Of a stretch of 64,000 nucleotides of DNA, positions 1-64,000 are shown piece after piece. The position numbers and the translations under genes were made by a program. How positions within the stretch are numbered: the stretch's first letter is position 1; each line of letters opens with the position of its first letter. The notes under the pieces are model-generated. The model saw nothing but the letters and a program-made list of their open reading frames with translations. It made no database searches and had not been told where the DNA came from. This DNA comes from Thermoproteota archaeon (GTDB lineage Archaea; Thermoproteota; Thermoprotei; Thermofilales; B9-G17), in the NCBI GenBank assembly GCA_029258885.1, contig JAPDJW010000009.1, positions 64,001 through 128,000 of the forward strand. Reading direction: 5' to 3'.

Positions 1-40
1 CTCAACGAACCTCAGCGTATCGATTAGGCAGACGATATTC

Positions 41-1096
41 GTGAACAATGGATACAAGACATTTAGGTTTATTGTATGTGGGGACTGTAGGCCAGCCCGC
101 CCGAACGACCCGATACCGGAGACGTTTAAGAGGCTGATAAGCGTAGTCAATTTAATTCACCCTGATTTCCTCATTATTGCAGGCGACCTAATATACGGCT
201 ATCATGCAACGGGGAGAAACTTAGAGAGGCAATACTTAGAGTTCGATAAGTGCATTAACGCATGCATAGTTCCAGTCATTACTGCTGTTGGAAACCACGA
301 CACCAAGACTGGCCGTAGACACGGGAGCGGCGACCCCTACGCCGAGCAACTATACATCCGCCTATACGGTAGGCTCTACTACTCCTTCAACGTAGGAAAT
401 ACCCACATTATAATACTCGATACCGATGTCGTTGGAAGCGCCGTGGAAATTAAGGGTACTGAGCAGGGATTATGGCTTGAAAACGACCTAAAACAGCATG
501 GCTCATGTAACCCAATATTCGTTATTATGCATAGACCCGTAGTCGGGGGTTCATCTGGGTGGAGCAGGGAGGATATAGAGTACCTGACTAACTTATTCAC
601 TAAACATCGCGTCAACGCGGTCTTTCAGGGCCATATACACCTATACCGTAACATATCGTATAGAGGCGTAACATACTATATAACGGGCGGAGCGGGAGCA
701 CCGTTGGGAGGAAAACCGATAAATGGAGGGATACACCACTTCCTACTAGTAGAGGTAAATGGAAGTAGCTTTAAAGTAAAGTTTTATCCAATTGACGTGA
801 TAAGGGTGCACTACTATCCAGCCAACAATGGAAGACACTATGTAGTGAACGCATCGGTATCCCTATTGTTTGCTACTCCCATCAAGGTATCAGGTAAATA
901 CATTAGACCTGAACCATTAAGACTTGATGGAGTAAGGTTCATAATGCCTATAGCTATAGGCTACGTAGTTGAGGGTGGAAGAATAGTTAAGGTTATCCGG
1001 AGACAGATGTACTGCATAGTTTACGTATCAGCTCTAGTGAATCCCGGTAGTACTAGGAATATCCGGATAACTGCAGTACGCGAGCCTGAGATATAG
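41..1096 (+). CDS. Calcineurin-like metallophosphoesterase with C-terminal extension; probably 5'-truncated by the window edge
   Basis: Motifs GDCR, AGDLIYG, VGNHD, HRP and GHIH. The reading frame is open from position 2 to the GTG at 41, so the true start (and any signal peptide) may lie upstream. Confidence 0.85.
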   Translation: MNNGYKTFRFIVCGDCRPARPNDPIPETFKRLISVVNLIHPDFLIIAGDLIYGYHATGRNLERQYLEFDKCINACIVPVITAVGNHDTKTGRRHGSGDPYAEQLYIRLYGRLYYSFNVGNTHIIILDTDVVGSAVEIKGTEQGLWLENDLKQHGSCNPIFVIMHRPVVGGSSGWSREDIEYLTNLFTKHRVNAVFQGHIHLYRNISYRGVTYYITGGAGAPLGGKPINGGIHHFLLVEVNGSSFKVKFYPIDVIRVHYYPANNGRHYVVNASVSLLFATPIKVSGKYIRPEPLRLDGVRFIMPIAIGYVVEGGRIVKVIRRQMYCIVYVSALVNPGSTRNIRITAVREPEI

Positions 1097-1121
1097 CCTA
1101 ATAAGTTATGGTTTATAAAAA

Positions 1122-2552
1122 TTACTTTTTCCTAATTAATATTGCAGCCAATATAACAGCCACGGATACTATTATAACGGCAGCGTTTTCCATTATTAAA
1201 GTCTTCAGAAGCTCTATCTTATTAACGAGGTAAGCCTCGCCGCCTATTACTGGGGGTAGCGGGAACACTATCTTTATGTCCTTAATAGAGCTATGGAATA
1301 CCTTAATATAGAGTATTTTCTCGTATTTATCGTAGTACCATACGTTGCTCGTAGCTGTTAGGTATTTATCCTTCGATAAGGTATACGGTATTAATACGCC
1401 GTCTACTTCAACCGTGTAGGGCCGGTCGTTTGACGTGATTTTGGTTTCGGATGCTGTGCCAGCTGGTGCATCAATTGATATTATGAAAACTCCCTTATCT
1501 GCATCGTAGGATGCCTGAACTATCGTGCCATTAGTTATTGTCGTATATGGGGAGTCAAACGGCCTAAATGCATAGTTTGCTATAGTTATCTCATCCTCCA
1601 CATCATCCGCTGAGGAGATGGAGGTCTCATACACCTTGCCGATGTCCGGACTAACTACCTCGATAACATACGATTCTCCAGGCACTAGTGGAAGGATTCC
1701 TACCCCCTTCATGTCGGTTGTCGCCGAGAACCCGTTAGCTAGTAGCTGATGCCCATATAATCTCTTCCCCAGCGCATCCTTAAGGGTTACATTATACTTC
1801 GCTATATCAATTCTAAGGTAGGTTGTTATATTATCGTGATCGCTCCATTCATTGGCTTGATCGTGTACATTATCGTTATAGGGTATGCTTGAGACAGCGC
1901 TACCATCCCCGCCAGTAATATATACTACCAAGTTGATTTCACTGGGTACACCCCCTAGAGCAGACCACGGCACCTTAACTTTAAATAGGGTTGAGCCACT
2001 GTGATCAGAGGCAACAGGGGTATAGCCTCCACCCACGCTTACAAGATCATTGTAGTACCATACGTACCAGTGGTGTACGTCGGGGTCTCTAACAATGGGC
2101 GGATAGCTCTCCCACATATACCTATTAAACTGGGCGGTTGTTATTGTAGAGCCGTCGTACCAGAAGTATGATATATAGTCTGGATAGTAGGGCGACGTAT
2201 GGTTGAAGAATCTGCCCCAGCAATCCCTCCACGTGGAGTCGTCGGGCTCATATACTGCTCCAAACCCTATATTTGGATCCTTATTAATGTCAAAGGCTAT
2301 TCCTAAAGCTAATCCCCAGCCGTCCGGGGCAAAGTCGACACCTATATATAGGAAGCTTGAATCCCAAGTCACATATAGGAGCGATAGATTAGCTGGCTTA
2401 CCTGGAGCATCTTGATCAACTTGAGCCACTTTCTCATCCGACGAGAAATCGTTTGAATTAGTACTCATATCTATCGTATGCGGCGGCTTCGCAAGAACCG
2501 AACCGAAAGCTACGATAGTTAATAGTAAAAATACTAGCAGTATTCTTTCCAT
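1122..2552 (-). CDS. Secreted, C-terminally anchored protein with DOMON/CBM9-like (glucodextranase-type) sugar-binding domain
   Basis: Signal peptide. Motifs LYVTWDSSFLYIGVDF, IAFDIN and FKVKVPWSALG resemble DOMON-like carbohydrate-binding domains. C-terminal TM followed by RKK. Confidence 0.55.
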   Translation of the reverse strand: MERILLVFLLLTIVAFGSVLAKPPHTIDMSTNSNDFSSDEKVAQVDQDAPGKPANLSLLYVTWDSSFLYIGVDFAPDGWGLALGIAFDINKDPNIGFGAVYEPDDSTWRDCWGRFFNHTSPYYPDYISYFWYDGSTITTAQFNRYMWESYPPIVRDPDVHHWYVWYYNDLVSVGGGYTPVASDHSGSTLFKVKVPWSALGGVPSEINLVVYITGGDGSAVSSIPYNDNVHDQANEWSDHDNITTYLRIDIAKYNVTLKDALGKRLYGHQLLANGFSATTDMKGVGILPLVPGESYVIEVVSPDIGKVYETSISSADDVEDEITIANYAFRPFDSPYTTITNGTIVQASYDADKGVFIISIDAPAGTASETKITSNDRPYTVEVDGVLIPYTLSKDKYLTATSNVWYYDKYEKILYIKVFHSSIKDIKIVFPLPPVIGGEAYLVNKIELLKTLIMENAAVIIVSVAVILAAILIRKK

Positions 2553-2662
2553 AAAATCACCTTTGCTATGATATACTTTCTAAAGACTTATAAATTTTAA
2601 TACTGTAGCGTAATTAAGTACTTCATAGCGCTCTCAAAGCTTAACAAGCTAGGTATCTATTT

Positions 2663-3637
2663 TCATCTATTCAGCATACCCGTTATTAGATATGCAAAAA
2701 TAAACACTGCTAAGAACAGTAGGAATGTTAGAACTAGAGTACTAGAACTTGCAGCCCCCGACTCCACGGGCAGGGCAATACATACCTCCGCATCAGATAC
2801 AACATACATTCTTCTCTCGTCGTATTTTACGCCGTCTTTCTCTATCCTAACTCTATATTCACCGGGATTAAGTTTAAGATTTACCCTACCCTCGGAATCC
2901 GTATGTAGGAGGTAGCTCTCCCCCTCCCCCTCAATCCTCACGGTTATGCCGCTAATAGGACTGCCCGATAGGCTTACGATCTTAATAGTAACGTTTAACC
3001 TCTTTAGGCCGTGGAGTGAGGTATATAGCTCCCTCACATAGTTCATAAACTTTATCCAGTTGAATGTTGATCCCGGATCTGTATGATGGCTTCTACCTCC
3101 CCCTACCCTGGGGTTGCTTGGATCGGGCACTTGAATATGCCCTATAATGCCGGAGGATTGGAGAGGACTTGGGGGAGCAACGCCCTCAACCCATACTAAT
3201 GCAACATTATAGTTTTCGTGAAGCCATACGGCAAGCTTAGCAAGGTTTTTATAGAGTGTGTCAGGCCAAATAGTGCTCCCAACATAGCCGGCAATCTCTA
3301 TGCCTACCGAATACCTATTATAGAGGGAGTTTCCAGCATGCCATGCAATATCCTTAATTCTAACCATCTGTGTGAGATGTGTACCAGCTTCATTTATAAC
3401 AAAGTGTGCACTAACTCTAGCTTTAGGATTCTTAAACCAATTAATAGTACCCCCGTAGCTTCCCTCAGCAACATGTATTATAAACCATCTAACATCTTCT
3501 CTGCCTCTATTACTGCTTAAATAGTTGCCTGGATCTGCTGGATTCCATATAGCTCCGGGGTAGTCCGGCTGAGAATATACTTTCACTGCCACAATCACCA
3601 TTAATAATATAATTAATAATGATAGTATTCCACGCAT
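2663..3637 (-). CDS. N-acetylmuramoyl-L-alanine amidase (Amidase_2/PGRP fold), secreted and membrane-anchored
   Basis: IIHVAEG (His), VSAHFVI, AWHAGN, VGIEIAG (Glu), IIGH (His), HTDPG (Asp). N-terminal signal peptide, Ig-like stalk, C-terminal TM. Confidence 0.9.
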   Translation of the reverse strand: MRGILSLLIILLMVIVAVKVYSQPDYPGAIWNPADPGNYLSSNRGREDVRWFIIHVAEGSYGGTINWFKNPKARVSAHFVINEAGTHLTQMVRIKDIAWHAGNSLYNRYSVGIEIAGYVGSTIWPDTLYKNLAKLAVWLHENYNVALVWVEGVAPPSPLQSSGIIGHIQVPDPSNPRVGGGRSHHTDPGSTFNWIKFMNYVRELYTSLHGLKRLNVTIKIVSLSGSPISGITVRIEGEGESYLLHTDSEGRVNLKLNPGEYRVRIEKDGVKYDERRMYVVSDAEVCIALPVESGAASSSTLVLTFLLFLAVFIFAYLITGMLNR

Positions 3638-3686
3638 AGAGGCCCGAGGAAAAATAGGTATTAACAGTTATTTAAATATGCTTCCG

Positions 3687-3740
3687 AGTCAGTGTTCGGA
3701 ACTTCGTTCATCGATCCCTCGAAACCTCCCTCATCATCCA
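3687..3740 (-). ncRNA. Candidate C/D-box guide sRNA
   Basis: Minus strand reads ATGATGA (C box, 3737-3731), about 12 nt, degenerate D'/C', AAGTTCCGAACA, then CTGA (D box, 3692-3689). About 50 nt, intergenic. The internal boxes are degenerate. Confidence 0.55.
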
Positions 3741-3770
3741 AGTATTTACTCCATAAACGGAGATATATTG

Positions 3771-5096
3771 TTACCTTCTAGTTTTTATCGCAAGCCCCAA
3801 TCCTAGAATAGCTAGTGTAATTGCCCAGACTAATGTTTCGTGGAATACTAACACTATAGTTAGGGCGCATAGAAGTACTCCTATGAGCGACGTTACGGGA
3901 ATATTTAGGGGGGCTAGCGGTATCTTAAATGGTCTCTCAGCATCCGGATATCTTCGCCTCAGAATAAGCACCGAGAAGTTCACAAAAATAAATGCTATTA
4001 GACAGCCCAAATTGGAGGACTTAGCGACAACATCTATAACCTTTATGGGATCCTCATAAAACCCTGATACTACCACCTCAAAGAGAGCCACGAACCCTGC
4101 CAATATAACTGAATAGTGCGGAGTTTTTCTTCGAGGATGCACTAAGGAGAGCTTGGGGTTTAGCATGCCATCGTACGACATTCCATACGCTATCCTAGAG
4201 GATGATACAAGGAAGCCCAGGATGGTGTTTGAGGTCGAAAATAGGGCAATAGACGCTAAAAGGTACCAGCCCATAGAGCCTAAAACCGATTTAACAGCTG
4301 AAGCAAGTGGTGCGCCAGCAATAGCTAGTTCCTTCCAATCCATCAGCTTAACTACAGATAAGGCAACCAATAGGTATAGTAGTCCGCATACAGTTAATGC
4401 AAGAATAATTGCCTTAGGCATTGTTCTTCTGGCATCAATTGTTTCTTCACTAGTCGTAGCCATAAGCTCAAAGCCGACATACGCAAAGAATATTAAGGCA
4501 GCTCCTTGAAGTATTCCAATCCAGCCTTTAGGAGGCATTGATACGTAGTCAGGGTTAACCCTGCCAAAAAGCGCTCCAAGAATTATTACAATTATTAGTC
4601 CGCTTACTTCCACTAGCGTGAATGCTATATTTAATTTACTGCTCTCCTCTATCCCAAGATAGTTTACATAGGTAAATATTAGTATGGCTACCGCCGATGC
4701 AAGTATTAACGTAATGTTTCTATTAAATATATTCAGCTGAAATATCTCTATAAAATACCTGGAGAATCCAACAGCTGCTGTCGCAGCACCACTAGCTGCC
4801 TCGAAAAATATCATCCATCCTACAAGAAAGGCCAGCATTTCCTGCTTATCAAATGCTCTTTTAACGTAAAAATAGCTACTTGAAGCCTTGGGATATAGAC
4901 CTGAAAGCTCTGCGTAGCTTAATCCAGTAAATAAAGCTATTAAACCAGCTACAACAACTGAGAGCCAAATTAATGGCCCGGCGTATGCTGCGGTTCGACC
5001 TATAACGACATATATCCCAGCTCCCAGTATTAATCCAATTCCAAACATTGTTGCCTGCCATAATCCTAGAGCACGCTTTAGCTCACTCATAGTCAC
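3771..5096 (-). CDS. APC-superfamily amino acid permease
   Basis: GIGLILGAGIY, FFAYVGFE, SRIAYGMSYDG..P, RPFKIP motifs; about 12 TM segments. Confidence 0.93.
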   Translation of the reverse strand: MTMSELKRALGLWQATMFGIGLILGAGIYVVIGRTAAYAGPLIWLSVVVAGLIALFTGLSYAELSGLYPKASSSYFYVKRAFDKQEMLAFLVGWMIFFEAASGAATAAVGFSRYFIEIFQLNIFNRNITLILASAVAILIFTYVNYLGIEESSKLNIAFTLVEVSGLIIVIILGALFGRVNPDYVSMPPKGWIGILQGAALIFFAYVGFELMATTSEETIDARRTMPKAIILALTVCGLLYLLVALSVVKLMDWKELAIAGAPLASAVKSVLGSMGWYLLASIALFSTSNTILGFLVSSSRIAYGMSYDGMLNPKLSLVHPRRKTPHYSVILAGFVALFEVVVSGFYEDPIKVIDVVAKSSNLGCLIAFIFVNFSVLILRRRYPDAERPFKIPLAPLNIPVTSLIGVLLCALTIVLVFHETLVWAITLAILGLGLAIKTRR

Positions 5097-5117
5097 ACCA
5101 GCATCTGCTATTAAGCC

Positions 5118-7127
5118 TTACCTTATTAATAACTTTTTAACAACTATTAACGCTGCAGCCACAGCTACAATGATAAGCACTAGTATGAGCTCGATCGGCA
5201 TCTCTTCCCTCTTTTCTTCCACGTGTACTACTAATATAGCGTATGTAGGCTTCCAGTACGGATTTCCCTCAAAGGCTACTTTAACGTAATAGTTTCCCGT
5301 TTCATAGGGCTTCCATAGATGTGTGAATTCGCCGCTACTATTTGTCGATATTTCACACATAAAGCTCCACTCTGAGGTATATTCGGGTCTAAAGTATATC
5401 TTCAAGTTTACGCTTATTCTCGGCTCCACGTAGCCCGATATTTTTACCCACTCTCCAAACACCGCTGAAATATTATATGAAGCAAGGTTTATCTTGAGGC
5501 TTGATTTAGGCTGAACCTCTATAGTTAAAGTATGCTCTGATGGAGCGTAGCTCTTCGATCCGTTGTAGCGAGCTTTAATGCAGTATTTTCCCTCGGTTTG
5601 AGGCCTCCATACGTATTTAAATTCCCCCTTATCATCCGCTAATACGCTGCTTATCTTAATCCAGCTTCCATCGGTCGAGTAGTAGAGGTCTATTTGAGCG
5701 CCAGCTATCGGTGGATTTATTTTACCGCTTATTTCAACGTAGCTACCTACTACGGGTGATGTATTATTTACCTTTAGCGTAAGGTAGGTTTTAGTCTGTA
5801 TTAAGGTTACTCTTATCGTTACTAGCTCATAATCTCCAAGGTAGGCTTCGCTCCCGTTCCACTGGAATAACACTAGATAAACCCCACCCTTAGTTGGGAG
5901 GAACTCGTAAATGAAACCTCCCGTATTATCAGTAGTAACCGTTTTATCCAGTATCCACGTTGCTCCGTTATCGAGGCTATACATGACGTATATTTTAGCT
6001 TTAGGTATCCCCGGCTCAAGCCTACCTTTAATTTCATACCTCTCATATCCCTTACAGGACTTAGGGTACGTTTCGATAACTATATCCGATAGATTTTTCC
6101 TATTTACCTCGTCGAGCGCGTTCCAGAAGCTAGAGTCCTCTATGCCAACATACCATACGGCGACGTATTTAAGCCCGAATTTTTTAATTAGTTTAAGCCT
6201 ATCAAGGTGGCTTGCAGGTCCCGAAAACCATACCTCATGGCGTTTTCTGCCTGCTGTATAGGAGTAGTGGTATTCCCCCTCCTTGTAATCGTATAGGACT
6301 TTAACTCTTAAAGCCTTAGCTCTAGATATTGCGGAGCCATACGTGACTGCCTTCCCTGTTCCGCCGACTGGCCAGTCTATACCGTAGGCGGGAATCCCTA
6401 TAATAAGCTTGTTGCTGGGCACCTTGGTTAATGCATACTCTATTATGTCCTGAATCCACCATATTGGAGCTACAGGACCTGGGGAACCCCCCGGATAGTG
6501 GTAATCGTACGCCATTATCACTACATAATCCACGACTTCAGCTATTTTTTCATAGTCGTATCCAGTAACCACGTCTCTGGTTTTAGGGAATACATCCACG
6601 CTAACTTCCTTATCTCCAATCTGCTTTAGCCTAAGCTTAAGCCTCTTTAGAAAGCTTACAAAGGCCTGTCTATCGCTACTATATACTCTTTCAAAGTCTA
6701 TATTTACCCCGTCGAAGCCGTAGTCTTCCACTACTTTAGCTATTTCCTCAACCACGTCCCTACTAGTCTGATTATTAAGTATAAGCTTAATCAGGGATGA
6801 GCTATGGCATATAACTGTGGGAACAACCTTAATTCCCTTATCCTGAGCGAAGGAGACGAAGTTCTTAAATGTGTCTCCAATAGACTTTATCGGGACAACG
6901 CTTCCATCGTCATCCACCTTAAACCAGAACGGTGATACGTGCGAGAAATACTTATACTTAGAATACAGCTTACTTGTATCAAAGTTCCACCAGGCAAACC
7001 ATCCAAATAGCTTTATCTCATCTGAAGCATTTCCCTGAGCATCTACGGGTAAAGTAGGCGTTAAGGCTACCGATATCATTAAGAGCCCTATACATAACAC
7101 GTTAATTCTAGCATTCAAAGCCATCAC
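5118..7127 (-). CDS. GH18 glycoside hydrolase, spore cortex-lytic (CFLE/YdhD/SleL)-like, with Ig-like repeats and C-terminal TM anchor
   Basis: FDGVNIDFE catalytic motif; VIMAYDYHYPGGSPGPVAP and KLIIGIPAYGIDW typical of CFLE-type GH18; signal peptide; repeated Ig-like modules; TM plus KK. Confidence 0.88.
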   Translation of the reverse strand: MMALNARINVLCIGLLMISVALTPTLPVDAQGNASDEIKLFGWFAWWNFDTSKLYSKYKYFSHVSPFWFKVDDDGSVVPIKSIGDTFKNFVSFAQDKGIKVVPTVICHSSSLIKLILNNQTSRDVVEEIAKVVEDYGFDGVNIDFERVYSSDRQAFVSFLKRLKLRLKQIGDKEVSVDVFPKTRDVVTGYDYEKIAEVVDYVVIMAYDYHYPGGSPGPVAPIWWIQDIIEYALTKVPSNKLIIGIPAYGIDWPVGGTGKAVTYGSAISRAKALRVKVLYDYKEGEYHYSYTAGRKRHEVWFSGPASHLDRLKLIKKFGLKYVAVWYVGIEDSSFWNALDEVNRKNLSDIVIETYPKSCKGYERYEIKGRLEPGIPKAKIYVMYSLDNGATWILDKTVTTDNTGGFIYEFLPTKGGVYLVLFQWNGSEAYLGDYELVTIRVTLIQTKTYLTLKVNNTSPVVGSYVEISGKINPPIAGAQIDLYYSTDGSWIKISSVLADDKGEFKYVWRPQTEGKYCIKARYNGSKSYAPSEHTLTIEVQPKSSLKINLASYNISAVFGEWVKISGYVEPRISVNLKIYFRPEYTSEWSFMCEISTNSSGEFTHLWKPYETGNYYVKVAFEGNPYWKPTYAILVVHVEEKREEMPIELILVLIIVAVAAALIVVKKLLIR

Positions 7128-7307
7128 CTATACAATTTGCTAATACATGATTACCCTTAGGGGATTAAAATAGATCTACTATTAAAGATCAATTCAGTAT
7201 ACACCTATATTCATATGACGAAGATATTTACGGATCTTGCCAGGGCAGGTGCCGACTATAACTCTATGTTGGAGATCTTAGGCTAAGGCAACAACTTATA
7301 TTTTTAA

Positions 7308-8192
7308 TTGCGAACTAAGTCTATGGGATTTAAAGTGAGCCTTGATAATTTAGAGCAAGCTATTGAGAACTTTAAAGTAGATATAGTTAATAGGGATTTT
7401 CTAAGCGATATTATCGATGCTATAGGCAGGGACGGCAAACTAGTTAGGGTAAATACAACAGAAGACGTGTATTTTATCGGAGACCTGCACGGGGATTACG
7501 AGTCGCTTAAAAGAATTATCAGCTTATCGTACGAGAGGAGTGGAATATACGTCTTCCTTGGGGACTACGTGGATAGAGGGCCTTCTCAGCTTGAAACGTT
7601 CCTAGGAGTACTTATATTTAAGCTGTTCAATAAGGATAGAACTATAGTTTTAAGAGGAAACCATGAAGACCCATTCATGAACGAGTACTACGGTTTCATA
7701 TACCATTTAATGTCGAGGCTTAAGGGGGAATGGAGAATCTTCTACCAGAACTTCATAATACCCCTATATGTCAGCCTCCCCGTTTCAGCAGTTATAAAAC
7801 TCGGCGAAGGTCTGAGAATTTTTGCAGTACATGGAGGCATACCTATAGAAGCCCCGAGCCTAGATGAATTAGAGAAAATTCCAGAACAGGAAACGATAAC
7901 TGATTCAATTCTGCTCCAACTGTTATGGAATGATCCACGTGAAGGGCTTGAGGAATATGAGCCTAGCTTTAGGGGTCCAGGAATATACTACTTTGGCAGG
8001 AGGATTTTAGAGGATTTCTTATCTAAAAACGATCTAAGTCTAGTTATTAGAGCGCATGAGCCCGTTGAAGACGGTTACGAAGCTTTATTTAACGGAAAAC
8101 TATACACGGTATTTACTTGTAGATTCTATGGAATAAAGCCAGCAATACTCAGAATAACAAAAGAAGGCATCATCGAGCCTATCTTTATCTAA
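7308..8192 (+). CDS. Ser/Thr protein phosphatase, PPP family
   Basis: GDLHG, GDYVDRG, RGNHE, VHGG, LLWNDP and RAHE motifs. Confidence 0.93.
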   Translation: MRTKSMGFKVSLDNLEQAIENFKVDIVNRDFLSDIIDAIGRDGKLVRVNTTEDVYFIGDLHGDYESLKRIISLSYERSGIYVFLGDYVDRGPSQLETFLGVLIFKLFNKDRTIVLRGNHEDPFMNEYYGFIYHLMSRLKGEWRIFYQNFIIPLYVSLPVSAVIKLGEGLRIFAVHGGIPIEAPSLDELEKIPEQETITDSILLQLLWNDPREGLEEYEPSFRGPGIYYFGRRILEDFLSKNDLSLVIRAHEPVEDGYEALFNGKLYTVFTCRFYGIKPAILRITKEGIIEPIFI

Positions 8193-8253
8193 ATGATAAG
8201 ATTTATTGATTCCTAGCAAGAATAATTTTATATATAGATTAGTTGTGGTGTTT

Positions 8254-8499
8254 ATGGGCAGGGTTATAAAAGTTTCAGATGAGGTATATGAACGTCTAAA
8301 GGTGTTGAAAAAGCCAGGAGAATCGTTTTCAGATGTTATTCTACGTTTGTTAAATTATAATAAACCTAGACTTATTGGCTTAATTGGGAGGAGAACTATA
8401 ACAAGTAAAGAATGGGATAGGATTAGGATGGAACTTAAAATTCGGGAGGAGCTGGATGAGATAAGGAAAAGCTATTTGCTTAGGTTGATGGAGAGATGA
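8254..8499 (+). CDS. VapB-like antitoxin (archaeal DUF217/VAPB_antitox-type)
   Basis: MGRVIKVSDEVYERLKVLKKPGESFSDVILRLL. I moved the start to ATG 8254, which follows a GTGGTG SD-like site. Confidence 0.8.
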   Translation: MGRVIKVSDEVYERLKVLKKPGESFSDVILRLLNYNKPRLIGLIGRRTITSKEWDRIRMELKIREELDEIRKSYLLRLMER

Positions 8500-8567
8500 A
8501 TTATCTGGTTATCTGCAGATATCTTCAGTAGGGGAGGTTCCATTTCCTCTATCTATACAGCTGGACG

Positions 8568-9581
8568 GTGAATCTATTGATCAGCGATATTATATGGATT
8601 TTCACTGCGAAATGTGGATTGAACTGTCCCCACTGCTATGTTAAGCCTAGGTTTTCGAAGCTGAGGGAGCTTTCGAGTAGTGAGAAGATAAGGCTTGTCA
8701 GGGAGGCGGCCGAAATGAACGTAGAGTGGATAGGCTTAAGTGGTGGTGAACCATTAATCCACCCCGACTTTAAAGCTATAGTTAGGGAGGCATCGGAGCA
8801 CAATATGGAAGTCAGCGTAGTAACCAGCGGTATAATGTATATGAAGGAGTCGCTAGACGTCATAAGAAGGCATAATGTATATGTAACTGTAAGCCTTGAT
8901 GGAGCTACTATTAAGAGCCATGAACTAGTAAGAGGAAAGGATGCCTGGAAAAAGACGGTAGGCTTTATTGAGAAGCTTAGATTGATGTCTATAGAATTTT
9001 CAACGGTAATAGCCGTAAACCGCTTCAATTACCTTGAGGCCGGGGAATACGTTGAGTTATCAATGGAGCTAGGCTCGAGATGTGCATGCCTTATACCGAC
9101 TATGAAGACTGGCTCAGCTGTTTCAACTGGAATGTACGTTACGGCACCTAAGTATCTGGAGGCGATAAAGAAGGCTGAGGAAAAAGCTGATGAATTAGGT
9201 TTTCCAGTATCCCTATGGTGTTCGCCCTTTGCCGGACTATATGTTCGCTCGCCATACGTGAAATACGGCAACTGTAGATTCTGGGATAACGTTGACATAG
9301 ATCCTGCAGGGAGAATACTGCTATGTGACACTATAGACATAGTCCTGGCGGAATACAGGGGCAACCTAGCTGAAGCCGTTGAGGAAAGTCTAAGAAATCC
9401 GATAAATAAGCTGGTGGAGGAGGTAGAGGACGACATATGCCTAAAATGTAGAAACTACAGGTTCTGTAGAGGCGGCTGCTTCGCTAGAGCATACATGGAA
9501 TATGGCGACCTAAGGAGACCTGACCCACTATGTCCAGTAGTATTTTATTCTAAAAGAAATTACTATATTAATAAGAAATAG
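8568..9581 (+). CDS. Radical SAM protein with SPASM domain
   Basis: CxxxCxxC (CGLNCPHC), SGGEPL, C-terminal CxxCxxxxxCRGGCxARAY...DPLC. Confidence 0.92.
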   Translation: MNLLISDIIWIFTAKCGLNCPHCYVKPRFSKLRELSSSEKIRLVREAAEMNVEWIGLSGGEPLIHPDFKAIVREASEHNMEVSVVTSGIMYMKESLDVIRRHNVYVTVSLDGATIKSHELVRGKDAWKKTVGFIEKLRLMSIEFSTVIAVNRFNYLEAGEYVELSMELGSRCACLIPTMKTGSAVSTGMYVTAPKYLEAIKKAEEKADELGFPVSLWCSPFAGLYVRSPYVKYGNCRFWDNVDIDPAGRILLCDTIDIVLAEYRGNLAEAVEESLRNPINKLVEEVEDDICLKCRNYRFCRGGCFARAYMEYGDLRRPDPLCPVVFYSKRNYYINKK

Positions 9582-9668
9582 CCGTTGCTATCCTATGCTA
9601 TTTAGATATTTGAATTTAAGGACTGTGTATAGATTCTTTGTTTGCTCTCGGGCGAAGGGATTGTGCTG

Positions 9669-10667
9669 TTAGTCTATCTCTTCCTCGACAGCTATTTTAG
9701 TTAGGGATGTGCTTATAATCCTGCCATATTCCTCGACTAGAACCATTATTGCGGCTCTAGGCGGTATTATCCCTTTCTCGGTAATTATTGCATCAATATA
9801 CTCCGGTGGAGTAACGTCGAATGCCGGATTTCTTACAATAATATCACTATTTTTCTTAATGTATTCCTCAGGGACAACCTCTAGCGGGCTCCTCTCCTCA
9901 ATTACTACAAGTTCACCTAGAACGGTTGCTGGACTAAACTTATAAGTTTCGCTGGCGACAAAAAACCTAACCCTGGCCTCCTGTGCGGCAAGGGCTATCT
10001 GTGACGTACCTATTTTATTAACAACAGCTCCGTTGGCTGCAATGGTATCGGCACCTACAATAACCTTATCAATCTTCTTTATGAAGAACCTAACGGCCGA
10101 ATCCGTTATTAGAGTGACATCTATACCTAAATCCCTCAAAGTCCTGTAAGTTATAAGTCCCTGAAACTTAGGCCTAGTCTCGGTTGCGAAAACCCTAATC
10201 TCCTTCCCTGATAGGAAGGCGTGCCTTATAACGGATATTGCCGTCGAGCTATTACAGTGAGTTAAAATAGTATCACCACTTGAAATAAGCCTTGAACCTA
10301 TTCTACCAATCTCCTCAACAGCCTTCTTCGATATCTCAATAAAGCTCTTAGCCGAGTTGATAGCTATACTCCTAAGCTCACTAAAACCCATACCCTCCTC
10401 AAACCCCTGAGACACCCTTATTAGCACGTATCCAACAGCGTTCGGAAGAGAGACTGCCGTAGGCCTAGTAGACTTAAGGTAATCTCCAACCAAATTCAGG
10501 TAATCAACAAAGCTTTCAGGATCTCTAGATAAATCGTACTTCTCAGCAGCTATCTTCAAAGCCTTAGCCGCCGCTCTAGCTATCCTACCGGCCCCCCTAA
10601 TTTTCATAGATTTAATGCCTTCAGCTATCTTAACAACCTCGGGAGGAAAATACTGTGGCGCTACCAT
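9669..10667 (-). CDS. e2b2: Ribose-1,5-bisphosphate isomerase (eIF-2B alpha/beta/delta family)
   Basis: MKIRGAGRIA, RPTAVSL, THCNS (catalytic Cys), ETRP, GADTI (catalytic Asp), NKIGT, NPAFDVTP. Confidence 0.88.
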   Translation of the reverse strand: MVAPQYFPPEVVKIAEGIKSMKIRGAGRIARAAAKALKIAAEKYDLSRDPESFVDYLNLVGDYLKSTRPTAVSLPNAVGYVLIRVSQGFEEGMGFSELRSIAINSAKSFIEISKKAVEEIGRIGSRLISSGDTILTHCNSSTAISVIRHAFLSGKEIRVFATETRPKFQGLITYRTLRDLGIDVTLITDSAVRFFIKKIDKVIVGADTIAANGAVVNKIGTSQIALAAQEARVRFFVASETYKFSPATVLGELVVIEERSPLEVVPEEYIKKNSDIIVRNPAFDVTPPEYIDAIITEKGIIPPRAAIMVLVEEYGRIISTSLTKIAVEEEID

Positions 10668-11656
10668 AGCTTCACCTCAATCTCCTTCAAAAGATCATCG
10701 AGCTCCGGGAACTTCGGCGGCCAGCCATATATGTCTCTAAGTAGGAATATTACCGCCTCAGGCGCTACAAGTCCTTTCTCGGTAATTATTGCGTCAATGT
10801 ACTCGGGAGGAGTAACATCAAATATTGGTAGAATGGACTTCACATCGCCGAGCTCCTTGATGGCCTCACCAATAAACTTTTCGGACGGCCTCTTAATAGT
10901 CAACTCGACGAGCTCTCCGAAGATGGTTTCCGGGCTGAACTTATGGGTTGAGGATGCTATAAACACTCTAACCCTAGCCTCGTGTGCAGCCAGCGCTATC
11001 ATCGACGTACCAACCTTATTTATAACGGCACCGTTCGCGGCTATCGCTTCTGCGCCAGTAATAACCTTATCCACATCCTTCATAAAATACCGGACTGCGG
11101 AATCAACAAAAATAGTGACAGGAATTCCTAGCTCCCTCAGCTTTTTAGCCGTATAGAACCCCTCGGATCCAGGCCTAGATTCAACCACGTAGACCTTAAA
11201 CTTAACTCCTCTATCCCATGCCTCCTTAAAGAGCCTATAAACGGTACCGCTATATGAAATAGTTAAAATGGTCTCTCCGGGATTAATCCTCCTAGAGCCT
11301 ATGATAGCAACAGCTTCAACAGCCTCCCTTAACTCCTGTTTAAGCGCCTCAGCCTCCCTCTTCACGGAATCCTTAATCTTTTCAAAATCCCTAGTCTCAT
11401 CCAGAGCTATATTCAGCCTATGTAGAAGCCTCCTAAGAGAGTTGGCCATCATAACCGACGTAGGCCTAGCGGAATAGAGCTTCTCTACGGCAGTGGAACA
11501 GTATTTAAACGCTGTATTAATATCGCTTGAGTATTCGAAGGCCTTAACGAATACTTCTATTCCAGTAGTTACTACATCGGTTGAACTATATATGTTAAAT
11601 AGAGAGATATCTTCAACCGCCTTATCTAAAACATCGTAATAGTTAGAACTAGACAT
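10661..11656 (-). CDS. eIF-2B/R15Pi-family paralog lacking the canonical catalytic Cys and Asp
   Basis: Same family motifs (RPTSV, ESRP, NKVGT, FDVTPPEYIDAIITEKG), but TISYS replaces THCNS and GAE replaces GAD. Confidence 0.85.
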   Translation of the reverse strand: MSSSNYYDVLDKAVEDISLFNIYSSTDVVTTGIEVFVKAFEYSSDINTAFKYCSTAVEKLYSARPTSVMMANSLRRLLHRLNIALDETRDFEKIKDSVKREAEALKQELREAVEAVAIIGSRRINPGETILTISYSGTVYRLFKEAWDRGVKFKVYVVESRPGSEGFYTAKKLRELGIPVTIFVDSAVRYFMKDVDKVITGAEAIAANGAVINKVGTSMIALAAHEARVRVFIASSTHKFSPETIFGELVELTIKRPSEKFIGEAIKELGDVKSILPIFDVTPPEYIDAIITEKGLVAPEAVIFLLRDIYGWPPKFPELDDLLKEIEVKLW

Positions 11657-11892
11657 ATCATCACGGTTTTTGAATAATATTCATCACATAATTATTTTAT
11701 AAACGTTACTATGCCTCTCTGCACATTACTACGATCTTACGCATCCCTACAGCCGGAAGCTACTGGTTTAAATTCTGTAATTTAAATAGCAATACCATCA
11801 AAATTAATTATTATCATGGTGCAAACAATAAAGATTTATTAAATGATTAGGCTAAAAGAGTAGTGGAAACTCCCGTAATCTAGGGTGGTTAC

Positions 11893-13239
11893 TTGAGCTA
11901 CTTTAAAGATAAGGCCGATGAGATAGCATCCTTCCTCTCAGAGCTTATAAGGTTCAATACAACAAATCCTCCCGGAAACGAGCTTGAGGCAGCAAAGTTT
12001 GTGGCAGAAAAACTCGGAGAATACGGCATCAACTGTGAGATACTCACGAGCAACTCAAATAGAGGTAACGTTATAGCCAGGATATCTGGATCCAGCAGTG
12101 GACCACGTCTACTATTGCTATCACATTTGGATGTTGTACCAGCAAAACCTAGCGACTGGAGGCATCACCCATTCAGCGGTGAAATAAAAGACGGATACGT
12201 GTGGGGTAGAGGCGCGATAGATGATAAAGGCCACGTAGCAATGGAAGTATTCACATTGATAGCGCTCATCGAGAATAGGGTGGAGTTCAACGGCGAAATA
12301 ATATTTGCAACCACAGCCGACGAGGAGATGGGAGGAAAATACGGCGCTAAATGGCTTGTTGAAAACCATCCAGAGAAAGTTAAGGCGGATTACGTTATAA
12401 ACGAGGGAGGAGGCTTCGGACTACCAGCTGGAGACAAGATAGTCTTTGCCATTCAAACAGCCGAAAAAGGAGTGTACTGGTTTAAACTTAAGGTTAAAGG
12501 TAGACCTGGACATGCATCAATGCCACTAAGCGGTGAAAACGCTATAGTAAAGATATCTAAAGCCATTAAAGAGCTGGAGGAACATAAAATGCCTATAACA
12601 CCAAACATACACGTTAAACTATTTATTGAGACCCTAGCCTCAGCTACAGGAAAAGGACTTTTATCGAAAATACTCCTATCAAGAGCACTCGGAGAGCATG
12701 CTTTAAAGAGAATCTATAGGAGCGATAAATCCCTCGCAGCACTACTAGACGCTATGCTTAGAAACACAATCACACCCACCGTAATTAAGGGAGGATACAA
12801 GGAAAACATTATACCCGATGAAGTTGAATGCATATTCGACTGCAGGCTCCTTCCAGGCTTCAACGAGAAGCACGTCCTAAACCACCTCAAAGAAGTACTC
12901 AAGGGACTAGAATACGAGGTAGAATTCCTACACAAGGATCCATCAACCCAATCCCCAATAAACACCCAACTCTTCAACATAATAGATAAGGTACTGAGGA
13001 AAAACGTTCCAAACGCCATAGTCACCCCATACATGAGCACCGGAGGAACAGACTCAAGATTCTTCAGGAGAAAGTTCAACAGCATAGCCTACGGCTTCGA
13101 GCCGATAGTAATTGAAGGACCGTTAAAGGAGTTTATGTCAATGATCCATGGAATAAACGAGAGAATATCCATCAAAAACCTAGTATTTGGAACAAAAGTA
13201 ACCTTCGAGACGATAGTAGAGCTAATGAAGGCCAGATAA
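11893..13239 (+). CDS. M20/M25/M40 family metallopeptidase (ArgE/DapE/ACY1-like)
   Basis: SHLDVVP, WGRGAIDDKG, ADEEMGG, NEGG, GHASMP, GGTDSR, IHGINER. Confidence 0.93.
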   Translation: MSYFKDKADEIASFLSELIRFNTTNPPGNELEAAKFVAEKLGEYGINCEILTSNSNRGNVIARISGSSSGPRLLLLSHLDVVPAKPSDWRHHPFSGEIKDGYVWGRGAIDDKGHVAMEVFTLIALIENRVEFNGEIIFATTADEEMGGKYGAKWLVENHPEKVKADYVINEGGGFGLPAGDKIVFAIQTAEKGVYWFKLKVKGRPGHASMPLSGENAIVKISKAIKELEEHKMPITPNIHVKLFIETLASATGKGLLSKILLSRALGEHALKRIYRSDKSLAALLDAMLRNTITPTVIKGGYKENIIPDEVECIFDCRLLPGFNEKHVLNHLKEVLKGLEYEVEFLHKDPSTQSPINTQLFNIIDKVLRKNVPNAIVTPYMSTGGTDSRFFRRKFNSIAYGFEPIVIEGPLKEFMSMIHGINERISIKNLVFGTKVTFETIVELMKAR

Positions 13240-13285
13240 TCAAATAATAAATATATAATGAATGATTATTGTTAAGGTGAACTAA

Positions 13286-14176
13286 TTGGTAGACCTAATA
13301 CTGGCTGGCTCTTCCTCAATAATGCTCGCAGTGGATGTTGCAAGGAGAATGGGGCTGAACGCTATAATACCCGTCGTAAGAAAGTTTCCAGATGGAGAAA
13401 TATACGTGAGAATAACTAAAGCCGTCGAGGATAAAAGCGTAGCCGTAATTCATACGCTGGGAGGAAATCCAAATGACCTACTTATAGAATACCTACTAGT
13501 CGTAAAGACTCTCAAGGATCTCGGCGCTAAGGAAGTTATAGCGGTAATTCCCTACTTAGCCTACGCCAGACAGGATGCTAGATTCAAGGAGGGAGAGGCC
13601 GTTAGCGCGAGAATTATAGCCGAACTAATCGAGAGCGCAGGTATATCGAAGGTATTAACTATAGACGCCCACCTACATAGAATCGAAAGCATAGATAAAC
13701 TATTCAATATAAAGGCCTTAAACGTATCCGCAGTCCCAGAGCTAGCAAAATACATCGCCAACAACTACAGCCTAAGAAACCCAATAGTCGTCGGGCCCGA
13801 TGAGGAATCCGAGCAATGGGCTAAAGTAGCCGCCAAAGTCCTGAATACCGACTACATAGTTCTTGAGAAGAAAAGGCTGGGGGATGAGGAGGTAATCATA
13901 GAATCATCCGTAGACATAGTCAAGAATAGGGATGTAGTAATAGTCGACGATATTATAAGCACCGGAGGAACGATGGTTGAAACAATACACAAGCTCAAGG
14001 AGGCTAATGCAGGTAAAATACTGGTCTCGTGTATACATCCAGTGTTATCGGCCAACGCCTTAAATAAGATACTTCTAGCTGGAGCATACGATATAGTAGC
14101 GACCGATACTATTCAGAGTCCAGTAAGTAAAGTTACAGTTTCACCCGTAATAGCTGAAAATCTACCCAAACTCTAG
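13286..14176 (+). CDS. prs: Ribose-phosphate pyrophosphokinase
   Basis: KFPDGEIYVRI, PYLAYARQD, DAHLH, VGPD, IVDDIISTGGT. Confidence 0.96.
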   Translation: MVDLILAGSSSIMLAVDVARRMGLNAIIPVVRKFPDGEIYVRITKAVEDKSVAVIHTLGGNPNDLLIEYLLVVKTLKDLGAKEVIAVIPYLAYARQDARFKEGEAVSARIIAELIESAGISKVLTIDAHLHRIESIDKLFNIKALNVSAVPELAKYIANNYSLRNPIVVGPDEESEQWAKVAAKVLNTDYIVLEKKRLGDEEVIIESSVDIVKNRDVVIVDDIISTGGTMVETIHKLKEANAGKILVSCIHPVLSANALNKILLAGAYDIVATDTIQSPVSKVTVSPVIAENLPKL

Positions 14177-14328
14177 CCTACTTTTAATAGCTATTTCTAT
14201 TCTTCACAGCATATTTAGCCACTATAGGTAGTTTAAATAAGCTTTCCTATGCGAAAAATTTAAATATGTTTTTACGACATAATTTATTGTCTCTAAAACA
14301 AAAATTATTGTTTTAAAATGGTGGTATT

Positions 14329-15036
14329 ATGGATGGTGAAGAGAGGGAGGAGAAGGCTGAGGAGTTTGAGGTTGTTGCGGAGTGGGTCATTAGGAGGTTA
14401 AAGAAGATAGAGACGGACGACGTTGAGAAGGTTAAGAGGTGGGTTCTCACATCCCTAGGCTTGGATGAGCTTGCTCAAAACATCTACCTTTATCTCGAAC
14501 GGGTTGAAAGCAGTACTACTACTGAGATAGCTAAGGTTTTCGGTATAAGCCCAACTACTGCACGCAGTAAGCTTGATGATCTCCACACAGTTGGATTAGT
14601 TGACTATATTGGCAGGGAGTATCACCTCACCTACGATTCTATTGCTAAGGCATTAAACTACGTGCTTATTCCGAGGATAACAGCTACCCTGAAATCCATA
14701 GCTAGGGTTGCCGCTGAAGTTGAGAGAGGTATAAAGAAGAGTATTAAGGTTCATGTAAGTAGGAATGAGCTTACTAGGGGCATGGTTGAGGAGTTATCGT
14801 TCTTTGGAAGCACCGTCATAACTAGGGGATTAATTGAGGCATTCCATAACAGGGGTAAGAGGATAATCATTAAGGGATTCGGTAGTCTCGTTTTTGAAAA
14901 GGATATTGATCCCGAACTTGCTGATGCAGTTATTGAACGCATAGTATCGTTTGGCCCAGTTAAGATATCTAAGGATCTCTATTCAGCTATAGCTCACAAG
15001 TTTAAGAGTATGGGTAACTTGGAGCTATATGATTAG
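14329..15036 (+). CDS. Winged-HTH protein with C-terminal domain containing repeated (F/M)G(S/P/N)xx(I/F/L) units
   Basis: Central HTH-like segment STTTEIAKVFGISPTTARSKLDDLHTVGLV; paralogous to the next gene. Confidence 0.65.
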   Translation: MDGEEREEKAEEFEVVAEWVIRRLKKIETDDVEKVKRWVLTSLGLDELAQNIYLYLERVESSTTTEIAKVFGISPTTARSKLDDLHTVGLVDYIGREYHLTYDSIAKALNYVLIPRITATLKSIARVAAEVERGIKKSIKVHVSRNELTRGMVEELSFFGSTVITRGLIEAFHNRGKRIIIKGFGSLVFEKDIDPELADAVIERIVSFGPVKISKDLYSAIAHKFKSMGNLELYD

Positions 15037-15047
15037 GAGGTGGTTTT

Positions 15048-15770
15048 GTGGAGGAGAGTATTTTAGCTGAATGGAGGATAAGGAGGCTTAAAAAACCATC
15101 TGTAATAGAGAAGGAGGATGTTATTAAGTGGGCTCTATATTCCATAGGTGTGGAGGGTAAGAGTCAGGACGTATACCTATACCTATTGAATAAGGGCTCC
15201 TCAACAGTAGGTGAGCTAGCTAGGATATTTGGATTAGGCGAGGAGGAGGTACGTGGGATAATTGATACCCTATATACCTATGGACTCGTGGATAGGATAG
15301 GTAGTGAAGTTATTGTTGGGGATGATTTAGCCTCATCTATATCCAAGAGATATATACCTAGGCTTGAAGATACTCTTAATAGAATACTTGAGGTTCTCGG
15401 CGGAGTTTCCCCTGGAATAGCTAGGACTGTTAAACTTAGAGTTCAAGCTAAGTTTGACTTTGCGGGAGAGCTGGACTCTATGCTGGCTTCAATTGATAAG
15501 CTATCAGGGTCTGTTAAAGCCTTAAGAACTAGGATTAGCGAGTTATACGGGAGGTATAATCAGGAGATTATAGATGATATATCCGACGAGTTGGGGGATA
15601 TAGAGGATGAAATAAGCTCTATTAGGGAGGATATAGAAGATAAGGTTAGCGATCTGGAGGACTTTAGGGGTGATATGGAGAGCGAGCTTGAGAAGATAAG
15701 GGAGCGGATGAACTATGTATCAGAGAAGCTTCAGGAATTAGATAGGCGAATTGAGTCCCTAACCAAATAG
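15048..15770 (+). CDS. Winged-HTH protein with acidic C-terminal coiled coil
   Basis: STVGELARIFGLGEEEVRGIIDTLYTYGLV HTH; heptad- and D/E-rich C-terminal half; GGAGGTGG SD before GTG. Confidence 0.65.
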   Translation: MEESILAEWRIRRLKKPSVIEKEDVIKWALYSIGVEGKSQDVYLYLLNKGSSTVGELARIFGLGEEEVRGIIDTLYTYGLVDRIGSEVIVGDDLASSISKRYIPRLEDTLNRILEVLGGVSPGIARTVKLRVQAKFDFAGELDSMLASIDKLSGSVKALRTRISELYGRYNQEIIDDISDELGDIEDEISSIREDIEDKVSDLEDFRGDMESELEKIRERMNYVSEKLQELDRRIESLTK

Positions 15771-15861
15771 TCTTTTTCCAAGCACCTAAAACTCCTTATG
15801 ATAAGTGAAGTTCATCTCCATATCATATTTTACTCCACTAAAAATGTAATGTTTTCTTTGA

Positions 15862-16110
15862 ATTCTAAAGTATATAAATATATATCGTGGTATTACCGTT
15901 ACGCTGCTATTAAATGCTCAGCCTAGTCTCGTTTTAACTATTAAGAGTAAGCCTAGCAGTAACTATGATACAGTCTTCGCAGTACATGAATACGGTGATC
16001 CAATCTATATTGTTGGTTATGAGAAGTATCTTCCCGAGAAGAACGAGGGCTTTTGCATCGAGGTGAGGAGGAAAAAGAAGCAGCTTCCCCTGTCACCGCC
16101 GCTAAGCTAA
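15862..16110 (+). pseudogene. Startless fragment resembling one beta-propeller repeat of an archaeal surface protein
   Basis: Open frame with no ATG/GTG/TTG start: ...KPSSNYDTVFAVHEYGDPIYIVGYEKYLPEKNEGFCIEVRRKKKQLPLSPPLS*. Confidence 0.35.
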
Positions 16111-16294
16111 CATCAACACATAGTTCCCCCGTTTTCATTATAGTTTGATTTTATATTCACATGCTTCCTACTAGCTTGATCCTCCATTTTAATTCTCTAA
16201 ATATCTCCGCTTTAGGCACGACCTTGTTCAAAAATCTATTTTAGGTAAAGCAGGTTTTATAAGGAGTTTTAGTTTTCATAATTTGGTGCTGTAG

Positions 16295-17446
16295 TTGAGG
16301 GTTACGGTATTTACTCTTGAATTCCCACCGAACATTTACGGTGGGGTAGGAGTACATGTATCCAATATTACTAGGATTCTAGCGAGATATTGTAGAGTAG
16401 AAGTTAGGACTATAGGTGAAAAATACTCCTCTGAAAACTACCATGGTGTTCATGTTAAGAGATATCCATGCTGGAGTGATCTGATTTCAAGGACATACGA
16501 GAAGTTTAGGCCCGTATTTAAGGCGTACAGTATCAGCTTAGCTGTAAATAGTGAGCCTATAGACTCGGATATAGTTCACTTCCACACCTGGTATATGGCT
16601 CTAGGAGGACTATACGCTAAAAAGCTGTATAATGTTAAGCTGGTGGCTACAGTTCATAGTTTAGAGCCTATGAGGCCGTGGAAGAGGGAGGCTCTTGGCT
16701 CGGGATATAATTTATCCATGTGGGCTGAAATTCAGGGATTAAAGGGGTGTGATGCAATTATAGCTGTAAGCGGGCAGACTAAGGAGGATATAGTAAAGTC
16801 CTACGGTATAAGCAGGGATAAAATACACGTTATACATAATGGGATAGACGCTGAAGTATGGAGGCCTGGAGAGGATCTTCGAGTGCTTGAGAGATACGGT
16901 ATAAGAAGGCCATATGCGCTATTTGTTGGTAGGTTATCGAGGCAGAAGGGGATTTTCACGCTGGTCGAGGCGGCCAAAATTGTTGGTGAGAATTGTCAGT
17001 TTGTCTTTGCTACGGGTAAACCTGATGAAAGGAGTATTCTCGAGGAGTTTAAGAGGAAAATTAGGGATATAGATAATATTGTCTGGATAAATAAGATGCT
17101 GAATATCAATGAATTAATTCCCTTATATACGATGGCTTCCGTATTTGTCTGTCCAAGTATATATGAGCCATTTGGCATAGTTAACTTGGAGGCTATGGCC
17201 ACTGAGACGCCAGTTGTGGCGAGTAGGGTTGGGGGAATACCAGAGATAGTTAAGGATGGAGAGACAGGGATTCTTGTTGAGCCGAATAACCCGGAGCAGC
17301 TTGCCGATGCAATAACTTACCTGCTTGAAAATCCTGAGGAAGCCGTAGAGATGGGGAGAAGAGGTAGAAGGAGGGTTCTTAAGGAATTTACTTGGGAGAA
17401 GATAGCCGAGAAAACATTTAAACTATACTGCAGCCTGTTGGACTAG
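16295..17446 (+). CDS. glgA: GT4 glycosyltransferase, GlgA/GlgM (actinobacterial-type glycogen synthase / maltose-1-phosphate synthase)-like
   Basis: TLEFPPNIYGGVGVHV, HFHTWY, HSLEPMRPWKREALGSGY, CPSIYEPFGIVNLEAMA. Confidence 0.85.
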   Translation: MRVTVFTLEFPPNIYGGVGVHVSNITRILARYCRVEVRTIGEKYSSENYHGVHVKRYPCWSDLISRTYEKFRPVFKAYSISLAVNSEPIDSDIVHFHTWYMALGGLYAKKLYNVKLVATVHSLEPMRPWKREALGSGYNLSMWAEIQGLKGCDAIIAVSGQTKEDIVKSYGISRDKIHVIHNGIDAEVWRPGEDLRVLERYGIRRPYALFVGRLSRQKGIFTLVEAAKIVGENCQFVFATGKPDERSILEEFKRKIRDIDNIVWINKMLNINELIPLYTMASVFVCPSIYEPFGIVNLEAMATETPVVASRVGGIPEIVKDGETGILVEPNNPEQLADAITYLLENPEEAVEMGRRGRRRVLKEFTWEKIAEKTFKLYCSLLD

Positions 17447-17454
17447 CGGAATTA

Positions 17455-17688
17455 CTATACTATTACGGGGATGTTCGCATCCCTAAGTAGTTCTCTAAAC
17501 TCCTCAATATTCATTTGAGCAATCTTAGACGCTCGTCTAATATCGCCAAATTCAATATAATAGATTAAAGCCGCCCTTATTCTAGGCCTCTGTTTCCTAA
17601 TAAACTCCCAATTAGCCTCTCTTCTCCTAATCCTCCTGGCCTCCTCCTCAAGCCTACGCCACTTCTCAAGCTTCTCTTCTAAGCTCAT
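17455..17688 (-). CDS. Small HTH antitoxin-like protein (UPF0175-like C-terminus), copy 2
   Basis: GDIRRASKIAQMNIEEFRELL HTH-like segment; paralog of 18213-18446. Confidence 0.7.
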   Translation of the reverse strand: MSLEEKLEKWRRLEEEARRIRRREANWEFIRKQRPRIRAALIYYIEFGDIRRASKIAQMNIEEFRELLRDANIPVIV

Positions 17689-18428
17689 TTAAAACCTCCT
17701 CCAGGTCTCTTCTCGGAAAATAATGTCTAGTCTCACATTCATATTCTCTAAACACATCGAGAGGATTTCTAATGCTAATTATCCCTCGTATAATAGCTTC
17801 TCTTATTACCTCTAGGGCTCTCCATACAACTACGCTGCTTAGTTCACTGAATATATCAACACACATTAACGCGCCTCTATTTTCGGTAAGTACCACGTAG
17901 CCTCTTCTACGCCCAACGACTAGGCAAACCGCTTCAGGGAGATCAACGCCTCTCAGCCAAGGCATCCCATGCGTCATCTCTATAAGTCTTCTAGCTTCCT
18001 CTAATATCTCGTGGGTTTCGGTGAATAAAGCTAGCTCTCCCCTCGAGAGCAACTCTGAAATCCATAGAAGCGTATTTTCACTCCTAATTTCATCTAGAAC
18101 TCTCTCCGGTACGAATACAGTTCTAAACAATCTAAATAAAATATCTCTTCTTCTCCATCGAGACCAATCAATTAGAAAGCAGGTATCTGCTATCGCATAC
18201 AATACCTTACACCTAAGCAACATTAGGTATATTAGCTTTAATCCTCAATTCATTAAACTCCTCAATAGTTAAGCCAGCAATACGTGAAGCTACATATAGA
18301 TCTCCTGTTTCAACGTAAAACTTTAAGGCTACCTTTATCCTCGGAGGCTGATTATTTATAAACTCCCAATTAGCCTCTCTTCTCCTAATTCTCCTAGCTT
18401 CTTCCTCAAGCCTATGCCACTTCTCAAG
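17600..18428. repeat. 71-bp direct repeat (17600-17670 and 18358-18428), 66/71 identical
   Basis: ATAAACTCCCAATTAGCCTCTCTTCTCCTAAT...GCCACTTCTCAAG occurs in both antitoxin genes with 5 mismatches (manual alignment). Confidence 0.92.
17666..18223 (-). CDS. vapC: PIN-domain toxin (VapC/DUF3368-like)
   Basis: AIADTCFLID, VFVPERVLDE, DLPEAVCL, VLTEN PIN acidic motif set. Confidence 0.8.
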   Translation of the reverse strand: MLLRCKVLYAIADTCFLIDWSRWRRRDILFRLFRTVFVPERVLDEIRSENTLLWISELLSRGELALFTETHEILEEARRLIEMTHGMPWLRGVDLPEAVCLVVGRRRGYVVLTENRGALMCVDIFSELSSVVVWRALEVIREAIIRGIISIRNPLDVFREYECETRHYFPRRDLEEVLNELRREA

Positions 18429-18446
18429 TTGCTTTAAGTTCATCAC
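18213..18446 (-). CDS. Small HTH antitoxin-like protein, copy 1
   Basis: Overlaps the toxin start; GDLYVASRIAGLTIEEFNEL. Confidence 0.72.
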   Translation of the reverse strand: MMNLKQLEKWHRLEEEARRIRRREANWEFINNQPPRIKVALKFYVETGDLYVASRIAGLTIEEFNELRIKANIPNVA

Positions 18447-18570
18447 TATAATATGTAGCGAGGTAGCTTATAGATATTATCTTACAAGCCCCCAGTTTTT
18501 CAGTATTACTGCTATTAGTTTAGCCATAGATATAGAGAGCATTAATATACTCTAGTTGCTTAATTAAACA

Positions 18571-19950
18571 GTGTCCTGTAGTAAGTATCTTTTAAGGATG
18601 TTTAGGATAGCTAGGTGGAGCAGTTTTCATGATGTAGCTGAGCTAGAGGTTTACATCGAGTGGATGAGAAGGCTTAAAGGAATGGATTTTACGGTATTTA
18701 GGGTAGAGGGCGACGGCAAGGTTGAGAGATACTATGTTCCATTAATATCCTCTAGCAGTATTCCTGAAGGATATCCTAAGGATAGAGCATATAAATTAAA
18801 TTCCCGCTACTTTCTAGAGGCTGAGTACTTTAAGGAGTATACATGGATTATATTTCAGTGCGAACTAGATTGCGACGAGCTGATCGTCAAAGGGAAGCTA
18901 GACCTCAACGACGAGTTTAAGGTAAAACCATTGAATGTAAGCACGACTAACTGTCTCAGTTACATTGGATCGGATACTGTCTCGTATGTTTTAAAGTCTT
19001 ATAGGAAGATACCTAGGGTTAATATTGAGGCTAAGATGCTCTGGAAGCTTACGAGAAGAGGCTTCAGAAATATCCCTAGGCTCTACCTTCAGCTTATACA
19101 TAGAAAGTATGGACCATTATCCATCTATCTCGAGTATGTAGATAGTCTAGGAGATGGCGGTTACCCGTTTGCAGGAAACTTTATTAACTACCTTGAGGGC
19201 AGAGAGCCCGTAGATGTTAAGCTGGCCCGAGAGCTCGGTAAAACCACCGCATACCTACATCTAAATCTTGTGGATCATTATGATGACTTCTTCAAGCCTG
19301 AAAGTATTTCAAGTCTTGACGTAGGGCTGTGGATTAAAAGGATCAAAGGCATCTACCTTAAATTCCGAGAAACTATCCCATGTAGTGGCGATAGGCTACA
19401 TTCAATCCTGGATCTATTTGAATTATACCTAGGCAGGATTAAGGCTAGGACTCATCAGGATTATCACTTAGCACAAATACTGTATGCTAGGGATGGCAGA
19501 TTTGTAATACTGGATTTTGAGGGCGAGCCTAATAGAAGCGACGAGGAGAGGCTCTTAAAGGAGCCATTCTTGAGGGATGTAGCATGTCTGCTGAGGAGCT
19601 TCGACTATCTAATAGCATTTACCCTAGCGTTTAAGAACGGAATTAGCCTTAGGGATGCATGTAATATCCTGCTTAACAAGGAGAAGAGAATATTTAACTG
19701 GTATAGAGAGGTATCCCTAAATCTCCTCGAAAGCTACATTAAAACACTCGGTCCAAAGACTGAGGAGGCTACTGGATTCGACCGAGGTACCTTAGAGGAT
19801 GAAATAGTGCAGCTTTTAGCTCCGTGGATGCTTGAGAAGGCGATATACGAGCTGAAGTACGAACACGACTATAGACCTGAGAATATTATTGTCCCTCTCA
19901 CGGGAATAAAGATGCTGCTTGAGGGAACTCATCCCATATATAGTTTATAA
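18571..19950 (+). CDS. Maltokinase (Mak/Pep2)-like phosphotransferase
   Basis: STTNC, GKTTAYLHLNL, RTHQDYHLAQIL, VILDFEGEPNRS..ER..K...LRDVACLLRSFDY, EKAIYELKYE..YRP. Confidence 0.85.
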   Translation: MSCSKYLLRMFRIARWSSFHDVAELEVYIEWMRRLKGMDFTVFRVEGDGKVERYYVPLISSSSIPEGYPKDRAYKLNSRYFLEAEYFKEYTWIIFQCELDCDELIVKGKLDLNDEFKVKPLNVSTTNCLSYIGSDTVSYVLKSYRKIPRVNIEAKMLWKLTRRGFRNIPRLYLQLIHRKYGPLSIYLEYVDSLGDGGYPFAGNFINYLEGREPVDVKLARELGKTTAYLHLNLVDHYDDFFKPESISSLDVGLWIKRIKGIYLKFRETIPCSGDRLHSILDLFELYLGRIKARTHQDYHLAQILYARDGRFVILDFEGEPNRSDEERLLKEPFLRDVACLLRSFDYLIAFTLAFKNGISLRDACNILLNKEKRIFNWYREVSLNLLESYIKTLGPKTEEATGFDRGTLEDEIVQLLAPWMLEKAIYELKYEHDYRPENIIVPLTGIKMLLEGTHPIYSL

Positions 19951-19969
19951 ATTACCTAATGTGAAATAG

Positions 19970-21262
19970 TTATAAATTAGCTATGTATCTTGTTGATTTC
20001 CCATAGCCTATCCTTTTAACCAAGTCAAGTTGAATAAGCCTATTAATTCTCCGAAGCACGGTATCTTTGCTTACACCCAACCTTGAGGCTAGCTGACTGC
20101 TCGATAAGCTTTCCTCGGCTACTAAATCCATTATTTTCCTTTCAATATCATCTAATGTGGCTACTATCCTGCTAAATGTTAACCTAGTTTCGAAGGAATC
20201 TAAACTATACGTAAGCTTTATCCTGCTTGCCGCACACAACTGTTTCATTCTAATAATCCCTACTCCGTACTTCTCCATAAAGCCCATATCATACATATAC
20301 TGGGATAATATGGGATTCCTAGGCTTATGGGTCGGCTTATCCGGCGAAACTCCGGGAGGGAATGAGCCCGGATTTATAAATACTATCTTAAAGGGGTAAA
20401 TGAACACCCTTACATCTCCCGGATCAAAGTAGTTCCTATGAGTTAGCGCGTTAACTAAAGCCTCCCTCAGAGCCTCCAGTGGATACTCGTACTTCTCAAT
20501 TCTCCTAAAGCCTACTATTGCACCCATCTTAGCCATATATTGCATCATGTAGTTTTCGAAATCCTCAACAATCTTCCATAGCGGGCCAGAGAAATCCCTC
20601 CTATCCATGTATTCAAGCATATCCTCGCCACGAAATACTATTAGCCTAACGTAGGCGTTTGGAATGAGGTCTTGAGGTCTATCGGAGAAGAATAGTATGC
20701 CAGCGTTAGTCGGTTTACCGTTAACGGTAGCACCTATAACTTCAAGTATTCTCCTGTACGGCAGCCTGGGTATATCCACGCCCCTGTTCCTACGCCTTGC
20801 CTCCAGATACATTTCAACATAATCCCTATTTATATCGCTGATATCGGCTCTAGTACATTTCTGCTGATCGAAGTTTATGAGAAGTCTTTCGGCAGCTAGG
20901 GAAACTATCTCTGAAGCCTGCAGTGGCCTGACGTTCCTACCGGACCTTATGTAAGTAACATAGCGGTAAGAATGTATCTCCTTAATCTCCTCAACCTCGA
21001 TAACGAGCACGAGCTTACCGTTAACTACATGCTTATATACCCTAAACCTGGGAGGAGGGGAAATTGATTGAACTACATCGGATATCTCCTGCGAAACATC
21101 AGGAGTACCGACTATATTCCCTCTATCGTCTACTCCTATCAAGATATATCCTCCATGGGTATTAGCAAAAGCACAGATAACCTTAGCTATCTCACTGGAA
21201 AACCTAGCCTTAAATTCTATCCTATCGCTCTCTCCCTTCTCGATAAGCTCACGAATATCTAG
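19970..21262 (-). CDS. AlbA_2 (Schlafen-like) + HATPase_c_4 + C-terminal HTH protein (RecG-C-like); canonical start codon missing
   Basis: The frame continues 40 codons upstream of TTG 21142 as LDIRELIEKGESDRIEFK...AFANTHGGDILIGVDD. Also ALREALVNALTHRNY, NPGSFP, RNPIL and a C-terminal HTH. Confidence 0.85.
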   Translation of the reverse strand, partial: LDIRELIEKGESDRIEFKARFSSEIAKVICAFANTHGGYILIGVDDRGNIVGTPDVSQEISDVVQSISPPPRFRVYKHVVNGKLVLVIEVEEIKEIHSYRYVTYIRSGRNVRPLQASEIVSLAAERLLINFDQQKCTRADISDINRDYVEMYLEARRRNRGVDIPRLPYRRILEVIGATVNGKPTNAGILFFSDRPQDLIPNAYVRLIVFRGEDMLEYMDRRDFSGPLWKIVEDFENYMMQYMAKMGAIVGFRRIEKYEYPLEALREALVNALTHRNYFDPGDVRVFIYPFKIVFINPGSFPPGVSPDKPTHKPRNPILSQYMYDMGFMEKYGVGIIRMKQLCAASRIKLTYSLDSFETRLTFSRIVATLDDIERKIMDLVAEESLSSSQLASRLGVSKDTVLRRINRLIQLDLVKRIGYGKSTRYIANL

Positions 21263-21277
21263 ACTTACATAAGTAAT

Positions 21278-21313
21278 ATTTGCGACGCAAAAGATATCTT
21301 TTGCGTCGCAAAT
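21278..21313. repeat. Perfect 36-bp palindrome
   Basis: ATTTGCGACGCAAAAGAT|ATCTTTTGCGTCGCAAAT, flanked by TAGACTTAC direct repeats at 21260-21268 and 21329-21337. Confidence 0.95.
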
Positions 21314-21371
21314 TAGGCGAAAATATTTTAGACTTACCTATATAAAACAGTTAAATCATCAATAAATATAC

Positions 21372-23924
21372 TTATACTTTGCTCGTAGGCGAAAATCTAC
21401 GTACTGTACTAATCCAAAGAACTAGAAGCGCCACTACAACTATTGCAAAAACCATAATAATTACTACTATTGGCTCCAATGTAAACCCTATGGTGAATGG
21501 CTGTATTTCTCCTCCAGTACTCCCGAAAACTATCCTTATAGTTCCATCGCTATTCATAGAATACTTAAGCTTCACTAACCCCGTCTTATTATCGTATTCC
21601 AGGGATACCAGTTTTCCATTCAATATCGAAATATCGGCGGGTTTCCTACTAGTGTATATGATCAGGCTTTCAGACCCCTTCTTCACCTTAAGCCTGAGAA
21701 CCTTGCTCAATCTGTCGTACAGTAACTCCCTAAATACGACTTTCGAGAAAGGTATGAACTTCCCCTCAAGACCGAAGACGTAGAGACCATCATCTATCTT
21801 CGGACATATTATGAAATACTTTATCTCCATAGGGCCTATGGTTCCCTTAATGACGGTATTCGCATCTGCCAACATGATTTTCTTCTCAAAGAAGCTATAC
21901 ACTAGGGTCTTTCCCGTAACCCCTACCTCGGAAAGACTAAAGCTGAAGCTTCTACTATTGCTACGGTCAATGTTTATAACTGCAACATATATCCATGAAT
22001 ATCCGCTAACGTTGGAATACGTGTAGACGTAGAACACCTTCTCGATAAGCGGGTCATATGTGAAACATTTCTCTAACGGCAACGCTGGAACGTCGGGCTT
22101 TAAAACCTCCCAGTTACTATCAACAAGCATCAATAGAACATCCTTATCCACCACATCTGTTTTAACTAGGAACGCTACAGGACCGGCAGATAAAGACCTC
22201 AATAGGGCTTCCTGAATATAGTAAGGCTCCCTAAACCAACCAGCCTCAACGCTAGGCATCGGATGGAATTTATCCCAGAACGTATAAGCGCCCAACGACC
22301 AGGATAAAAGCTGAGTGAAGCTGTACTGATACCACTCCCAATCATTTCCCTTACCCATACCTAGGAACTCATAGTCGTTGCCACCACGAATAAATATAGT
22401 ATTAACGCTCTCGGGAAGCATCATATACCCCTTAATTCCAGGCATACAGCTCATAATCGAAATATTATACTCCGCAAACGCCTCACTCATGTTAATATAC
22501 CAGGAATCGAAGTAGCCGTATCTGCCCTGAAGCCATATGTGTCCAGCATCCTTCCTATACTCCTCGATAAAATAGTCCTGCCAAGCCACGCAGATGCCCC
22601 AGCTGGAAAAGTTCCTCGCAATATCATAGTAAATCTTAGCAGACCTCGGCCAGGCAGCCAGAACCCTGCCACCCTCGACATACTTGACCCAATCATACCT
22701 CCAGTAGTAGGAGGCGGCAGCTGGACACCAATGGGACATCCAGCATACCATAGGCAGATCGGTAGCCTCAACTATAACTTTAAGTCCATCCCAGCCATCA
22801 TTAGTAGCTACACGGTCAAACCCGAATGAGCTACAGCTCGGCTTCAAAGCCACCTGAGCTACACCCCATTTTAAAACAGGATCACTACCCAGTACCTGCC
22901 AAACATAGTTAGCAGTTGTCCCTGGCCTAATACCCTTTGACCTAAGATAGTTAACCATATCAATGTATTGTTCTGTGGCATTACCGGCATGGAGGATAGG
23001 CCATGCACACAAATACTTTAGGAAAATATTGTTCCACGGCTTAGGTGGATTGGGCTTACTGTAATAAAGCCTCATCAGGGAGCCCCATTTAAGCATCGTA
23101 TCTACTACGCCCTTATCTCCGAATACGATTATAGACGCCATCCTAGAGCTGAAGGGCACCTCCCTTATAGTGGAGTCGAGACATACTGCTATAGCCTGAA
23201 CTCCGTATTCAGTAACTTTTCTAACTAGCAGGTTTCCGAGAGGATAGAGGGGCGAGAGAATGGAATATATATCCCTAGAGTTATGTAGAATTAAGGGAGT
23301 TAATATCGTATACTCATTAATGCCTCTAAACCATTCCCTGAAGCCTTCCTCAGCCCTAGCTACGACCGTTCTAAGCCAATATTCATTATTCGGAGTATAT
23401 GCAAAGACGTATAGGTTTGAAACATTACACTTATGAGAGTAAAATATAGGAAATCTTATGGCAGCAATTTCTTCGGGGCCATAACATTTAAATGTATTAG
23501 CGAACAGCAATTCGAAAACTAATGCCGGCTCATCCTGATATACCTTAAATATCGTATAAAATGATAGAGTTAATCTCCTAACGGTTTTAAGATGCCAAAA
23601 AACTCTCAGACACTTGTATCTGCCTAGAGCATCACTTCCCTCTTTCTCTGTAACATCTACAATCCTAAACCTTTCCGACAGCTTTTTCTCTATAGGATTA
23701 TAGGATACATACCTAACTCCCTCCTCAAAGATGCTTAAGTATCCTAGTCCATAGAATGCATAGCCCCTATAGCTAACCTCATATGTTCCAGTTTTAGAGT
23801 TAAATAGGAAAGCAATATTGTGTTTAGTACTATTAATGATATATGTGCTGACATCTAATGCGAAAATACGTATAAGGCTAAGTAGCAACAATAAAGAGAG
23901 TATTGTTGAAAAGGCTTTACCCAT
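21372..23924 (-). CDS. Membrane-anchored putative glycoside hydrolase (TIM barrel, clan GH-D/GH36-like)
   Basis: Signal peptide; N-terminal beta domain; VAWQDYF, SIMSCM, IRGGNDY, RSLSAGPV and LKPDVPALP resemble GH-D barrels; C-terminal TM. The family is not securely assigned. Confidence 0.5.
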   Translation of the reverse strand: MGKAFSTILSLLLLLSLIRIFALDVSTYIINSTKHNIAFLFNSKTGTYEVSYRGYAFYGLGYLSIFEEGVRYVSYNPIEKKLSERFRIVDVTEKEGSDALGRYKCLRVFWHLKTVRRLTLSFYTIFKVYQDEPALVFELLFANTFKCYGPEEIAAIRFPIFYSHKCNVSNLYVFAYTPNNEYWLRTVVARAEEGFREWFRGINEYTILTPLILHNSRDIYSILSPLYPLGNLLVRKVTEYGVQAIAVCLDSTIREVPFSSRMASIIVFGDKGVVDTMLKWGSLMRLYYSKPNPPKPWNNIFLKYLCAWPILHAGNATEQYIDMVNYLRSKGIRPGTTANYVWQVLGSDPVLKWGVAQVALKPSCSSFGFDRVATNDGWDGLKVIVEATDLPMVCWMSHWCPAAASYYWRYDWVKYVEGGRVLAAWPRSAKIYYDIARNFSSWGICVAWQDYFIEEYRKDAGHIWLQGRYGYFDSWYINMSEAFAEYNISIMSCMPGIKGYMMLPESVNTIFIRGGNDYEFLGMGKGNDWEWYQYSFTQLLSWSLGAYTFWDKFHPMPSVEAGWFREPYYIQEALLRSLSAGPVAFLVKTDVVDKDVLLMLVDSNWEVLKPDVPALPLEKCFTYDPLIEKVFYVYTYSNVSGYSWIYVAVINIDRSNSRSFSFSLSEVGVTGKTLVYSFFEKKIMLADANTVIKGTIGPMEIKYFIICPKIDDGLYVFGLEGKFIPFSKVVFRELLYDRLSKVLRLKVKKGSESLIIYTSRKPADISILNGKLVSLEYDNKTGLVKLKYSMNSDGTIRIVFGSTGGEIQPFTIGFTLEPIVVIIMVFAIVVVALLVLWISTVRRFSPTSKV

Positions 23925-24091
23925 AACTATGTGTTAGTATAATAGCAAAATAAGCTTAACGAAGCTTCTTACTTAAGGCGGTTGAAATCACAGAATCTAT
24001 ATGTAGCGTAATTCCTTTAAATACGTAAAGATAAAACTAAATGCATTAGCTAAAGTCGATAAATGGCGGAAAATCTTAGCAGCATTATGTT

Positions 24092-24107
24092 AAAACTTAT
24101 ATACTCT
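24092..24107 (+). promoter_or_regulatory. BRE/TATA-like promoter, identical 16-mer also at 31113-31128
   Basis: AAAACTTATATACTCT, 47 bp upstream of ATG 24155. Confidence 0.65.
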
Positions 24108-24154
24108 AAAGAATAGAATAATTTTGCATATTAGAGTTTTCGGGTGAAGATTTT

Positions 24155-25390
24155 ATGAGGAAGAGTATTTGGATTCTAGCATTACTGCTTTTATCGATAT
24201 CTCTGCCTGCTCTAGTCCGTTCGCAACCTCAATGGGTAACTATTACAGACAACACAATTGTAGCTGAGAACAACTATTACAAGATAACGTTCAACCTAGA
24301 AGTCGGTGGCAGGCTTTCAAGCTGGATAGTAAAGGCTATAGATAAGGATGTAGTTTCTCCCTATCTTCCATTCAACTTAGAGATAGCATTATACTCTGAT
24401 CCAAACGAAATGTATCCATATGCGCAGCAGTTTAAGCCTTGGACCGGAAAGATAACTACAGTTTCTGACGATGTGGTAGTAGTGGAGCTCTGGCCAATAT
24501 ACGACGAAAACGTAACGACACATCTAGAAGGTCTCCTCATAAACGAGACGGTAATATTCTATAAGAACAAGCCATACATAGACGTAATATTCAAGCTGAC
24601 AAACCCAACAAACGATACAGTATACTTAGCTGGCAAGGCTTGGAACTGGCTGGACTTCGGCTTCGGAATAAACATAAACTCCTATGTTGAGGGAGAATCC
24701 ACTGATGATTTCGTACAGATATTCTGTGTCGTAAACGCCACAGGAACATATATTGAAACTGGAAAATGGCATTGGGTAGGAATGGGTCCATGGAGCCATG
24801 GTGAGGGAGCATTCTTCCCATGGGCTGGAATAATAAACGAGAAGCTTAACATAATAGTAGCTGCAAGAGCCTTAGAGCCAAACGGAGTATGGCATATAAA
24901 CTTTGAGAGAGATTACTACGGCTCGCCTGCAATAAGAGCTATGCTAAGATTCAAATCCACATACATAGCTCCAGGAGGTTCAGTGACCTTCGCCTTCAGA
25001 CTAATAGCGACAACGATAGATGATGTACTAGGCACAGAGGAAGCTGGATTAATAGGCTTCGCCAACAAATATAACCCAGGAGCATATGAAGGATTAAAGC
25101 AAGCATCGGAGACAATAACACAGTTACAGTCCCAGATATCAAACCTACAGACACAGATTACACAACTTGAGGAGCAGGTAACAAGCCTACAGGATCAGGT
25201 AAACACTCTACAGAGTGAGCTTTCAGCTAAAACTAGCGAGCTTGAAACAACAAAGTCCGAGTTAGATAAGACAAAGAGTGAGTTAGCTCAGGCACGGTCG
25301 ATGCAGCCAGCGTACCTCGTAGGAGGCTTAATAGTAGGCATCATTATTGGAGTTATTGTAGCAAAATTCCTATTTAAGCCCAAAAAATAA
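24155..25390 (+). CDS. Anchored surface protein: galactose-mutarotase-like beta-supersandwich, coiled-coil stalk, C-terminal TM
   Basis: Signal peptide; ENNYYKITFNLEVGGRLSSW; about 60-aa heptad stalk (ITQLQSQISNLQTQITQL...); TM plus KPKK. Confidence 0.6.
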   Translation: MRKSIWILALLLLSISLPALVRSQPQWVTITDNTIVAENNYYKITFNLEVGGRLSSWIVKAIDKDVVSPYLPFNLEIALYSDPNEMYPYAQQFKPWTGKITTVSDDVVVVELWPIYDENVTTHLEGLLINETVIFYKNKPYIDVIFKLTNPTNDTVYLAGKAWNWLDFGFGININSYVEGESTDDFVQIFCVVNATGTYIETGKWHWVGMGPWSHGEGAFFPWAGIINEKLNIIVAARALEPNGVWHINFERDYYGSPAIRAMLRFKSTYIAPGGSVTFAFRLIATTIDDVLGTEEAGLIGFANKYNPGAYEGLKQASETITQLQSQISNLQTQITQLEEQVTSLQDQVNTLQSELSAKTSELETTKSELDKTKSELAQARSMQPAYLVGGLIVGIIIGVIVAKFLFKPKK

Positions 25391-25480
25391 ATTTCTTTTT
25401 TATTACTAACTTATACGTATCCTGCGTGGGTCTTAAGGTGAGTAAAGTTTAAATTAATATAAAACTCTATATTTCTCAAG

Positions 25481-26593
25481 GTGATTTTTATGAATAAATC
25501 TATTACCGTGACTATACTTTTGCTAGTATTCACATTGTCCATGTTAAAACCTACATTAGTATATCCGCAACCTCAGGCTCTAGCGTATGTCGATAAGGGT
25601 AAGGTTGTACTTGAAAATGATGCTATTAAAGTATACTTTAAGCCTGATGAAGGAGCTAAAATAGTTAGGTGGATTGTAAAAACATTAGCTAATGTAACAC
25701 CCATAACTGAGTCTAGGTATCCATATGAATGGATACCTACCGGAACATGGCCAGGAGAAATATTTAGCGCAAACTTTACTTATCAAATAGTAAAGGAGTC
25801 CGGAGACGAGGCAGTAGTAGAGTTTAAGGTGAACCTAGCCACTGATGCCCCAGGATTGGAGTTCACGAAAATTGTTACCATAAAGGCAGGCGAACACTAC
25901 TGGATAAACATAACATACATCCTCGATAATAAGGGCACAGCGGCGCTCAAAATACAGAACCCACCCGCATGGGGAAGGAAGGCTGGCTTCATGATTGAAA
26001 TAGGCGCTAAAATAGGCCGCAACGATACTAATGATATTCAGATATGGAAGTTCGTCGGTCAGGATCCAATAATAACTAAAGAATCTTGGGTAGTATACCC
26101 ATTAGATAAAACTCCCACCGACACCGAGTGGATAGGATTATTTGATAATTCGACCGATGCCAATATGGTAGATAATGCAACCTATGGATTATTCATAGGG
26201 TTAAAATTGCTGGATCCGTCGGAGGGATGTTTTATATGGCTTGAGGCAGCGGCTGGGTGGACGTCCATTAGAACTGAGCTGAAGCCGCTCACCCTAGAGC
26301 CAGGCCAAGCTAAGATCTACAAGACTATATGGTACTGTGGTCCGATATGGAAGGAATACCTAGAGGAAGCAGGATTCAATGGAGTATTTGAAGCTATAAA
26401 GCCCTCAAACCTACCTGAGGAGCCTCCAGGGGAGAAGAAGGTTGAGGAGAAGCCTAAGGAAATTATACCACCAACAGCCTTACCGTTACAGCTTACATGG
26501 AGCAATATTGTATGGATAGTGGTTGGAATACTAGCTGCTGTAGGTTTCATATTCCTAAAGATTAAGGCCAGAAAGGCTAGGAGTACATCCTAA
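25481..26593 (+). CDS. Anchored surface protein, paralogous beta-supersandwich domain, Pro/Glu/Lys linker, C-terminal TM
   Basis: ENDAIKVYFKPDEGAKIVRW aligns with the preceding gene; PEEPPGEKKVEEKP linker; TM. Confidence 0.6.
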   Translation: MIFMNKSITVTILLLVFTLSMLKPTLVYPQPQALAYVDKGKVVLENDAIKVYFKPDEGAKIVRWIVKTLANVTPITESRYPYEWIPTGTWPGEIFSANFTYQIVKESGDEAVVEFKVNLATDAPGLEFTKIVTIKAGEHYWINITYILDNKGTAALKIQNPPAWGRKAGFMIEIGAKIGRNDTNDIQIWKFVGQDPIITKESWVVYPLDKTPTDTEWIGLFDNSTDANMVDNATYGLFIGLKLLDPSEGCFIWLEAAAGWTSIRTELKPLTLEPGQAKIYKTIWYCGPIWKEYLEEAGFNGVFEAIKPSNLPEEPPGEKKVEEKPKEIIPPTALPLQLTWSNIVWIVVGILAAVGFIFLKIKARKARSTS

Positions 26594-26605
26594 TAGGGTG
26601 AAGCA

Positions 26606-29600
26606 TTGAAAAAGTCTATTTTTATAATAGCCTTACTTATACTTACAATTGCCTTGAGGTTCGGTTTAGCCGATCCATCAGCTTCAGTCAGCATAGATGA
26701 CATCGTCGATTATGTTGAGAAGATAAATGGCTTTAAGCCTAGATTCACGGGATACGAGGGCTGTAGGGAGGCGGCTAGATATATCTTTAATGAGTTTTCA
26801 AAATACCTAGACAACGTTACCTGGGAGACCTACCCTATATTAATACCGTACGATGCTGGTTCCACATTGATTGTTAAAGTCGGCGGTGAGGAGTATTCCT
26901 TTAAGGTATATCCATTTCTACCCAATGATGTACAGACATGCTACGGAGAATATGAGGGAAAATTAGTCTACGTAGGGGATGCAAGCTATACTAGCCTGAA
27001 CGGTAAGGAACTTAATGGAAGCATAGCTGTAGTTGAATTAGACTGCTATATTAGCTGGGTTAGGCTGATAGACTTCGGAGTAAAGGCTGTAGTATTCATA
27101 CCTAAATATGATGTGAATAGGCTTCAAATGGAGGGTAAATACCTAGATATACCCGTAAAGTTTCCAAGAGCGTTATTATCGCTTAATGATAGAGAAAGGA
27201 TAATACGCTTACTTAGGGAGAATATGGAACTGGAAGCCAAGCTTAAAATAGGTATGAAGTGGGAGGTTAAGAGTTGTGACGTAATATACGGCTACATAAA
27301 TGGAGCAAGTAAACCCGATGAAGTGGTGGTGCTACTTTCCCATTTCGATTCCTACTCGTGGGCTCCATCTCTTCCCACGGGAGCTTCTGATGCAATAGGT
27401 ATATCGATACTAATGGAGCTTGCAAGAGTATTCTCTGTAAATAGGCCTGAAAGAAGCATACTATTCGTAGCTGTATCGGGACATTACCAGGGACTTTATG
27501 GCACGAGGATGTTTATTGAGAGACATATTTTAAATGAAAGCGATAGGCTCAATCTTCTAGCTTCAAATAAGAAGATCTTCGTAATCGATCTAAAAGTATT
27601 TGACGATGATTCCAGGGTATCCTTCCTATATGTCTCGTACTTCTATGATGCATCAACAGGAGGAATATCTGTTAGTGCTAGACAGAGGTACGTTGAAGTA
27701 GCTAAAGGTATAGACAAAGTACTAGACTATCTGAGCTCAAACATGCCTGAAGGCTTAGATGAGGAGTACATAAGTCACGAATATGAAATGCTGAGTATAA
27801 GTCAGGGAACAAACGATTGGCAGAGGTTATTTCCACGCCCAATACACATCGATGCTGAAGCATTCTTCAGGGTGGGATTAGCTAGCGTATGCTTTCATAC
27901 CGCATACAGCTTCAGAAAATATCTTGGAACGGAGCTTGATACACCGGAGAGGATAAACTGGGAAAACGTCCTGAAACAAGCGGTATTTATTGAAAGCGTG
28001 GTAAATACTATAGTAAACGATGTTAAATATGGTTTTTTTGAAAATTTAGTTTCAGGATTAGCTACAACTGGACCTAAGAGATCGGGCAGCTATGGTGAGT
28101 CATTTGGGGATTTTGTAGGCAAAATTGTCACATGGGATCCGGATAAGGCAAACTGGGTTCCATTGTCGGAAGCTGGGCTAAAACCAGCTATTGTCTCAAT
28201 TAGATTAGGCGGAGCTACCTTCTCCGGATCCCAGTGGAACGTAAGATTCTACCTATTAACTGATAAAGACGGAGTCTTCACGTTAAATGGTTCGCTCATA
28301 GGCTGGGGAGCCAGCTATGAGGTTAGAGCATACATAATGGATGAAAACTATAACATTATCTATGTTTCAGACTTCGGTAGGCATGGAGGTGAAGTCTGGT
28401 CCAACACTTTTCTCCTAAACGCTCCAATAGTGGGAAGCAAGGATAATCCAAGACTTTTTGTAGTATTCAAGGCATCCGGCATAGTACTGCCTAAAATACT
28501 GGATCCTCTAGTGGTATCCGAACCTCTCTCACAGTCAAACAACCTGTATCCGGATGGAGCATACGAGAACAGCTTTAGTATTGAAGTTCTAGAAGAGGAT
28601 ACGGGCGTACCCCCGGACGCTTACTCCTGGTATATGGATCCGAAGGGTATTGGAGTAGTATTTCTTCAACCCAACTCAAAGGCTCTCGTGGTAATGAGAA
28701 CTAAGGGAAGAGAATACCCGATAGGTTTCATAATAGTTAACTCAGGAGATGCTGGAACAGAAGCTATCTATACGAGATTTCTTGAGAGGATATCCTTAAG
28801 CGTTATGAAGCTAGCCTTAGAGAGGAGAAATAGGCTGAAGAGCTTTGGTGTAACAAACTATATGCTTGAAAAATTCATATCCATGGCTAGTGAAAAGGAG
28901 GCTAAACTCCAAGCCTTAATTGAAGATAAACGCTATGATGAATACTTTGTTGAGTCGGTCGATTTACTGGGGTTAGCATACAATTCATATGCCTTCTCCA
29001 GAGGCCTTTACATGGACGTGATACTCTCAACAGTATTGCTCTTCATACTAATACTTGTCTTCTCAATACTGCTCGAAAAGACTTTAACTGGAGATAAGAG
29101 TGCTAAAATAAGAGCGTTTTCGCTCATATCGATATTTACCGTAACTCTAGTAACCTTATCAATACTTCATCCGGGCTTCACTTTAGCAGCAAATATTATA
29201 ATGGTTGAAATAGGCTTCGTAATGCTACTATTCATAGGCTTAATACTATTCATACTATTCCTGGAGTTCACAGTCTTTCTCCAAACATATAGGAGGGAGA
29301 GGCTCGGCGTCCACTTCATGGAATCCAGAGGAATAGAGGTCGGAGTTCTAGCGATGTCCACGGGAACGGAGTACATGAAGAGGAGGAAAATTAGAACCCT
29401 ATTAACGCTAATATCGATAACAGTAATAGCGTTCGCTCTAGTCACCTTCACATCCGGACAGACGATGATCGTAATCACGCCTAAAGTTTTCGAGCCTGAA
29501 CTTAAGAAGACGCTATACAACGGCATACTCTTGGAGAGAATAGCTACCGTTAACAATCCTCTATCGATAGAGCTATACGAATACCTAAAAATCAAGCTTA

Positions 29601-31054
29601 AGAACATAGGATTAGCCACAATAAAAATATGGTCACTTCAGCCTAGGGGGGCGGCAGGCCAGCAGTTCATAATTCATGCAGTGGATCCGGCTACACTCAG
29701 GAAGATGGATATAAGGGGAATATATGGGCTTATGCCTGAAGAATACGAGTTAGTAGCTAAAAACATAACTCTCATAGAAGGCAAATGGTTTGACGAAACA
29801 GATGTATTTGTCTGTATTATACCCGAAAGCCTACACGAGCTGTTTGAACTGAACGTCGGAGACGAAATACTGATACAGGGGCTTAAGCTTAGGATTATAG
29901 GAATATTTAGCGATACATTGCTGGCGAACTTAAGGGAGATAGATAACCGCGAATTAACGCCAATAATAGGTAGCCAGGGAGGCCTTCCGATACATTCGCG
30001 TCCATCATACACGATTATAGTCCCGGTTAAGCTTGTGATCTATCAGCCATGGCTCACGCAGGGAGTAGGCGTAGACTTCCAGGTAGCGCAGATAACTGCT
30101 AGAGTTGAGGCAGATAAGGAGAGGCTAATGGATATAGCCGAGGAGATAGCGTTAACTCATCCAGGCTTCGATATATTCATAGGCTACGGCGACAAGATAT
30201 ACCACTTGAGTAAAAGAGCGGCGCTCCAGGTGGCTGGACTAGAGTATATGATCATACCCATCATAATTTCGGTATTAAATATTGTAACAATGGTTCTGGC
30301 AGCTGTCTACGAGAGAATGCGTGAAATATTTGTCTACTCTGCCTTAGGCCTAGCCCCGGTACATGTCGGACTAATGTTTCTAGCAGAGTTTTCAGTATAT
30401 GCCATATTTGGATCATTAGTCGGATACACTATAGCGGTAGCTTTCCTCAGAGCGTTTTCCGGCATGGTTGGAATATATCCGAACTATATATCAGCCTACG
30501 TAATGATGACGATAGGAATATCGGTACTGTCGGTACTCGTTGCAACGCTGTATCCAATGTTTAAGATAACTAGGATAGCATTACCTTCGTTAAAGAGGAG
30601 GTGGGAACTGCCCACAAAGCCCGCGGGTGATATCTGGAATATACCATTGCCATTTTTCGCATCCTCAAGAGAGGAGGCTATAGGGGTTCTATGGTATTTA
30701 GCTGAATTTGCTGCAATGCATAGAAGTGAGGAGTTCGGAAAATTTGTAGCAACAAATATCTCCGGAGCAATATCTGAAGATGAGATGGAGCTCAAATTTA
30801 GGGCAAGAATAGCTCCGTGGAGAGCAGGCATAGAGCAGGATGTAGCAATTAAGGCAATGTATTTCAAGGAGAGGAATAACTGGACGTTTAATCTCGTACT
30901 AAAGAGGATAAGTGGAGACTATAGGACATGGAGATCGGCCAACTACGTATTCGTGGATACTGTTAGGAAGCAGTTCCTGCTCTGGAGAAGCCAACCGCCT
31001 GAGAAAAAGAAGGAGTACTTCGAGAAGGGGCTTAAACGTTTTAGCGGAGGATGA
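26606..31054 (+). CDS. Large membrane protein: PA + M28 peptidase-like domain fused to MacB/FtsX-like permease
   Basis: PA-like YEGKLVYVGDA; SHFDS...GASDAIG...SGHYQGL; multiple TMs; FtsX motif VYERMREIFVYSALGLAPVHVGLMFLAEF. Confidence 0.85.
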   Translation: MKKSIFIIALLILTIALRFGLADPSASVSIDDIVDYVEKINGFKPRFTGYEGCREAARYIFNEFSKYLDNVTWETYPILIPYDAGSTLIVKVGGEEYSFKVYPFLPNDVQTCYGEYEGKLVYVGDASYTSLNGKELNGSIAVVELDCYISWVRLIDFGVKAVVFIPKYDVNRLQMEGKYLDIPVKFPRALLSLNDRERIIRLLRENMELEAKLKIGMKWEVKSCDVIYGYINGASKPDEVVVLLSHFDSYSWAPSLPTGASDAIGISILMELARVFSVNRPERSILFVAVSGHYQGLYGTRMFIERHILNESDRLNLLASNKKIFVIDLKVFDDDSRVSFLYVSYFYDASTGGISVSARQRYVEVAKGIDKVLDYLSSNMPEGLDEEYISHEYEMLSISQGTNDWQRLFPRPIHIDAEAFFRVGLASVCFHTAYSFRKYLGTELDTPERINWENVLKQAVFIESVVNTIVNDVKYGFFENLVSGLATTGPKRSGSYGESFGDFVGKIVTWDPDKANWVPLSEAGLKPAIVSIRLGGATFSGSQWNVRFYLLTDKDGVFTLNGSLIGWGASYEVRAYIMDENYNIIYVSDFGRHGGEVWSNTFLLNAPIVGSKDNPRLFVVFKASGIVLPKILDPLVVSEPLSQSNNLYPDGAYENSFSIEVLEEDTGVPPDAYSWYMDPKGIGVVFLQPNSKALVVMRTKGREYPIGFIIVNSGDAGTEAIYTRFLERISLSVMKLALERRNRLKSFGVTNYMLEKFISMASEKEAKLQALIEDKRYDEYFVESVDLLGLAYNSYAFSRGLYMDVILSTVLLFILILVFSILLEKTLTGDKSAKIRAFSLISIFTVTLVTLSILHPGFTLAANIIMVEIGFVMLLFIGLILFILFLEFTVFLQTYRRERLGVHFMESRGIEVGVLAMSTGTEYMKRRKIRTLLTLISITVIAFALVTFTSGQTMIVITPKVFEPELKKTLYNGILLERIATVNNPLSIELYEYLKIKLKNIGLATIKIWSLQPRGAAGQQFIIHAVDPATLRKMDIRGIYGLMPEEYELVAKNITLIEGKWFDETDVFVCIIPESLHELFELNVGDEILIQGLKLRIIGIFSDTLLANLREIDNRELTPIIGSQGGLPIHSRPSYTIIVPVKLVIYQPWLTQGVGVDFQVAQITARVEADKERLMDIAEEIALTHPGFDIFIGYGDKIYHLSKRAALQVAGLEYMIIPIIISVLNIVTMVLAAVYERMREIFVYSALGLAPVHVGLMFLAEFSVYAIFGSLVGYTIAVAFLRAFSGMVGIYPNYISAYVMMTIGISVLSVLVATLYPMFKITRIALPSLKRRWELPTKPAGDIWNIPLPFFASSREEAIGVLWYLAEFAAMHRSEEFGKFVATNISGAISEDEMELKFRARIAPWRAGIEQDVAIKAMYFKERNNWTFNLVLKRISGDYRTWRSANYVFVDTVRKQFLLWRSQPPEKKKEYFEKGLKRFSGG

Positions 31055-31112
31055 ATATTATGGGTTTTAAATATATTTATAAATTCAATGGGATATTAAA
31101 GAAGTTTTCACA

Positions 31113-31128
31113 AAAACTTATATACTCT
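31113..31128 (+). promoter_or_regulatory. BRE/TATA-like promoter, second copy of the 16-mer
   Basis: AAAACTTATATACTCT, 51 bp upstream of ATG 31180. Confidence 0.65.
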
Positions 31129-31179
31129 TAGAGGATATTATTATCTATCCATAACTAATATTAAGGAGGTTCTTTACGT

Positions 31180-33171
31180 ATGTCAGACTCCTCTGAATTC
31201 TTGGGTATTTCTAGAAAAGCATTCCTAACGGCTATATTAATCTCAATAATTCTACCGATAGTCCTGCAGCTTAACTACGCTCTCCTATTCCCGTACACGT
31301 ACGCTGAATGGGGATGGATGAAAGGGCCCTGGATAGTTGCGCTAATATTGGGTCTATTCATAGGACTCTTATCGCGAGTATCGAATAAGTTCAGGATAAG
31401 CAAGACGGACTTCACCGTAATATATGCAGCTATCCTCATATCCTCAGTATTCTACCTAGTACCATCATATACGTTAGGCTGGTTCACGTACATGGTTTAC
31501 GATGAAGGAAGGAGACTTAAGATACTTGGAGGAGAGGATGCACCTTTCATGCCGGATCTATGGGTTCCAAAGAGCATAGATGTACTCGTGGGAATGTTTA
31601 AGCCCGGTAGACCCTACGTACCGTGGGGCGCCTGGGCTGGGCCACTAGGATACTGGATAGTATTCTTCATAGCGCTAGGGCTAGTTCAAATAGGTATAGC
31701 AACAATACTGAGGAAACAGTTTATAGAGATTGAACGGCTACCCTTCCCTTACGCTATGGCGGGCATCGATATATGGCGGGCATCAAACATAGCTGGCTTT
31801 GAGGAGAGGCCCGGAAAGATATTCGGGATAAACTCCCTATGGCTCGGCGCGCTTCTAGCGTTCATACTGTATCTGCCGGGAGCCCTCGCATCCCTATCGG
31901 CTGGAGCTATAAGTCCACCACAGGCATACTGGGACAATATATGGCCTGGATGGGGGATCGATTTATCTCCAGTTATAACCTATAACGTTGCACTAAGAGT
32001 TTCACTATCTCCAGCATACATATCCCTCGCACTTCTATGGCCGATGGAGATATTGATTACTGCGGTTGTATGGTATGCGTTAATGTATATAGTTTTACCT
32101 CCGATACAGGTATTTGCAGGCGTAACAACGATATTCGAGACTCAGTATGCGCATGAAAACTATTATAGAACTGGACACTGGTATGGAGCACTTATGGTGC
32201 ATTTTGTAACCAGAGGCATGATAGTGGGATTAGCCATAGTTACGATAGCTTTCTCATGGAGATTATTTAAAGATGCATTTAAAGGAGGAAAAATCGAGAG
32301 AACATCTTCTATTCTAATAATTGTTGGACTAGTCCTCGACATATTATTGTTGTTAGCCGCAGGCGTCGATGCATGGGCAGCGGTATTCCTTCCAGTATTC
32401 GCAATTCTCCTATATATAACATTCGCTAGAGTTAGAGCTGAGGCTGGATGGGATACGTGCTACGGCACATATGGGCCATGGTATCACGAGATGGTTCAGC
32501 TACCCTATATACCCTATCAGGCATCCTTAACGTACAATACACCGCAGGCCTGCAGGTCGGTTCTGCCCTTCATTCCACTAGTAACAGATAGGGCTCTAGT
32601 GGCTATGCAACTTCCACCGGTTATGGAAGCGTATAAGATAGCCAGCGAAACTAAGGTCTCTCCGAAGGTTATATTCAAGATATCAATTATATCAATGGTT
32701 ATATCGGTAGTTATTGGCTTCATCCTGACGGTATGGGGAGCATACACCTATGTGTGGGATATAGGATGGGTTGGCGCAGCGGATAAGGTAATGTGGAGCG
32801 ACTGGGTGTCTGCAATGATCTATGAGGGACAAGTTATACATCAAGCCAACGACTGGAGGCTCTGGATGCCTCAGTTTATAAGCGGAATAGTTCTAGCGGG
32901 ATTCATAGAGTATGCGAGAAGAATATTCATATGGTTCCCATTCAGCGTAGCCGGAATAATACTTGGAGACGCAGCATTAACTGGAAGCTTCATGTTCATA
33001 CCAAACCTACTAGCGTTTGTAATCAAGTTCGTAGCAATAAGGTTCGGCGGAGTCAAGGTCTATGAAAACTACATAAGGCCGTTCTGTACGGGCTTCTTCA
33101 CAGTATCCTGGATCATGGTGTGGCTAAACGTAATAGGGGTAAGGCATCCAATACTAGCTCCAACAGCATAA
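31180..33171 (+). CDS. DUF6785/DUF6784-type polytopic membrane protein (distant OPT-like transporter)
   Basis: PWGAWAGPLGYW, RKQFIEIERLPFP, RVRAEAG, RFGGVKVYENYIRPF; many TM segments. Confidence 0.7.
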   Translation: MSDSSEFLGISRKAFLTAILISIILPIVLQLNYALLFPYTYAEWGWMKGPWIVALILGLFIGLLSRVSNKFRISKTDFTVIYAAILISSVFYLVPSYTLGWFTYMVYDEGRRLKILGGEDAPFMPDLWVPKSIDVLVGMFKPGRPYVPWGAWAGPLGYWIVFFIALGLVQIGIATILRKQFIEIERLPFPYAMAGIDIWRASNIAGFEERPGKIFGINSLWLGALLAFILYLPGALASLSAGAISPPQAYWDNIWPGWGIDLSPVITYNVALRVSLSPAYISLALLWPMEILITAVVWYALMYIVLPPIQVFAGVTTIFETQYAHENYYRTGHWYGALMVHFVTRGMIVGLAIVTIAFSWRLFKDAFKGGKIERTSSILIIVGLVLDILLLLAAGVDAWAAVFLPVFAILLYITFARVRAEAGWDTCYGTYGPWYHEMVQLPYIPYQASLTYNTPQACRSVLPFIPLVTDRALVAMQLPPVMEAYKIASETKVSPKVIFKISIISMVISVVIGFILTVWGAYTYVWDIGWVGAADKVMWSDWVSAMIYEGQVIHQANDWRLWMPQFISGIVLAGFIEYARRIFIWFPFSVAGIILGDAALTGSFMFIPNLLAFVIKFVAIRFGGVKVYENYIRPFCTGFFTVSWIMVWLNVIGVRHPILAPTA

Positions 33172-33181
33172 CCTTTTCTTT

Positions 33182-35080
33182 TTGGTGAATCTAATGGAGG
33201 TTTTAAAGCCTAAAGTATCTTGGCGTGTATACGTTGGATTAATAATAACTGGATTCGTCTTCCTGCCCGTATCCATATGGCTCCAGTGGACGATAGGTCT
33301 AGATACATTCTCTATATTAACATCAATAGAATTCACCGTACTATTGCTTGTTGTGTTTTTCGCATCGCTTTCAGGACAATCTGTAAGTAAACAGGAGGCA
33401 TTCATATTATACGGTAACGCTGGAGCAGTGCTTACACAGACCGTAGCTACTGGGCTCATATTAAGGTGGTACATAAGGTCATCGGAGTGGGCGTATAGGT
33501 TTAAGCTGGCAGACTTGATTCCAAGCTGGTATGCACCGCCTCCAAGCATACCTCATACACTATTTGATGCCTCCTGGATTCCCGTGCTTATAGTCCTAAT
33601 ATTATCGCTCGGAATCGTAGTTAACGCGCTGGATTTGTCGGTAGGGTACATATGCTATTACCTCTGGGGTAGGTTGGAGAAACTACCATTCCCGACGGCC
33701 AGAGCATGGGCTGAAGCAAGCATAGTAATACCCGAGAGACGGAGATACAAGGAGCGATTCATTAGCTCAATAATGGCTGCGCTATTAAGCATGAGTATAA
33801 GCGGAGTAATATTCTTCATATATAGGGAGATATGGGTAGACATGACCTATCTAATGGAGCCGTTCATGCCCGGCTCAACCCTAGCCTTCGTACTAGATGT
33901 CATATCATTTTCTATGGGCTTTATAATACCGTTCAATGTAACTGTTTCAATGTTTATAGGTGCTTTAATATCAAATCTCATAGGACCTCACTTAGCCTAT
34001 AAAGCTGGCCTATTTACTACCTGGCAGCCTGGAATGAGCTTCGACCTAGTATACCAGTATTCACAAGTTGAGCTATGGATGTCGACGACGATCGGCTTTT
34101 CCCTCGCTCTAGCGGCTTATTCACTAGCTAAATACAGGAGGTATTTCATAACAGCCTTCTCCACACTAACAAGAAGAGGAATGATAGGAGAAGAGAAGAC
34201 GCTGAAGTTTGCAGTAACTATATTTATTACCGCTGGCTCTCTTATCGCGTTAATATCATATATACTAGTGGCGAGCGACGTTCCGCTCTGGATGCTCCTA
34301 CTATTCCTTATGCTGGCTATCCCATGGGTACTCGTATACAACCTAGTAGCATCGAGAATAACGGCTGAGACAGGAATGGGTATAGGAATACCATTCCTGA
34401 GAGAAGCTATACTCTTCGGCTCTGGATATAAAGGCGTAGATGCATGGTTCATACCCCTCTTCGATCCATCAGCAGCAACAGGAGCAGCGGCTGCCGGATG
34501 GGCTTCGGTATATATGGCTTGTGACTGGACGGAGACATCGAAGTCGGAGTACCTTAAAGCTTTCGTATTTGCAATGATTCTCGGCTACATCCTATCGTTC
34601 GTTTTCGTAGAGGCTTTCTGGAAGATAGCTCCAATACCCTCCAGAGCATATCCAGCAACGGCTGCAAGATGGCCGCTAATAGCCTACTGGTCCCTGATAT
34701 GGCCAGCCATAGGTAGCGGAAGGCTAGCGGGAACTACATTACCTCCACTAGTGAAGGCACTATTCAGGAACCTTACGATCCAAAATATTAGTGCGGCTTT
34801 TATAGTAGGTCTAGTGCTCCAGGTAGTAACTGTAAGATTTAACCTACCCTTCTCCGTAGCCGCATTTATAGGAGGATTTAGTGGAATGATACCGTATATA
34901 ATAACGATATTTGCAGGCGGTATAGTAAATAAGCTCATAGAGAGGTCTCTTGGAAAGGAGAAATGGGAGAAATATAGAGTAAGCGTAGCCATAGGGCTAC
35001 AGCTGGGAGAGGGTATAATAATTGCAATCTACGCCATGTACCTGATAATACAGAAATCCATGTGGATATGGCCAGTATAG
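33182..35080 (+). CDS. OPT/YSL-like putative transporter
   Basis: LEKLPFPTA, SKQEAFIL, FWKIAPIPSRAYP, VAIGLQLGEG; many TM segments. Confidence 0.7.
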   Translation: MVNLMEVLKPKVSWRVYVGLIITGFVFLPVSIWLQWTIGLDTFSILTSIEFTVLLLVVFFASLSGQSVSKQEAFILYGNAGAVLTQTVATGLILRWYIRSSEWAYRFKLADLIPSWYAPPPSIPHTLFDASWIPVLIVLILSLGIVVNALDLSVGYICYYLWGRLEKLPFPTARAWAEASIVIPERRRYKERFISSIMAALLSMSISGVIFFIYREIWVDMTYLMEPFMPGSTLAFVLDVISFSMGFIIPFNVTVSMFIGALISNLIGPHLAYKAGLFTTWQPGMSFDLVYQYSQVELWMSTTIGFSLALAAYSLAKYRRYFITAFSTLTRRGMIGEEKTLKFAVTIFITAGSLIALISYILVASDVPLWMLLLFLMLAIPWVLVYNLVASRITAETGMGIGIPFLREAILFGSGYKGVDAWFIPLFDPSAATGAAAAGWASVYMACDWTETSKSEYLKAFVFAMILGYILSFVFVEAFWKIAPIPSRAYPATAARWPLIAYWSLIWPAIGSGRLAGTTLPPLVKALFRNLTIQNISAAFIVGLVLQVVTVRFNLPFSVAAFIGGFSGMIPYIITIFAGGIVNKLIERSLGKEKWEKYRVSVAIGLQLGEGIIIAIYAMYLIIQKSMWIWPV

Positions 35081-35147
35081 AGCTGTTTGCTTCAATACTT
35101 ATATATATCGTATCGGGTCGTATAAACCTAAAACCTACATCGTAGAG

Positions 35148-38069
35148 GTGATATGTATGAAAATATCATTATTATTAATAATAGGTCTTCTCATCACAGT
35201 CCTATCCCCGGTTGCACTGTATGTGGTCGCTCAAGATCAGATAGTAGTTAGTGATAAAGGAAGTTTTGTTGTTGTTGACAACGGTGTTCTTAGAATAGAG
35301 TTTCTCAAACAGGGCGTTAGAGCTAGGTCATGGTTAATTAAATCCTCCGGCCTAGATCTTGCTGCGAATTCGGGAAGTAGGGGGGATATGGGTAGGAGCT
35401 ACCCGCTCTGGGATTGGCTTACAAATCAGCCTTGGCCCGGGGAACTGTGCTTAAACACGTACACTTTTAAACTTGTTGAGAAGAGCTCAAGTAAGGCTGT
35501 GCTTGAATTTTCAACAAATATTACTCAAGGCGATGTAGCTGGCCTTACTGTGAAGAAGACTATAGTGGTCTACTACGGTAAATATTACCTCGATATAGTG
35601 GTTACAATAGAGAATCCTACTTCTAAAAGTATAACTATTAGGGACACGTTCTACGATGGCAAGCTGGGCTATACGTTCGCCTGGGCTGGTGTTCTCGGAA
35701 ACTCCGGCCTAAACGATTTACAGGCATGGAAGTACAATGATATAACGATTACAGATAAGAAGGAGCACTTCGTAAGGGATGACGTAACAAACCTAAAGTG
35801 GATAGCCGTATACGATGCTGAGGAGGGATGTATAGCTGCAATAATCATACATAACAAGACTGCGGCTGTATGGAGGGAGGCTGATCCGAACTGGGGCACC
35901 GAGGTTAGGGTTGAGTTCCCCAGCACTACTGTGGGAGCTGGAAAGAAGATAAGCTACGTCTTTAACGTATACGGTGGACCAATAGATGCCAGGTATCTTT
36001 CGGAAATAGGGCTACAGGAAATGGCTAGAAGGTTTTCAATAATAGTTAGAGCTACAACTGATAAAGTGGTATATACGCTGGGAGAGAAGGCTGAGCTTAC
36101 CGTGAACGTAACTAATAATGGAGCTGAAGACCTGAGAGCGGATGTAAAGGTTGATGTATACCTCAAGGGAGTCCTTAAATACAGCACGTATATTGCTGAA
36201 GATGTTACGGTAGCTTCGGGACAAACATATCGAATATCGAAGTACGTTGATTTACCCGCAGGCGAGGGCATAGTTACGTTTATTGTAAAGGTTCTCGAGG
36301 ACGATACTGAGCTGTCGTCCATATTCATAAGAGCTGGAGTAGCTGATCCATCTAAGAGGAAGCCGCTTTACATAGCGTTTGTATGGCATCACCATCAGGC
36401 GCCTAACTTTTATCCAAACGGCGTGTACCACGGTTTATGGGCTTTTGTACATACATATGAAAACGAGTTTTCACCATACTATGAGGGTGGAGCGTACTTA
36501 GTGCATACTTATATACACGAGCAGGTTCCCGAGATAAAGGATAACGACCACCTATCCCCGTCGCTGTTATATCAGTGGCACCAGGCGATAACTGAGGGAT
36601 ATAAGACATCTCCCTATTCCAAGGTTAAGCCTGATGATCCACGTGTCCAGAGAGTTAAGGAGGCTCTCAACAACTATAAGCAACTCTATATGGAGGGTAG
36701 GATAGAGATTTTAACCAGCTTCTTCGCTCACCCCATAGCTGGGTATGAAATTAACTATTTCTCAAGCAAAGGATTCGGCGATACAATATACAGGATACTT
36801 AAGTGGGAGCTTTTATATGGGAAGAAAATTACTGAGGAGGTCACTGGAGCGAAGCCTGAGGGAGCATGGACTCCCGAGATGTTCTGGGATATGAAGCTCG
36901 TGAAGCTATACAATGAGTCTGGCGTAAGATATACGGTTCTATGTAGCCAACATTTCTATCAGTCGAGGGGTGATAAGGGCACTATATACGAACCCTACGT
37001 TGTGGAGGATAAGGATTCGGGAAGAACAATTATAGTATTCTTCCGGGATCAGGGATTAAGCGACTGGATAGGCTTCAATAATAATATGCCCGATGTTTCA
37101 TCGGCTGAGGAAAACGCTAGAAACTACGTGCTGGCTCTCTTTGAACTATACATGGATAACCCCGGAAAACTAGTAGTAATAGCTCTAGATGGAGAAAACT
37201 GGATGCTCATGGCTAGATTCCCATCGACGACGCCAGTATTCCTAAGGAAGATGTGGGAGTATATAGCATCAGCTGAGGTATTTAGAACCGTGACGTTAAA
37301 CGAGGCATTGAAGATAGTTCCGCCGAGAAGAGTATTAACTTACATTCCAACAGGATCCTGGATAGGTCTTACGGCGTCACAGTGGACTGGAGGGGTAAAA
37401 GATCAGCTGTGGAGTTACGTAGCCGATAAAATGAGCACCGTAGATGCATACCTAAGCTTGATACCGAATGAGTACTTTAACCAGCAGGCATTTAATACTT
37501 CCTCTAGGCTGTACGAGGTGTTGAGGGCTATATCGATAGCTTTAGACAGCGACTATTACTGGTACGGAGAATACGAGGGCAATCAGAAGGTAATTAAGAT
37601 GTGGGCCGATAAAGCTGAGGAACTGGCTCTAAGCGAGCTTAGCAAGGTGAAAATTATATCAGTGAATGTGGAGGGAGGTATAAAGGAGGGCGAAGAGGCG
37701 CTGTTTAAAGTAGCTGTCAAGAACGAGTTTCAGTATAACGTGGTAATTAGCCTTAAATTCTCCTCGGATGAGGGCGTAATTGAGACGAAGACATTCAGCG
37801 ATATTAGTGTACCTCCAGGGGAGAGTCAGTACGAGTATAAAGTAAAGTGCATTAAGGGCGGGTCCGGGAGGGTTAGGGTGGATCTAGTGCTTGGAACAAT
37901 TAGTGTATCAAGTATTGAAGTTGAAGTAAGCGCTGAGTCTGTGTTTACTATTCCATCCTACGTAATCGCTATTATAGGCATTATTGTATTCACAGCAATA
38001 ATAGTGGTAATTATAATAAAAGCGAGGAGCATAGCCGAGAAGGAGGGAGCAGGCATACTTAAGTACTAG
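35148..38069 (+). CDS. Secreted, anchored GH57 (amylopullulanase-like) with N-terminal beta-supersandwich and CARDB-like domains
   Basis: WHHHQAP, FAHPI, WTPEM (nucleophile Glu), ALDGENW (acid/base Asp), SDYYW; signal peptide; C-terminal TM. Confidence 0.9.
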   Translation: MICMKISLLLIIGLLITVLSPVALYVVAQDQIVVSDKGSFVVVDNGVLRIEFLKQGVRARSWLIKSSGLDLAANSGSRGDMGRSYPLWDWLTNQPWPGELCLNTYTFKLVEKSSSKAVLEFSTNITQGDVAGLTVKKTIVVYYGKYYLDIVVTIENPTSKSITIRDTFYDGKLGYTFAWAGVLGNSGLNDLQAWKYNDITITDKKEHFVRDDVTNLKWIAVYDAEEGCIAAIIIHNKTAAVWREADPNWGTEVRVEFPSTTVGAGKKISYVFNVYGGPIDARYLSEIGLQEMARRFSIIVRATTDKVVYTLGEKAELTVNVTNNGAEDLRADVKVDVYLKGVLKYSTYIAEDVTVASGQTYRISKYVDLPAGEGIVTFIVKVLEDDTELSSIFIRAGVADPSKRKPLYIAFVWHHHQAPNFYPNGVYHGLWAFVHTYENEFSPYYEGGAYLVHTYIHEQVPEIKDNDHLSPSLLYQWHQAITEGYKTSPYSKVKPDDPRVQRVKEALNNYKQLYMEGRIEILTSFFAHPIAGYEINYFSSKGFGDTIYRILKWELLYGKKITEEVTGAKPEGAWTPEMFWDMKLVKLYNESGVRYTVLCSQHFYQSRGDKGTIYEPYVVEDKDSGRTIIVFFRDQGLSDWIGFNNNMPDVSSAEENARNYVLALFELYMDNPGKLVVIALDGENWMLMARFPSTTPVFLRKMWEYIASAEVFRTVTLNEALKIVPPRRVLTYIPTGSWIGLTASQWTGGVKDQLWSYVADKMSTVDAYLSLIPNEYFNQQAFNTSSRLYEVLRAISIALDSDYYWYGEYEGNQKVIKMWADKAEELALSELSKVKIISVNVEGGIKEGEEALFKVAVKNEFQYNVVISLKFSSDEGVIETKTFSDISVPPGESQYEYKVKCIKGGSGRVRVDLVLGTISVSSIEVEVSAESVFTIPSYVIAIIGIIVFTAIIVVIIIKARSIAEKEGAGILKY

Positions 38070-38080
38070 GGTGCACGGTT

Positions 38081-39991
38081 TTGATTGAAAAGATACTGTG
38101 GGAACATAGGCACGGCTATCAGCCAAGGAGAATAATAGATGGATTTAAACTTAAGGAAAGAGAGAGACATGCTGTTAGAAAGGTTAGGGACAGAATTATA
38201 CATGGATTAAACGAATGTCATGTAGTCTTAGCTCCCGGCTCAGTATATGACGAGATCATAAATACGGTCGATAATAGATCGATAAATATCGAGCCAATAA
38301 CTCTAAAAATGCTTAAAGAATACAATGAGGAGGCATACAATGAGCTACTGGATAAGGTGTTCTCCGGTAGAACGTGGATTGTAGCTACGGCTTACTCACA
38401 TCCAATACAGCCGTTGATGCGCAGCGATAATAGAGACAACTTTCTGATAAACCTTTACTGGAGCTGGAGCTTTTTCTTCGAACTATTCTATAAATATATA
38501 CTTGATAAAACGAGTCCTTCAATAGTAGGATGGTGGATGCCTGAATGCGCCTACACTAAGGAGGCTATGGAGGACACGTATAAGGTAGCTAATGAAGTGG
38601 CTAAGGAATATGGATTCAATGATATATACTTGATCTTGTTCCTTGATGATAGGCAGGTTAAACGGAAGGGAGTCTCGATAGGATTCATTAAGGATAGAGT
38701 GATTGTAGCCATAAGGGATTCAGCATTAAGTAATGCCATAGCATTTAACAGCCTCTTAGCGGATATCCTATGTATATTTAAGGATAAGCTATGCAATGTA
38801 GATTCTCCAATAGGCGAGATGAATGACGCGGAATGCTATGGAGGCAACTATGACCCCAATAAGCCTATAATCCTCGAATACCTTTATCGGATCTTAGAGG
38901 ATGGAGTTAGATGTAGTGACGGCAAGATTGTTAGAATTAAGATGAAGAAGATAATCGGTATAGTTCTTGAAAAACTAGATAGGCTCAACGTAGTCGATGT
39001 ATATGATAATACATCGTGGTCAGATTATGTTCCAACTTTAGATCCTAATCTTAAGGGATCTTGGGATACGGCTTTAATAAGCAAGGGCATATTCTTTCCT
39101 CGGTGGACCGGAATAGATTACATTGAGGATGGTGTTGTAAAGACATATTATTTAATATATAGGCAGAAGATAGGAGATAGGATACAATTAAGAATAGTAA
39201 ATAGCGCCTGGAAGGTCGCATTTAACGTAATTAGGAAGGAGCTCTCCAATAAAGTCTACGAGATAGTAGTGGATTACCTAGATAGGGTGAAGGGAGGCAG
39301 TAAACTGCTTAGGGAGTATTGGCGGGTTTTACTGATAGGTGAAGATGAGGAAAAGCTAATTAGAATTCATCTAGGTGATGTTGACTTAGACGTATATTCA
39401 GGACTTTTAAAGGCTTATTCAAGGGTATGTCAGGATTCGTACATAAGCTGTCCAACCTTCTGGTGGAGCATTGAGAACGAACTGGTTGAAACGTCACTAT
39501 CCCTGATAGCTGGGGGAACGGTACTCTTAATAAACACGCTATTTAAAGCTGGAGACAATAGGTGGAAGAACATCCTTAAAGCATATCGTGAAATACTCCT
39601 TAATTTCGATAAATCAAGCTTCTGGGCTAAGTTCAAGAAGTGCATAGATCTGCAGCTTAATTTACTCTGGGACTACATAGAGAGAAAGAGCAGGGTCAAC
39701 ACGAATTTTCTATCCCGCATAGATCCAACTGACGATTACGAGGTTAATTTAGTGGCGAGAATGCTGTATAATATGGCATTTAGGGACGCAGGTCATCCTG
39801 TATACGAGGGAGATATAAACGTTCATCTAGTCAAGCTTAAGATATTGGAGGCTAGGGGAGAAGGATGCAGCCACTTGGCTAAAAGGGCTATAGCCTTTGA
39901 ATGGAATAAATCAATAAATCCTATGTTCGGGGAGAAAAATATAGTAGTAAGAATAGCTGAAAAACACTATAGATATTTAGAGGTATCTTAA
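38081..39991 (+). CDS. Divergent cytoplasmic GH57-family protein
   Basis: HRHGYQP, YSHPIQPL, WWMPECAY, NDAECYG, SCPTFW; no signal peptide. Confidence 0.65.
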   Translation: MIEKILWEHRHGYQPRRIIDGFKLKERERHAVRKVRDRIIHGLNECHVVLAPGSVYDEIINTVDNRSINIEPITLKMLKEYNEEAYNELLDKVFSGRTWIVATAYSHPIQPLMRSDNRDNFLINLYWSWSFFFELFYKYILDKTSPSIVGWWMPECAYTKEAMEDTYKVANEVAKEYGFNDIYLILFLDDRQVKRKGVSIGFIKDRVIVAIRDSALSNAIAFNSLLADILCIFKDKLCNVDSPIGEMNDAECYGGNYDPNKPIILEYLYRILEDGVRCSDGKIVRIKMKKIIGIVLEKLDRLNVVDVYDNTSWSDYVPTLDPNLKGSWDTALISKGIFFPRWTGIDYIEDGVVKTYYLIYRQKIGDRIQLRIVNSAWKVAFNVIRKELSNKVYEIVVDYLDRVKGGSKLLREYWRVLLIGEDEEKLIRIHLGDVDLDVYSGLLKAYSRVCQDSYISCPTFWWSIENELVETSLSLIAGGTVLLINTLFKAGDNRWKNILKAYREILLNFDKSSFWAKFKKCIDLQLNLLWDYIERKSRVNTNFLSRIDPTDDYEVNLVARMLYNMAFRDAGHPVYEGDINVHLVKLKILEARGEGCSHLAKRAIAFEWNKSINPMFGEKNIVVRIAEKHYRYLEVS

Positions 39992-40869
39992 CCCCATCCT
40001 CCCTGGAATGTTGATAGCGGCTTAGCGTTTTTAGCCTCAGGAGGCAGTACTATCGATACTGGCTTGTTTATATCCTTAATCTTCCACTCGCTGTGTATTT
40101 CGCTTGTAACCGAGCCTACGTTGCTCTTTATCTCCATCTCCATGTCGGATACCGTCTTAAGTACAACATAAGTTTCCTTATCGATCCATACTGTAGATGA
40201 AAACGATTTAATGGTGATATTACCTTGAAGTCCTGTTGGTATGTTCGAGTATCCTGTCGAAATAGTCTCCATTATAATATCTGTAAGCTCCTTTTCACTT
40301 AAGCCGCCGGGAGTTATCTCCACCTTATAGGCATCTCTCCCATCGACTTTCTCTACTCCCTTAACCTCAGCCTTAAGCTTCTCCATTAGAGAGATTGATG
40401 CATTAATCATTTCCTGTCTTTCCCACAATCCCTTCTGGGTAGTCTTATACCACCGGCCGAGTATTTTTATATACATAGTGTCGCCGATTATGTATATCTC
40501 GTAATTCATACCCTGGAATGTATATGCCATCTTCATCTTTTTACTCTTATAGTCAACAGCACCGTGCCCATCCATGTTTATGGTAACAGTAGTACCCATA
40601 ACCTTTGTTTTTATAGACATCGAGAGATCAAACTTATAGGTATTAACGTTCCTCAATGCATCGTACGACTTGGATATAATTTCATCAGCTGAAGGCAAGC
40701 CGCCACCAAACAACCCTGGAAGCAGGAAATATGCAGCAACAGCGGCAACACCTAGGACGGCAATTACAATAATTATTAAAATTATAGTTTTACCTATACC
40801 CTCCTTTTTGGTAGGAGGCGGTGGAGGGGGCGGCGGAGGTAGTTCCCCGCTTAAAAATATTTTCTTCAT
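39988..40869 (-). CDS. Membrane-anchored LolA/LppX-like (DUF6612-type) protein with N-terminal poly-Pro tail
   Basis: P9 run, then TM, then beta-rich domain with EKVDGRDAYKV and VWIDKETY motifs. Confidence 0.55.
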   Translation of the reverse strand: MKKIFLSGELPPPPPPPPPTKKEGIGKTIILIIIVIAVLGVAAVAAYFLLPGLFGGGLPSADEIISKSYDALRNVNTYKFDLSMSIKTKVMGTTVTINMDGHGAVDYKSKKMKMAYTFQGMNYEIYIIGDTMYIKILGRWYKTTQKGLWERQEMINASISLMEKLKAEVKGVEKVDGRDAYKVEITPGGLSEKELTDIIMETISTGYSNIPTGLQGNITIKSFSSTVWIDKETYVVLKTVSDMEMEIKSNVGSVTSEIHSEWKIKDINKPVSIVLPPEAKNAKPLSTFQGGWG

Positions 40870-40943
40870 CTATATCCCCTGTGAAATAGTTAGCAAGGGT
40901 TATTAAAAAAGTAATCGCTTATTCAGAGTAGTTATAAACTAGG

Positions 40944-41720
40944 CTATTTATGCTCACTTCCACATTTCCTAATTAAATATTTTAGGATGTATGCAATCTT
41001 GCTATTCTTAATAATCACTCCTGTATCATACTCTGATTCAAGGGATGTATCGTCCGGAACAGATTCGAATAGTAGGACGTTGTCCTCGCCAATTATAATG
41101 ATGTTAGCCGTTTTTTCAGGGGCTTCTATGAGGAGGGTTTCAAGCTCCGGATCCTTGGATTTCGAAACGATATATACGTTAATGTTAAGTCCTTTTTCCC
41201 TAGCGAATTCCATATCCTCATAGTTGATTATTTTAATTCTTTCATACGTATTTCTAGAAATTACGAAGAATGCCTCACCTTTCTCAACTTGTCTAAGAAA
41301 CATCGAAATAGCGCTATGAATCCCCATACGCCCCTCAACAGTTTTAATAGCTTCATATACTCTCTTACTAGCCTTCCTATAGATTTGCTCTAGATCCTTT
41401 AAAATTAAGTTCTCGAAGTCCTCAAGTTTCTTGATTCGTTTTTCAAAATCAAGCACAAGTTTATGGCGAAGATTCTTTAGCGCAAGCTTAGGGTGTATAA
41501 CGCTGAACTTCATGGGTCTACCGGGTATTCTCAGTATTAGTCCCTTCGACTCAAGATTATTTATGGCGTCATAGATTCTAGTATACGGAATACCGCTGAT
41601 GTCACTTAATTCGCTCGCAGTAGCAGATCCTCGTGCAAGAAGAGCGATATATACCTTAGCTTCGTATTGATCAAGCCCATAGTATTCTAGGTACTTAATG
41701 AGGTTTTCTTCATTGATCAT
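40944..41720 (-). CDS. trmB: TrmB-family transcriptional regulator
   Basis: YGLDQYEAKVYIALL...ASELSDISGIPYTRIYDAINNLESKGL, GRPMKF. Confidence 0.92.
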   Translation of the reverse strand: MINEENLIKYLEYYGLDQYEAKVYIALLARGSATASELSDISGIPYTRIYDAINNLESKGLILRIPGRPMKFSVIHPKLALKNLRHKLVLDFEKRIKKLEDFENLILKDLEQIYRKASKRVYEAIKTVEGRMGIHSAISMFLRQVEKGEAFFVISRNTYERIKIINYEDMEFAREKGLNINVYIVSKSKDPELETLLIEAPEKTANIIIIGEDNVLLFESVPDDTSLESEYDTGVIIKNSKIAYILKYLIRKCGSEHK

Positions 41721-41939
41721 CGGTAAACACCCTAGCAGAAATAATTACCTTGCAAATATATTAAACTTCAGTATCTTAAAGCCTTTTATTTAAGTAAAAT
41801 AATTTTTATATCAATGGAAAAATGAAATCTTAAGTATTCAGTAGCTGAATACAACTATCGAAATATTCTACATGTTCTAAATAGGCGGCTTTGAATAAAT
41901 ATTAATATTTTACTTTAAACCTTAAGAATTAAAAAATAA

Positions 41940-42849
41940 ATATTGTCGGATATCCCGCAATCCACAATGCTACCATAAGTATGCCAGTGATTATCCAGTT
42001 AATAGTAGAGGTGCAAAGCAGTAATACGTCTTTCTCTGAGGGCACTACTGAAACATATACAGCAAGCGTTAAACTTAGGAACGTAGAACACGTAACTAAA
42101 TGATAAAGCAACTTACCCATAAGCAGCGAAGCATACTCTATCGTTAGTGCTATGAAGGAGCTATCAGTAAAACCTAGCACAAATATTGTTGCCAAAACTA
42201 CTATCTCCCCTAACGTAGACCTGCGGATCTAAAGTTCCTAATAAATATCAGTGTAAGCGCTACAGTTAATCCTATTCATCCTTCTCGAGGGGAGGAAGCA
42301 TAGGCTTCAGCTTTCTAGTATATGGATATAAACCTGGAAATGTTCTAGGAAAGATAATAATTTATTCTATGGATATAGAAAAGAGGGAGCTATACATTAA
42401 TACCTGGACAGTGTATTTGAAGTATGTAAAGTCTTTAAAGAAGGTAATTATTAATGAAGTTGAGGCTAATCTCCCGGCTATGATCTCTATCCTTGGGTTA
42501 TTGAGTGGATTGAGTTATATAATCCAAGCAAATATCCCATAAATGTGTATGGATGGATCCTAAAGCTATGCATGGCAGACCTGTAAGCTTTAGAATAGAT
42601 TCTCTTAACCCCAACGTCTGGCTTCCTCAAGGTACGGTTATTCCGGCTAAAGGGTACATACTTGTGGGATATAGGCTTCAATGGCTGGACAATAGGATGG
42701 AGGTGGTACAGCTATACGATAGGTATGGGAATTTAATGGATTTCTCAGCCATGAAAAGCGATTGGAGCAACAATGATTATACTTGGCAACGGATACCTGA
42801 CGAAGGGAATTACTGGAAGTTTAAGTATAAAAACGCCAGCAACCCGTAA
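41940..42849 (+). pseudogene. Degraded surface-protein gene with C-terminal lamin-tail (LTD) domain
   Basis: KVIINEVEAN (from 42441), frameshift, PGYDLYPWVIEWIELYNP...GWIL, frameshift, ...WLDNRMEVVQLYD...TWQRIPD. In-frame stops occur upstream. Confidence 0.7.
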
Positions 42850-44622
42850 CTACCCTATTACCTGTATGCTGTAGAGCTTTGCATAAACTCCTTTTCTCTC
42901 AATAAGGTCTCTATGAGTTCCCTCCTCAACTATCCTGCCATTCTTAATTACGACTATCCTATTAGCTATTTTTATCGTTGAAAACCTATGAGCTATAATT
43001 ATACACGTCCTGCCTTTGACTATCCTAGAAATAGCTGTCTGAATCTTAAGCTCTGTATATGGATCTACGCTACTAACTGCCTCATCCAAAACCAGTATTC
43101 TCGGGTTAGCCAACAATGCTCTAGCTAATGCTATGAGTTGACGCTGACCCATCGAGAGGTTCTTCCCCTCTTCAAGAATCTTCGTGTTGTATCCATTAGG
43201 CAACCTCTTTATGAAGTCATTGATGCCGAGCTCTCTAGCTATTCTAATTACATCCTCCTCACTTGCCTTCGGATTTGCTATCCTAATATTATCCATGACT
43301 GTTCCGGAAAAGAGTATAGGCTCCTGAAGAACAAGCCCTATATTCCTCCTAAGGGACTCAAGCTTAATTTTTCTAATATCTATTCCGTCAAGAAGTATTC
43401 TGCCGCTCCAGGGCTCATAGAATCTCATAAGAAGGTTAATTAGTGTTGTCTTTCCAGCTCCAGTAGGGCCTACGATAGCTATTATTTCCCCTGGCTTCAC
43501 TCTAATGTTCACATTTTTTAGAACTGGAGTATCCTTTTCATAGCCGAAGGTAACATTCTCAAACACTACCTCACCTTTAACGTTCTCTAGCTCAATTCCC
43601 TCATTGAATGTTTCCACTTCTTCGTGAAGAAACTCATAGATTCTCTCGCCTGCAGCTAAAGCTGACTGTATAGTGCCATAAAACGTAGCTAACGTCGATA
43701 AGGGTCTAAAGAAGCCACTTATATAATTGAGAAACGCTATCAGAGTACCGATAGTTGTTCTTCCCCAGTAAACTAATAGACCACCGTACCAAATTATTAT
43801 GGAGTAAGCTATGGCGCTTATAATACCTAGGGTTGGAGCTATGAAGAACGCCGACTTAGCAGCTTCAATGTATGCTTCAAATGTTTCCCTAGCTATCCTC
43901 TTAAACTCCTCAAGGTTAAACTGTTTTCTCTGGGGAAATGCTTGAATGACCTTTGCTCCCTCAATATCTTGCGTAATCTTTCCAGTAATTTCAGCTATCT
44001 TCCTCCTAGTTTTGGAGTATGCTTTCCTGGCTCTGCGTGCGAATACGTAGGTTGATATTAGGATAAGGGGTATTAAGCTAAGTAGTACAATAGTTAAATC
44101 TGGGCTTAAACTATACATTAAGAATATAGCTCCCCCAAGTGATATTAGGTCAATTACTAAATCTATTATACCTGAAGCTATGCTACTTCCTATGGTATTT
44201 ACGTCGTTAATAATCCTAGAAACTATGCTCCCTGTTTCCTCCTTAGAGAAATAATCGAGTTTTAGCCTATAGAGATGCACGAACATCCTATACCTTAAAT
44301 CATAAAGGAACTTATTAGCTACATAAGCTATAGCATATATTCTACTGAACCCTGCAATGCACATAACTGAAATAACTCCCATAAACAGCGTGAGGAAGAA
44401 CATTAAGCTATCAACATTTCCATTTACTATTGAGTCAATGATATACTTTGTTAAATACGGGTATAAGAGGCTGGTTAAGAGCCTAATGAGCGAGAGAATT
44501 AGTATAAGAATTAAATATGGAATATAGGGCTTAATTAGCTTAAAGAACCACATAAGTAATTCTTTATCGGATAGCTTTCTCTTTCGCTGTTCCTCCAGCC
44601 CCATGTGAGCCTTTGTTCTCAT
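42850..44622 (-). CDS. Heterodimeric type IV ABC exporter, consensus-site subunit
   Basis: 6 TM, GPTGAGKT, LSMGQRQ, LDEA, AHR. Confidence 0.94.
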   Translation of the reverse strand: MRTKAHMGLEEQRKRKLSDKELLMWFFKLIKPYIPYLILILILSLIRLLTSLLYPYLTKYIIDSIVNGNVDSLMFFLTLFMGVISVMCIAGFSRIYAIAYVANKFLYDLRYRMFVHLYRLKLDYFSKEETGSIVSRIINDVNTIGSSIASGIIDLVIDLISLGGAIFLMYSLSPDLTIVLLSLIPLILISTYVFARRARKAYSKTRRKIAEITGKITQDIEGAKVIQAFPQRKQFNLEEFKRIARETFEAYIEAAKSAFFIAPTLGIISAIAYSIIIWYGGLLVYWGRTTIGTLIAFLNYISGFFRPLSTLATFYGTIQSALAAGERIYEFLHEEVETFNEGIELENVKGEVVFENVTFGYEKDTPVLKNVNIRVKPGEIIAIVGPTGAGKTTLINLLMRFYEPWSGRILLDGIDIRKIKLESLRRNIGLVLQEPILFSGTVMDNIRIANPKASEEDVIRIARELGINDFIKRLPNGYNTKILEEGKNLSMGQRQLIALARALLANPRILVLDEAVSSVDPYTELKIQTAISRIVKGRTCIIIAHRFSTIKIANRIVVIKNGRIVEEGTHRDLIERKGVYAKLYSIQVIG

Positions 44623-46364
44623 ATTTCCTCCCTAACTGCCTTAAATAGTTTGGGGAAAAGCTTACCTTTCTCTATGAGGTCGCTGAACGAGCCCTCCTCT
44701 ACTATCTCGCCATCCGAAATAACGATAATCCTATCGACCAGCTTAAGCGTAGGTATTCTCTGAGTTATAACAATGACCGTTTTACCCCTAAAATGTTTAG
44801 TTAAAGCATCGTAAATGGCTGCTTCAGTTTTGGCATCAACCTGCGATGTAGAGTCATCGAGGATTATTATTTTAGGATTAATCATTAATGCTCTAGCTAT
44901 GGAGAGCCTTTGTCTCTGACCGCCTGATAACGTTACACCTCGCTCGCCAACATTAGTATCGTAACCTTTTGGAAGCGAAGAAATAAAGTCGTGGATGTGG
45001 GCAAGCTTTGCTACACGAACAACATCCTCAATAGAGGTATCCGGTGCTCCAAAGGCGATGTTATTCCTAATGGTATCGGGGAACAAAAATACGTCCTGGT
45101 GAACCATCCCTATCTGGCGTCTCAAGCTCTCCAGCTTAAACCTCTTAACATCCACTCCATCTATAAGTATCCTACCCTTCTGAGGATCATATAACCTCAT
45201 TATAAGCTGAGCAATCGTAGACTTACCGCTGCCCGTAGGTCCAGTTAAGGCAACAATTTCTCCAGGCTTTATCTCTAGATTTAACCCCTTCAAAACATAG
45301 TTTTTCCCATCATATGAGAACCATACGTTCTCAAATCTTATACTCCCCCTCTTAATCTCTATATCCTCCGCATCAGGGAGATCTCGGACTTCAGGCTCAG
45401 CCTCAAGAATATCGAATATCCTCTTAGTAGCCACTAGCGCCCGCTGATACCTAACTATGTTATAGCCGATCAACATAATCGGTCTATTCAAAAACAAAAT
45501 ATAAAGCGTAAATGCCACAACATCCCCTATAGTTATATCGCCAGAGATCGCTCTTAATCCGCCATACCAATATATAATGGCGATGGTTAAATACACAAAC
45601 CAGCCCATAGATGGCCATATAATAGCTCTAAGCTTACTTGTCTTCATATCCATGTTAAAATACTCCAGTAGCTTGCTCCTAAAATTGGAGGCAAAGTAGT
45701 CGCCTAAAACGTAGGATTTAATAACCTTAATGCCGGTTGCAGCCTCCTTAACTGCAGTAGTCATTTCTGAGTAGATATTTCTGCTCATAGCAACGTAGGC
45801 TCTATATTTAGGTATGGAATATCTTACAAATAGTACCATTAAAGGAAACATCGACAAAGTTACTAGCGTTAACTCAACATCTATAATGAGCATCATAGCG
45901 ATGGAAAATACGAACATAACTATGATATTAAGGATAGAGGGAATGCCAAAGCCTATAAACCTCCTAATATCCTCAACATCCGATGTAGCTCTAGCGATTA
46001 TCTGACCAGACTCAATTCTATCGAAAAAACCCAGCGAAAGCTCGTTTAAGTGTGCATATATTCTATTCCTCAATTCATAGACTATGCTCTGGCCAGTATA
46101 TTCACTGAAAACATTCTTACCATACGAAGCCAAACCCTGTATTATAGTAAGAACAACGACAAGAACAGCATAAAACCATATATCTTCGATTTTGCCAGCA
46201 TATAGCAGGTTTACCGCTTCTCGAGTCAGATACGGAAATATTGTGGATATGTATGAAACAATAGATGTAAGGATGAGTGTAACTGTTAGGAGCTTCCACC
46301 TAGATAAAACTAGCTTTAAAAGCTTTCTCCCGACATCTTTCGGGATATTATTTTGGGGGAGCAA
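44619..46364 (-). CDS. Heterodimeric type IV ABC exporter, degenerate-site subunit
   Basis: GPTGSGKS, LSGGQRQR, LDDS (Glu to Asp), TQR (His to Gln); 4-bp overlap with partner. Confidence 0.94.
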   Translation of the reverse strand: MLPQNNIPKDVGRKLLKLVLSRWKLLTVTLILTSIVSYISTIFPYLTREAVNLLYAGKIEDIWFYAVLVVVLTIIQGLASYGKNVFSEYTGQSIVYELRNRIYAHLNELSLGFFDRIESGQIIARATSDVEDIRRFIGFGIPSILNIIVMFVFSIAMMLIIDVELTLVTLSMFPLMVLFVRYSIPKYRAYVAMSRNIYSEMTTAVKEAATGIKVIKSYVLGDYFASNFRSKLLEYFNMDMKTSKLRAIIWPSMGWFVYLTIAIIYWYGGLRAISGDITIGDVVAFTLYILFLNRPIMLIGYNIVRYQRALVATKRIFDILEAEPEVRDLPDAEDIEIKRGSIRFENVWFSYDGKNYVLKGLNLEIKPGEIVALTGPTGSGKSTIAQLIMRLYDPQKGRILIDGVDVKRFKLESLRRQIGMVHQDVFLFPDTIRNNIAFGAPDTSIEDVVRVAKLAHIHDFISSLPKGYDTNVGERGVTLSGGQRQRLSIARALMINPKIIILDDSTSQVDAKTEAAIYDALTKHFRGKTVIVITQRIPTLKLVDRIIVISDGEIVEEGSFSDLIEKGKLFPKLFKAVREEI

Positions 46365-46459
46365 CTAAAACCCCAAAATAATATGATACATATGCATCAT
46401 TTCAATAGTACACCTAAAACATTATAAACTTTTGCCCTTTATACAAAATAAAATTTTAT

Positions 46460-47149
46460 TTATTTCCCATATAAAGCTAGAATTATTAACGGCAAAGCTA
46501 TGGGGACGGTAATGTTATCAGTGCCTTTAGGGGAAATCGCTTCGATTATCATTCCGATAAGTGATGATATAATTGAAATAAGTAAAATCTCGCTGAAACC
46601 TCCTTCAAACATTCCAATATTGCTGTAGATTGCAAGCGAAATGAACGTAGCTAAAAATCCAAACACTAGAAACGCCAGCGACCCCTCAATGCTCTTCGTA
46701 GATCCTATAATCGTGTACTTATGCTTACCATACTTCCTGCCGAAGAGATCAGCGACGCCGTCTGCCCAAGCCATAACTATAGCTCCAACAGCACCAATCC
46801 AGGGCTTACCTAGATACCAGAATAATCCCGCTATAAGAGCCATTGAAAAGGCATAGTACACCGTTCCCAATCCGCCAGCTTTCTCCTTCCGCTCCATAGC
46901 CTTAATTAGCTCCTTCTTATACGAGATATAGTTTATGACGACGAAAGTCAATGGAGGTATCATTAGCGCGTACCAGTGGTCGTAAAGAGGCCACAGGAAT
47001 ATCCAGTGGCCAGTATTTATGTGAATCACCTTTCTGGTGAAGAACGGCTTTAAGCCAAGCTTCGATCGAAGAAGCTCCGCAACGACTAGGGTAGAGATTA
47101 CGAATAGGTATGTAGCACCCATTCCTATGAGGTCGTTGTAGGTAAACAT
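46460..47149 (-). CDS. Dolichol/phytol kinase-like (CTP-dependent polyprenol kinase)
   Basis: TRKVIHI, LGTVYY, WADGVADLFGRKYG, KSIEGS, DNITVP. Confidence 0.88.
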   Translation of the reverse strand: MFTYNDLIGMGATYLFVISTLVVAELLRSKLGLKPFFTRKVIHINTGHWIFLWPLYDHWYALMIPPLTFVVINYISYKKELIKAMERKEKAGGLGTVYYAFSMALIAGLFWYLGKPWIGAVGAIVMAWADGVADLFGRKYGKHKYTIIGSTKSIEGSLAFLVFGFLATFISLAIYSNIGMFEGGFSEILLISIISSLIGMIIEAISPKGTDNITVPIALPLIILALYGK

Positions 47150-47248
47150 GGTAAATCCATAGGATTTTAGACTAAAAAGCTTTAACGGGCAATAGTGAGG
47201 GGATTATTGAAGCGTAAGAATAATTTAAGAGTTTTAAATAAAATATTT

Positions 47249-47302
47249 CGGTGATGATCCTCGATTCCACCGAACGATGAGGACTAGGGTAGGTTGCTGA
47301 CT
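47249..47302 (+). ncRNA. C/D-box guide sRNA; the D guide probably targets 16S rRNA
   Basis: C GTGATGA 47251-57, D' CCGA 47270-73, C' ATGAGGA 47277-83, D CTGA 47297-300. The D guide CTAGGGTAGGTTG is complementary to CAACCTACCCTAG, which I recall as an archaeal 16S 5'-domain sequence. Confidence 0.85.
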
Positions 47303-47346
47303 TATTTCACAATACTATTATATATTTATAATGATTATATTCTAGG

Positions 47347-48177
47347 ATGCCCATGTACACCATAAAGGTTCTAGTAGAGGACTACTGTCCAATACCAGGA
47401 TTGCTTGGCGAGCATGGTTTATCCATACTCCTCGAGCAGGGAGATACAAGAATTCTATTTGACGTCGGCCAGAGCTATAGAGTTCTTAAAAATAACTCGG
47501 AGAAAATGAAGGTTAATCTTCACGATGTAAGCCTAATAGTACTCTCCCACTGCCACTACGACCATACAGGTGGTTTGCTCGGCTTAATTAAGGATATAGG
47601 TGGCAGAACTATAGTAGCTCATCCATCAGTATTTAGAGAGAGCTTCGCTATAGATGGAACTTTGAGATACGTTGGCATACCGTTTAAAAGGAGGATCCTA
47701 GAGGATGCTGGGGCGAACCTGCTCCTATGTAAAAACTATGTTAAAATTGCTGAGAACCTATATGTGAGTGGCGAAGTGAAACGCTACTATCCCGATTACG
47801 AGAGAATCGAAAAAATGTATACGGTAGATAACGGCATGCTTACACGGGATCATATGTACGACGATATTTCGCTTATAATAAGGGATGGCGATGAGATATC
47901 AATAATCACTGGTTGCTCACACTCGGGGATAGTAAATATCGTTAAACACTGCCTAGAGGTAACGCAAACTAAGAGTGTCAAGGCTGTAATAGGTGGACTA
48001 CACCTATTAGGTTTAGATAGGATGCAGGTAAAGGAAATAGCTAATAAACTCCTGGAATTAGGCGTGGAGAAAATATACACTGGACACTGCACCGGCTTTG
48101 AAGCGTTATGTGTTCTTAGCGAAACTTTTAAAGAAAACTTTAAGAGGATATATTGTGGAGCAGTAATAAAGCTATAA
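47347..48177 (+). CDS. MBL-fold metallohydrolase (COG1237-like)
   Basis: GEHGLS, FDVG, SHCHYDHTGG, TGCSHSG, GGLHL, GHCTG. Confidence 0.9.
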   Translation: MPMYTIKVLVEDYCPIPGLLGEHGLSILLEQGDTRILFDVGQSYRVLKNNSEKMKVNLHDVSLIVLSHCHYDHTGGLLGLIKDIGGRTIVAHPSVFRESFAIDGTLRYVGIPFKRRILEDAGANLLLCKNYVKIAENLYVSGEVKRYYPDYERIEKMYTVDNGMLTRDHMYDDISLIIRDGDEISIITGCSHSGIVNIVKHCLEVTQTKSVKAVIGGLHLLGLDRMQVKEIANKLLELGVEKIYTGHCTGFEALCVLSETFKENFKRIYCGAVIKL

Positions 48178-48200
48178 ATTATCCCTAAAATAGTTCCTAG

Positions 48201-48253
48201 GAGTGATGAGCAACCCCGAGTGCGAATGGTGAGCGGTGCCGAGTTTGCTGAAC
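48201..48253 (+). ncRNA. C/D-box guide sRNA
   Basis: C GTGATGA 48203-09, D' GCGA 48222-25, C' ATGGTGA 48226-32, D CTGA 48248-51; guides of 12 and 15 nt; intergenic. Confidence 0.75.
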
Positions 48254-48284
48254 GAACCAAAAGCTTTTAAATTTATCGGATAGT

Positions 48285-48911
48285 ATGTGGAATATGCTTC
48301 ACCTAATAGTTGAAATAGTACTCATTACATCGTCTGGCGCTCTATCTCCAGGGCCTCTAACGTTTTCTGCAATAATATTAGGGATGAGGAGAGGCTGGAA
48401 GGCCGGATTTATGGAGGCTATTGGACATACATTATTTGAGTTCCCGCTCGTAATAGTGATAGCTCTAGGTTTATCCGAGGTCCTGAAAAACAGGGAAGCA
48501 TTAAGGATCGTTGGAGCAGTGGGTGGCTTCGCATTGATTGTTTTTGCACTGCTAATGGCTCTCGACTTAATGAACGTCCTAAAGGGAGAGGATAAGAAGA
48601 TAGTAGAGGTGAAGAGCGGGCCAGTTCTAACGGGGCTATTATTTACGGCGTTAAATCCATACTTCCTTGTTTGGTGGGCGTCTGCGGGATTAAAGCTTAT
48701 AGCAGATATAATGCTATACGGTGGATTAATTCTAGTCATAGCTTTATATCCAGTACACGTCTGGATGGATTACGCCTGGCTTTCAGCAGTAGCCTACTTA
48801 TCAAGCAGGGGCAGGAGCCTCGGAAGAAACATTCAGGCATTAATAATGCTCATATTCATAATTATCCTATTATATTATGGCGTGAAGTTTCTATTCAATT
48901 CTCTCATATAG
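48285..48911 (+). CDS. LysE-family translocator
   Basis: SGALSPGPL, GHTLFE, LNPYFLVWW. Confidence 0.88.
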   Translation: MWNMLHLIVEIVLITSSGALSPGPLTFSAIILGMRRGWKAGFMEAIGHTLFEFPLVIVIALGLSEVLKNREALRIVGAVGGFALIVFALLMALDLMNVLKGEDKKIVEVKSGPVLTGLLFTALNPYFLVWWASAGLKLIADIMLYGGLILVIALYPVHVWMDYAWLSAVAYLSSRGRSLGRNIQALIMLIFIIILLYYGVKFLFNSLI

Positions 48912-48999
48912 AGTCGGTTGTGGAAAGAATCCGATGTTCATGTACGTATCTGGTAAGCTTAAATAATGTTCGGCATGTAAAGTTAAAGGGTGAGTGGAA

Positions 49000-49983
49000 A
49001 TGTACATCATCGGCGTGGATATTGGTGCAACCTACACTAGGGTTGCGTTGGCAGATAATGAGGGTAAGATTCTGGATAAGGTTGTTAGGCATACTGTTAG
49101 GGAAGGCGAAGGTATACTCTTAACAAGGCAGATAATTGATATGATTAGAGAGGTGTCAAGCAGAAATCATGTCGATTTCAAGATGGTTAAGGGTATAGGT
49201 ATAGGAACTATTGGACCGCTGGATCTAAAGAAGGGAGTTATTACCAAGCCAGCTAACCTGCCTTTAGGGGAAGTTCCGCTGAGGAATCCTCTCAGGGAGG
49301 AGTTCAAGGTTGACGTCTACATACTGAATGATGCGGTTGCAGGAGCTGTTGCAGAAAAGTTCTTCGGTAAGGGCAGGGAGTACAAGAACGTAGTTTATGT
49401 AACCATAAGCACGGGGATAGGGTGCGGTGTATTTGTAGACGGAAACCTTCTTCTGGGGAAGGATGGAAACGCTCATGAGATGGGACATATAGTTGTGGAT
49501 TTAGAGGGCAGGCTTAAATGCGGCTGCGGACAGTACGGCCACTGGGAGGCCTATGCTTCTGGAAGCGGTATTCCGAAGTTCGCTAGGCTATTAATCAGCG
49601 AGATGCCGGAGGATATGGTTAGGAAGAGCCTACTTTATCGGATGGTTAAAGGCGACTTCAGTAAGTTGAATGCCAAGCATGTATACGATGCTGCAAGGGA
49701 GGGTGATAAAGTAGCCTTAAAGATAGTTGATGAAGTGGGGAGAATAAATGCTATAGGAATAGCTAACGTAATTACTGCCTATGATCCATCTATCATAACT
49801 ATCGGGGGATCGGTGGCTTTAAACAACGTTGACTTAGTCCTAAATCCGATAAGGAAGCACGTAGGAAAATACACAGTAAACAGGGTGCCCAGGATAGAGA
49901 TCACCGAGCTGGGGGGAGACATAGTACTGATTGGAGCCGTAGCAACCGTAGTAAATGAATTAAATACTATACCCGAAGACTAG
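49000..49983 (+). CDS. ROK-family sugar kinase (glucokinase-like)
   Basis: GVDIGAT, NDA, STGIGCG, EMGH, CGCGQYGHWEAYASG; ATG 49000 follows a GGTGA SD. Confidence 0.92.
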   Translation: MYIIGVDIGATYTRVALADNEGKILDKVVRHTVREGEGILLTRQIIDMIREVSSRNHVDFKMVKGIGIGTIGPLDLKKGVITKPANLPLGEVPLRNPLREEFKVDVYILNDAVAGAVAEKFFGKGREYKNVVYVTISTGIGCGVFVDGNLLLGKDGNAHEMGHIVVDLEGRLKCGCGQYGHWEAYASGSGIPKFARLLISEMPEDMVRKSLLYRMVKGDFSKLNAKHVYDAAREGDKVALKIVDEVGRINAIGIANVITAYDPSIITIGGSVALNNVDLVLNPIRKHVGKYTVNRVPRIEITELGGDIVLIGAVATVVNELNTIPED

Positions 49984-49997
49984 TAAATCTCCATATT

Positions 49998-51140
49998 TTA
50001 TATGACTCCTCTTAATAGCAGTATTATTACGAAAAGTTGAACTATTACAAGCATTGATCCTTCAATTAAGTCTAGCTTTCCGTCATCGACTATGCTTCTC
50101 TTAAGCGACCACATACAGAGGGCGGTTACTACTAGCTGAAAAAGGACATATTCATCGAGTGGTATGGGCATAACTGTGCCAATTAAACCTAGAACCAGGA
50201 GTACGATCTGGGATACGCTACCTATGAGATTACCTAAAGACACGTTTATCATTCCTCTGCCTGCAAGCATTATTGCTATGCCGTGCTCAGGAATTGCCGC
50301 TAAAGCCCCCATCAGTAATCCGCTTAAGATCACGGGGTTGCCGAGATGTTCAATTACGCTTTCACCTATAATGAGCTCTACACTCCTAACCAGTAGTTCG
50401 CTTCCCACGAATATGCCTATGATCCCTGCAATAAACATAGCTAGGTACCTAAGTTTTTCCTTCTCCCGATGTTCGTGGCTCTCCTCTCTACCGCCTTTGC
50501 CCATGAAAATAAGGTATACCATATATGATACGACAAGGAGAGCAGATGCTTCTCTCGGAATATAGAATAAGTCTATATTACTGGCCTTCTTAATCGAAAA
50601 CAAGACGTCGACGGTGCCTAAAGCAAATATCGAGAGCAATACGACGACGGTAAATCTAATTGCTTCAACCTCATGGTGAAGAGCCTCTCTAGGAACCTTT
50701 ATGAATCCCCTTATCCTCCTGCAACCGATTATAATGACTGCTCCTAGGAGCATTAGGTTAAAGCTTATGGATGAAAGCACTGTAAGTACTGCTACGTCGA
50801 TCATTTCAATGCTGCCTAGTGCATATCCTCTCCAGATAGTAAGGCTCAGCATAATGAGCTCGGGGAGATTTGATGCAAGACTAATTAGGACGCCTGCAAA
50901 GTAGTGGGAGAGCTTTAATGCTCGGGCTAAGCCGCTTATACCCTCGACGGTCCACTCGGAAGGTCTAAACACAAGCCATCCACCTATAGCTAAGCCTAAG
51001 ATTACTATCAGCGGAATACAGTTTATTATGTGAAAGTAAAGGTATGCTGCCGCAAACACTAAAATGGTTATGTATTCTAGAAAGCTTTTAATTCTTCCTC
51101 CTTGCATATGACTAAATGAATCAATGAAATATATAAGCAA
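49998..51140 (-). CDS. Sodium/calcium exchanger (CaCA) family protein
   Basis: Alpha repeats LASNLPEL and AAIPEH..A; NLIGS. Confidence 0.85.
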   Translation of the reverse strand: MLIYFIDSFSHMQGGRIKSFLEYITILVFAAAYLYFHIINCIPLIVILGLAIGGWLVFRPSEWTVEGISGLARALKLSHYFAGVLISLASNLPELIMLSLTIWRGYALGSIEMIDVAVLTVLSSISFNLMLLGAVIIIGCRRIRGFIKVPREALHHEVEAIRFTVVVLLSIFALGTVDVLFSIKKASNIDLFYIPREASALLVVSYMVYLIFMGKGGREESHEHREKEKLRYLAMFIAGIIGIFVGSELLVRSVELIIGESVIEHLGNPVILSGLLMGALAAIPEHGIAIMLAGRGMINVSLGNLIGSVSQIVLLVLGLIGTVMPIPLDEYVLFQLVVTALCMWSLKRSIVDDGKLDLIEGSMLVIVQLFVIILLLRGVI

Positions 51141-51264
51141 TGCTATTTCCTAGATTCACTGTAATTCAGCATAGGCTTGTCCTCTCTATTAACAAAGAAT
51201 TTTCGAGTCACAACTATAATATTGTAAACTCGAATTTAAACCACCGAAACTCCTTTATAAGCTC

Positions 51265-52197
51265 TCATTTCCCGCTTAAGGAATACTCCTCCCAGTAAAA
51301 CGCTAGATAATACATTATTAAGCCAGCTACATCTCTATATTTAGATACGAAGTCTCTAACTTCCCCCTCCTCTACCCTCTTACCCAAAGCTCTAGATAAT
51401 CCCTTAACAACAGCTAGATCCCCTGCAGGCCCCACGGATAAATCTCCAGTAGCCATCACATAGGCCAGTTCAGCAGTCCACACGCCAACGCCCCTAATGT
51501 TATCGAGAACCTCAATTGCCTCTTCCGGCTTCAAATACTTAATTCCCTCAAGGTTAAAGCCTGAACAAACCATTTTGGCCAGTGAAATTACGTATTCGCA
51601 CTTCCTTCTGCTCAGCCCGCACTTTCTCAATTCATTAACGCTTACTTCAGCCAGCTTTTCAGGAGTAGGAAAATCATAGAACATTCTCCCGCCATATATC
51701 TCCCTATAGCCGTATTTCTCAACTAAGTTAGCGGTCATGGTTAACGCTAGCCGCAGGTTTATCTGCTGGTTAATAATCGACTTAACCAGAGCTTCAAAAA
51801 GCGTAGGAGATTTAGGAGGCCTTAAACCAAGATACTTGTTCACCAGCATATCCAAAAAATCATCGTTAAACCTTATGTTGCTCAAATCCAGATCAATGTT
51901 AAAAATGTGTCTGACTACTTCAACTGTTTTCTCTTTATTTTCCCATACTTTTACTTTGAGCATGGGCTCCATACCTTCACTGACTATTTCAACCTCAATA
52001 GGCACTACTTCTCCTCCAACCCTAACGAGACGCCTATAAGTATTTTTCTCGTAAAAGTATGGAACAGGCCTACCCTTAAGGGAAAAACGCCTAAAATGCA
52101 GACTTATGGAATACGGAGGCTTAGGTCTTATAATTACTTCAACTGGATCTACATTGCTAGCCATAAATCTAAAGTTATCGTAACCGTATATTAGCAT
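51265..52197 (-). CDS. alkA: DNA-3-methyladenine glycosylase (AlkA, HhH-GPD)
   Basis: FEALVKSIINQQI, FPTPEKLA, GLSRRK, IRGVGVWTAE, PAGDL. Confidence 0.9.
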   Translation of the reverse strand: MLIYGYDNFRFMASNVDPVEVIIRPKPPYSISLHFRRFSLKGRPVPYFYEKNTYRRLVRVGGEVVPIEVEIVSEGMEPMLKVKVWENKEKTVEVVRHIFNIDLDLSNIRFNDDFLDMLVNKYLGLRPPKSPTLFEALVKSIINQQINLRLALTMTANLVEKYGYREIYGGRMFYDFPTPEKLAEVSVNELRKCGLSRRKCEYVISLAKMVCSGFNLEGIKYLKPEEAIEVLDNIRGVGVWTAELAYVMATGDLSVGPAGDLAVVKGLSRALGKRVEEGEVRDFVSKYRDVAGLIMYYLAFYWEEYSLSGK

Positions 52198-52206
52198 ACC
52201 TTCGAC

Positions 52207-52222
52207 TTAACGGTACCGTTAA
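52207..52222. promoter_or_regulatory. 16-bp perfect palindrome upstream of alkA, candidate operator
   Basis: TTAACGGTACCGTTAA. Confidence 0.4.
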
Positions 52223-52256
52223 CTGAAATAGGTTTTAACCCTTGTTCAGGCGGAAT

Positions 52257-53480
52257 TTAGCTAATTGTTATAAGCATGAGGTAGAGGGATAGGGAAGCTA
52301 TAATATCGGCAAGAGTGCTTTCAATGGGATTAACGAAGTTATCGGGGTTTAACCCTTTCTCATAAGCGACTATAGCTATCAAGTGAGCTAACATTATAAT
52401 CGCTGAAATGGATAGGATATTTGTAGCTAAGAGGACGGTAACCATAGAATATATCTTATCCAGGCTTAGGGTTAATGCCCCTGAGGTAAGGGCGTAAAGC
52501 ATAAACATGAGAATTGATGACAGCCACGACCCTACTATCTCAGGCATATTATCTCTTAAGGCTTTAAGCGATGGATCTATGGTACCTAGTGCCAGCTTTG
52601 TAGTGGTTTTTGAGCCTACTATGGAGCCAACGTCCCCCACAGTATCTATGATAGCAGGATATATAATGTATACCTCAGCTCTCCTTCCAATGTATTCGGA
52701 TATCTTGATGAGTATGTATCCAGTTAAGTTAACTATAGCTGAAACTAAAGTTAATGTTATAATGGATTCCTTTATGGTCTCAATATATTCATCTTCATCG
52801 TAGTAGTTGTAGAATAGATATAATGTTATAGCTATAAGCGTAACTCCTAAAGATAGTAGCACGTTGAAAAACGCGTTTTCTCGGAGTATGTAGAGTACAG
52901 CTACGTAACATAGTGAGGCGATGATATCCGCAACTGTAGACATGACCGGATATACTATATAGTCTGGGTCTAAGCCTAGTTTCATCGAGAGAATTGAGGC
53001 AGAAACCGTTAGAAGCGAAACGATAGCGAATGATAAGCACATCGTAATAACGGATGTCGTAAGAACCTTCAAGGCTATTTCAAAAACTCTACATTCTACA
53101 TTCGATACAACAACTATGGAGGACATTATAAGGCTACTCACGATGGTCAAGGTATAGATGGAATACATGAGGATTTTAAATTCATAGGTATTTCTCCTTA
53201 GGCTTGCTTTAATTATTCCAAGGTGAAGCCCCGTGGTGAGCCGGCCAGCGAATATTCCGTTAATTACTCCCCTAACCGATAGTATTCCAGGATATAGGGA
53301 GATAGTCCACTTGTACATTGAGATTAAGCTGAAGTACCTGGCGATAATAAGCCCAGCGATAAGGCCGCCTAAATCAGCTAGAAGAGAAATCATCGAAAGC
53401 CTAAATGAGTAAACATAGTCCTCAGCCTCCTCCCACAAGTCGCTTAACGTCGATGAAAGCCTTATCATCGCTGAAAGCAC
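52257..53480 (-). CDS. MgtE integral-membrane-domain cation transporter (duplicated domain)
   Basis: GVINGIFAGRLTTGLHLG, GLDPD..VYPVMSTVAD, GDVGSIVGSKTTTKL, GLNPDNFVNP..STLAD. Confidence 0.87.
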   Translation of the reverse strand: MLSAMIRLSSTLSDLWEEAEDYVYSFRLSMISLLADLGGLIAGLIIARYFSLISMYKWTISLYPGILSVRGVINGIFAGRLTTGLHLGIIKASLRRNTYEFKILMYSIYTLTIVSSLIMSSIVVVSNVECRVFEIALKVLTTSVITMCLSFAIVSLLTVSASILSMKLGLDPDYIVYPVMSTVADIIASLCYVAVLYILRENAFFNVLLSLGVTLIAITLYLFYNYYDEDEYIETIKESIITLTLVSAIVNLTGYILIKISEYIGRRAEVYIIYPAIIDTVGDVGSIVGSKTTTKLALGTIDPSLKALRDNMPEIVGSWLSSILMFMLYALTSGALTLSLDKIYSMVTVLLATNILSISAIIMLAHLIAIVAYEKGLNPDNFVNPIESTLADIIASLSLYLMLITIS

Positions 53481-53544
53481 CCTAACGGCAAACGTTTATA
53501 AAGCCTTTATATAAACTGGAACTTAAATAATTTTATCTAGATAC

Positions 53545-54351
53545 TTAAGTTCTTACTATTTCAATTATAGTTACCTCGGGTCTACAGAGAAACCTCACAG
53601 GTATAAGTGTAGTACCCAAACCTCTATTAACGTACATTACCGTTCCGTTCACATGAAACATGCCGGACGCATACTTCCTATACTTCGACGGCAAAGGCAC
53701 ATATAGTGGACCTATAAGAGGCAAAACTACCTGACCTCCATGGGTATGCCCTGAGAGTATTAGATCAACCTTACCCGCGGCTTCACCTATAATCTCAGGC
53801 GAATGCGCAAGCAAAACAATAAACCTATCCCCACAGTTTTCCGGTAACGCCTTCGGGAGGTCATGGAAGTGAGTATGTGGATCGTCGACACCAGCTATAA
53901 TTATTCCATTACCTAAATCGACGTATTCATTCATTAATACTGTAACATTATCTATCCCCTCAAGCAGTATCTTAAAATTCGTCATGCTTATTCCAGACCA
54001 ATGGTCCCAATTACCAAAAACCACATATACGGGGGCTATTCTGGCGAGCCGCTCAATGTATTCTAGGGCATACCTTAAATTATTCTTATCGCTGATGAGA
54101 TCACCAGTAACAACTATAATATCAGGCTTATTTTTCTCTATAATCGAGATGCTGTTTTCCTCGCGGCTACCGATACCTTGAATGTGGAGATCGGAAACTT
54201 GAGCTATCACGAAGCTATCTACAGCTAAATTCTTGTTAGTCTCAACTTTAATATGAACTTCCTCAACAAGGTTAACTTCAATGAAGAAGGGATATATAGC
54301 AAAGAAAAGTATCACGGCTACGAGAGCTATCCTAGGTATACGGCCAAGCAT
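53545..54351 (-). CDS. Metallophosphoesterase (YkuE-like)
   Basis: SDLH, TGDL, GNWD, LAHSP, GHTHGGQ, NRGLG. Confidence 0.92.
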   Translation of the reverse strand: MLGRIPRIALVAVILFFAIYPFFIEVNLVEEVHIKVETNKNLAVDSFVIAQVSDLHIQGIGSREENSISIIEKNKPDIIVVTGDLISDKNNLRYALEYIERLARIAPVYVVFGNWDHWSGISMTNFKILLEGIDNVTVLMNEYVDLGNGIIIAGVDDPHTHFHDLPKALPENCGDRFIVLLAHSPEIIGEAAGKVDLILSGHTHGGQVVLPLIGPLYVPLPSKYRKYASGMFHVNGTVMYVNRGLGTTLIPVRFLCRPEVTIIEIVRT

Positions 54352-54527
54352 TTCATCACCATACCTAATTTATTTCAATTACTACTGCGCTGTCTAACAT
54401 TATTTAAGCCAACTATATATTGCTTAATACAGTATAAAAATATAATATGTATTAAAAGAGATATGTAGCAAAATAAGTTTAAACTTAAAGGTCTAGATAG
54501 GAAAATAGGGCAGAAGCTCCTATAGGT

Positions 54528-56507
54528 TCAGGATGAAGACGGAGGAGGTGGAGGAGGCGGGGGTTGCTTTTTCTTTCTAGCTTTAAGGGCTTTTTCAAAC
54601 GTTTTCTGGAAGTCTCCATATATTTTCCTGAATCCTATCGTAAGAACAAGCGACATCACTCCACTTAAGGAGGTATTCTGTAGAGTGCCTAATAGCGGCT
54701 TCAATAGCGTCGAGTTTATAATCCACTGGTATACTAGAAAGATTACTGCTACAATGGTTGTTGAAAGGAATGAGCTTGCACCGGAACCATATATTTTCAC
54801 CGCAATGTAGCCGATGACGTAGCCTATGAACAGCCCTAGGAGACTGATGTAAAGCGACTGCTTAAATGTCATCGATACAACAGAGCTAACTATCGCTGGA
54901 ACCACAAACAGCATTACTAAAGTATATGGCAGCTCCCTCACGAAAATAAGGTCCTTAAACTCAGCCAACTTTTCTTCATCTGTTAGTCCATATTCAACAG
55001 CGCGTTTAAGCATGAATATCGCTGATAAGACTGAAAACACAAGGAATCCATTGATATGTATTAGTTTAAACCAGTCCTCCGGAAACGTATGTCCACCCCA
55101 AAGATACTCGTAAGTTATTAACGTTACTCCCGGTAGTGCTTGAGCTGCCAATACTACAGCCATTATCTTATAGATGTAGTTTCCATACAGCTTATTATAG
55201 AATATGTCCTCATAGCCTTCAGGGGGAAGGCCCAGCTCAATAACTTCTGAGTATATAAACTCCTCTTCGAAGCGTTTCCTAAATAGAAGCCACAGTAGGG
55301 GCACGCCAATCCAATCCTGCGATAGAACCGTAGCATATACCATAACAGCTACTGTCATAGATATAGTGGGATTAAGCCCAGTTATTGATAGGTTATTGTA
55401 GAGGAAATATGCTATGTAGAGGGATATTAAGCCGTAGGCGAGCCCTAGCATAATCATAAGCCTACACATGTTCGTACGTAAATTGTCCTCTAGCTCATTC
55501 CAGTATAATGCGAAAAACAGTAAGCAGACAGAGAACAGTATAGCTGGCGCTATATATGTCGGGTTGTACGTTCTGTAATACAAAGGATTAATGAGAGCTA
55601 AAGCCGTATTAACTGCGAGAAACGCTAACACTAACCATCTCGGAACACTTTTTACGATTCTATTCGAAAATGCTACAAGAGCTGAGGATAGCAGAATTAT
55701 AGCCACAGCTATGCCTATATATGTATATGTTAAGTTTAGAACGAGGCTATAATCTGCAGTTCTCATATTCAGTCCAGAACACCAGCAGAACACGTTCAAT
55801 AGGAACTGGGCATTATCCTCCGAGTAAATATAGAAGTCGGAGAACATCGTTTCCGAGCCGAAGACTATAACTCTACCCTTACCATATACAGCTCCAGCAA
55901 TAGGCGTAAAGTTGCCGTATACGATTTCATCTTTCTCGAAATCATATGCCGCAGTCTCATCATTAGGTAAAACTATGGGGTATGAAGGGCTATTAGCAAC
56001 TAAAGCTATAGCATATGGGACAACGACCCTGCTAACATTAAAGCTGAACTCTTCCCTTATTCTGCTATATACAGGTATATTAATATCATCCCAAAACTTG
56101 AATACATTCACTGGATCGATGAGGCCATACGGCGTAACGGTAATATTTAGCGTATTTGTTAGCATAGATGGGTTAAACAGGTTATGGATTACAACCATAC
56201 CGCCACCGTTCTCCAGATACTTCAGGAAATTGTCATATGTCTCCTCAGATATAATGTCGGAGATGAAATAGTCGTAGGTTAAAACCATCCTGTACTCCCT
56301 AAGGCGGCTATAGGATATGTACCAGTCCCTATAGAATTCTATAGAGAAGCCATTGTCTTCTAGAAATCTAAATATTCTCTCATCTCCAGCAAACATCTCA
56401 CCTGGATCAAATACTAGAATAGTAACCTTAGGAGAAGCACTTACTCTAAATATCGATACAAGCAACAGAATAAGTGTCAATATTAATGCTTTTCTCATTC
56501 TATTCAC
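54528..56507 (-). CDS. Membrane protein: extracellular DUF4350/GATase-like domain, about 10 TMs, poly-Pro tail
   Basis: Signal peptide; YLENGGGMVVI and YGKGRVIVFGS..FSD....DNAQFLLNVFCW; hydrophobic C-terminal half; P8 near the end. Confidence 0.6.
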   Translation of the reverse strand: MNRMRKALILTLILLLVSIFRVSASPKVTILVFDPGEMFAGDERIFRFLEDNGFSIEFYRDWYISYSRLREYRMVLTYDYFISDIISEETYDNFLKYLENGGGMVVIHNLFNPSMLTNTLNITVTPYGLIDPVNVFKFWDDINIPVYSRIREEFSFNVSRVVVPYAIALVANSPSYPIVLPNDETAAYDFEKDEIVYGNFTPIAGAVYGKGRVIVFGSETMFSDFYIYSEDNAQFLLNVFCWCSGLNMRTADYSLVLNLTYTYIGIAVAIILLSSALVAFSNRIVKSVPRWLVLAFLAVNTALALINPLYYRTYNPTYIAPAILFSVCLLFFALYWNELEDNLRTNMCRLMIMLGLAYGLISLYIAYFLYNNLSITGLNPTISMTVAVMVYATVLSQDWIGVPLLWLLFRKRFEEEFIYSEVIELGLPPEGYEDIFYNKLYGNYIYKIMAVVLAAQALPGVTLITYEYLWGGHTFPEDWFKLIHINGFLVFSVLSAIFMLKRAVEYGLTDEEKLAEFKDLIFVRELPYTLVMLFVVPAIVSSVVSMTFKQSLYISLLGLFIGYVIGYIAVKIYGSGASSFLSTTIVAVIFLVYQWIINSTLLKPLLGTLQNTSLSGVMSLVLTIGFRKIYGDFQKTFEKALKARKKKQPPPPPPPPSSS

Positions 56508-56687
56508 CCTGCCTTATTGTAGTATTATAATCGCTAGGATTATATTAAATTTAAGGAAAAATGGGTTAAAAGATCTAGTGAACGTCATCATGTAATAATT
56601 GATTCAAAACACTATGAGAAATTGACATTTAAAAAAATAGCCTTATATATTATCCGAGGCCTATGAAAATAAATACCTAGATTGTAT

Positions 56688-59600
56688 TTACCACGGAGGT
56701 GGAGGAGGCGGAGGCGGGCGAACTTCCGCCTTCTTCCTACTTCTTCCTAGTGTTACTACAATGATGAAGCCAATAGCTACTATAGCGATAACTACTATGG
56801 CTATATTTAATATGTTTAACTCTACTCTCCAGTTTGCCACTAAGTGTTTAGGCGAATCCATTGTTATATAGAGCTCACGCTGACTCGAAGTTACATCGCC
56901 GCTCCATCCGGTAAATACCGCCACCTGGAATAGATTTATGTTAACTTTATCCTCTATCGAGACATGTGCAGTACTGCCTGCATCGTACCATCCGGCTCCG
57001 GACGGGCTACCGTATTGCGACTCTATGGTCAGCTTATACTGCCTAGCATAGTTTGCAACTAATGTCATTGGGCGATCCAGGAATACCGTTATAGTCGTAT
57101 CCTGCACGCCCGTACTCCATCCCCTGAAAACTATTCTCTCATAGGGAGAAACCTGTATAGAATCAGCAACTGTAATCGTGTATTCACCATATCCAGTTAT
57201 TTCCGCAATACCCTGTGCATCGGTCTTATACGTGACACCGTTTACGACAACATTCATATCGGGTATACCCGTCTCTATCCTGAGAACAGCTCCAACAGCT
57301 TCAATAATAGCTGAAGCTTCACCAAAGTATGTTTGAGCTACAACCTCAAACCTGCCCGATTCATTAAATATAATGCTAAAAACGGCTCTTCCATGTTCAT
57401 CAGTGTAGCCATAGTCAATGATGGAACCATTAACCAATAATCCAACGGCAACTCCACTGAGTCTTTCTCCACCGGTAGTTTCAACAGTTACTTCAATGTA
57501 TACTTCTTCTCCAATTGAAGCTTCCTCGGGAGCATCAATACTTACGGAGGCAGCGACCTCCCTTACTATAGGCTCGATCCTCCAAGAGGACGACCACCAG
57601 GCTCCAGCGAAGAGGTATTTTCCATCAGGAGTTAAAGCTATATGTCTAATCAGCCTGGTAGAGAGGCCTTTATTAAACCTATAGATTCTCACGGTGTTGT
57701 CTGACGACCTAACGTCCTCGAGGAAGGCATAATACATGCCTTCGCCCTCAACGGATGAAATATACACTATTCCTCTGTTCCAGTCAACTCTGAGTGCCGT
57801 ATACTGTTCCGCAGAGCTACAGAGGAAGGGCTGAAGAACCAATGTCTTAAAGCTGAGTGTAGTGCTTGAAATATCCGGACAATAAATTATCTTACCCGTA
57901 GACTCCAGCGCCAGCATTTCACCGCTACCGCTGATAACTATTGATACTATTCCTCCCTCAGTTCTACCGCTGCTCGGATAGACCTGCCTCCAAATAGTAT
58001 TCTCCTTACTGGTTAGCAAGTTTTCAGCTATAAAGAGCCTGCTAGGACCATCCCAGAAGTAATGGTCGTTTCCCTCGGTCTTAAAGGTAGGTTCCCCCTC
58101 ATAAGTCGCTAAAACCCATACATCTCTACCGCCAGCACGATATACCGCTATCCTGCACACCCCTCCATCCTGAGGTAAACCTTTATTGGATATGAACCCA
58201 CTGCGGCTGGCTAGGTCATATACTTCAACGCCATCCTCCTGAAGAGCTAAAACTACGTAGTGATCCACGAGAATCCCATACACTGCTGGATTGCTCGTTA
58301 GGTTAACAGCTCCCTTTACAAGTAATTTACCTGTTTTCCTTGCCTCACATATATATTCGATGGATACCGCTATCAAGCCGTACCTCTTTGGAGCCTTACC
58401 CGATACTCCAGGAACGGGACCTGGATATCCAGTTATTATCAAAAGATCCAGTGGATAATCCTTTCCATCAACAGTAACCTTATAGCCATACTCCTGTGGC
58501 AGAGGCAGTGCACACCAGGGGAACCCAGCCCTAATAGCTGTTGGAGGCAGGTCAAAACAGTCAAGCCAAGTATTTCCATAGTCATAGGATATCTCGATGC
58601 CTGCCTGGCACACAACCATGAAAGTATGTGAAAACGGTTCTCTATTGAGGAACCATATCTGATTCATGCACTCCCCGTAGAGTCCCGAGTAAGATGGATT
58701 CCAAGTTCTTCCTCCATCCACCGTCTTAAGCAGACACCTGAAGGAGTAGGAGCAGGTATATGCTATCTTGGCTCCAACGACACCATCTATAGTAATTGTA
58801 TAGTCGTCCGGATTGTCTCCCTCTCCATGCTTATCTATTGCTATAAATGCACCCCATCCATTAGTTATAAACGAATGGAGAAATTCCTCTTTCACGGGAT
58901 CCCATGCAAACACTCCAAATACGCACTCCTGAGGCTCGGGATAGGGATAGGCTCTCACCAGCTTTCCTGGAGTACCCCACCATACCCTATTCGGATTATA
59001 TGGATCAACTTCAACTTCACTTATAACAGGAATTATTGGCAGGGATATAGGCTTTAAGGCACCCTCTGTTGGATCTATCCTCCTCCACTTCCAGCTATTG
59101 TGCTTATATTCTCCCCTATAAATCCAGTCATTATACGTCCCCAAGTATACGATATCATAGTCCACAGCCACATCTACGTCGGTTGTAGCCTTATCCATAA
59201 GCTTAATCCACTTCCACTCGCCTGTGAGATTAGTAGCCATGTATAACCCGCTGGGATACTTAGATACGAAGAGCGTAGGACCTAAACCAGCAAAGTCGGG
59301 GTCGTATGCAAGCCTATAGACGATCATCTTAACATTCTTCGGGACGACATCTGGGGGCAAAGCATGTCTTATGGCAGTCCATTCGCCACTACTTTCGTTG
59401 TATATCAGCTCATATATCCAGTTAATCTGTTTAGCCTGAGGATTAAGGCTCTTAATTCCAACATACAAGTGTTTACTGCTCAAAGCAACTATAGATGCAA
59501 TTTCACAGAACTCCTTCTTCTCCAAATCCTCGTCTCCAGTATTAATTCTCCTCCACGAGAATCCATCGTCAAAGCTAATATACATTCCTCCCTTGCCAGC

Positions 59601-61310
59601 TCCAGCAAATAACACACCTTCACTTTCAGCCATCGATACAAAGCCAACATCCACAAGGTTCTCCTCAGTAATCCTACTCCAGCTTCTAGCCCCATCAGTA
59701 CTTCTAAAAGCGGAGTTACCAGTTGCAGATATGACAGTATGTTTCGACGTAACGTAAACGAAGTATTGATCCCCGCCGTCTGGACCTATATTCACCCACT
59801 CGCCGTCAAGAACCTTAACTCCTCTAGGCTGAGGTATCAGCGCAAGTACGCCCGGCAAATCGGGATCCCAGTTGTTAAAGTAAACTCTATCGGCCATTTC
59901 AGCTACTGATGCAATTTCAATCAGCTTCCTAACGTTAGTTACGTGGAGAAATTCTCTATCTGAAATCAGGTGATTCCTAACATTATCAAAGGTTATGTCG
60001 ATATTAGCGGCGTTCTCAACCCCCTCCACGCTTCGTCCAGCCACGTACTCCAGATAGCTCATGTCAGGATTAAGCCTAATCCATATACCCCTCTTCTTGA
60101 AAGCATTATAGTTAACAACAATATTCGGGAAGTCGGGCGCTGGACACATATGCTCCTTCAGGAATCCTAGCTGCATAACCTTAAGCCAGGGAGCATTAGC
60201 AACAATTTCATCGTAGTGAAACCCCATATCCCTATTATACCAGAAGTTGTATGTTTCATCTAAATCCATAATAACGCTGGGAAGCCCCGCTAAAAGACCC
60301 TTTTCACTTGCAGCCTTAATCACCAGGTAGGAATACACCTTCCTAACACGACCCTCAAGCACAACTATCCAAGGCCTAAATATGTAATCCTCATAGGGAT
60401 CTATCCTACCATTACCGTTTAGATCGGTGTTGTAGAACACTCCTCCCCCGGTATAGTCCGGCTTACCATTGCCATTATTATCGAGGTAAAAGCCTACAGT
60501 GTTATCATAGCTAAGAGTGGTAAAGTTAATGAAACACCACGTCTCGTTGCATGTACCCGGAACGTAGTTCGGATTCCTCATATCGTTCCACGGCAATCCA
60601 TCTCCATCAGCATCATAGTTCGGCTGCTTATCATCCCCATTCCTACCTAAATCGGTAGTAGTAAGGAAGTTTGTAGCAGGGCTCTCATAGAAGACTATGT
60701 ATTTAACGTTCTCAAGGCCACTACTATATCTGGCGAAAACCATAGCAGCCATAACTCCGCCGTAGGATGAGCCATACATGCCGACATTATCCGTTAAAAC
60801 CTGATAGTCGACGTAATCACCTATAGTCTTACCGGAACCACTTGCAAGTTTTCCCTGAGCAAAACGAAGCACTGAATAGAGTGCCTCATAGCATGCATCA
60901 CCCCTATAGTCGTAGATCCCACCGCTTTCAAGGTAAAGCTTTTCACCGGAAGGCGTCTTAAACGTAGTATTACCTCCTGGGAAAATAAAGTATATCCATA
61001 TTATGCCATGAGGATCCCAATCATAGTCTAGAAATGGAAAGAAGCCAGCGTATGGGCCGCCATGCACGTATACGACAACGGGAGCGGCTGAACCATATCT
61101 AGGCTCCTTAGGATAAAGCATTAAGGTAGCAACACCCTTAGATCCAGCGGAGGAACACGGTATCCAGAATATAACAGCATAAAACTTCTCAAACTCGTAT
61201 GGACCGTATTCCTCCGGAGAGGCAATTGGCTGAGCTTGAAGGAACATTAGCTGAGGTCCGGTAATTAGTAGTAATATGTATAACGATATTAAAATTCTAC
61301 GTATGTGCAT
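56688..61310 (-). CDS. Very large anchored surface protein: alpha/beta-hydrolase, BNR/Asp-box beta-propeller, Ig-like and repeat stalk, TM, poly-Pro tail
   Basis: VHGG and GSSYGG elbow; Asp boxes STDGARSW, SFDDGFSW, TVDGGRTW, SYDYGNTW; I moved the start to ATG 61310 (AGGTGA SD followed by a signal peptide). Confidence 0.7.
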   Translation of the reverse strand: MHIRRILISLYILLLITGPQLMFLQAQPIASPEEYGPYEFEKFYAVIFWIPCSSAGSKGVATLMLYPKEPRYGSAAPVVVYVHGGPYAGFFPFLDYDWDPHGIIWIYFIFPGGNTTFKTPSGEKLYLESGGIYDYRGDACYEALYSVLRFAQGKLASGSGKTIGDYVDYQVLTDNVGMYGSSYGGVMAAMVFARYSSGLENVKYIVFYESPATNFLTTTDLGRNGDDKQPNYDADGDGLPWNDMRNPNYVPGTCNETWCFINFTTLSYDNTVGFYLDNNGNGKPDYTGGGVFYNTDLNGNGRIDPYEDYIFRPWIVVLEGRVRKVYSYLVIKAASEKGLLAGLPSVIMDLDETYNFWYNRDMGFHYDEIVANAPWLKVMQLGFLKEHMCPAPDFPNIVVNYNAFKKRGIWIRLNPDMSYLEYVAGRSVEGVENAANIDITFDNVRNHLISDREFLHVTNVRKLIEIASVAEMADRVYFNNWDPDLPGVLALIPQPRGVKVLDGEWVNIGPDGGDQYFVYVTSKHTVISATGNSAFRSTDGARSWSRITEENLVDVGFVSMAESEGVLFAGAGKGGMYISFDDGFSWRRINTGDEDLEKKEFCEIASIVALSSKHLYVGIKSLNPQAKQINWIYELIYNESSGEWTAIRHALPPDVVPKNVKMIVYRLAYDPDFAGLGPTLFVSKYPSGLYMATNLTGEWKWIKLMDKATTDVDVAVDYDIVYLGTYNDWIYRGEYKHNSWKWRRIDPTEGALKPISLPIIPVISEVEVDPYNPNRVWWGTPGKLVRAYPYPEPQECVFGVFAWDPVKEEFLHSFITNGWGAFIAIDKHGEGDNPDDYTITIDGVVGAKIAYTCSYSFRCLLKTVDGGRTWNPSYSGLYGECMNQIWFLNREPFSHTFMVVCQAGIEISYDYGNTWLDCFDLPPTAIRAGFPWCALPLPQEYGYKVTVDGKDYPLDLLIITGYPGPVPGVSGKAPKRYGLIAVSIEYICEARKTGKLLVKGAVNLTSNPAVYGILVDHYVVLALQEDGVEVYDLASRSGFISNKGLPQDGGVCRIAVYRAGGRDVWVLATYEGEPTFKTEGNDHYFWDGPSRLFIAENLLTSKENTIWRQVYPSSGRTEGGIVSIVISGSGEMLALESTGKIIYCPDISSTTLSFKTLVLQPFLCSSAEQYTALRVDWNRGIVYISSVEGEGMYYAFLEDVRSSDNTVRIYRFNKGLSTRLIRHIALTPDGKYLFAGAWWSSSWRIEPIVREVAASVSIDAPEEASIGEEVYIEVTVETTGGERLSGVAVGLLVNGSIIDYGYTDEHGRAVFSIIFNESGRFEVVAQTYFGEASAIIEAVGAVLRIETGIPDMNVVVNGVTYKTDAQGIAEITGYGEYTITVADSIQVSPYERIVFRGWSTGVQDTTITVFLDRPMTLVANYARQYKLTIESQYGSPSGAGWYDAGSTAHVSIEDKVNINLFQVAVFTGWSGDVTSSQRELYITMDSPKHLVANWRVELNILNIAIVVIAIVAIGFIIVVTLGRSRKKAEVRPPPPPPPPW

Positions 61311-61509
61311 GACATCACCTAAACTAAGGTATACCTTAACTAAATCAGCGAATAAATAAACAGTAATGTTTTTAATATCGCTTACGATTAACTTCAAAAA
61401 GCTATAATATTACATACCGGAAATATAGTCAGGCATGCATCATAAGATAAATAATTTAGATAAATTAAAAATTATCTAAATAATTACGTTAAAACGGATG
61501 ATTATCTAA

Positions 61510-62343
61510 TTAGCTTCTACCGGATAAATCGAATCCCTGTTCATCGAGAAAGCCCTTAATTAATGTTAAAATATCTCTATTTCTAGCGGATATTATATTC
61601 ACCCTTTCAGATAGATTCAGCCTTATATTCTTCTCATCCTTTGATGTATATATTCTAGCTCCAGCCTCTTTTAGTATTAGGTAGGCGGCGGCTATATCAA
61701 CAACCCTCAATGTATTCCAGAAGCATACGAAGGCATCAACAGTATTGCTTGCAACATGGCAAGCCTCAATACTTGCGCATCCAAGTATCCTAACCCAAAA
61801 TCCATTTTCAATCAAATACCTAATTACCCCTATGGGTTTAAGCCCAGCTTTTCGTGGAAAAGATACGTTAGCTACGGGCTTGAAAACCGCTGGTGTAACC
61901 TCTATTTTCCTACTGTTAAGGTATGCGCCGCTACCTCTGTATCCATAGTAGACGTCGTCGGTAACCACGCTTCTAACGACGCCAGCAATTATATCAGCGA
62001 AGCTATCCCCCTTAGAGACGGCTATAGATATAGAGTATATCCCTATGCCCTTCTCAGCGTTGAGACTTCCATCGATGGGATCTATTATGAAATACAACTC
62101 AGGGCTTCTACCCTTAGTTAAGACCCCCTTCTCCTCGGAGACAATAACGTATTCGTCAAACGATGAATCTACACTCTTAACTATTGCATCCTCAACCTCT
62201 CTATCAATTCCAAGGGTAATATCGCCGGATGCGCCTACGCCCAGCCTCCTTCCAGCCTCACCACTAGCAGCTACCCTACGAGCGACTTCACGCGCCTCCT
62301 CTGAAACCTCGAGAATAAACTCTAGAATATCCCTGAAACTCAT
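61510..62343 (-). CDS. suhB: Inositol monophosphatase / FBPase family
   Basis: SEE, IIDPIDGSLN, RILGCASIE, DIAAAYLILKEAG. Confidence 0.9.
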   Translation of the reverse strand: MSFRDILEFILEVSEEAREVARRVAASGEAGRRLGVGASGDITLGIDREVEDAIVKSVDSSFDEYVIVSEEKGVLTKGRSPELYFIIDPIDGSLNAEKGIGIYSISIAVSKGDSFADIIAGVVRSVVTDDVYYGYRGSGAYLNSRKIEVTPAVFKPVANVSFPRKAGLKPIGVIRYLIENGFWVRILGCASIEACHVASNTVDAFVCFWNTLRVVDIAAAYLILKEAGARIYTSKDEKNIRLNLSERVNIISARNRDILTLIKGFLDEQGFDLSGRS

Positions 62344-62446
62344 GGTTATAGAGATACATTAATAGACTATATATTGCTTAACATGCATCCTTCAAATAGC
62401 GGCTAGCTAAATGCTTAGGCAAAGCTTATTAATTCTATAGCATTCT

Positions 62447-62472
62447 GTTAACATGTTTATAAACATGTTAAC
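62447..62472. promoter_or_regulatory. 26-bp perfect palindrome, candidate operator of the thiamine-salvage operon
   Basis: GTTAACATGTTTATAAACATGTTAAC, 9 bp upstream of ATG 62482 and downstream of an AAAGCTTATTAA BRE/TATA-like site. Confidence 0.7.
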
Positions 62473-62481
62473 GGTGGAACT

Positions 62482-63756
62482 ATGAGTTTCATACGTGCTC
62501 CACCCGAATGGGGTATTGAACCCGTACCAGAGGAGCTGAGGAAGCTTAGGCACTTCGACATAGCCGTACTATGGTCAAGCCTAGGCGTAGGTCTACTAGT
62601 AATGCAGGCAGGGGCACTGCTGGTTCAGTGGCTTAACTTATCAGTCATTGAGGCTATCATAATATCAATAGTTGGATCCATTATAGGTTCGCTTATTCTA
62701 GCGGTAGCTGGAATAATAGGCGGAAAGTATGGCGTACCCACTATGGTCAGTTTAAGGCCTATAATGGGTTTAAAGGGTAGCTATCTGCTAACTTTTCTCA
62801 ACGTTATTCAGCTTGTAGGCTGGACTACATTCGAATTCATAGTAATGGGAGATGCTGCTACAGCTATAACCGGCGAGTTTCTGGGCTCCTATACAAAGTA
62901 CTTCTGGATAACCATTGTAGCTATCTGGTGCTATCTCATGGCTACGTTAGGTCCTCTAGCTGTTGTAAGGGAGTGGCTAGAGAAGTTTGCGATATGGATA
63001 GTTTATTTATCATCGATATGGATAACTTTAAACATAACCTCAGTAATATCATTCAGCCCACAACAGTTTTCCGGTAGCATATCAGCGTTGCTTCTAGGTC
63101 TAGACCTAGTGGTTGCAATGCCTATTTCATGGATGCCTCTAATCGCCGACTACAATAGGTTTAATAGGAGTAGTCGTGAGGGAGTAATAGGTACCTTTAT
63201 TGGATATACTATTGCAAATACCTGGTTCTATTCGATGGGTGCATGCTTAGCCTACGTTTATCCTGGTGAAAGCATAGTTTACTCTATAGCGTTAATATAC
63301 CTAGGAGTCCTAGCTATACTCGGAATACTCGTGGATGAAACCGATAACGCATTTGCAGACATATATTCCTCCGCTGTTTCACTGCAAAACATCTTTCAGA
63401 AGACTAGACAATGGAAGCTAGCTCTATTCGTCACTGTTATAAGCCTCATTCTAGCATATACTATACCCATAGCTGAGTATGAGAGCTTCCTTCTCCTAAT
63501 AGGTGCCTCATTTATACCTATATTCGGGATAATGATGGGTGATGCTTTAATAATACGTAAGTTAAACTACGATGTTACCGAGTTCTATGGAAAGGCCCCC
63601 TCAATTAAATGGAGTGCAGTATTTTCGTGGATAATAGGCTTCACAGTATACTATCTCCTAAGCTACGTATTCGTTGATCTCAGCATTGGAGCAAGCATAC
63701 CCACTCTAATTATATCATTATTAATATACGTATTAATTGAGAAGGCTAGGAGGTGA
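62482..63756 (+). CDS. cytX: NCS1 purine/cytosine permease, CytX-like hydroxymethylpyrimidine transporter
   Basis: [42 protein letters not shown]; adjacent to thiD. Confidence 0.8.
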
Positions 63757-63760
63757 ACAT

Positions 63761-64000
63761 ATGGACTTAAGATACGGAACCCACGGTAGAATACCCGTTG
63801 CAATGACTATAGCTGGAAGCGATTCAGGAGGAGGAGCCGGAATTGAGGCTGACCTTAAAACCTTCGCAGCCCTAGGAGTACACGGTACCGTTACATTAAC
63901 GGCAATAACTGCACAAAACACCTATTCCGTCACCGGAGTTCAAGATGTTGAGCTTGAAATTATTGCTAAGCAAATAGATGCCGTTGCCGAAGACCTAGGT
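63761..64000 (+). CDS. thiD: Hydroxymethylpyrimidine/phosphomethylpyrimidine kinase, 3'-truncated by the window edge
   Basis: My translation: [54 protein letters not shown]...; GGAGGTGA SD. Confidence 0.93.

Follow-up and report, generated by a model that had tools for sequence, protein, structure and literature searches.

Does a small group of archaeal genes, encoding surface enzymes of the kind that degrade bacterial cell walls, allow its host to feed on bacteria? The genes lie at one end of the window, the whole stretch of 64,000 nucleotides analysed, and had been described in a sequence-only reading as a four-gene surface kit for lysing or scavenging bacterial walls or spores. The concern that the contig might be bacterial was removed by the archaeal SSU rRNA in the genome and by near-identical proteins filed under Thermofilum sp. 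or Thermoprotei archaeon. The sequence composition of the cluster is also typical of the host genome. A search of this genome (completeness 99.9%) for the Mur-ligase domain (Mur_ligase_M) found none, in agreement with the earlier claim that the host does not synthesise peptidoglycan of its own. Its habitat records come from metagenomes of hydrothermal vents and marine sediments, collected in at least 10 studies.

Four co-oriented genes on the minus strand encode, in order, a GH18 protein, an APC permease, an Amidase_2 and a 476-aa protein of sugar-binding type. All four open reading frames and the phosphoesterase gene converging on them were found where they had been reported, and profile searches agreed on the families of all but the fourth protein. 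The phosphoesterase occupies 1..1096 on the plus strand, this being the 3' part of a 498-aa open reading frame starting 400 nt before the window. It gives Metallophos matches, has an N-terminal hydrophobic segment at 16-41 and would be secreted or anchored. Its position is the same in sister strains and it is a conserved neighbour only. In the GH18, Amidase_2 and 476-aa proteins, hydrophobic segments were seen at the two termini only, one at each, as would suit a signal peptide at the start and a membrane anchor at the C-terminal end.

The first gene of the unit (5118..7127, minus strand) encodes a 669-aa GH18 of the YdhD/SleL subfamily, with a predicted signal peptide, a catalytic barrel at ~40-340, about three Ig-like repeats and a C-terminal TM segment at 641-669. 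The match to Pfam Glyco_hydro_18 was 106.5 bits against a cut-off of 29.6, and 109.7 bits in the genome-wide search. In a search of PDB sequences the closest solved relatives were YdhD (E 1.9e-44) and YaaH/SleL (E 1.5e-38 and 1.4e-33), while ordinary chitinases reached E 1e-12 at best. These values bear out the earlier assignment to the spore-cortex-lytic type; spores as the target are not supported, as no evidence points to them specifically. The catalytic motifs D139-G-V-N-I-D144-F-E146, M205-A-Y207-D208 and W325 are present, with Asn142 replacing the second Asp of the classical DxxDxDxE motif as it does in the archaeal clade. Catalysis by this SleL-type GH18 would be substrate-assisted and would require an N-acetyl sugar in the -1 subsite. 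The Bacillus spore enzymes SleL/YaaH and YdhD (PDB 4s3j, 4s3k, 3cz8) thus belong to the same subfamily (E 1e-33 to 1e-44) and share the catalytic motifs, but identity to them is only ~30-36%, the archaeon is not a spore former, and its enzyme has the signal peptide, Ig-like stalk and membrane anchor in place of LysM domains. A Pfam search found no LysM, PG_binding or SH3 wall-binding domain in either the GH18 or the Amidase_2. SleL is documented as an N-acetylglucosaminidase whose substrates are small fragments of cortex (PMC10653849).

The Amidase_2 gene (2663..3637, minus strand) encodes 324 aa comprising a predicted signal peptide, an AmpD-like zinc amidase domain at ~25-205, a CarboxypepD_reg stalk at 216-277 and a C-terminal TM segment at 294-324. 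The Pfam Amidase_2 score was 80.5 bits against 26, and the AF2 model had a pLDDT of 94. The top 50 PDB fold matches were all MurNAc-L-Ala amidases or PGRPs, led by AmpD at a TM of 0.65-0.70. The predicted zinc ligands H55, H167 and D187 and the catalytic Glu E114, assigned from the motifs IIH, GIE, GH and TDPG rather than by superposing the model on a metal site, vary little or not at all across a 14-sequence alignment. Family profile, fold and predicted catalytic residues therefore sustain the original description of an anchored Amidase_2. The score against the NCBIfam AmpD equivalog NF008758 was 53.6 bits, far under the cut-off of 143, and by these profiles the protein is a member of Amidase_2 and not an AmpD orthologue. 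The position of AmpD Lys162 and T7 lysozyme K128, two residues before the last zinc ligand, is His185 here (H-T-D-P-G); of the 13 other sequences in the alignment 12 likewise have His, and P0038 has Lys (K-T-D-P-G). Compared with AmpD, AmiD and AmpDh2-3, the archaeal enzyme has the same fold, His-His-Asp zinc triad and catalytic Glu, but it differs from AmpD in having His in place of Lys162, and it would be extracellular and tethered by its C-terminal TM segment whereas the others are cytoplasmic or lipoproteins.

Between these two genes lies that of a 441-aa amino-acid permease of the APC superfamily (3771..5096, minus strand). It scored above the Pfam cut-off for AA_permease_2 (183 bits) and AA_permease (154.8 bits), the hydropathy profile shows ~12 hydrophobic spans consistent with ~12 TM segments, and the best solved relative is GkApcT (5oqt, E 5.8e-50). 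None of the known-substrate subfamilies among the profiles was reached at its cut-off, including TIGR00909 (283 bits against 556.8) and BcaP (247.6 against 690). No paralogue was found in the host genome by tblastn at E 1e-5. The family is present in 88 of 120 genomes of the class, mostly without MurQ, and the closest orthologues (64-66% identity) show neither linkage to wall genes nor synteny around them. The permease is therefore a lineage-typical transporter, common in relatives without wall-degrading genes, which tells against its earlier casting as importer of amino acids released from walls; that role is one that we infer. The substrates of APC permeases are free amino acids, but the amidase would release tri- to pentapeptides.

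How far do these genes form a unit? Reading the sequence directly showed that only 21 nt (5097..5117, minus strand) separate the GH18 stop from the permease start, and this spacing is identical in three independent assemblies. As the spacer leaves no room for a separate promoter, the two genes are probably co-transcribed as one operon. The Amidase_2 gene, with a TATA-like box of its own, and the fourth gene both have promoter-like boxes upstream. Four or more assemblies, drawn from different samples, show the triad of GH18, permease and amidase in one and the same order, which is stable in every assembly seen. It was not found in relatives outside one species-level population, and the relatives' orthologous amidases and GH18s occupy other gene contexts. 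The sequence-only reading had itself named missing linkage in relatives as a ground for refutation, and by that measure confinement to one population speaks against a fixed kit. What we take as the functional unit comprises three genes, the GH18-permease operon followed by the Amidase_2 gene, with the fourth gene excluded.

The fourth gene (1122..2552, minus strand, 476 aa) is a strain-variable neighbour and not a core part. In the sister strains L061 and L062, compared by blastn, a segment of 1,220 bp inside it (1182..2401, minus strand) is cleanly absent, leaving a stub of 44 codons (the 44-aa remnant protein P0178). The full protein gave no strong Pfam match. Its layout is a predicted signal peptide, a CBM74/CBM9-like module at ~22-250, a beta-sandwich stalk and a C-terminal TM segment at 448-476. 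In the AF2 model (pLDDT 86) the N-domain is a DOMON-like beta-sandwich of CBM74/CBM9 type which superposes on the CBM74 of Ruminococcus bromii Sas6 (PDB 7uwu/7uwv) with Z 17.8 and an rmsd of 2.8 A over 204 residues at 22-23% identity, the next families giving Z ~10. Elsewhere, modules homologous to the N-domain are joined to GH57 enzymes, which act on alpha-glucans, or form part of large surface proteins. In the present protein the module is by itself, borne by a membrane-anchored stalk and lacking any catalytic partner. The C-terminal half, the stalk, is 34% identical to a contig-1 surface protein at C1:184966-185589. The description as an anchored, DOMON-like sugar-binding protein thus survives for fold and anchor, but membership of the kit does not, given the CBM74 likeness, the GH57-fused relatives and the deletion in two sister strains. 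The gene more likely encodes a dispensable glycan-binding surface protein, with alpha-glucans favoured as ligand.

Enzymes to deal with the products of wall hydrolysis were found elsewhere in the genome. On contig 1, outside the cluster, a complete predicted route of MurNAc-specific catabolism is encoded: MurQ (336.6 bits against an equivalog cut-off of 302), AnmK (327 bits), and homologues of NamZ (NamZ_N, 255 bits) and NagZ (GH3/NagZ, 278 bits) which both score above their cut-offs. A gene for LysA (456 bits against 298) is embedded in this MurNAc locus. No export signal was found in MurQ, AnmK, NamZ, NagZ or LysA. A second, divergent GH18/Amidase_2 pair lies two genes from AnmK. A search of the genome for LD-carboxypeptidase (S66), Glu racemase and Ala racemase domains found none, and no promoter word common to the cluster and the contig-1 locus was found.

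The association between hydrolases and MurNAc catabolism was examined in a sample of 401 genomes of the phylum Thermoproteota. MurQ was present in 17/22 genomes with a SleL-like GH18 compared to 21/379 genomes without it, and in 11/15 genomes with Amidase_2 compared to 27/386 without, a background rate of ~6-7%. Where both hydrolases were present MurQ was found in 8/8 genomes, spanning four families. At the level of the class the co-occurrence was 8/9 for the GH18 and 6/6 for Amidase_2.

These results suggest that the archaeon probably feeds on bacterial walls. The explanation that we favour, with a confidence somewhat better than even, is that the GH18-permease operon and the Amidase_2 form the surface stage of bacterial-peptidoglycan scavenging, a satellite to a pathway finished by the contig-1 enzymes. 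Both hydrolases would be exported and held on the archaeal surface via an Ig-like stalk and C-terminal anchor, where they would meet peptidoglycan touching the cell, from dead or living bacteria. The amidase would first cut the MurNAc-L-Ala amide bond and remove the stem peptides, after which the SleL-type GH18 would cut the peptide-poor glycan after GlcNAc to give short oligosaccharides of MurNAc-GlcNAc type. These fragments would be taken into the cell by carriers and be split in the cytoplasm by NamZ and NagZ; AnmK or a BadF-type kinase would then produce MurNAc-6-P and MurQ would convert this to GlcNAc-6-P. Amino acids of the stem peptides, freed by other peptidases, would enter through the co-transcribed permease, and LysA would convert meso-diaminopimelate to lysine. 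The stronger version, in which the archaeon lives partly off walls and the operon couples hydrolysis to uptake, feeding for example meso-diaminopimelate to LysA, is put forward tentatively, its chances falling a little short of even. Of the original proposal, the surface attack on bacterial walls gains from the archaeal host, the MurNAc catabolism and the MurQ co-occurrence, while the four-gene kit, the linkage, the permease role and the spores do not carry over.

The enzyme order proposed matches the B. subtilis scheme of amidase, then glucosaminidase, then NamZ (Mueller et al. 2021, PMC8054146), and this supports the logic of the pathway. The B. subtilis operon murQ-murR-murP-amiE-nagZ-namZ (PMC8054146) likewise combines an extracellular amidase and glycosidases with NamZ, NagZ and MurQ. 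It serves recycling, whereas an archaeon without murein of its own would be foraging. In the archaeon NagZ and NamZ are predicted to be cytoplasmic rather than secreted, an Amidase_2 takes the place of the AmiE-type amidase and is accompanied by an endo-type SleL-like GH18, the transporter at the locus is an APC permease rather than the MurP PTS, and some of the genes lie in a main locus and the others in a satellite cluster instead of forming a single operon. The modular archaeal peptidoglycan hydrolases of Strock et al. 2025 (PMC12352652) are similarly archaeal, of bacterial origin, murein-targeting and patchy. They are defined by a catalytic domain with at least one cell-wall-binding domain (PMC12352652), and lacking any such domain the two enzymes here fall outside the definition. 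They are also tethered, in contrast to the released enzymes of Strock et al. 2025, and the full MurNAc catabolism of the host bears on the question of food or weapon which that work left.

An alternative use as a weapon, with contact-range lysis of living neighbours for competition, nutrient gain secondary and the permease unrelated, is unlikely but survives best of the other explanations. Killing of bacteria by archaeal peptidoglycan hydrolases has been demonstrated, and the distribution of such enzymes is patchy and suggestive of HGT (PMC12352652), the hydrolases here are likewise sporadic within the class, and surface display would reach only touching cells. The tight MurQ association, the complete cytoplasmic MurNAc route and LysA nevertheless favour nutrition, Gram-negative outer membranes would shield living targets, and SleL-type enzymes work on small fragments and not on intact walls (PMC10653849). 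Roles as weapon and in feeding are not exclusive.

Nearly the same low probability attaches to the idea that the substrate of the GH18 is chitin, chito-oligosaccharides or some other polymer of GlcNAc, for instance a bacterial exopolysaccharide or the glycans of glycoproteins, and that the enzyme is encoded beside the amidase only incidentally. GH18 is chiefly a family of chitinases and ENGases. Weak matches to the EndoH (18.5 bits only), EndoS and GH85 models were seen, NagZ would serve chitin use too, and some members of the subfamily are fused to chitin-synthase-like GT2/deacetylase or HAD domains, so that other GlcNAc polymers may be substrates. Against this, true chitinases match more than 30 orders of magnitude more weakly than YdhD/SleL, GH18 and Amidase_2 are paired twice in the genome, and this type of GH18 tracks the MurNAc-specific MurQ.

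It is more doubtful still that there is no functional unit and that a resident housekeeping permease is merely flanked by two independently acquired hydrolase genes. The wide occurrence of the permease family in relatives without hydrolases, the promoter-like boxes and the loss of the fourth gene would agree with this, but the 21-nt spacer implies a single transcript, the gene order is stable, and two enzymes of one pathway are unlikely to flank the permease by chance in a genome with 3 GH18 and 2 Amidase_2 genes. It is very improbable that the enzymes remodel S-layer glycans in the envelope of the archaeon itself or that they attack the pseudomurein of co-resident methanogens. Anchoring of the three proteins to the surface of the cell that makes them, and the presence of pseudomurein-bearing archaea at vents, would fit such roles, but the genome search detected no wall synthesis of Mur-ligase type, only murein amidases appear among the fold matches, MurQ is associated, and we know of no Amidase_2 substrate except the MurNAc-L-Ala bond, which pseudomurein lacks.

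Scavenging of bacterial peptidoglycan is thus the preferred reading. Archaeal peptidoglycan hydrolases are a recent discovery and whether they serve killing or feeding was left undecided by the authors (PMC12352652). Hydrolases, a complete MurNAc route and MurQ tracking across several archaeal families make the feeding hypothesis directly testable. To this the cluster contributes a probable operon that joins a wall glycosidase to an amino-acid permease, and the natural deletion in sister strains marks which neighbour gene is dispensable. Enzymes without wall-binding domains would be missed by surveys requiring such domains, and the capacity of archaea to turn over bacterial necromass in hot sediments may therefore be greater than estimated. 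If the proposal is true, archaeal peptidoglycan hydrolases would be tools of nutrition as well as of warfare, and given that MurQ occurs in ~9% of the sampled genomes the trait would be a recurrent one in Thermoproteota.

Four minus-strand open reading frames and a converging plus-strand frame were examined; their positions in the sequence-only reading proved exact, and its domain assignments stood. Domain matches identify a GH18 protein (5118–7127, Pfam-type match), an APC permease (3771–5096) and an Amidase_2 with a CarboxypepD_reg stalk (2663–3637), here called the triad. The fourth gene (1122–2552) encodes a protein of 476 aa without a good Pfam match, and the converging gene encodes a Metallophos protein, also recognised by its domain, whose full ORF of 498 aa begins upstream of the window start. 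The GH18, the amidase and the fourth protein each have only two hydrophobic segments, one at either terminus, and are therefore predicted to be exported and anchored by the C-terminal helix. The spacer between the GH18 and permease genes is operon-like at 21 nt, so these two are probably co-transcribed, while the amidase and fourth genes are each preceded by an intergenic gap of 110–133 nt in which a TATA-like box is present. A cytoplasmic PPP-family Ser/Thr phosphatase gene (7308–8192, plus strand; GDxHG, GDxVDRG and GNHE motifs) diverges from the GH18 gene. Its product, although of one Pfam family with the secreted phosphoesterase of the opposite flank, is a protein of another kind and is unrelated to the triad. 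Rfam and tRNA scans of the 64-kb window gave no matches.

A bacterial contaminant or foreign island was rejected as the source of these genes, since the tetranucleotide composition is ordinary for the genome: correlation with the 16S-bearing contig was 0.93 for the window's contig and 0.84 for the locus, both inside the range of random 6-kb pieces. The genome itself (2.10 Mb, 99.9% complete), in which the window is G000:C5:64001–128000, has an archaeal SSU rRNA on contig 3. Deposited proteins that match the GH18 and amidase at 90% identity or more carry the names 'Thermofilum sp. ex4484_79' and 'Thermoprotei archaeon', and the locus occurs in hydrothermal-vent and marine-sediment metagenomes from about 10 studies. 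Among the datasets listed as containing the locus, or the GH18 gene by itself, none is of RNA.

The GH18 barrel is, by sequence comparison with solved structures, much nearer to YdhD (1.9e-44) and YaaH/SleL (1.5e-38 and 1.4e-33), enzymes of sporulation and germination in Bacillus, than to chitinases (1e-12 or weaker). The catalytic residues D144-x-E146, M-x-Y207-D208 and W325 are all present. Among 5.8 billion database proteins the nearest relatives outside the species were only 30–36% identical; those with a named source were mostly YaaH-like proteins of Bacillota, and many matches carried wall-associated domains (LysM, PG_binding_1, SLH or Cu-amine-oxidase-N1). In a quick ML tree the window's GH18 forms a long branch, part of an unresolved polytomy, beside 11 short, N-anchored GH18s of archaea that make up a well-supported clade; a single archaeal origin is possible on this tree.

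The amidase retains H55, E114, H167 and D187. Its predicted structure (pLDDT 94) matched only MurNAc-L-Ala amidases and PGRPs among solved structures, AmpD being the best (TM 0.65–0.70), although the position of AmpD Lys162 is occupied by His185. Its closest relative (59% identity) lies on an archaeal-looking JGI contig (3300021590, positions 1414–3370), between a GHL10 (PF02638) gene, which it directly follows, and a sulfatase gene. GHL10 is the family of the C. difficile lytic transglycosylase Cwp19; an enzyme of this kind would yield the anhydro-MurNAc used by AnmK.

The fourth protein had been described as a DOMON-like sugar-binding protein. This remains a fair name for its fold: the best structural match of the model (pLDDT 86) is the starch-binding CBM74 of Ruminococcus bromii Sas6 (Z 17.8), followed by CBM9, the glucodextranase C-domain and the ethylbenzene dehydrogenase gamma subunit (Z 8.5–10). 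As to its ligand, an alpha-glucan is a better lead than murein. A sequence search of the PDB gave no match and a language-model atlas gave only sub-threshold leads, to Glucodextran_C and CBM9. The N-domain is also found within large surface proteins of archaea and as the C-terminal part of GH57 enzymes; no orthologue of the whole protein was found in 40 relatives. Two independent assemblies carry a clean 1,220-bp deletion inside the gene, equivalent to window positions 1182–2401, which leaves a stub of 44 codons, and thus the gene is dispensable in nature.

In independent assemblies of one and the same population the gene order is constant: Metallophos, GH18–permease–amidase, Metallophos. Linkage in more distant relatives, by which the sequence-only reading had proposed to check its wall-digesting kit, was not borne out. 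Amidases like that of the window are present in only 4 of the 120 genomes of the class and in these never adjoin a GH18 or permease gene, the GH18 genes of three relatives have unrelated neighbours, and the surroundings of the permease orthologues have no gene order in common. Conservation of synteny is thus unusable as support. No regulatory word of 10 nt or longer was shared between the upstream regions of the cluster and those of nine genes of the contig-1 locus described below plus the third GH18. Elsewhere in the window, a gene for an M20/M28-family peptidase of 448 aa (11893–13239, plus strand), 5 kb upstream of the triad, has a conserved place in sister strains, and the enzyme could take part in peptide breakdown. 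Sister strains also have a PIN toxin gene next to a VapB antitoxin gene (contig L061, 6204–6955); in the window's strain (8206–8567) and in another contig, L063, VapB stands alone with no PIN ORF before a radical-SAM gene, and is apparently an orphan antitoxin.

A cytoplasmic route for MurNAc catabolism is encoded on contig 1 of the same genome, in which no Mur-ligase domain was found. MurQ scored 336.6 bits (equivalog cut-off 302), AnmK 327 bits (E 1.7e-97), NamZ 255 bits, the GH3 enzyme NagZ 278 bits and LysA 456 bits (cut-off 298), and all five lack export signals. LysA and its direct neighbour NagZ are contiguous with a BadF-type kinase-like ORF, which likewise lacks an export signal, MurQ and NamZ (G000:C1:216339–222217); the embedding of LysA among MurNAc genes suggests salvage of meso-diaminopimelate. 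In 7203–11791 of the segment G000:C1:182000–198000 a second GH18 (N-anchored, 351 aa) is found head to head with a second Amidase_2 (480 aa). This amidase is of the PGRP/T7 Cys type, has a stalk and a C-terminal TM segment and did not arise by recent duplication from the same gene as the amidase of the window. The pair is followed by a xylose-isomerase-like TIM protein and then AnmK, two genes away. One genome thus contains two GH18–Amidase_2 pairs, made up of different gene lineages. A third SleL-like GH18 is co-oriented in a row (in 5461–9184 of G000:C1:412000–424000) with an EamA-family transporter, another hydrolase–transporter pairing, and a 556-aa M28 peptidase. Three membrane proteins of the window (26606–35080, plus strand; 1482, 663 and 632 aa), 19.5 kb from the triad, form the third copy of a membrane module whose two other copies lie in the MurNAc/peptidoglycan locus of contig 1 (identity 23–28%, E 5e-15 to 5e-139). 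This module may serve to import wall fragments.

The hydrolases and MurQ co-occur beyond this genome. Among 120 genomes of the class, MurQ was above cut-off in 17, including 6/6 with Amidase_2 and 8 of the 9 with a SleL-like GH18, the ninth being only 68% complete. Across 401 genomes sampled evenly from the phylum, MurQ (E ≤ 1e-60) was found in 38, 37 of them above the family cut-off. It was present in 11/15 genomes with Amidase_2 against 27/386 without, in 17/22 with this type of GH18 against 21/379 without, and in all eight with both hydrolases. Fisher p values of 1e-9 (Amidase_2) and 2e-15 (GH18) overstate the association because related genomes were counted as independent. The pattern recurs in several families.

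Family biochemistry, in which SleL is a glucosaminidase on small fragments, and a sequential digestion scheme (PMC8054146) suggest how the parts might work together. The amidase would remove stem peptides and the peptide-poor glycan would then be cut after GlcNAc by the GH18. Fragments would be imported through carriers and converted to GlcNAc-6-P by NamZ, NagZ, kinases and MurQ, while the permease would take in peptide-derived amino acids and meso-DAP would be salvaged by LysA. The permease step is the weakest link, since APC carriers take free amino acids yet searches of the source genome yielded no domain of an S66 LD-carboxypeptidase, an Asp/Glu racemase or an Ala racemase. Members of the permease family occur in 88 of the 120 class genomes; the best orthologues (64–66% identical) are unlinked to wall genes, no paralogue was detectable in the source genome, and GkApcT, a transporter of broad specificity, is the closest relative of solved structure.

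Archaeal peptidoglycan hydrolases are already known from a survey that demanded a wall-binding domain and left the choice between weapon and food undecided (PMC12352652); the window's tethered enzymes differ in having no such domain. In bacteria, the MurQ/NamZ/NagZ pathway is well documented (PMC8054146). Among the papers of the library searched, none tied MurQ or AnmK to archaeal genomes, the sole match concerning ciliates. The main novelty is the MurNAc locus on contig 1, and the cluster in the window is its satellite.

Follow-up and report, generated by a model that had tools for sequence, protein, structure and literature searches.

A non-catalytic paralog paired with ribose-1,5-bisphosphate isomerase in archaea: a candidate second subunit that may supply the AMP-activator site

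In a 64,000-nucleotide stretch of DNA from a Thermoproteota archaeon (the window, by which we mean this whole stretch), two overlapping genes encode a ribose-1,5-bisphosphate isomerase (R15Pi) and a non-catalytic paralog of it, and we consider it moderately probable that the two are subunits of a heteromeric R15Pi. We designate the downstream gene, an R15Pi of 332 aa at 9669-10667 on the minus strand, as A, and the upstream gene, a paralog of 331 aa at 10661-11656 on the same strand, as D. As we read the residues, a single R15P isomerase in the archaeal NMP/RuBisCO shunt would be built from both products, A as its catalytic and D as its non-catalytic subunit, with D supplying the activator site and probably also a sugar-monophosphate or NMP pocket. 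The coupled genes would yield A-D dimers that assemble into a mixed hexamer, whose AMP site has its R124/R229/D290 face from D and its R190/N209 face from A (numbering of Pyrococcus horikoshii PH0208), such that AMP activation of A would now depend on D. The rebuilt pocket of D, which resembles that of eIF2B-alpha, would bind a pentose-5-phosphate or an NMP and tune the open or closed state of the hexamer; given that the heteromer is real, we put the chance that this pocket senses a sugar monophosphate or NMP at about even.

The two reading frames share positions 10661-10667, in agreement with the 7-bp overlap of two paralogs described in the original prediction. The junction of the D stop and the A start (10661-10678, minus strand) further includes an SD-like GAGGTGA at 10672-10678, which precedes the ATG codon of A by 4 nt, as a putative translational-coupling signal, and 40 nt before the ATG of D lies a palindromic TATA-box-like octamer, TTTATAAA (11696-11703, minus strand), which is the putative promoter of a D-A operon. 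As the flanking genes are divergent (from 11893, plus strand) and convergent (ending at 9581, plus strand), D and A are likely to constitute a two-gene operon. A scan for sigma-70 promoters and terminators gave no matches above the chance level, and one RNA run contained a single 186-nt piece, located within A. We rejected an assembly artefact because the whole stretch forms part of one contig, with a likeness of at least 99%, in three public runs, which come from three studies; the public runs containing it are mostly hydrothermal vent or marine sediment metagenomes. The arrangement is also no product of chance, as the D-then-A tandem recurs in dozens of genomes. A prs gene had been placed 1.6 kb away, and it indeed lies at 13286-14176, 1630 bp from the start of D, with a score at the cut-off of NF002095; however, the pathway link that this suggested is weak, as the gene is on the opposite strand with an M20 peptidase gene in between, and hence outside the operon of the pair, and prs-like genes, read from sequence and not by HMM, occur near the pair in only 5 of 56 loci.

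The window holds several other genes of interest. Downstream of prs are two tandem, related winged-helix-like regulator genes (14329-15770, plus strand), the second with a coiled-coil tail, followed by a glycogen/maltose module (16295-19950, plus strand) composed of a maltokinase-like gene and a gene for a GlgA-type glycogen synthase that scores above the TIGR02149 cut-off. On the other side of the pair are a secreted-looking Amidase_2 protein with a hydrophobic C-terminus (2663-3637, minus strand; N-acetylmuramoyl-L-alanine amidase, PF01510, E = 2e-22), found here in an archaeon, and a GH18-type protein of membrane-anchored appearance, read from sequence only (5118-7127, minus strand), which together possibly serve in bacterial cell-wall scavenging.

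The alignment of A with D covers 280 aa at 44% identity (E = 5e-77), and we mapped the residues of both onto PH0208 following PMC5789824. All six motifs reported earlier are found at aligned positions: IRGA (23-26), THCNS (136-140) and GAD (205-207) in A, and IYSS (22-25), TISYS (132-136) and GAE (201-203) in D. A scores 407 bits against the R15Pi equivalog model TIGR00511 (cut-off 314) and matches PH0208 with E = 7e-104, while it scores below the cut-off of both the methylthioribose-1-phosphate isomerase (MtnA) model TIGR00512 (217 bits against 279) and the aIF2B model NF006210. Its set of catalytic and phosphate-binding residues is complete (R24, R68, C138, S140, Q169, D207, N217, K218 and K243), including counterparts of PH0208 C135/D204, of R22, R65, Q166 and K215, and of S137 and K240. 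Judged from these residues and the profile score, A is predicted to be an intact ribose-1,5-bisphosphate isomerase. By itself, its AMP site is incomplete: codon 127 (10287-10289, minus strand) is aligned with the AMP-binding R124 of PH0208 and specifies Leu, whereas the corresponding codon of D, that of Arg123, is at 11288-11290. The remaining AMP residues are present in A, with the W231 position occupied by Arg as in most relatives. The host genome also encodes the pathway partners, namely one RuBisCO-family protein, two AMP phosphorylases and RpiA, which completes the NMP shunt, and it further carries a separate MtnA-type gene. The RuBisCO (G000 C1:251744-252985, L004) scores 456 against the form III cut-off of 497 of TIGR03326 and represents a divergent subtype like that of six relatives, while both AMP phosphorylase paralogs (G000 C1:259655-261142, L006, and C2:218228-219718, L005) score above the TIGR03327 cut-off, one of them being encoded about 7 kb from the RuBisCO gene.

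D scores 268 bits against TIGR00511, below the cut-off of 314, and has Y23, S134, E165 and E203 in place of PH0208 R22, C135, Q166 and D204; the alignment thus confirms that it lacks the catalytic Cys and Asp along with two ligands of the 1-phosphate. The earlier view of the upstream paralog as catalytically dead is upheld across the family: Cys and Asp occur together in none of 79 D sequences, and Q166 likewise in none. A C135S mutant of R15Pi is inactive and retains substrate binding (PMC5789824). In the predicted structure (AF2, pLDDT 91) D adopts a fold like that of closed R15Pi, with PH0208 as the best structural match (Z 39.2, rmsd 2.3 A over 319 residues). It retains the pocket residues R64, S136, N213, K214 and K239 (PH0208 R65, S137, N214, K215 and K240), the AMP-site residues R123, R189, K193, N208, R228 and D288, and the hexamer-contact residues E285 and Y286. 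With dN/dS values of 0.06-0.27, as against 0.04-0.13 for A, D is under purifying selection, and a pseudogene was rejected on these values together with the site conservation.

The conservation within D bears on what it may do. Pocket residues R64, S136, K214 and K239 are conserved at 99-100% in the 79 D, the positions of R65 and S137 being invariant and that of 204 nearly always acidic, and S26/T27 and E165, which are new in D, are fixed. This strict conservation, taken with the fact that D possesses every residue that a hexamer and AMP site of D alone would require, would fit a D that forms a separate homo-oligomer in the same pathway next to an AMP-independent A, acting as a ligand sensor or as an enzyme on another sugar phosphate (e.g. 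a monophosphate isomerase using Glu203). We regard such independence as unlikely: position 135 varies freely among S, C, T, G and A, and N214 is replaced by Ser in 29 of 79 D, which is unlike a catalytic centre, and RpiA and MtnA are already available in the host. A further proposal is that D is a structural or stabilising spacer in an A-D assembly, serving thermostability or half-site geometry with a pocket devoid of any relevant ligand and no regulatory part. Its C-terminal domain is indeed better conserved than the N-terminal one (mean top-residue frequency 0.67 versus 0.38), and the equivalents of E254/E260 in the long loop, which are invariant in A, have been lost; but the near-absolute retention of the pocket, and the fixation of S26/T27 and E165, suggest a ligand, and the AMP face is better kept in D than in A, making a mere spacer improbable.

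The AMP site provides the principal argument for a heteromer. R15Pi is a hexamer of three dimers that is activated by AMP, and the nucleotide lies between three protomers, with R124, R229, W231 and D290 coming from one, and N209/V251 and R190/K194 from the other two (PMC5789824). In an unbiased scan we took the 104 sites that are at least 90% conserved in 31 R15Pi without an adjoining D and compared them with 79 paired A and 79 D, seeking those conserved at under 75% in paired A, yet at 90% or more in D. Only three of the 104 emerged, R127, A191 and R232 in the numbering of A; R127 and R232 are the AMP ligands R124 and R229 of PH0208, while A191 is two residues away from R190. The frequency of R124 is 1.00 in the single R15Pi, 0.56 in paired A and 0.99 in D, and that of R229 is 0.97, 0.71 and 1.00, respectively (Fisher p-values for such A/D site counts are overstated, as related genomes are counted separately). 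The complete R124/R229/D290 triad is intact in 30 of the 31 singles, in 33 of the 79 paired A and in 77 of the 79 D, and in no pair is it broken in both members. On the contrary side, 31 of the 79 paired A retain an intact AMP site. At the same time paired A have kept the other AMP face, with R190 in 76 and N209 in 78 of 79. On the tree of A, R124 changed about nine times, each time in a paired A, that of the window (Leu127) included. One apparently single A without R229 has its D on another contig, whereas for L116, from the incomplete genome of a Bathyarchaeia MAG, R229 is absent and a D was not found; in the unlinked pair of G043 all three triad residues have been lost from A and are intact in D.

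The simplest reading of this complementary decay is a composite AMP site built from the face of D and that of A, with A free to lose its own R124/R229/D290 face because D would provide one. The evidence is strong if circumstantial, falling short of proof because a strict test of phylogenetically independent pairs yielded two supported pairs only, too few to reach significance. A plain alternative is that A may have lost its dependence on AMP. An independent D, however, leaves unexplained why the decay of A is specific to the AMP face and happens only where D exists.

The phyletic pattern of D further ties it to A. Nearly all Thermofilales have D directly upstream of A, as do Desulfurococcales, Conexivisphaera and several Bathyarchaeia, and in about 20 Asgard genomes the two genes are head-to-head, the cluster members being named as Hermodarchaeota and other Asgards; the pair is also present in Infirmifilum uzonense (Thermofilaceae). 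In Baldrarchaeota and Geoarchaeota D is unlinked to A or at a contig edge, and such unlinked genes would be compatible with a D that works on its own. We surveyed 74 genomes of the class, all at least 90% complete, counting R15Pi-like matches at E 1e-75: 32 have two or three R15Pi-like genes and none has exactly one. All 32 genomes bearing A and D are among the 33 with RuBisCO, while 41 of the 74 have neither R15Pi-like genes nor RuBisCO. D without A was found in none of these 74 genomes, which again speaks against its independence. A, D and RuBisCO are hence present or absent together in near perfect fashion, with few independent events behind the pattern. In trees the D-type copies branch away from A, and a recent local duplication is rejected by the AU test (p 0.00016 for the Thermoprotei A and D as a single clade); D is an ancient paralog. 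Of 56 loci, 15 have a PfkB gene resembling ribose-1-phosphate kinase near the pair, 5 have RuBisCO there and 4 a nucleoside-phosphorylase-like gene, read from sequence without an HMM.

Some genomes depart from this pattern. Most other sampled Asgard genomes (L163-L203) have a single R15Pi of a distinct clade with an RPTEP motif, and D was not found in them with the query used. The Thermofilales MAG G012 has a third copy (L372:702-1676) of the Bathyarchaeia/Asgard D type, attributable to contamination or transfer, and in Desulfurococcales ex4484_217_1 (L073:4974-5483) A breaks after 169 aa with D intact. A search of proteins 640-2000 aa in length detected no A-D fusion, a weak form of evidence, and G028 has a 674-aa frame with an in-frame stop at the A-D junction.

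Further signals link the two genes. SD-like 5-mers occur at 51 of 62 A-D junctions as against 306 of 1580 control windows, and tandem spacings are mostly -4 to -25 nt. When A is compared with the D of its own genome, identical runs of DNA of at least 20 nt are present in 41 of 79 pairs, versus 134 of 6162 cross pairs, and they concentrate in two segments of A that comprise AMP-site and oligomer residues, ending just past the catalytic Asp in all pairs but one. The first hot spot of related pairs, A residues 211-236 (9960-10037, minus strand), holds the equivalents of N209, N214/K215, K226, R229 and W231, with its left edge just past the catalytic Asp; the second, residues 283-298 (9774-9821, minus strand), includes the counterparts of the hexamer contact E287/Y288 and of D290, which binds AMP. 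Judging by these runs, gene conversion homogenises the AMP and oligomer segments of A and D, but such tracts are to be expected between any two paralogs under shared constraints, with or without co-assembly. The longest identical run in the pair of the window is 20 nt, ending at residue 299, and there is no long identical tract in hot spot 1 in the host genome. In Conexivisphaera (L081:3992-5915) an identical tract of 171 nt extends across the GAD motif and D there has Asp; conversion may likewise explain the Asp in D copies of Desulfurococcales. Certain database proteins (P0118; P0011, P0038, P0042, P0066 and P0117) alternate A- and D-type motifs around the converted tract, and are either the outcome of long conversions or assembly chimeras joined through identical DNA.

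A model of the A-D complex scored 0.85 against 0.53 for the best of three controls, with runs agreeing in at least 94% of contacts and a partner pLDDT of at least 86; among reference cases, 58 of 80 solved complexes attained the mark used for such models, as did 2 of 110 mismatched pairs, a rough calibration as own alignments were used. Since the modelled interface is that of the solved R15Pi homodimer, the model probably reflects family likeness, and we take it as a sign of compatibility and no demonstration of binding. The likeness of A and D shows no excess at the predicted dimer-interface positions (0.49, versus 0.47 in the rest of the C-terminal domain). The enzyme-pseudoenzyme heteromer that had been proposed for the pair thus gains indirect support, from the AMP-site decay, the shared profile with RuBisCO, the coupling signals and the converted segments.

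Comparison with characterised relatives brings out what is distinctive in the pair. D shares with R15Pi (Thermococcus kodakarensis, PDB 3A11 and 3VM6; P. horikoshii PH0208, 5YFJ; TIGR00511; PMC5789824) the fold, the residues of dimer and hexamer, the three-protomer AMP site and a genome with RuBisCO and AMP phosphorylase. In contrast to the known enzymes, which are homohexamers of one gene, there are here two ancient paralogs, of which A keeps catalysis while losing R124/R229 and D keeps the AMP face without C135, D204, R22 and Q166. Both A and D fall below the cut-off for MtnA, which is of the same fold and family (PF01008; D scores 131 bits against the 279 of TIGR00512), and the MtnA-type gene of the genome, on another contig (C3), is the third member of the family. 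Thermococcal aIF2B (PH0440, 1VB5; NF006210) resembles D in being non-catalytic, with Ser replacing the Cys and Glu replacing Q166; however, aIF2B of the PH0440 type is about 276 aa long without helix alpha12 (PMC4787765), whereas D has alpha12 (H299-310) and a GW tail.

The regulatory core of eIF2B is an alpha2(beta-delta)2 assembly, R15Pi-derived, non-catalytic and heteromeric (PMC4787765, PMC8187479), and the sugar-monophosphate pocket of its alpha subunit is made of Y130, R132, G196, E198, N208 and K234 (PMC8187479). Five of these six are matched in D at a constant offset of +5 (Y135, G201, E203, N213 and K239), while the R132 site is Gly137 in the D of the window and R or K in 20 of 79 D; in D, too, the 5-phosphate side of the pocket is kept and the 1-phosphate side lost. 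Whereas eIF2B has no active subunit and serves eIF2 together with gamma and epsilon, one member of the A-D pair is still an enzyme, and the pair tracks RuBisCO. [quoted passage not shown] In one careful tree eIF2B-delta falls within D (99/97), and in a larger quick tree it lies outside; the careful trees leave out 44 rows (long branches and near-duplicates), eIF2B-beta being compared by profile scores only. On removal of 26 pocket columns eIF2B-delta moves next to alpha, beside aIF2B-like proteins, and the placement within D is lost, showing that the signal for it rests on the pocket; AU tests on the alternatives for delta reject none (p 0.33, 0.39 and 0.31). The tree of eIF2B subunits, MtnA and R15Pi that had been called for thus sets D apart from A and aIF2B, but it does not uphold a descent of eIF2B from D. 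As the trees do not make D the ancestor of eIF2B, the likeness of the two is best read as parallel loss. A bolder view, which we hold to be quite unlikely, is that eIF2B-delta, or the whole set of regulatory subunits, has its archaeal sister in the D clade, found in TACK and Asgard lineages, with the A-D heterohexamer as a surviving R15Pi-to-eIF2B intermediate that possibly binds aIF2-alpha.

The matched pocket residues, and the better scoring of the three human eIF2B subunits with the D profile, could also favour an eIF2B-like role for D, with or without A, in which it would bind aIF2-alpha and couple translation to the level of sugar phosphates; binding of aIF2-alpha has been reported for thermococcal aIF2B (as cited in PMC4787765). 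Such a role is very improbable in light of several observations: D scores just 129 bits on the aIF2B model (cut-off 339) and branches separately from aIF2B in all trees, and there is no aIF2-alpha gene in the pair loci collected. Moreover, aIF2 is general among archaea, but D is absent from the 41 genomes without RuBisCO. The N-terminal domain, which in eIF2B is the part that binds eIF2-alpha, has in D only six sites conserved at 90% or more, and nearly all of these line the pocket. Given that D follows RuBisCO and has so poorly conserved an N-terminal domain, a role in translation is unlikely, and the archaeal parallel to the eIF2B core that was originally envisaged stands as a structural and evolutionary analogy.

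The regulatory core of eIF2B is thought to have been derived from a homohexameric R15Pi by duplication and loss of catalysis. In the literature searched we found no description of a heteromeric R15Pi or of the D paralog, though earlier mention in Dev 2009, Nakamura 2012 or Aono 2012 is possible, nor of a living intermediate between the homohexameric R15Pi and the eIF2B core. If true, the heteromeric R15Pi favoured here would constitute a natural enzyme/pseudoenzyme heterohexamer within the family of eIF2B, with catalysis residing in A and the activator site in D. It predicts that the R15Pi of Thermofilales, of many Bathyarchaeia and of Hermodarchaeota-like Asgards would be poorly active or AMP-blind when alone, and that many of the 'eIF-2B' or 'R15Pi' labels attached to D are wrong. 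The pair would thus make the first step of the proposed route from R15Pi to eIF2B testable.

Follow-up and report, generated by a model that had tools for sequence, protein, structure and literature searches.

Gene content of the locus

The analyzed stretch of 64,000 nucleotides (the window) stems from an uncultured vent archaeon with a genome of 2.1 Mb. In the ORF list and the Pfam scan, seven genes on the plus strand occupied positions 24155-39991, with intergenic gaps of 10-125 bp, and the gene positions given in an earlier note on this DNA all matched. The first two genes encode surface proteins (ORF list, Pfam; all topologies are based on hydropathy). Surface protein A (24155-25390, 411 aa) has a signal peptide, a beta-rich ectodomain, a coiled coil at about aa 300-390 and a C-terminal TM helix, which is a SlaB-like layout. 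Surface protein B (25481-26593, 370 aa) has a signal peptide, a weak YidC-periplasmic-like (YidC_periplas) supersandwich match and a C-terminal TM helix. The supersandwich recurs at the N-terminal end of the surface GH57 enzyme (phmmer E 1e-22), and the protein is a candidate glucan-binding protein. Both proteins had been described as stalked; both are indeed anchored, but only the first has a coiled-coil stalk.

The next three genes encode a giant M28-like/double-FtsX protein of 1482 aa (26606-31054), a polytopic DUF6785 permease (31180-33171) and an OPT-fold permease (33182-35080). They are followed by a surface-anchored, amylopullulanase-like GH57 enzyme (35148-38069; PF03065, 100.8 bits) with a signal peptide, the N-terminal supersandwich and a C-terminal TM helix, for which family and structure matches both predict a GH57 catalytic domain. 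Its aa 378-872 matched 7e1y (E 3e-87), the amylopullulanase of S. marinus (PMC12106739). The last gene (38081-39991) encodes a cytoplasmic GH57-related enzyme that lacks a signal peptide by hydropathy and matched the PSMA-like N-domain alone (PF22159, 50.5 bits; 4cmr, E 5e-7), an N-domain resembling that of maltose-forming alpha-amylases.

Three genes on the minus strand flank this group. Upstream, a divergent gene (21372-23924) encodes an 850-aa surface protein with a signal peptide and a C-terminal TM anchor. The earlier note had called it a glycosidase; it had no match in Pfam or NCBIfam, and its language-model look-alikes, Melibiase/raffinose-synthase-like clusters (0.93-0.94), are a lead only, making it a candidate GH36/GH31-clan glycosidase. 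Downstream lie a convergent gene for a membrane-anchored DUF6612 protein (39988-40869; Pfam, hydropathy), whose membership in the system is uncertain, and a gene for a TrmB-family HTH regulator (40944-41720, 258 aa). Sugar-sensing TrmB regulators combine a TrmB HTH with a C-terminal sugar-binding domain. The protein matched the HTH with 81.9 bits, but it aligned best with a TrmBL2-type model and all NCBIfam TrmB models remained far below their cut-offs. Because it is short and closest to the TrmBL2 type, it lends little weight to a role in sugar sensing.

As the earlier note had stated, the Pfam scan of the locus genes detected neither an ABC ATPase nor a solute-binding protein nor a permease of the MalFG type. 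The closest ABC genes encode two fused ABC_membrane+ABC_tran exporters at 42850-46364. The gene context, that is, putative surface binding proteins, hydrolases and cytoplasmic sugar-catabolic enzymes, supported the reading of the locus as similar to a polysaccharide utilization locus (PUL). Our literature search found no paper that describes the three-protein membrane module.

A giant protein with two FtsX modules and an altered M28 head

The giant protein matched Peptidase_M28 (49.6 bits), FtsX (PF02687, 34 bits) and, just below the cut-off of 27 bits, MacB_PCD (26.1 bits). TM1 is followed by an ectodomain of about 780 aa with an M28/PA-like head, TM2-4, TM5, a MacB-type periplasmic core domain, TM6-8 and a cytoplasmic tail. 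The arrangement typical of type VII ABC permeases, an FtsX domain of four TM helices in which a large extracytoplasmic domain separates TM1 from TM2, is therefore found twice per chain, which amounts to two FtsX modules in one protein. The AF2 model of aa 790-1482 (pLDDT 79) matched MacB (5gko/5lil), LolCDE and YbbAP with E values of 1e-7 to 8e-11.

In the alignment of the head to the aminopeptidase 2ek8, which ends before the later ligands, H246-x-D248 and D262 of the metal site (27341-27502) are retained, whereas the canonical Glu-Glu pair (general base and ligand) is absent and replaced by H293-Y294. The surrounding residues G292, L297 and G299 are invariant across eight paralogues, and, judged from the sequence, the head is catalytically altered.

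In module 2, a coupling helix (aa 1237-1251, 30314-30358) has the consensus ERxREIxIYSALGLSP, which is partly invariant among the eight paralogues. Module 1 lacks it in the AF2 model and has a loop of about five residues at the equivalent place. The best-conserved stretches of the giant are aa 1241-1280 and 1321-1360, which correspond to the coupling helix and to the beginning of the cytoplasmic alpha/beta tail (about 160 aa, 30578-31051). This tail belongs to no known family, is highly conserved and is found in bacterial homologues as well.

The two polytopic proteins share the OPT fold

The DUF6785 protein matched PF20581 with 105.8 bits, and its neighbor matched PF03169 with 33.9 bits (cut-off 25.8). 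The AF2 model of the latter (pLDDT 89.9, pTM 0.90) had barley YS1 as its sole significant PDB match (7wst/7wsr, TM 0.67/0.70, E 2e-8), so that both the above-threshold Pfam score and the fold assign it to the OPT family. The two proteins are full-length homologues (hhalign 99.9%, E 8e-31, 580 columns). Fold match and homology together bear out the earlier description of both as OPT-like. OPT transporters are secondary carriers, and the OPT/YSL family mediates proton-coupled uptake of oligopeptides or metal chelates. To our knowledge, the known substrates are peptides and metal chelates, never sugars, a point against sugar uptake; the gene context of the pair argues for substrates of another kind.

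Eight paralogous triplets in the host genome

The host genome contains eight paralogous giant/DUF6785/OPT triplets, and genes for surface protein A paralogues adjoin two of those outside the window. Seven of the eight adjoin carbohydrate or muropeptide catabolic genes, so that the survey of CAZyme neighborhoods proposed in the earlier note yielded CAZyme or sugar genes at these seven loci. The triplet in the window has an alpha-glucan context with its two GH57-type genes. Two triplets lie beside genes for peptidoglycan salvage (AnmK, Amidase_2 and GHL10 in one case; GH3, a diaminopimelate-type decarboxylase and a C39-like peptidase in the other), one beside the Leloir genes GalK, GalT and GalE together with PfkB and a Melibiase-like (alpha-galactosidase-like) gene, one beside GH130 and TrmB (mannosides), one beside GH94 and Glycoamylase/DUF3131 (beta-glucans) and one beside DUF6259. 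Near the eighth triplet, on contig C3, there is only a C25-like peptidase, which counts against a role in sugar uptake.

With a list of GH families chosen beforehand, eight hits were obtained in the genome, four of which lie within 9 kb of a triplet. These zones comprise 9.8% of the genome (binomial ~0.005, or 0.02 if the GH57 pair is counted once). The other four (GH31, GH38, GH2, GH1) lie away from the triplets and also count against a sugar role. By their size and gene layout, the only criteria used, three ABC importers encoded elsewhere in the genome are classical CUT1-type sugar transporters; two of them lie near full-length TrmB genes, and the triplet module is therefore not the sole possible sugar route. 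Taken together, the location of seven of the eight triplets beside genes for different carbohydrates or muropeptides points to a new route of sugar uptake.

Conservation of the module in other genomes

The triplet recurs in 70 of the 301 genomes that were sampled from the phylum, and its conservation extends to bacteria. At 20 loci of other genomes of the phylum, an OPT-like gene adjoins the giant in 17-18 cases, and a DUF6785 gene lies at most 8 kb away in about 16. The same pairing was seen on bacterial contigs, and one protein (P0017) is a natural giant-DUF6785 fusion in which the giant's tail is retained. The three membrane proteins are thus a conserved, sometimes fused module, as the earlier note had supposed. 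Neighbors in 20 other genomes included GH42, GH10, NamZ and GH57 (2 each) as well as MR_MLE and GFO/IDH sugar enzymes (4 each). Certain bacterial triplet loci contain no CAZyme, a further point against sugars as substrates.

A candidate MacB-type ATPase partner

None of the eight host triplets has an ATPase in cis, and the candidate ATPases of the genome are unlinked to the triplets, which counts against a partnership; one is an orphan MacB-type ATPase encoded between THUMP and eIF-1A genes. A highly conserved MacB-type ATPase subfamily was present in 67 of 70 giant-bearing genomes versus 6 of 231 genomes without giants, counts that overstate independence because the sampled genomes are related. 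Presence and absence also track the giants within two individual families (f2 and f10). In one complete genome (G046), a divergent tandem ATPase pair adjoins the sole triplet, which is also a GH57 locus, and in a relative of it, likewise a complete archaeal genome (G198), about 7 kb separate the pair from the giant of the sole triplet. In Latescibacterota, a gene of the ATPase subfamily precedes each DUF6785-giant-OPT locus that could be assessed (L245-L249, L273, L020/L021), on the same strand and at a distance of 0.7-5 kb. A Latescibacterota copy with 60% identity to the orphan of the host genome is itself listed as an orphan.

For the C-terminal half of the giant with the ATPase, complex prediction gave a score of 0.61 (best control 0.01), which may partly mirror the likeness to MacB and LolCDE, since complexes of these have been solved. 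A score this high was obtained for 58 of 80 solved complexes and for 2 of 110 mismatched pairs. The runs shared at least 80% of contacts, with a partner pLDDT of at least 78, and the predicted interface on the giant comprises the coupling helix, helix 905-926 and the tail. The description of the system as ATPase-less in the earlier note is probably wrong; co-occurrence, cis linkage elsewhere and the predicted docking on the coupling helix suggest a dedicated ATPase partner encoded elsewhere in the genome.

The presence of a coupling helix in module 2 only sits awkwardly with two ATPase subunits and was counted against this assignment. In most genomes, one ATPase copy adjoins a gene for a short FtsX protein (~200 aa), which co-occurs with giants (64 of 301 genomes), and the ATPases might therefore belong to the small system of this protein instead.

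Proposed function and alternative explanations

Starting from the observed folds, permease homology, synteny and fusion, catabolic context and phyletic and positional link to the ATPase, we propose with moderate confidence that the window contains an alpha-glucan utilization locus, the core of which is the giant with the OPT-fold pair, powered by a trans-encoded MacB-type ATPase pair. The surface-anchored binding proteins and the surface GH57 enzyme would capture and cut the polymer. The dedicated ATPase pair, encoded once elsewhere and common to all eight modules, would power the giant, and ATP-driven movement of the giant's head outside the cell and of its periplasmic core domain might hand oligosaccharides to the OPT-fold pair or gate it. 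Oligosaccharides would then cross the membrane through this pair, and the cytoplasmic GH57-like enzyme would carry out the final breakdown. Assembly into a single complex, the inward direction of transport, the substrate and the use of the ATPase are what we infer here.

An importer that truly lacks an ATPase, in which the FtsX part forms only a scaffold or lid and the proton gradient alone drives the OPT-fold pair, would explain why no ATPase is found at the eight host loci and most loci elsewhere and why module 1 has lost its coupling helix; OPT transporters are, moreover, established secondary carriers. We nevertheless regard it as unlikely, because few parts of the giant are as well conserved as the module 2 coupling helix and the tail, a specific ATPase subfamily follows the giants across genomes and domains, Latescibacterota and two complete archaeal genomes encode it in cis, and its docking on the giant is predicted. 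Another view, that the ATPase pair works with the short FtsX protein as an independent ABC system of its own, unrelated to the giants, whose lineage distribution it shares by descent, would account for the frequent adjacency of these two genes. The Latescibacterota ATPase, in contrast, lies beside DUF6785-giant-OPT without a short FtsX gene, and the match of presence and absence holds inside mixed families too; we consider this view the least probable of all.

The database labels could be right, and the module might take up peptides or glycopeptides, with the nearby sugar genes serving the use of peptidoglycan or glycoproteins. OPT substrates are peptides, the head of the giant is aminopeptidase-like, two loci contain muropeptide-salvage genes (AnmK, Amidase_2, GH3, diaminopimelate-type decarboxylase), NamZ and URO-D recur near triplets in other genomes, and one locus has the C25-like peptidase. 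But the window, GH94, GH130 and Leloir loci have no peptidase or peptide-catabolic gene and the giant is missing the M28 general base, which leaves this explanation slightly less likely than an importer without an ATPase. The giant might also be no part of an importer and, like LolCDE or FtsEX, extract, position or activate the membrane-anchored surface proteins and the hydrolases of its locus, with the OPT-fold proteins acting separately. It is established that all characterized type VII ABC systems act on extra-membrane partners and do not import, and surface proteins with a C-terminal anchor are encoded at each archaeal locus. However, there are bacterial loci without such proteins, and the giants are tightly, often exclusively, paired with OPT-fold genes and in one case fused to DUF6785, so that we judge this role more doubtful still than peptide uptake.

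Uptake driven by the trans-encoded ATPase pair, the reading we prefer, might more generally represent a new class, in which a type VII ABC 'mechanotransmission' motor with a shared trans ATPase and a pseudo-peptidase head loads an OPT-fold heterodimer with oligosaccharides or muropeptides; we put this forward tentatively. We know of no importers among type VII ABC systems, which counts against import. If true, this reading would for the first time assign an import role to a MacB-type ABC protein and carbohydrate substrates to the OPT fold, and archaea (as well as bacteria of the PVC/FCB group) would have their own counterpart of Sus-type polysaccharide utilization loci.

Relation to known systems

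With type VII ABC transporters (MacB, LolCDE, FtsEX, HrtBA, BceAB, YbbAP), the giant shares the four-TM FtsX fold with an extracytoplasmic domain that separates TM1 from TM2, the periplasmic core domain of the MacB type and a coupling helix on the cytoplasmic side, and, like YbbP and BceB, it carries two FtsX modules in one chain. In contrast to them, its module 1 bears the M28/PA-like head of about 780 aa and no coupling helix, it has the additional conserved 160-aa cytoplasmic tail, its candidate ATPase is not encoded next to it in most genomes, and it is paired with two OPT-fold permeases in a catabolic (import-type) gene context. ADOP proteins (TIGR03434) are likewise duplicated FtsX permeases with many paralogues and no adjacent ATPase, but have neither an M28 head nor OPT partners. 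The giant scored 31.6 bits with TIGR03434, far below the cut-off of 622. Nicalin was among the matches of the head. Like Nicalin, the transferrin receptor and other inactive M28/PA proteins, the giant has a membrane-anchored M28/PA-like ectodomain with a lost catalytic site; we know of no association of these proteins with FtsX or transporters.

The permeases have the fold of the OPT/Yellow-Stripe-like family (TC 2.A.67; barley YS1, TM 0.67-0.70), with a weak but above-threshold Pfam match. They differ from it in that they are very divergent (16% identity), are two distant paralogues encoded beside a giant FtsX protein, and have a context that suggests oligosaccharides or muropeptides instead of the known OPT substrates.

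One ATPase set apart from many paralogous permease loci resembles the multitask ATPases of the MsiK/MsmK type. The latter work with type I importers of the MalFG type, which have solute-binding proteins, whereas the candidate ATPase here is MacB/LolD-like and would be shared among the triplets.

No locus gene matched SusC (TonB-dependent transporter) or SusD in Pfam or NCBIfam; the archaeal system lacks these proteins, an outer membrane and TonB, and its transporter is an unrelated three-protein inner-membrane module. As in the Sus-like PULs of Bacteroidota, the locus combines putative surface binding proteins with glycosidases at the surface and inside the cell, a transporter and a regulator, and several paralogous loci per genome differ in their enzymes.

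Organization of the locus

Open reading frame calls agreed with the earlier note on seven co-oriented genes, a divergent gene for an 850-aa protein and a TrmB-family gene, including their positions, and the domains that it had named across the locus were recovered with Pfam. The first two genes (24155-25390 and 25481-26593) encode the small, membrane-anchored surface proteins A and B. The third (26606-31054) encodes a protein of 1482 aa, here called the giant, which matched Peptidase_M28, FtsX and, slightly below the cut-off, MacB_PCD. It is followed by the genes for two permeases, matching DUF6785 (31180-33171) and OPT (33182-35080), which together with the giant are referred to as the triplet or module. 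The last two genes matched GH57 (35148-38069) and a PSMA-like GH57 N-domain (38081-39991), and a TrmB HTH was found at 40944-41720, in a short, TrmBL2-like protein. Adjacent genes among these seven are separated by 10-125 bp. By hydropathy, both small proteins, the surface GH57 and the divergent protein have a signal peptide and a C-terminal transmembrane anchor, and the second GH57-like protein lacks a signal peptide. The divergent 850-aa protein yielded zero Pfam matches; a language-model lead hints that it could be GH36/GH31-like. A MacB-type ATPase, a binding protein and a MalFG permease are all absent from the locus flanks. A promoter and terminator scan of 23500-42500 gave no excess over shuffled sequences, with bacterial-type models that are ill-suited to archaea.

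The giant and the OPT-fold permeases

According to hydropathy and an AF2 model, the giant starts with TM1 and an ectodomain of ~780 aa, followed by TM2-4, an amphipathic helix and TM5. A MacB-type periplasmic core domain separates TM5 from TM6-8, and the chain ends in a cytoplasmic tail of ~160 aa. Its C-terminal half had structural matches to MacB, LolCDE, HrtBA, YtrEF and the single-chain YbbAP, and therefore the giant represents two FtsX modules in a single chain. Module 2 has kept the coupling helix of the family (ERxREIxIYSALGLSP), and module 1 has about five residues at this position. At the M28 site, H246, D248 and D262 are retained, but the Glu-Glu pair is replaced by His-Tyr, so that, judged from its residues, the head is unlikely to be a normal aminopeptidase.

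The eight giant paralogues of the source genome share only 24-28% mutual identity. Conservation among them is highest at the start of the tail (aa 1321-1360, 0.66) and at the coupling helix (aa 1241-1280, 0.61), followed by the M28 zone with 0.59 and the tail end with 0.56, while the ectodomain is mostly less conserved. The combination of a conserved coupling helix and tail with a variable ectodomain suggests that the giants have a shared cytoplasmic partner and variable outer parts. The tail belongs to no Pfam family, and it is conserved in bacterial homologues too. An atlas search gave no usable match for the tail and, for aa 320-790, the giant's own family alone.

As PDB sequence searches with the OPT-like and DUF6785 profiles yielded no match, a fold search was needed. 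The AF2 model of the OPT-like protein, built from a 72-sequence alignment (pLDDT 89.9, pTM 0.90), had one significant fold match in the PDB, the barley Yellow-Stripe 1 transporter (TM 0.67/0.70). The OPT-like and the DUF6785 proteins are homologous over their full length (hhalign 99.9%, E 8e-31). The homology and the modelled fold together assign both permeases to the OPT fold, and a hetero-pair of the two is plausible. A search of 1.84 billion proteins at E 1e-30 assigned ~340 cluster representatives to the OPT-like family.

Eight modules and their catabolic neighbours

In the source genome (2.1 Mb, 99.9% complete), whole-genome phmmer searches detected eight loci with, in total, eight giants of 1471-1520 aa, eight genes of the OPT-like type and seven of the DUF6785 type. 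Pfam identified the neighbours as two GH57 in the window locus; an anhydro-MurNAc kinase, a secreted MurNAc-L-Ala amidase, GHL10 and a URO-D-like protein on contig C1 at 195-204 kb; GH3, a diaminopimelate-type decarboxylase, a C39-like peptidase and a propeller/Ig surface protein on C1 at 205-219 kb; DUF6259 and a second FtsX protein on C4; and only a C25-like peptidase on C3. The C2 module is accompanied by a second FtsX protein, by GalK, GalT, GalE and a PfkB kinase, and by a Melibiase/GH31-like protein of 872 aa. The two remaining modules, both with a paralogue of surface protein A, lie on C1 beside GH130 and a full-length TrmB (75-90 kb) and beside GH94, a Glycoamylase/DUF3131 protein and an Lrp-type regulator (157-175 kb).

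GH enrichment was assessed with families that had been set beforehand (GH13, 15, 31, 38, 2, 5, 1 and 3 plus GH57). Four of the eight matches in the genome are located at most 9 kb from a triplet, in zones that make up 9.8% of the genome (binomial probability ~0.005, or 0.02 when the GH57 pair was counted once). The association of GH genes with triplets is real, but not exclusive. Three classical CUT1 importers are encoded elsewhere in the genome.

At C1 186-219 kb (loci L009 and L010), two adjoining triplets lie amid bacterial-type peptidoglycan-salvage genes, which suggests that fragments of bacterial cell walls are scavenged by this archaeon. In other genomes, NamZ and URO-D-like genes are recurrent triplet neighbours. 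The source genome also encodes about seven mid-size FtsX proteins (957-1355 aa; C1, C2, C3, C4 and C14) without an M28 match. Two of them (957 and 987 aa) adjoin the triplets on C2 and C4, and another (1133 aa) is encoded at a distance of 2.6 kb from the genome's sole GH1 gene.

Distribution in other genomes

A giant with the tail occurs in 70 of 301 sampled genomes of the phylum (28 of 123 genera), patchily across families. The nearest non-self relatives of the window's giant, which include proteins of Kiritimatiellae and Planctomycetes, are just 28% identical, and the best housekeeping matches of the source organism, an uncultured Thermoproteota archaeon, to Desulfurococcales and Bathyarchaeia MAGs, are at 50-55%. 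In 20 loci, each from a different genome, an OPT-like gene adjoins the giant in 17-18 cases and DUF6785 is found within 8 kb in about 16. Further neighbours in these loci include GH42, GH10, NamZ and GH57, each found twice, and families of sugar-acid and sugar dehydrogenases, each found four times. The same pairing occurs on metagenomic contigs beside GH42, GH9, alpha-L-fucosidase, glycosylasparaginase and sulfatase genes; one contig with the pairing carries no CAZyme. In P0017 (2120 aa, 56 member sequences), a giant including its tail is fused to DUF6785. The window DNA was found in metagenomes that several studies obtained from hydrothermal vents and sediments, and no RNA run is listed among the sequencing runs that carry it.

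In Latescibacterota (L244-L277), the OPT-like partner has ~806 aa and exceeds the archaeal ones by ~170 aa. A second class of giant, encoded in many of these genomes, lacks an adjoining OPT-like gene and has DUF6785 a few kb upstream.

A candidate ATPase partner

None of the giants in the source genome has an adjoining ABC ATPase, while most short (~390 aa) FtsX genes have one. An orphan MacB-type ATPase is encoded on C2 (342683-343423), between THUMP and eIF-1A genes. This subfamily (at least 63% identity) is present in 73 of 301 genomes, usually in two copies: it occurs in 67 of the 70 giant-bearing genomes, versus 6 of 231 giant-less genomes, and four of the latter six matches are only 55-59% identical. 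The correlation extends to mixed families: giant and ATPase are both present in genus g3 and both absent from g2 of f2, and in f10 both occur in g45 and neither in the remainder. A search for relatives with the orphan ATPase was swamped by generic MacB-type ATPases (44-54% identity) and was unusable.

In some genomes, the ATPase is linked to the triplet. The complete genome G046 has one giant, and the gene order (supersandwich protein, giant, DUF6785, OPT-like, GH57) identifies its locus as the counterpart of the window's locus; here, a short FtsX gene and two ATPases adjoin it divergently. In the related complete genome G198, the ATPase pair is ~7 kb from the giant. The GH57 of both loci differs from the solved S. 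marinus enzyme (7e1y). On a bacterial contig, an orphan ATPase 60% identical to the archaeal one lies 3.2 kb upstream of DUF6785-giant, and its relatives, from Latescibacterota and Gemmatimonadota, are likewise orphans.

The orphan ATPase might merely be the second subunit of a short-FtsX system, a rival explanation that we keep: a second copy, with 72% identity to it, adjoins a 220-aa, ectodomain-less FtsX protein. However, among 36 Latescibacterota loci, all DUF6785-giant-OPT loci with enough upstream DNA to be assessed (L245-L249, L273) have the ATPase on the same strand, at 0.7-5 kb upstream, and no short FtsX gene is found beside these triplets. Other giant paralogues in the same genomes have no such ATPase. 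The predicted complex of the giant's C-terminal half with one orphan ATPase scored 0.61 (best control 0.01), which, as MacB and LolCDE complexes have already been solved, indicates a retained docking surface and is not proof of binding. For comparison, 58 of 80 solved complexes and 2 of 110 mismatched pairs attained such a score. The runs shared at least 80% of contacts (partner pLDDT at least 78), which involve the coupling helix, helix 905-926 and the tail of the giant. Co-occurrence, cis linkage elsewhere and predicted docking contradict the label 'ATPase-less' of the earlier note, and the giants are quite probably served by the trans-encoded ATPase subfamily.

An ectodomain-less FtsX protein of 190-220 aa and two ~70%-identical MacB-type ATPases form a single-copy set whose phyletic pattern matches that of the giants (short FtsX in 64 and the ATPase subfamily in 73 of 301 genomes). 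The set is located at C2 376287-377675 and 342683-343423 in the source genome and at 10479-12543 of locus L155 in G046.

Proposed mechanism and significance

From the observed parts and their linkage, we infer complex formation, a direction of transport, a substrate and a role for the short FtsX protein. The surface proteins and the anchored GH57 would capture and cut alpha-glucan. ATP hydrolysis would shift the periplasmic core and head of the giant in the style of type VII mechanotransmission, whereby the OPT-fold pair would be loaded or gated. Oligosaccharides would enter via this pair, and the cytoplasmic GH57-like enzyme would finish their breakdown. How a single coupling helix would serve two ATPase subunits could be explained by dimerization of the giant, by a tail that holds the second subunit, or by the short FtsX protein.

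Each part can be placed in a known superfamily (type VII ABC, OPT, inactive M28/PA domain and GH57). We found no paper on DUF6785 and none describing the combination of type VII ABC, OPT, M28/PA and GH57. The Tardisphaera paper mentions ABC transporters and 'porters' as the only transporters (PMC12542729). New are the eight-fold archaeal expansion of the module, its PUL-like, substrate-diverse gene context as a clue to the substrate, and the candidate cognate ATPase. In many uncultured Thermoproteota, namely 70 of the 301 genomes sampled, and in several bacterial phyla, annotations of these genes currently read "oligopeptide transporter", "M28 peptidase" and "antimicrobial peptide permease", feeding the notion that the carriers live on peptides; metabolic interpretations drawn from genomes will shift if glycans are what the module imports. 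It would then represent a transporter architecture without a described counterpart, combining type VII ABC with the OPT fold. The eight copies, each with its own enzyme set, are a natural experiment on the determinants of substrate specificity, and with a likely ATPase identified, reconstitution becomes possible.

Additional features of the window

Upstream of the locus, 16295-19950 encodes a GT4 glycosyltransferase, with confirmed GT4 domains, and a 459-aa ORF without a Pfam match. Two tandem proteins of 235-240 aa (14329-15770) have weak TrmB-type HTH matches; one also matches ribbon-helix-helix and the other coiled-coil. On the minus strand, a 1569-aa ORF (56688-61397) without a Pfam match neighbours the gene for a 659-aa protein (54528-56507, minus strand) with weak DUF4350/ThuA-like matches.
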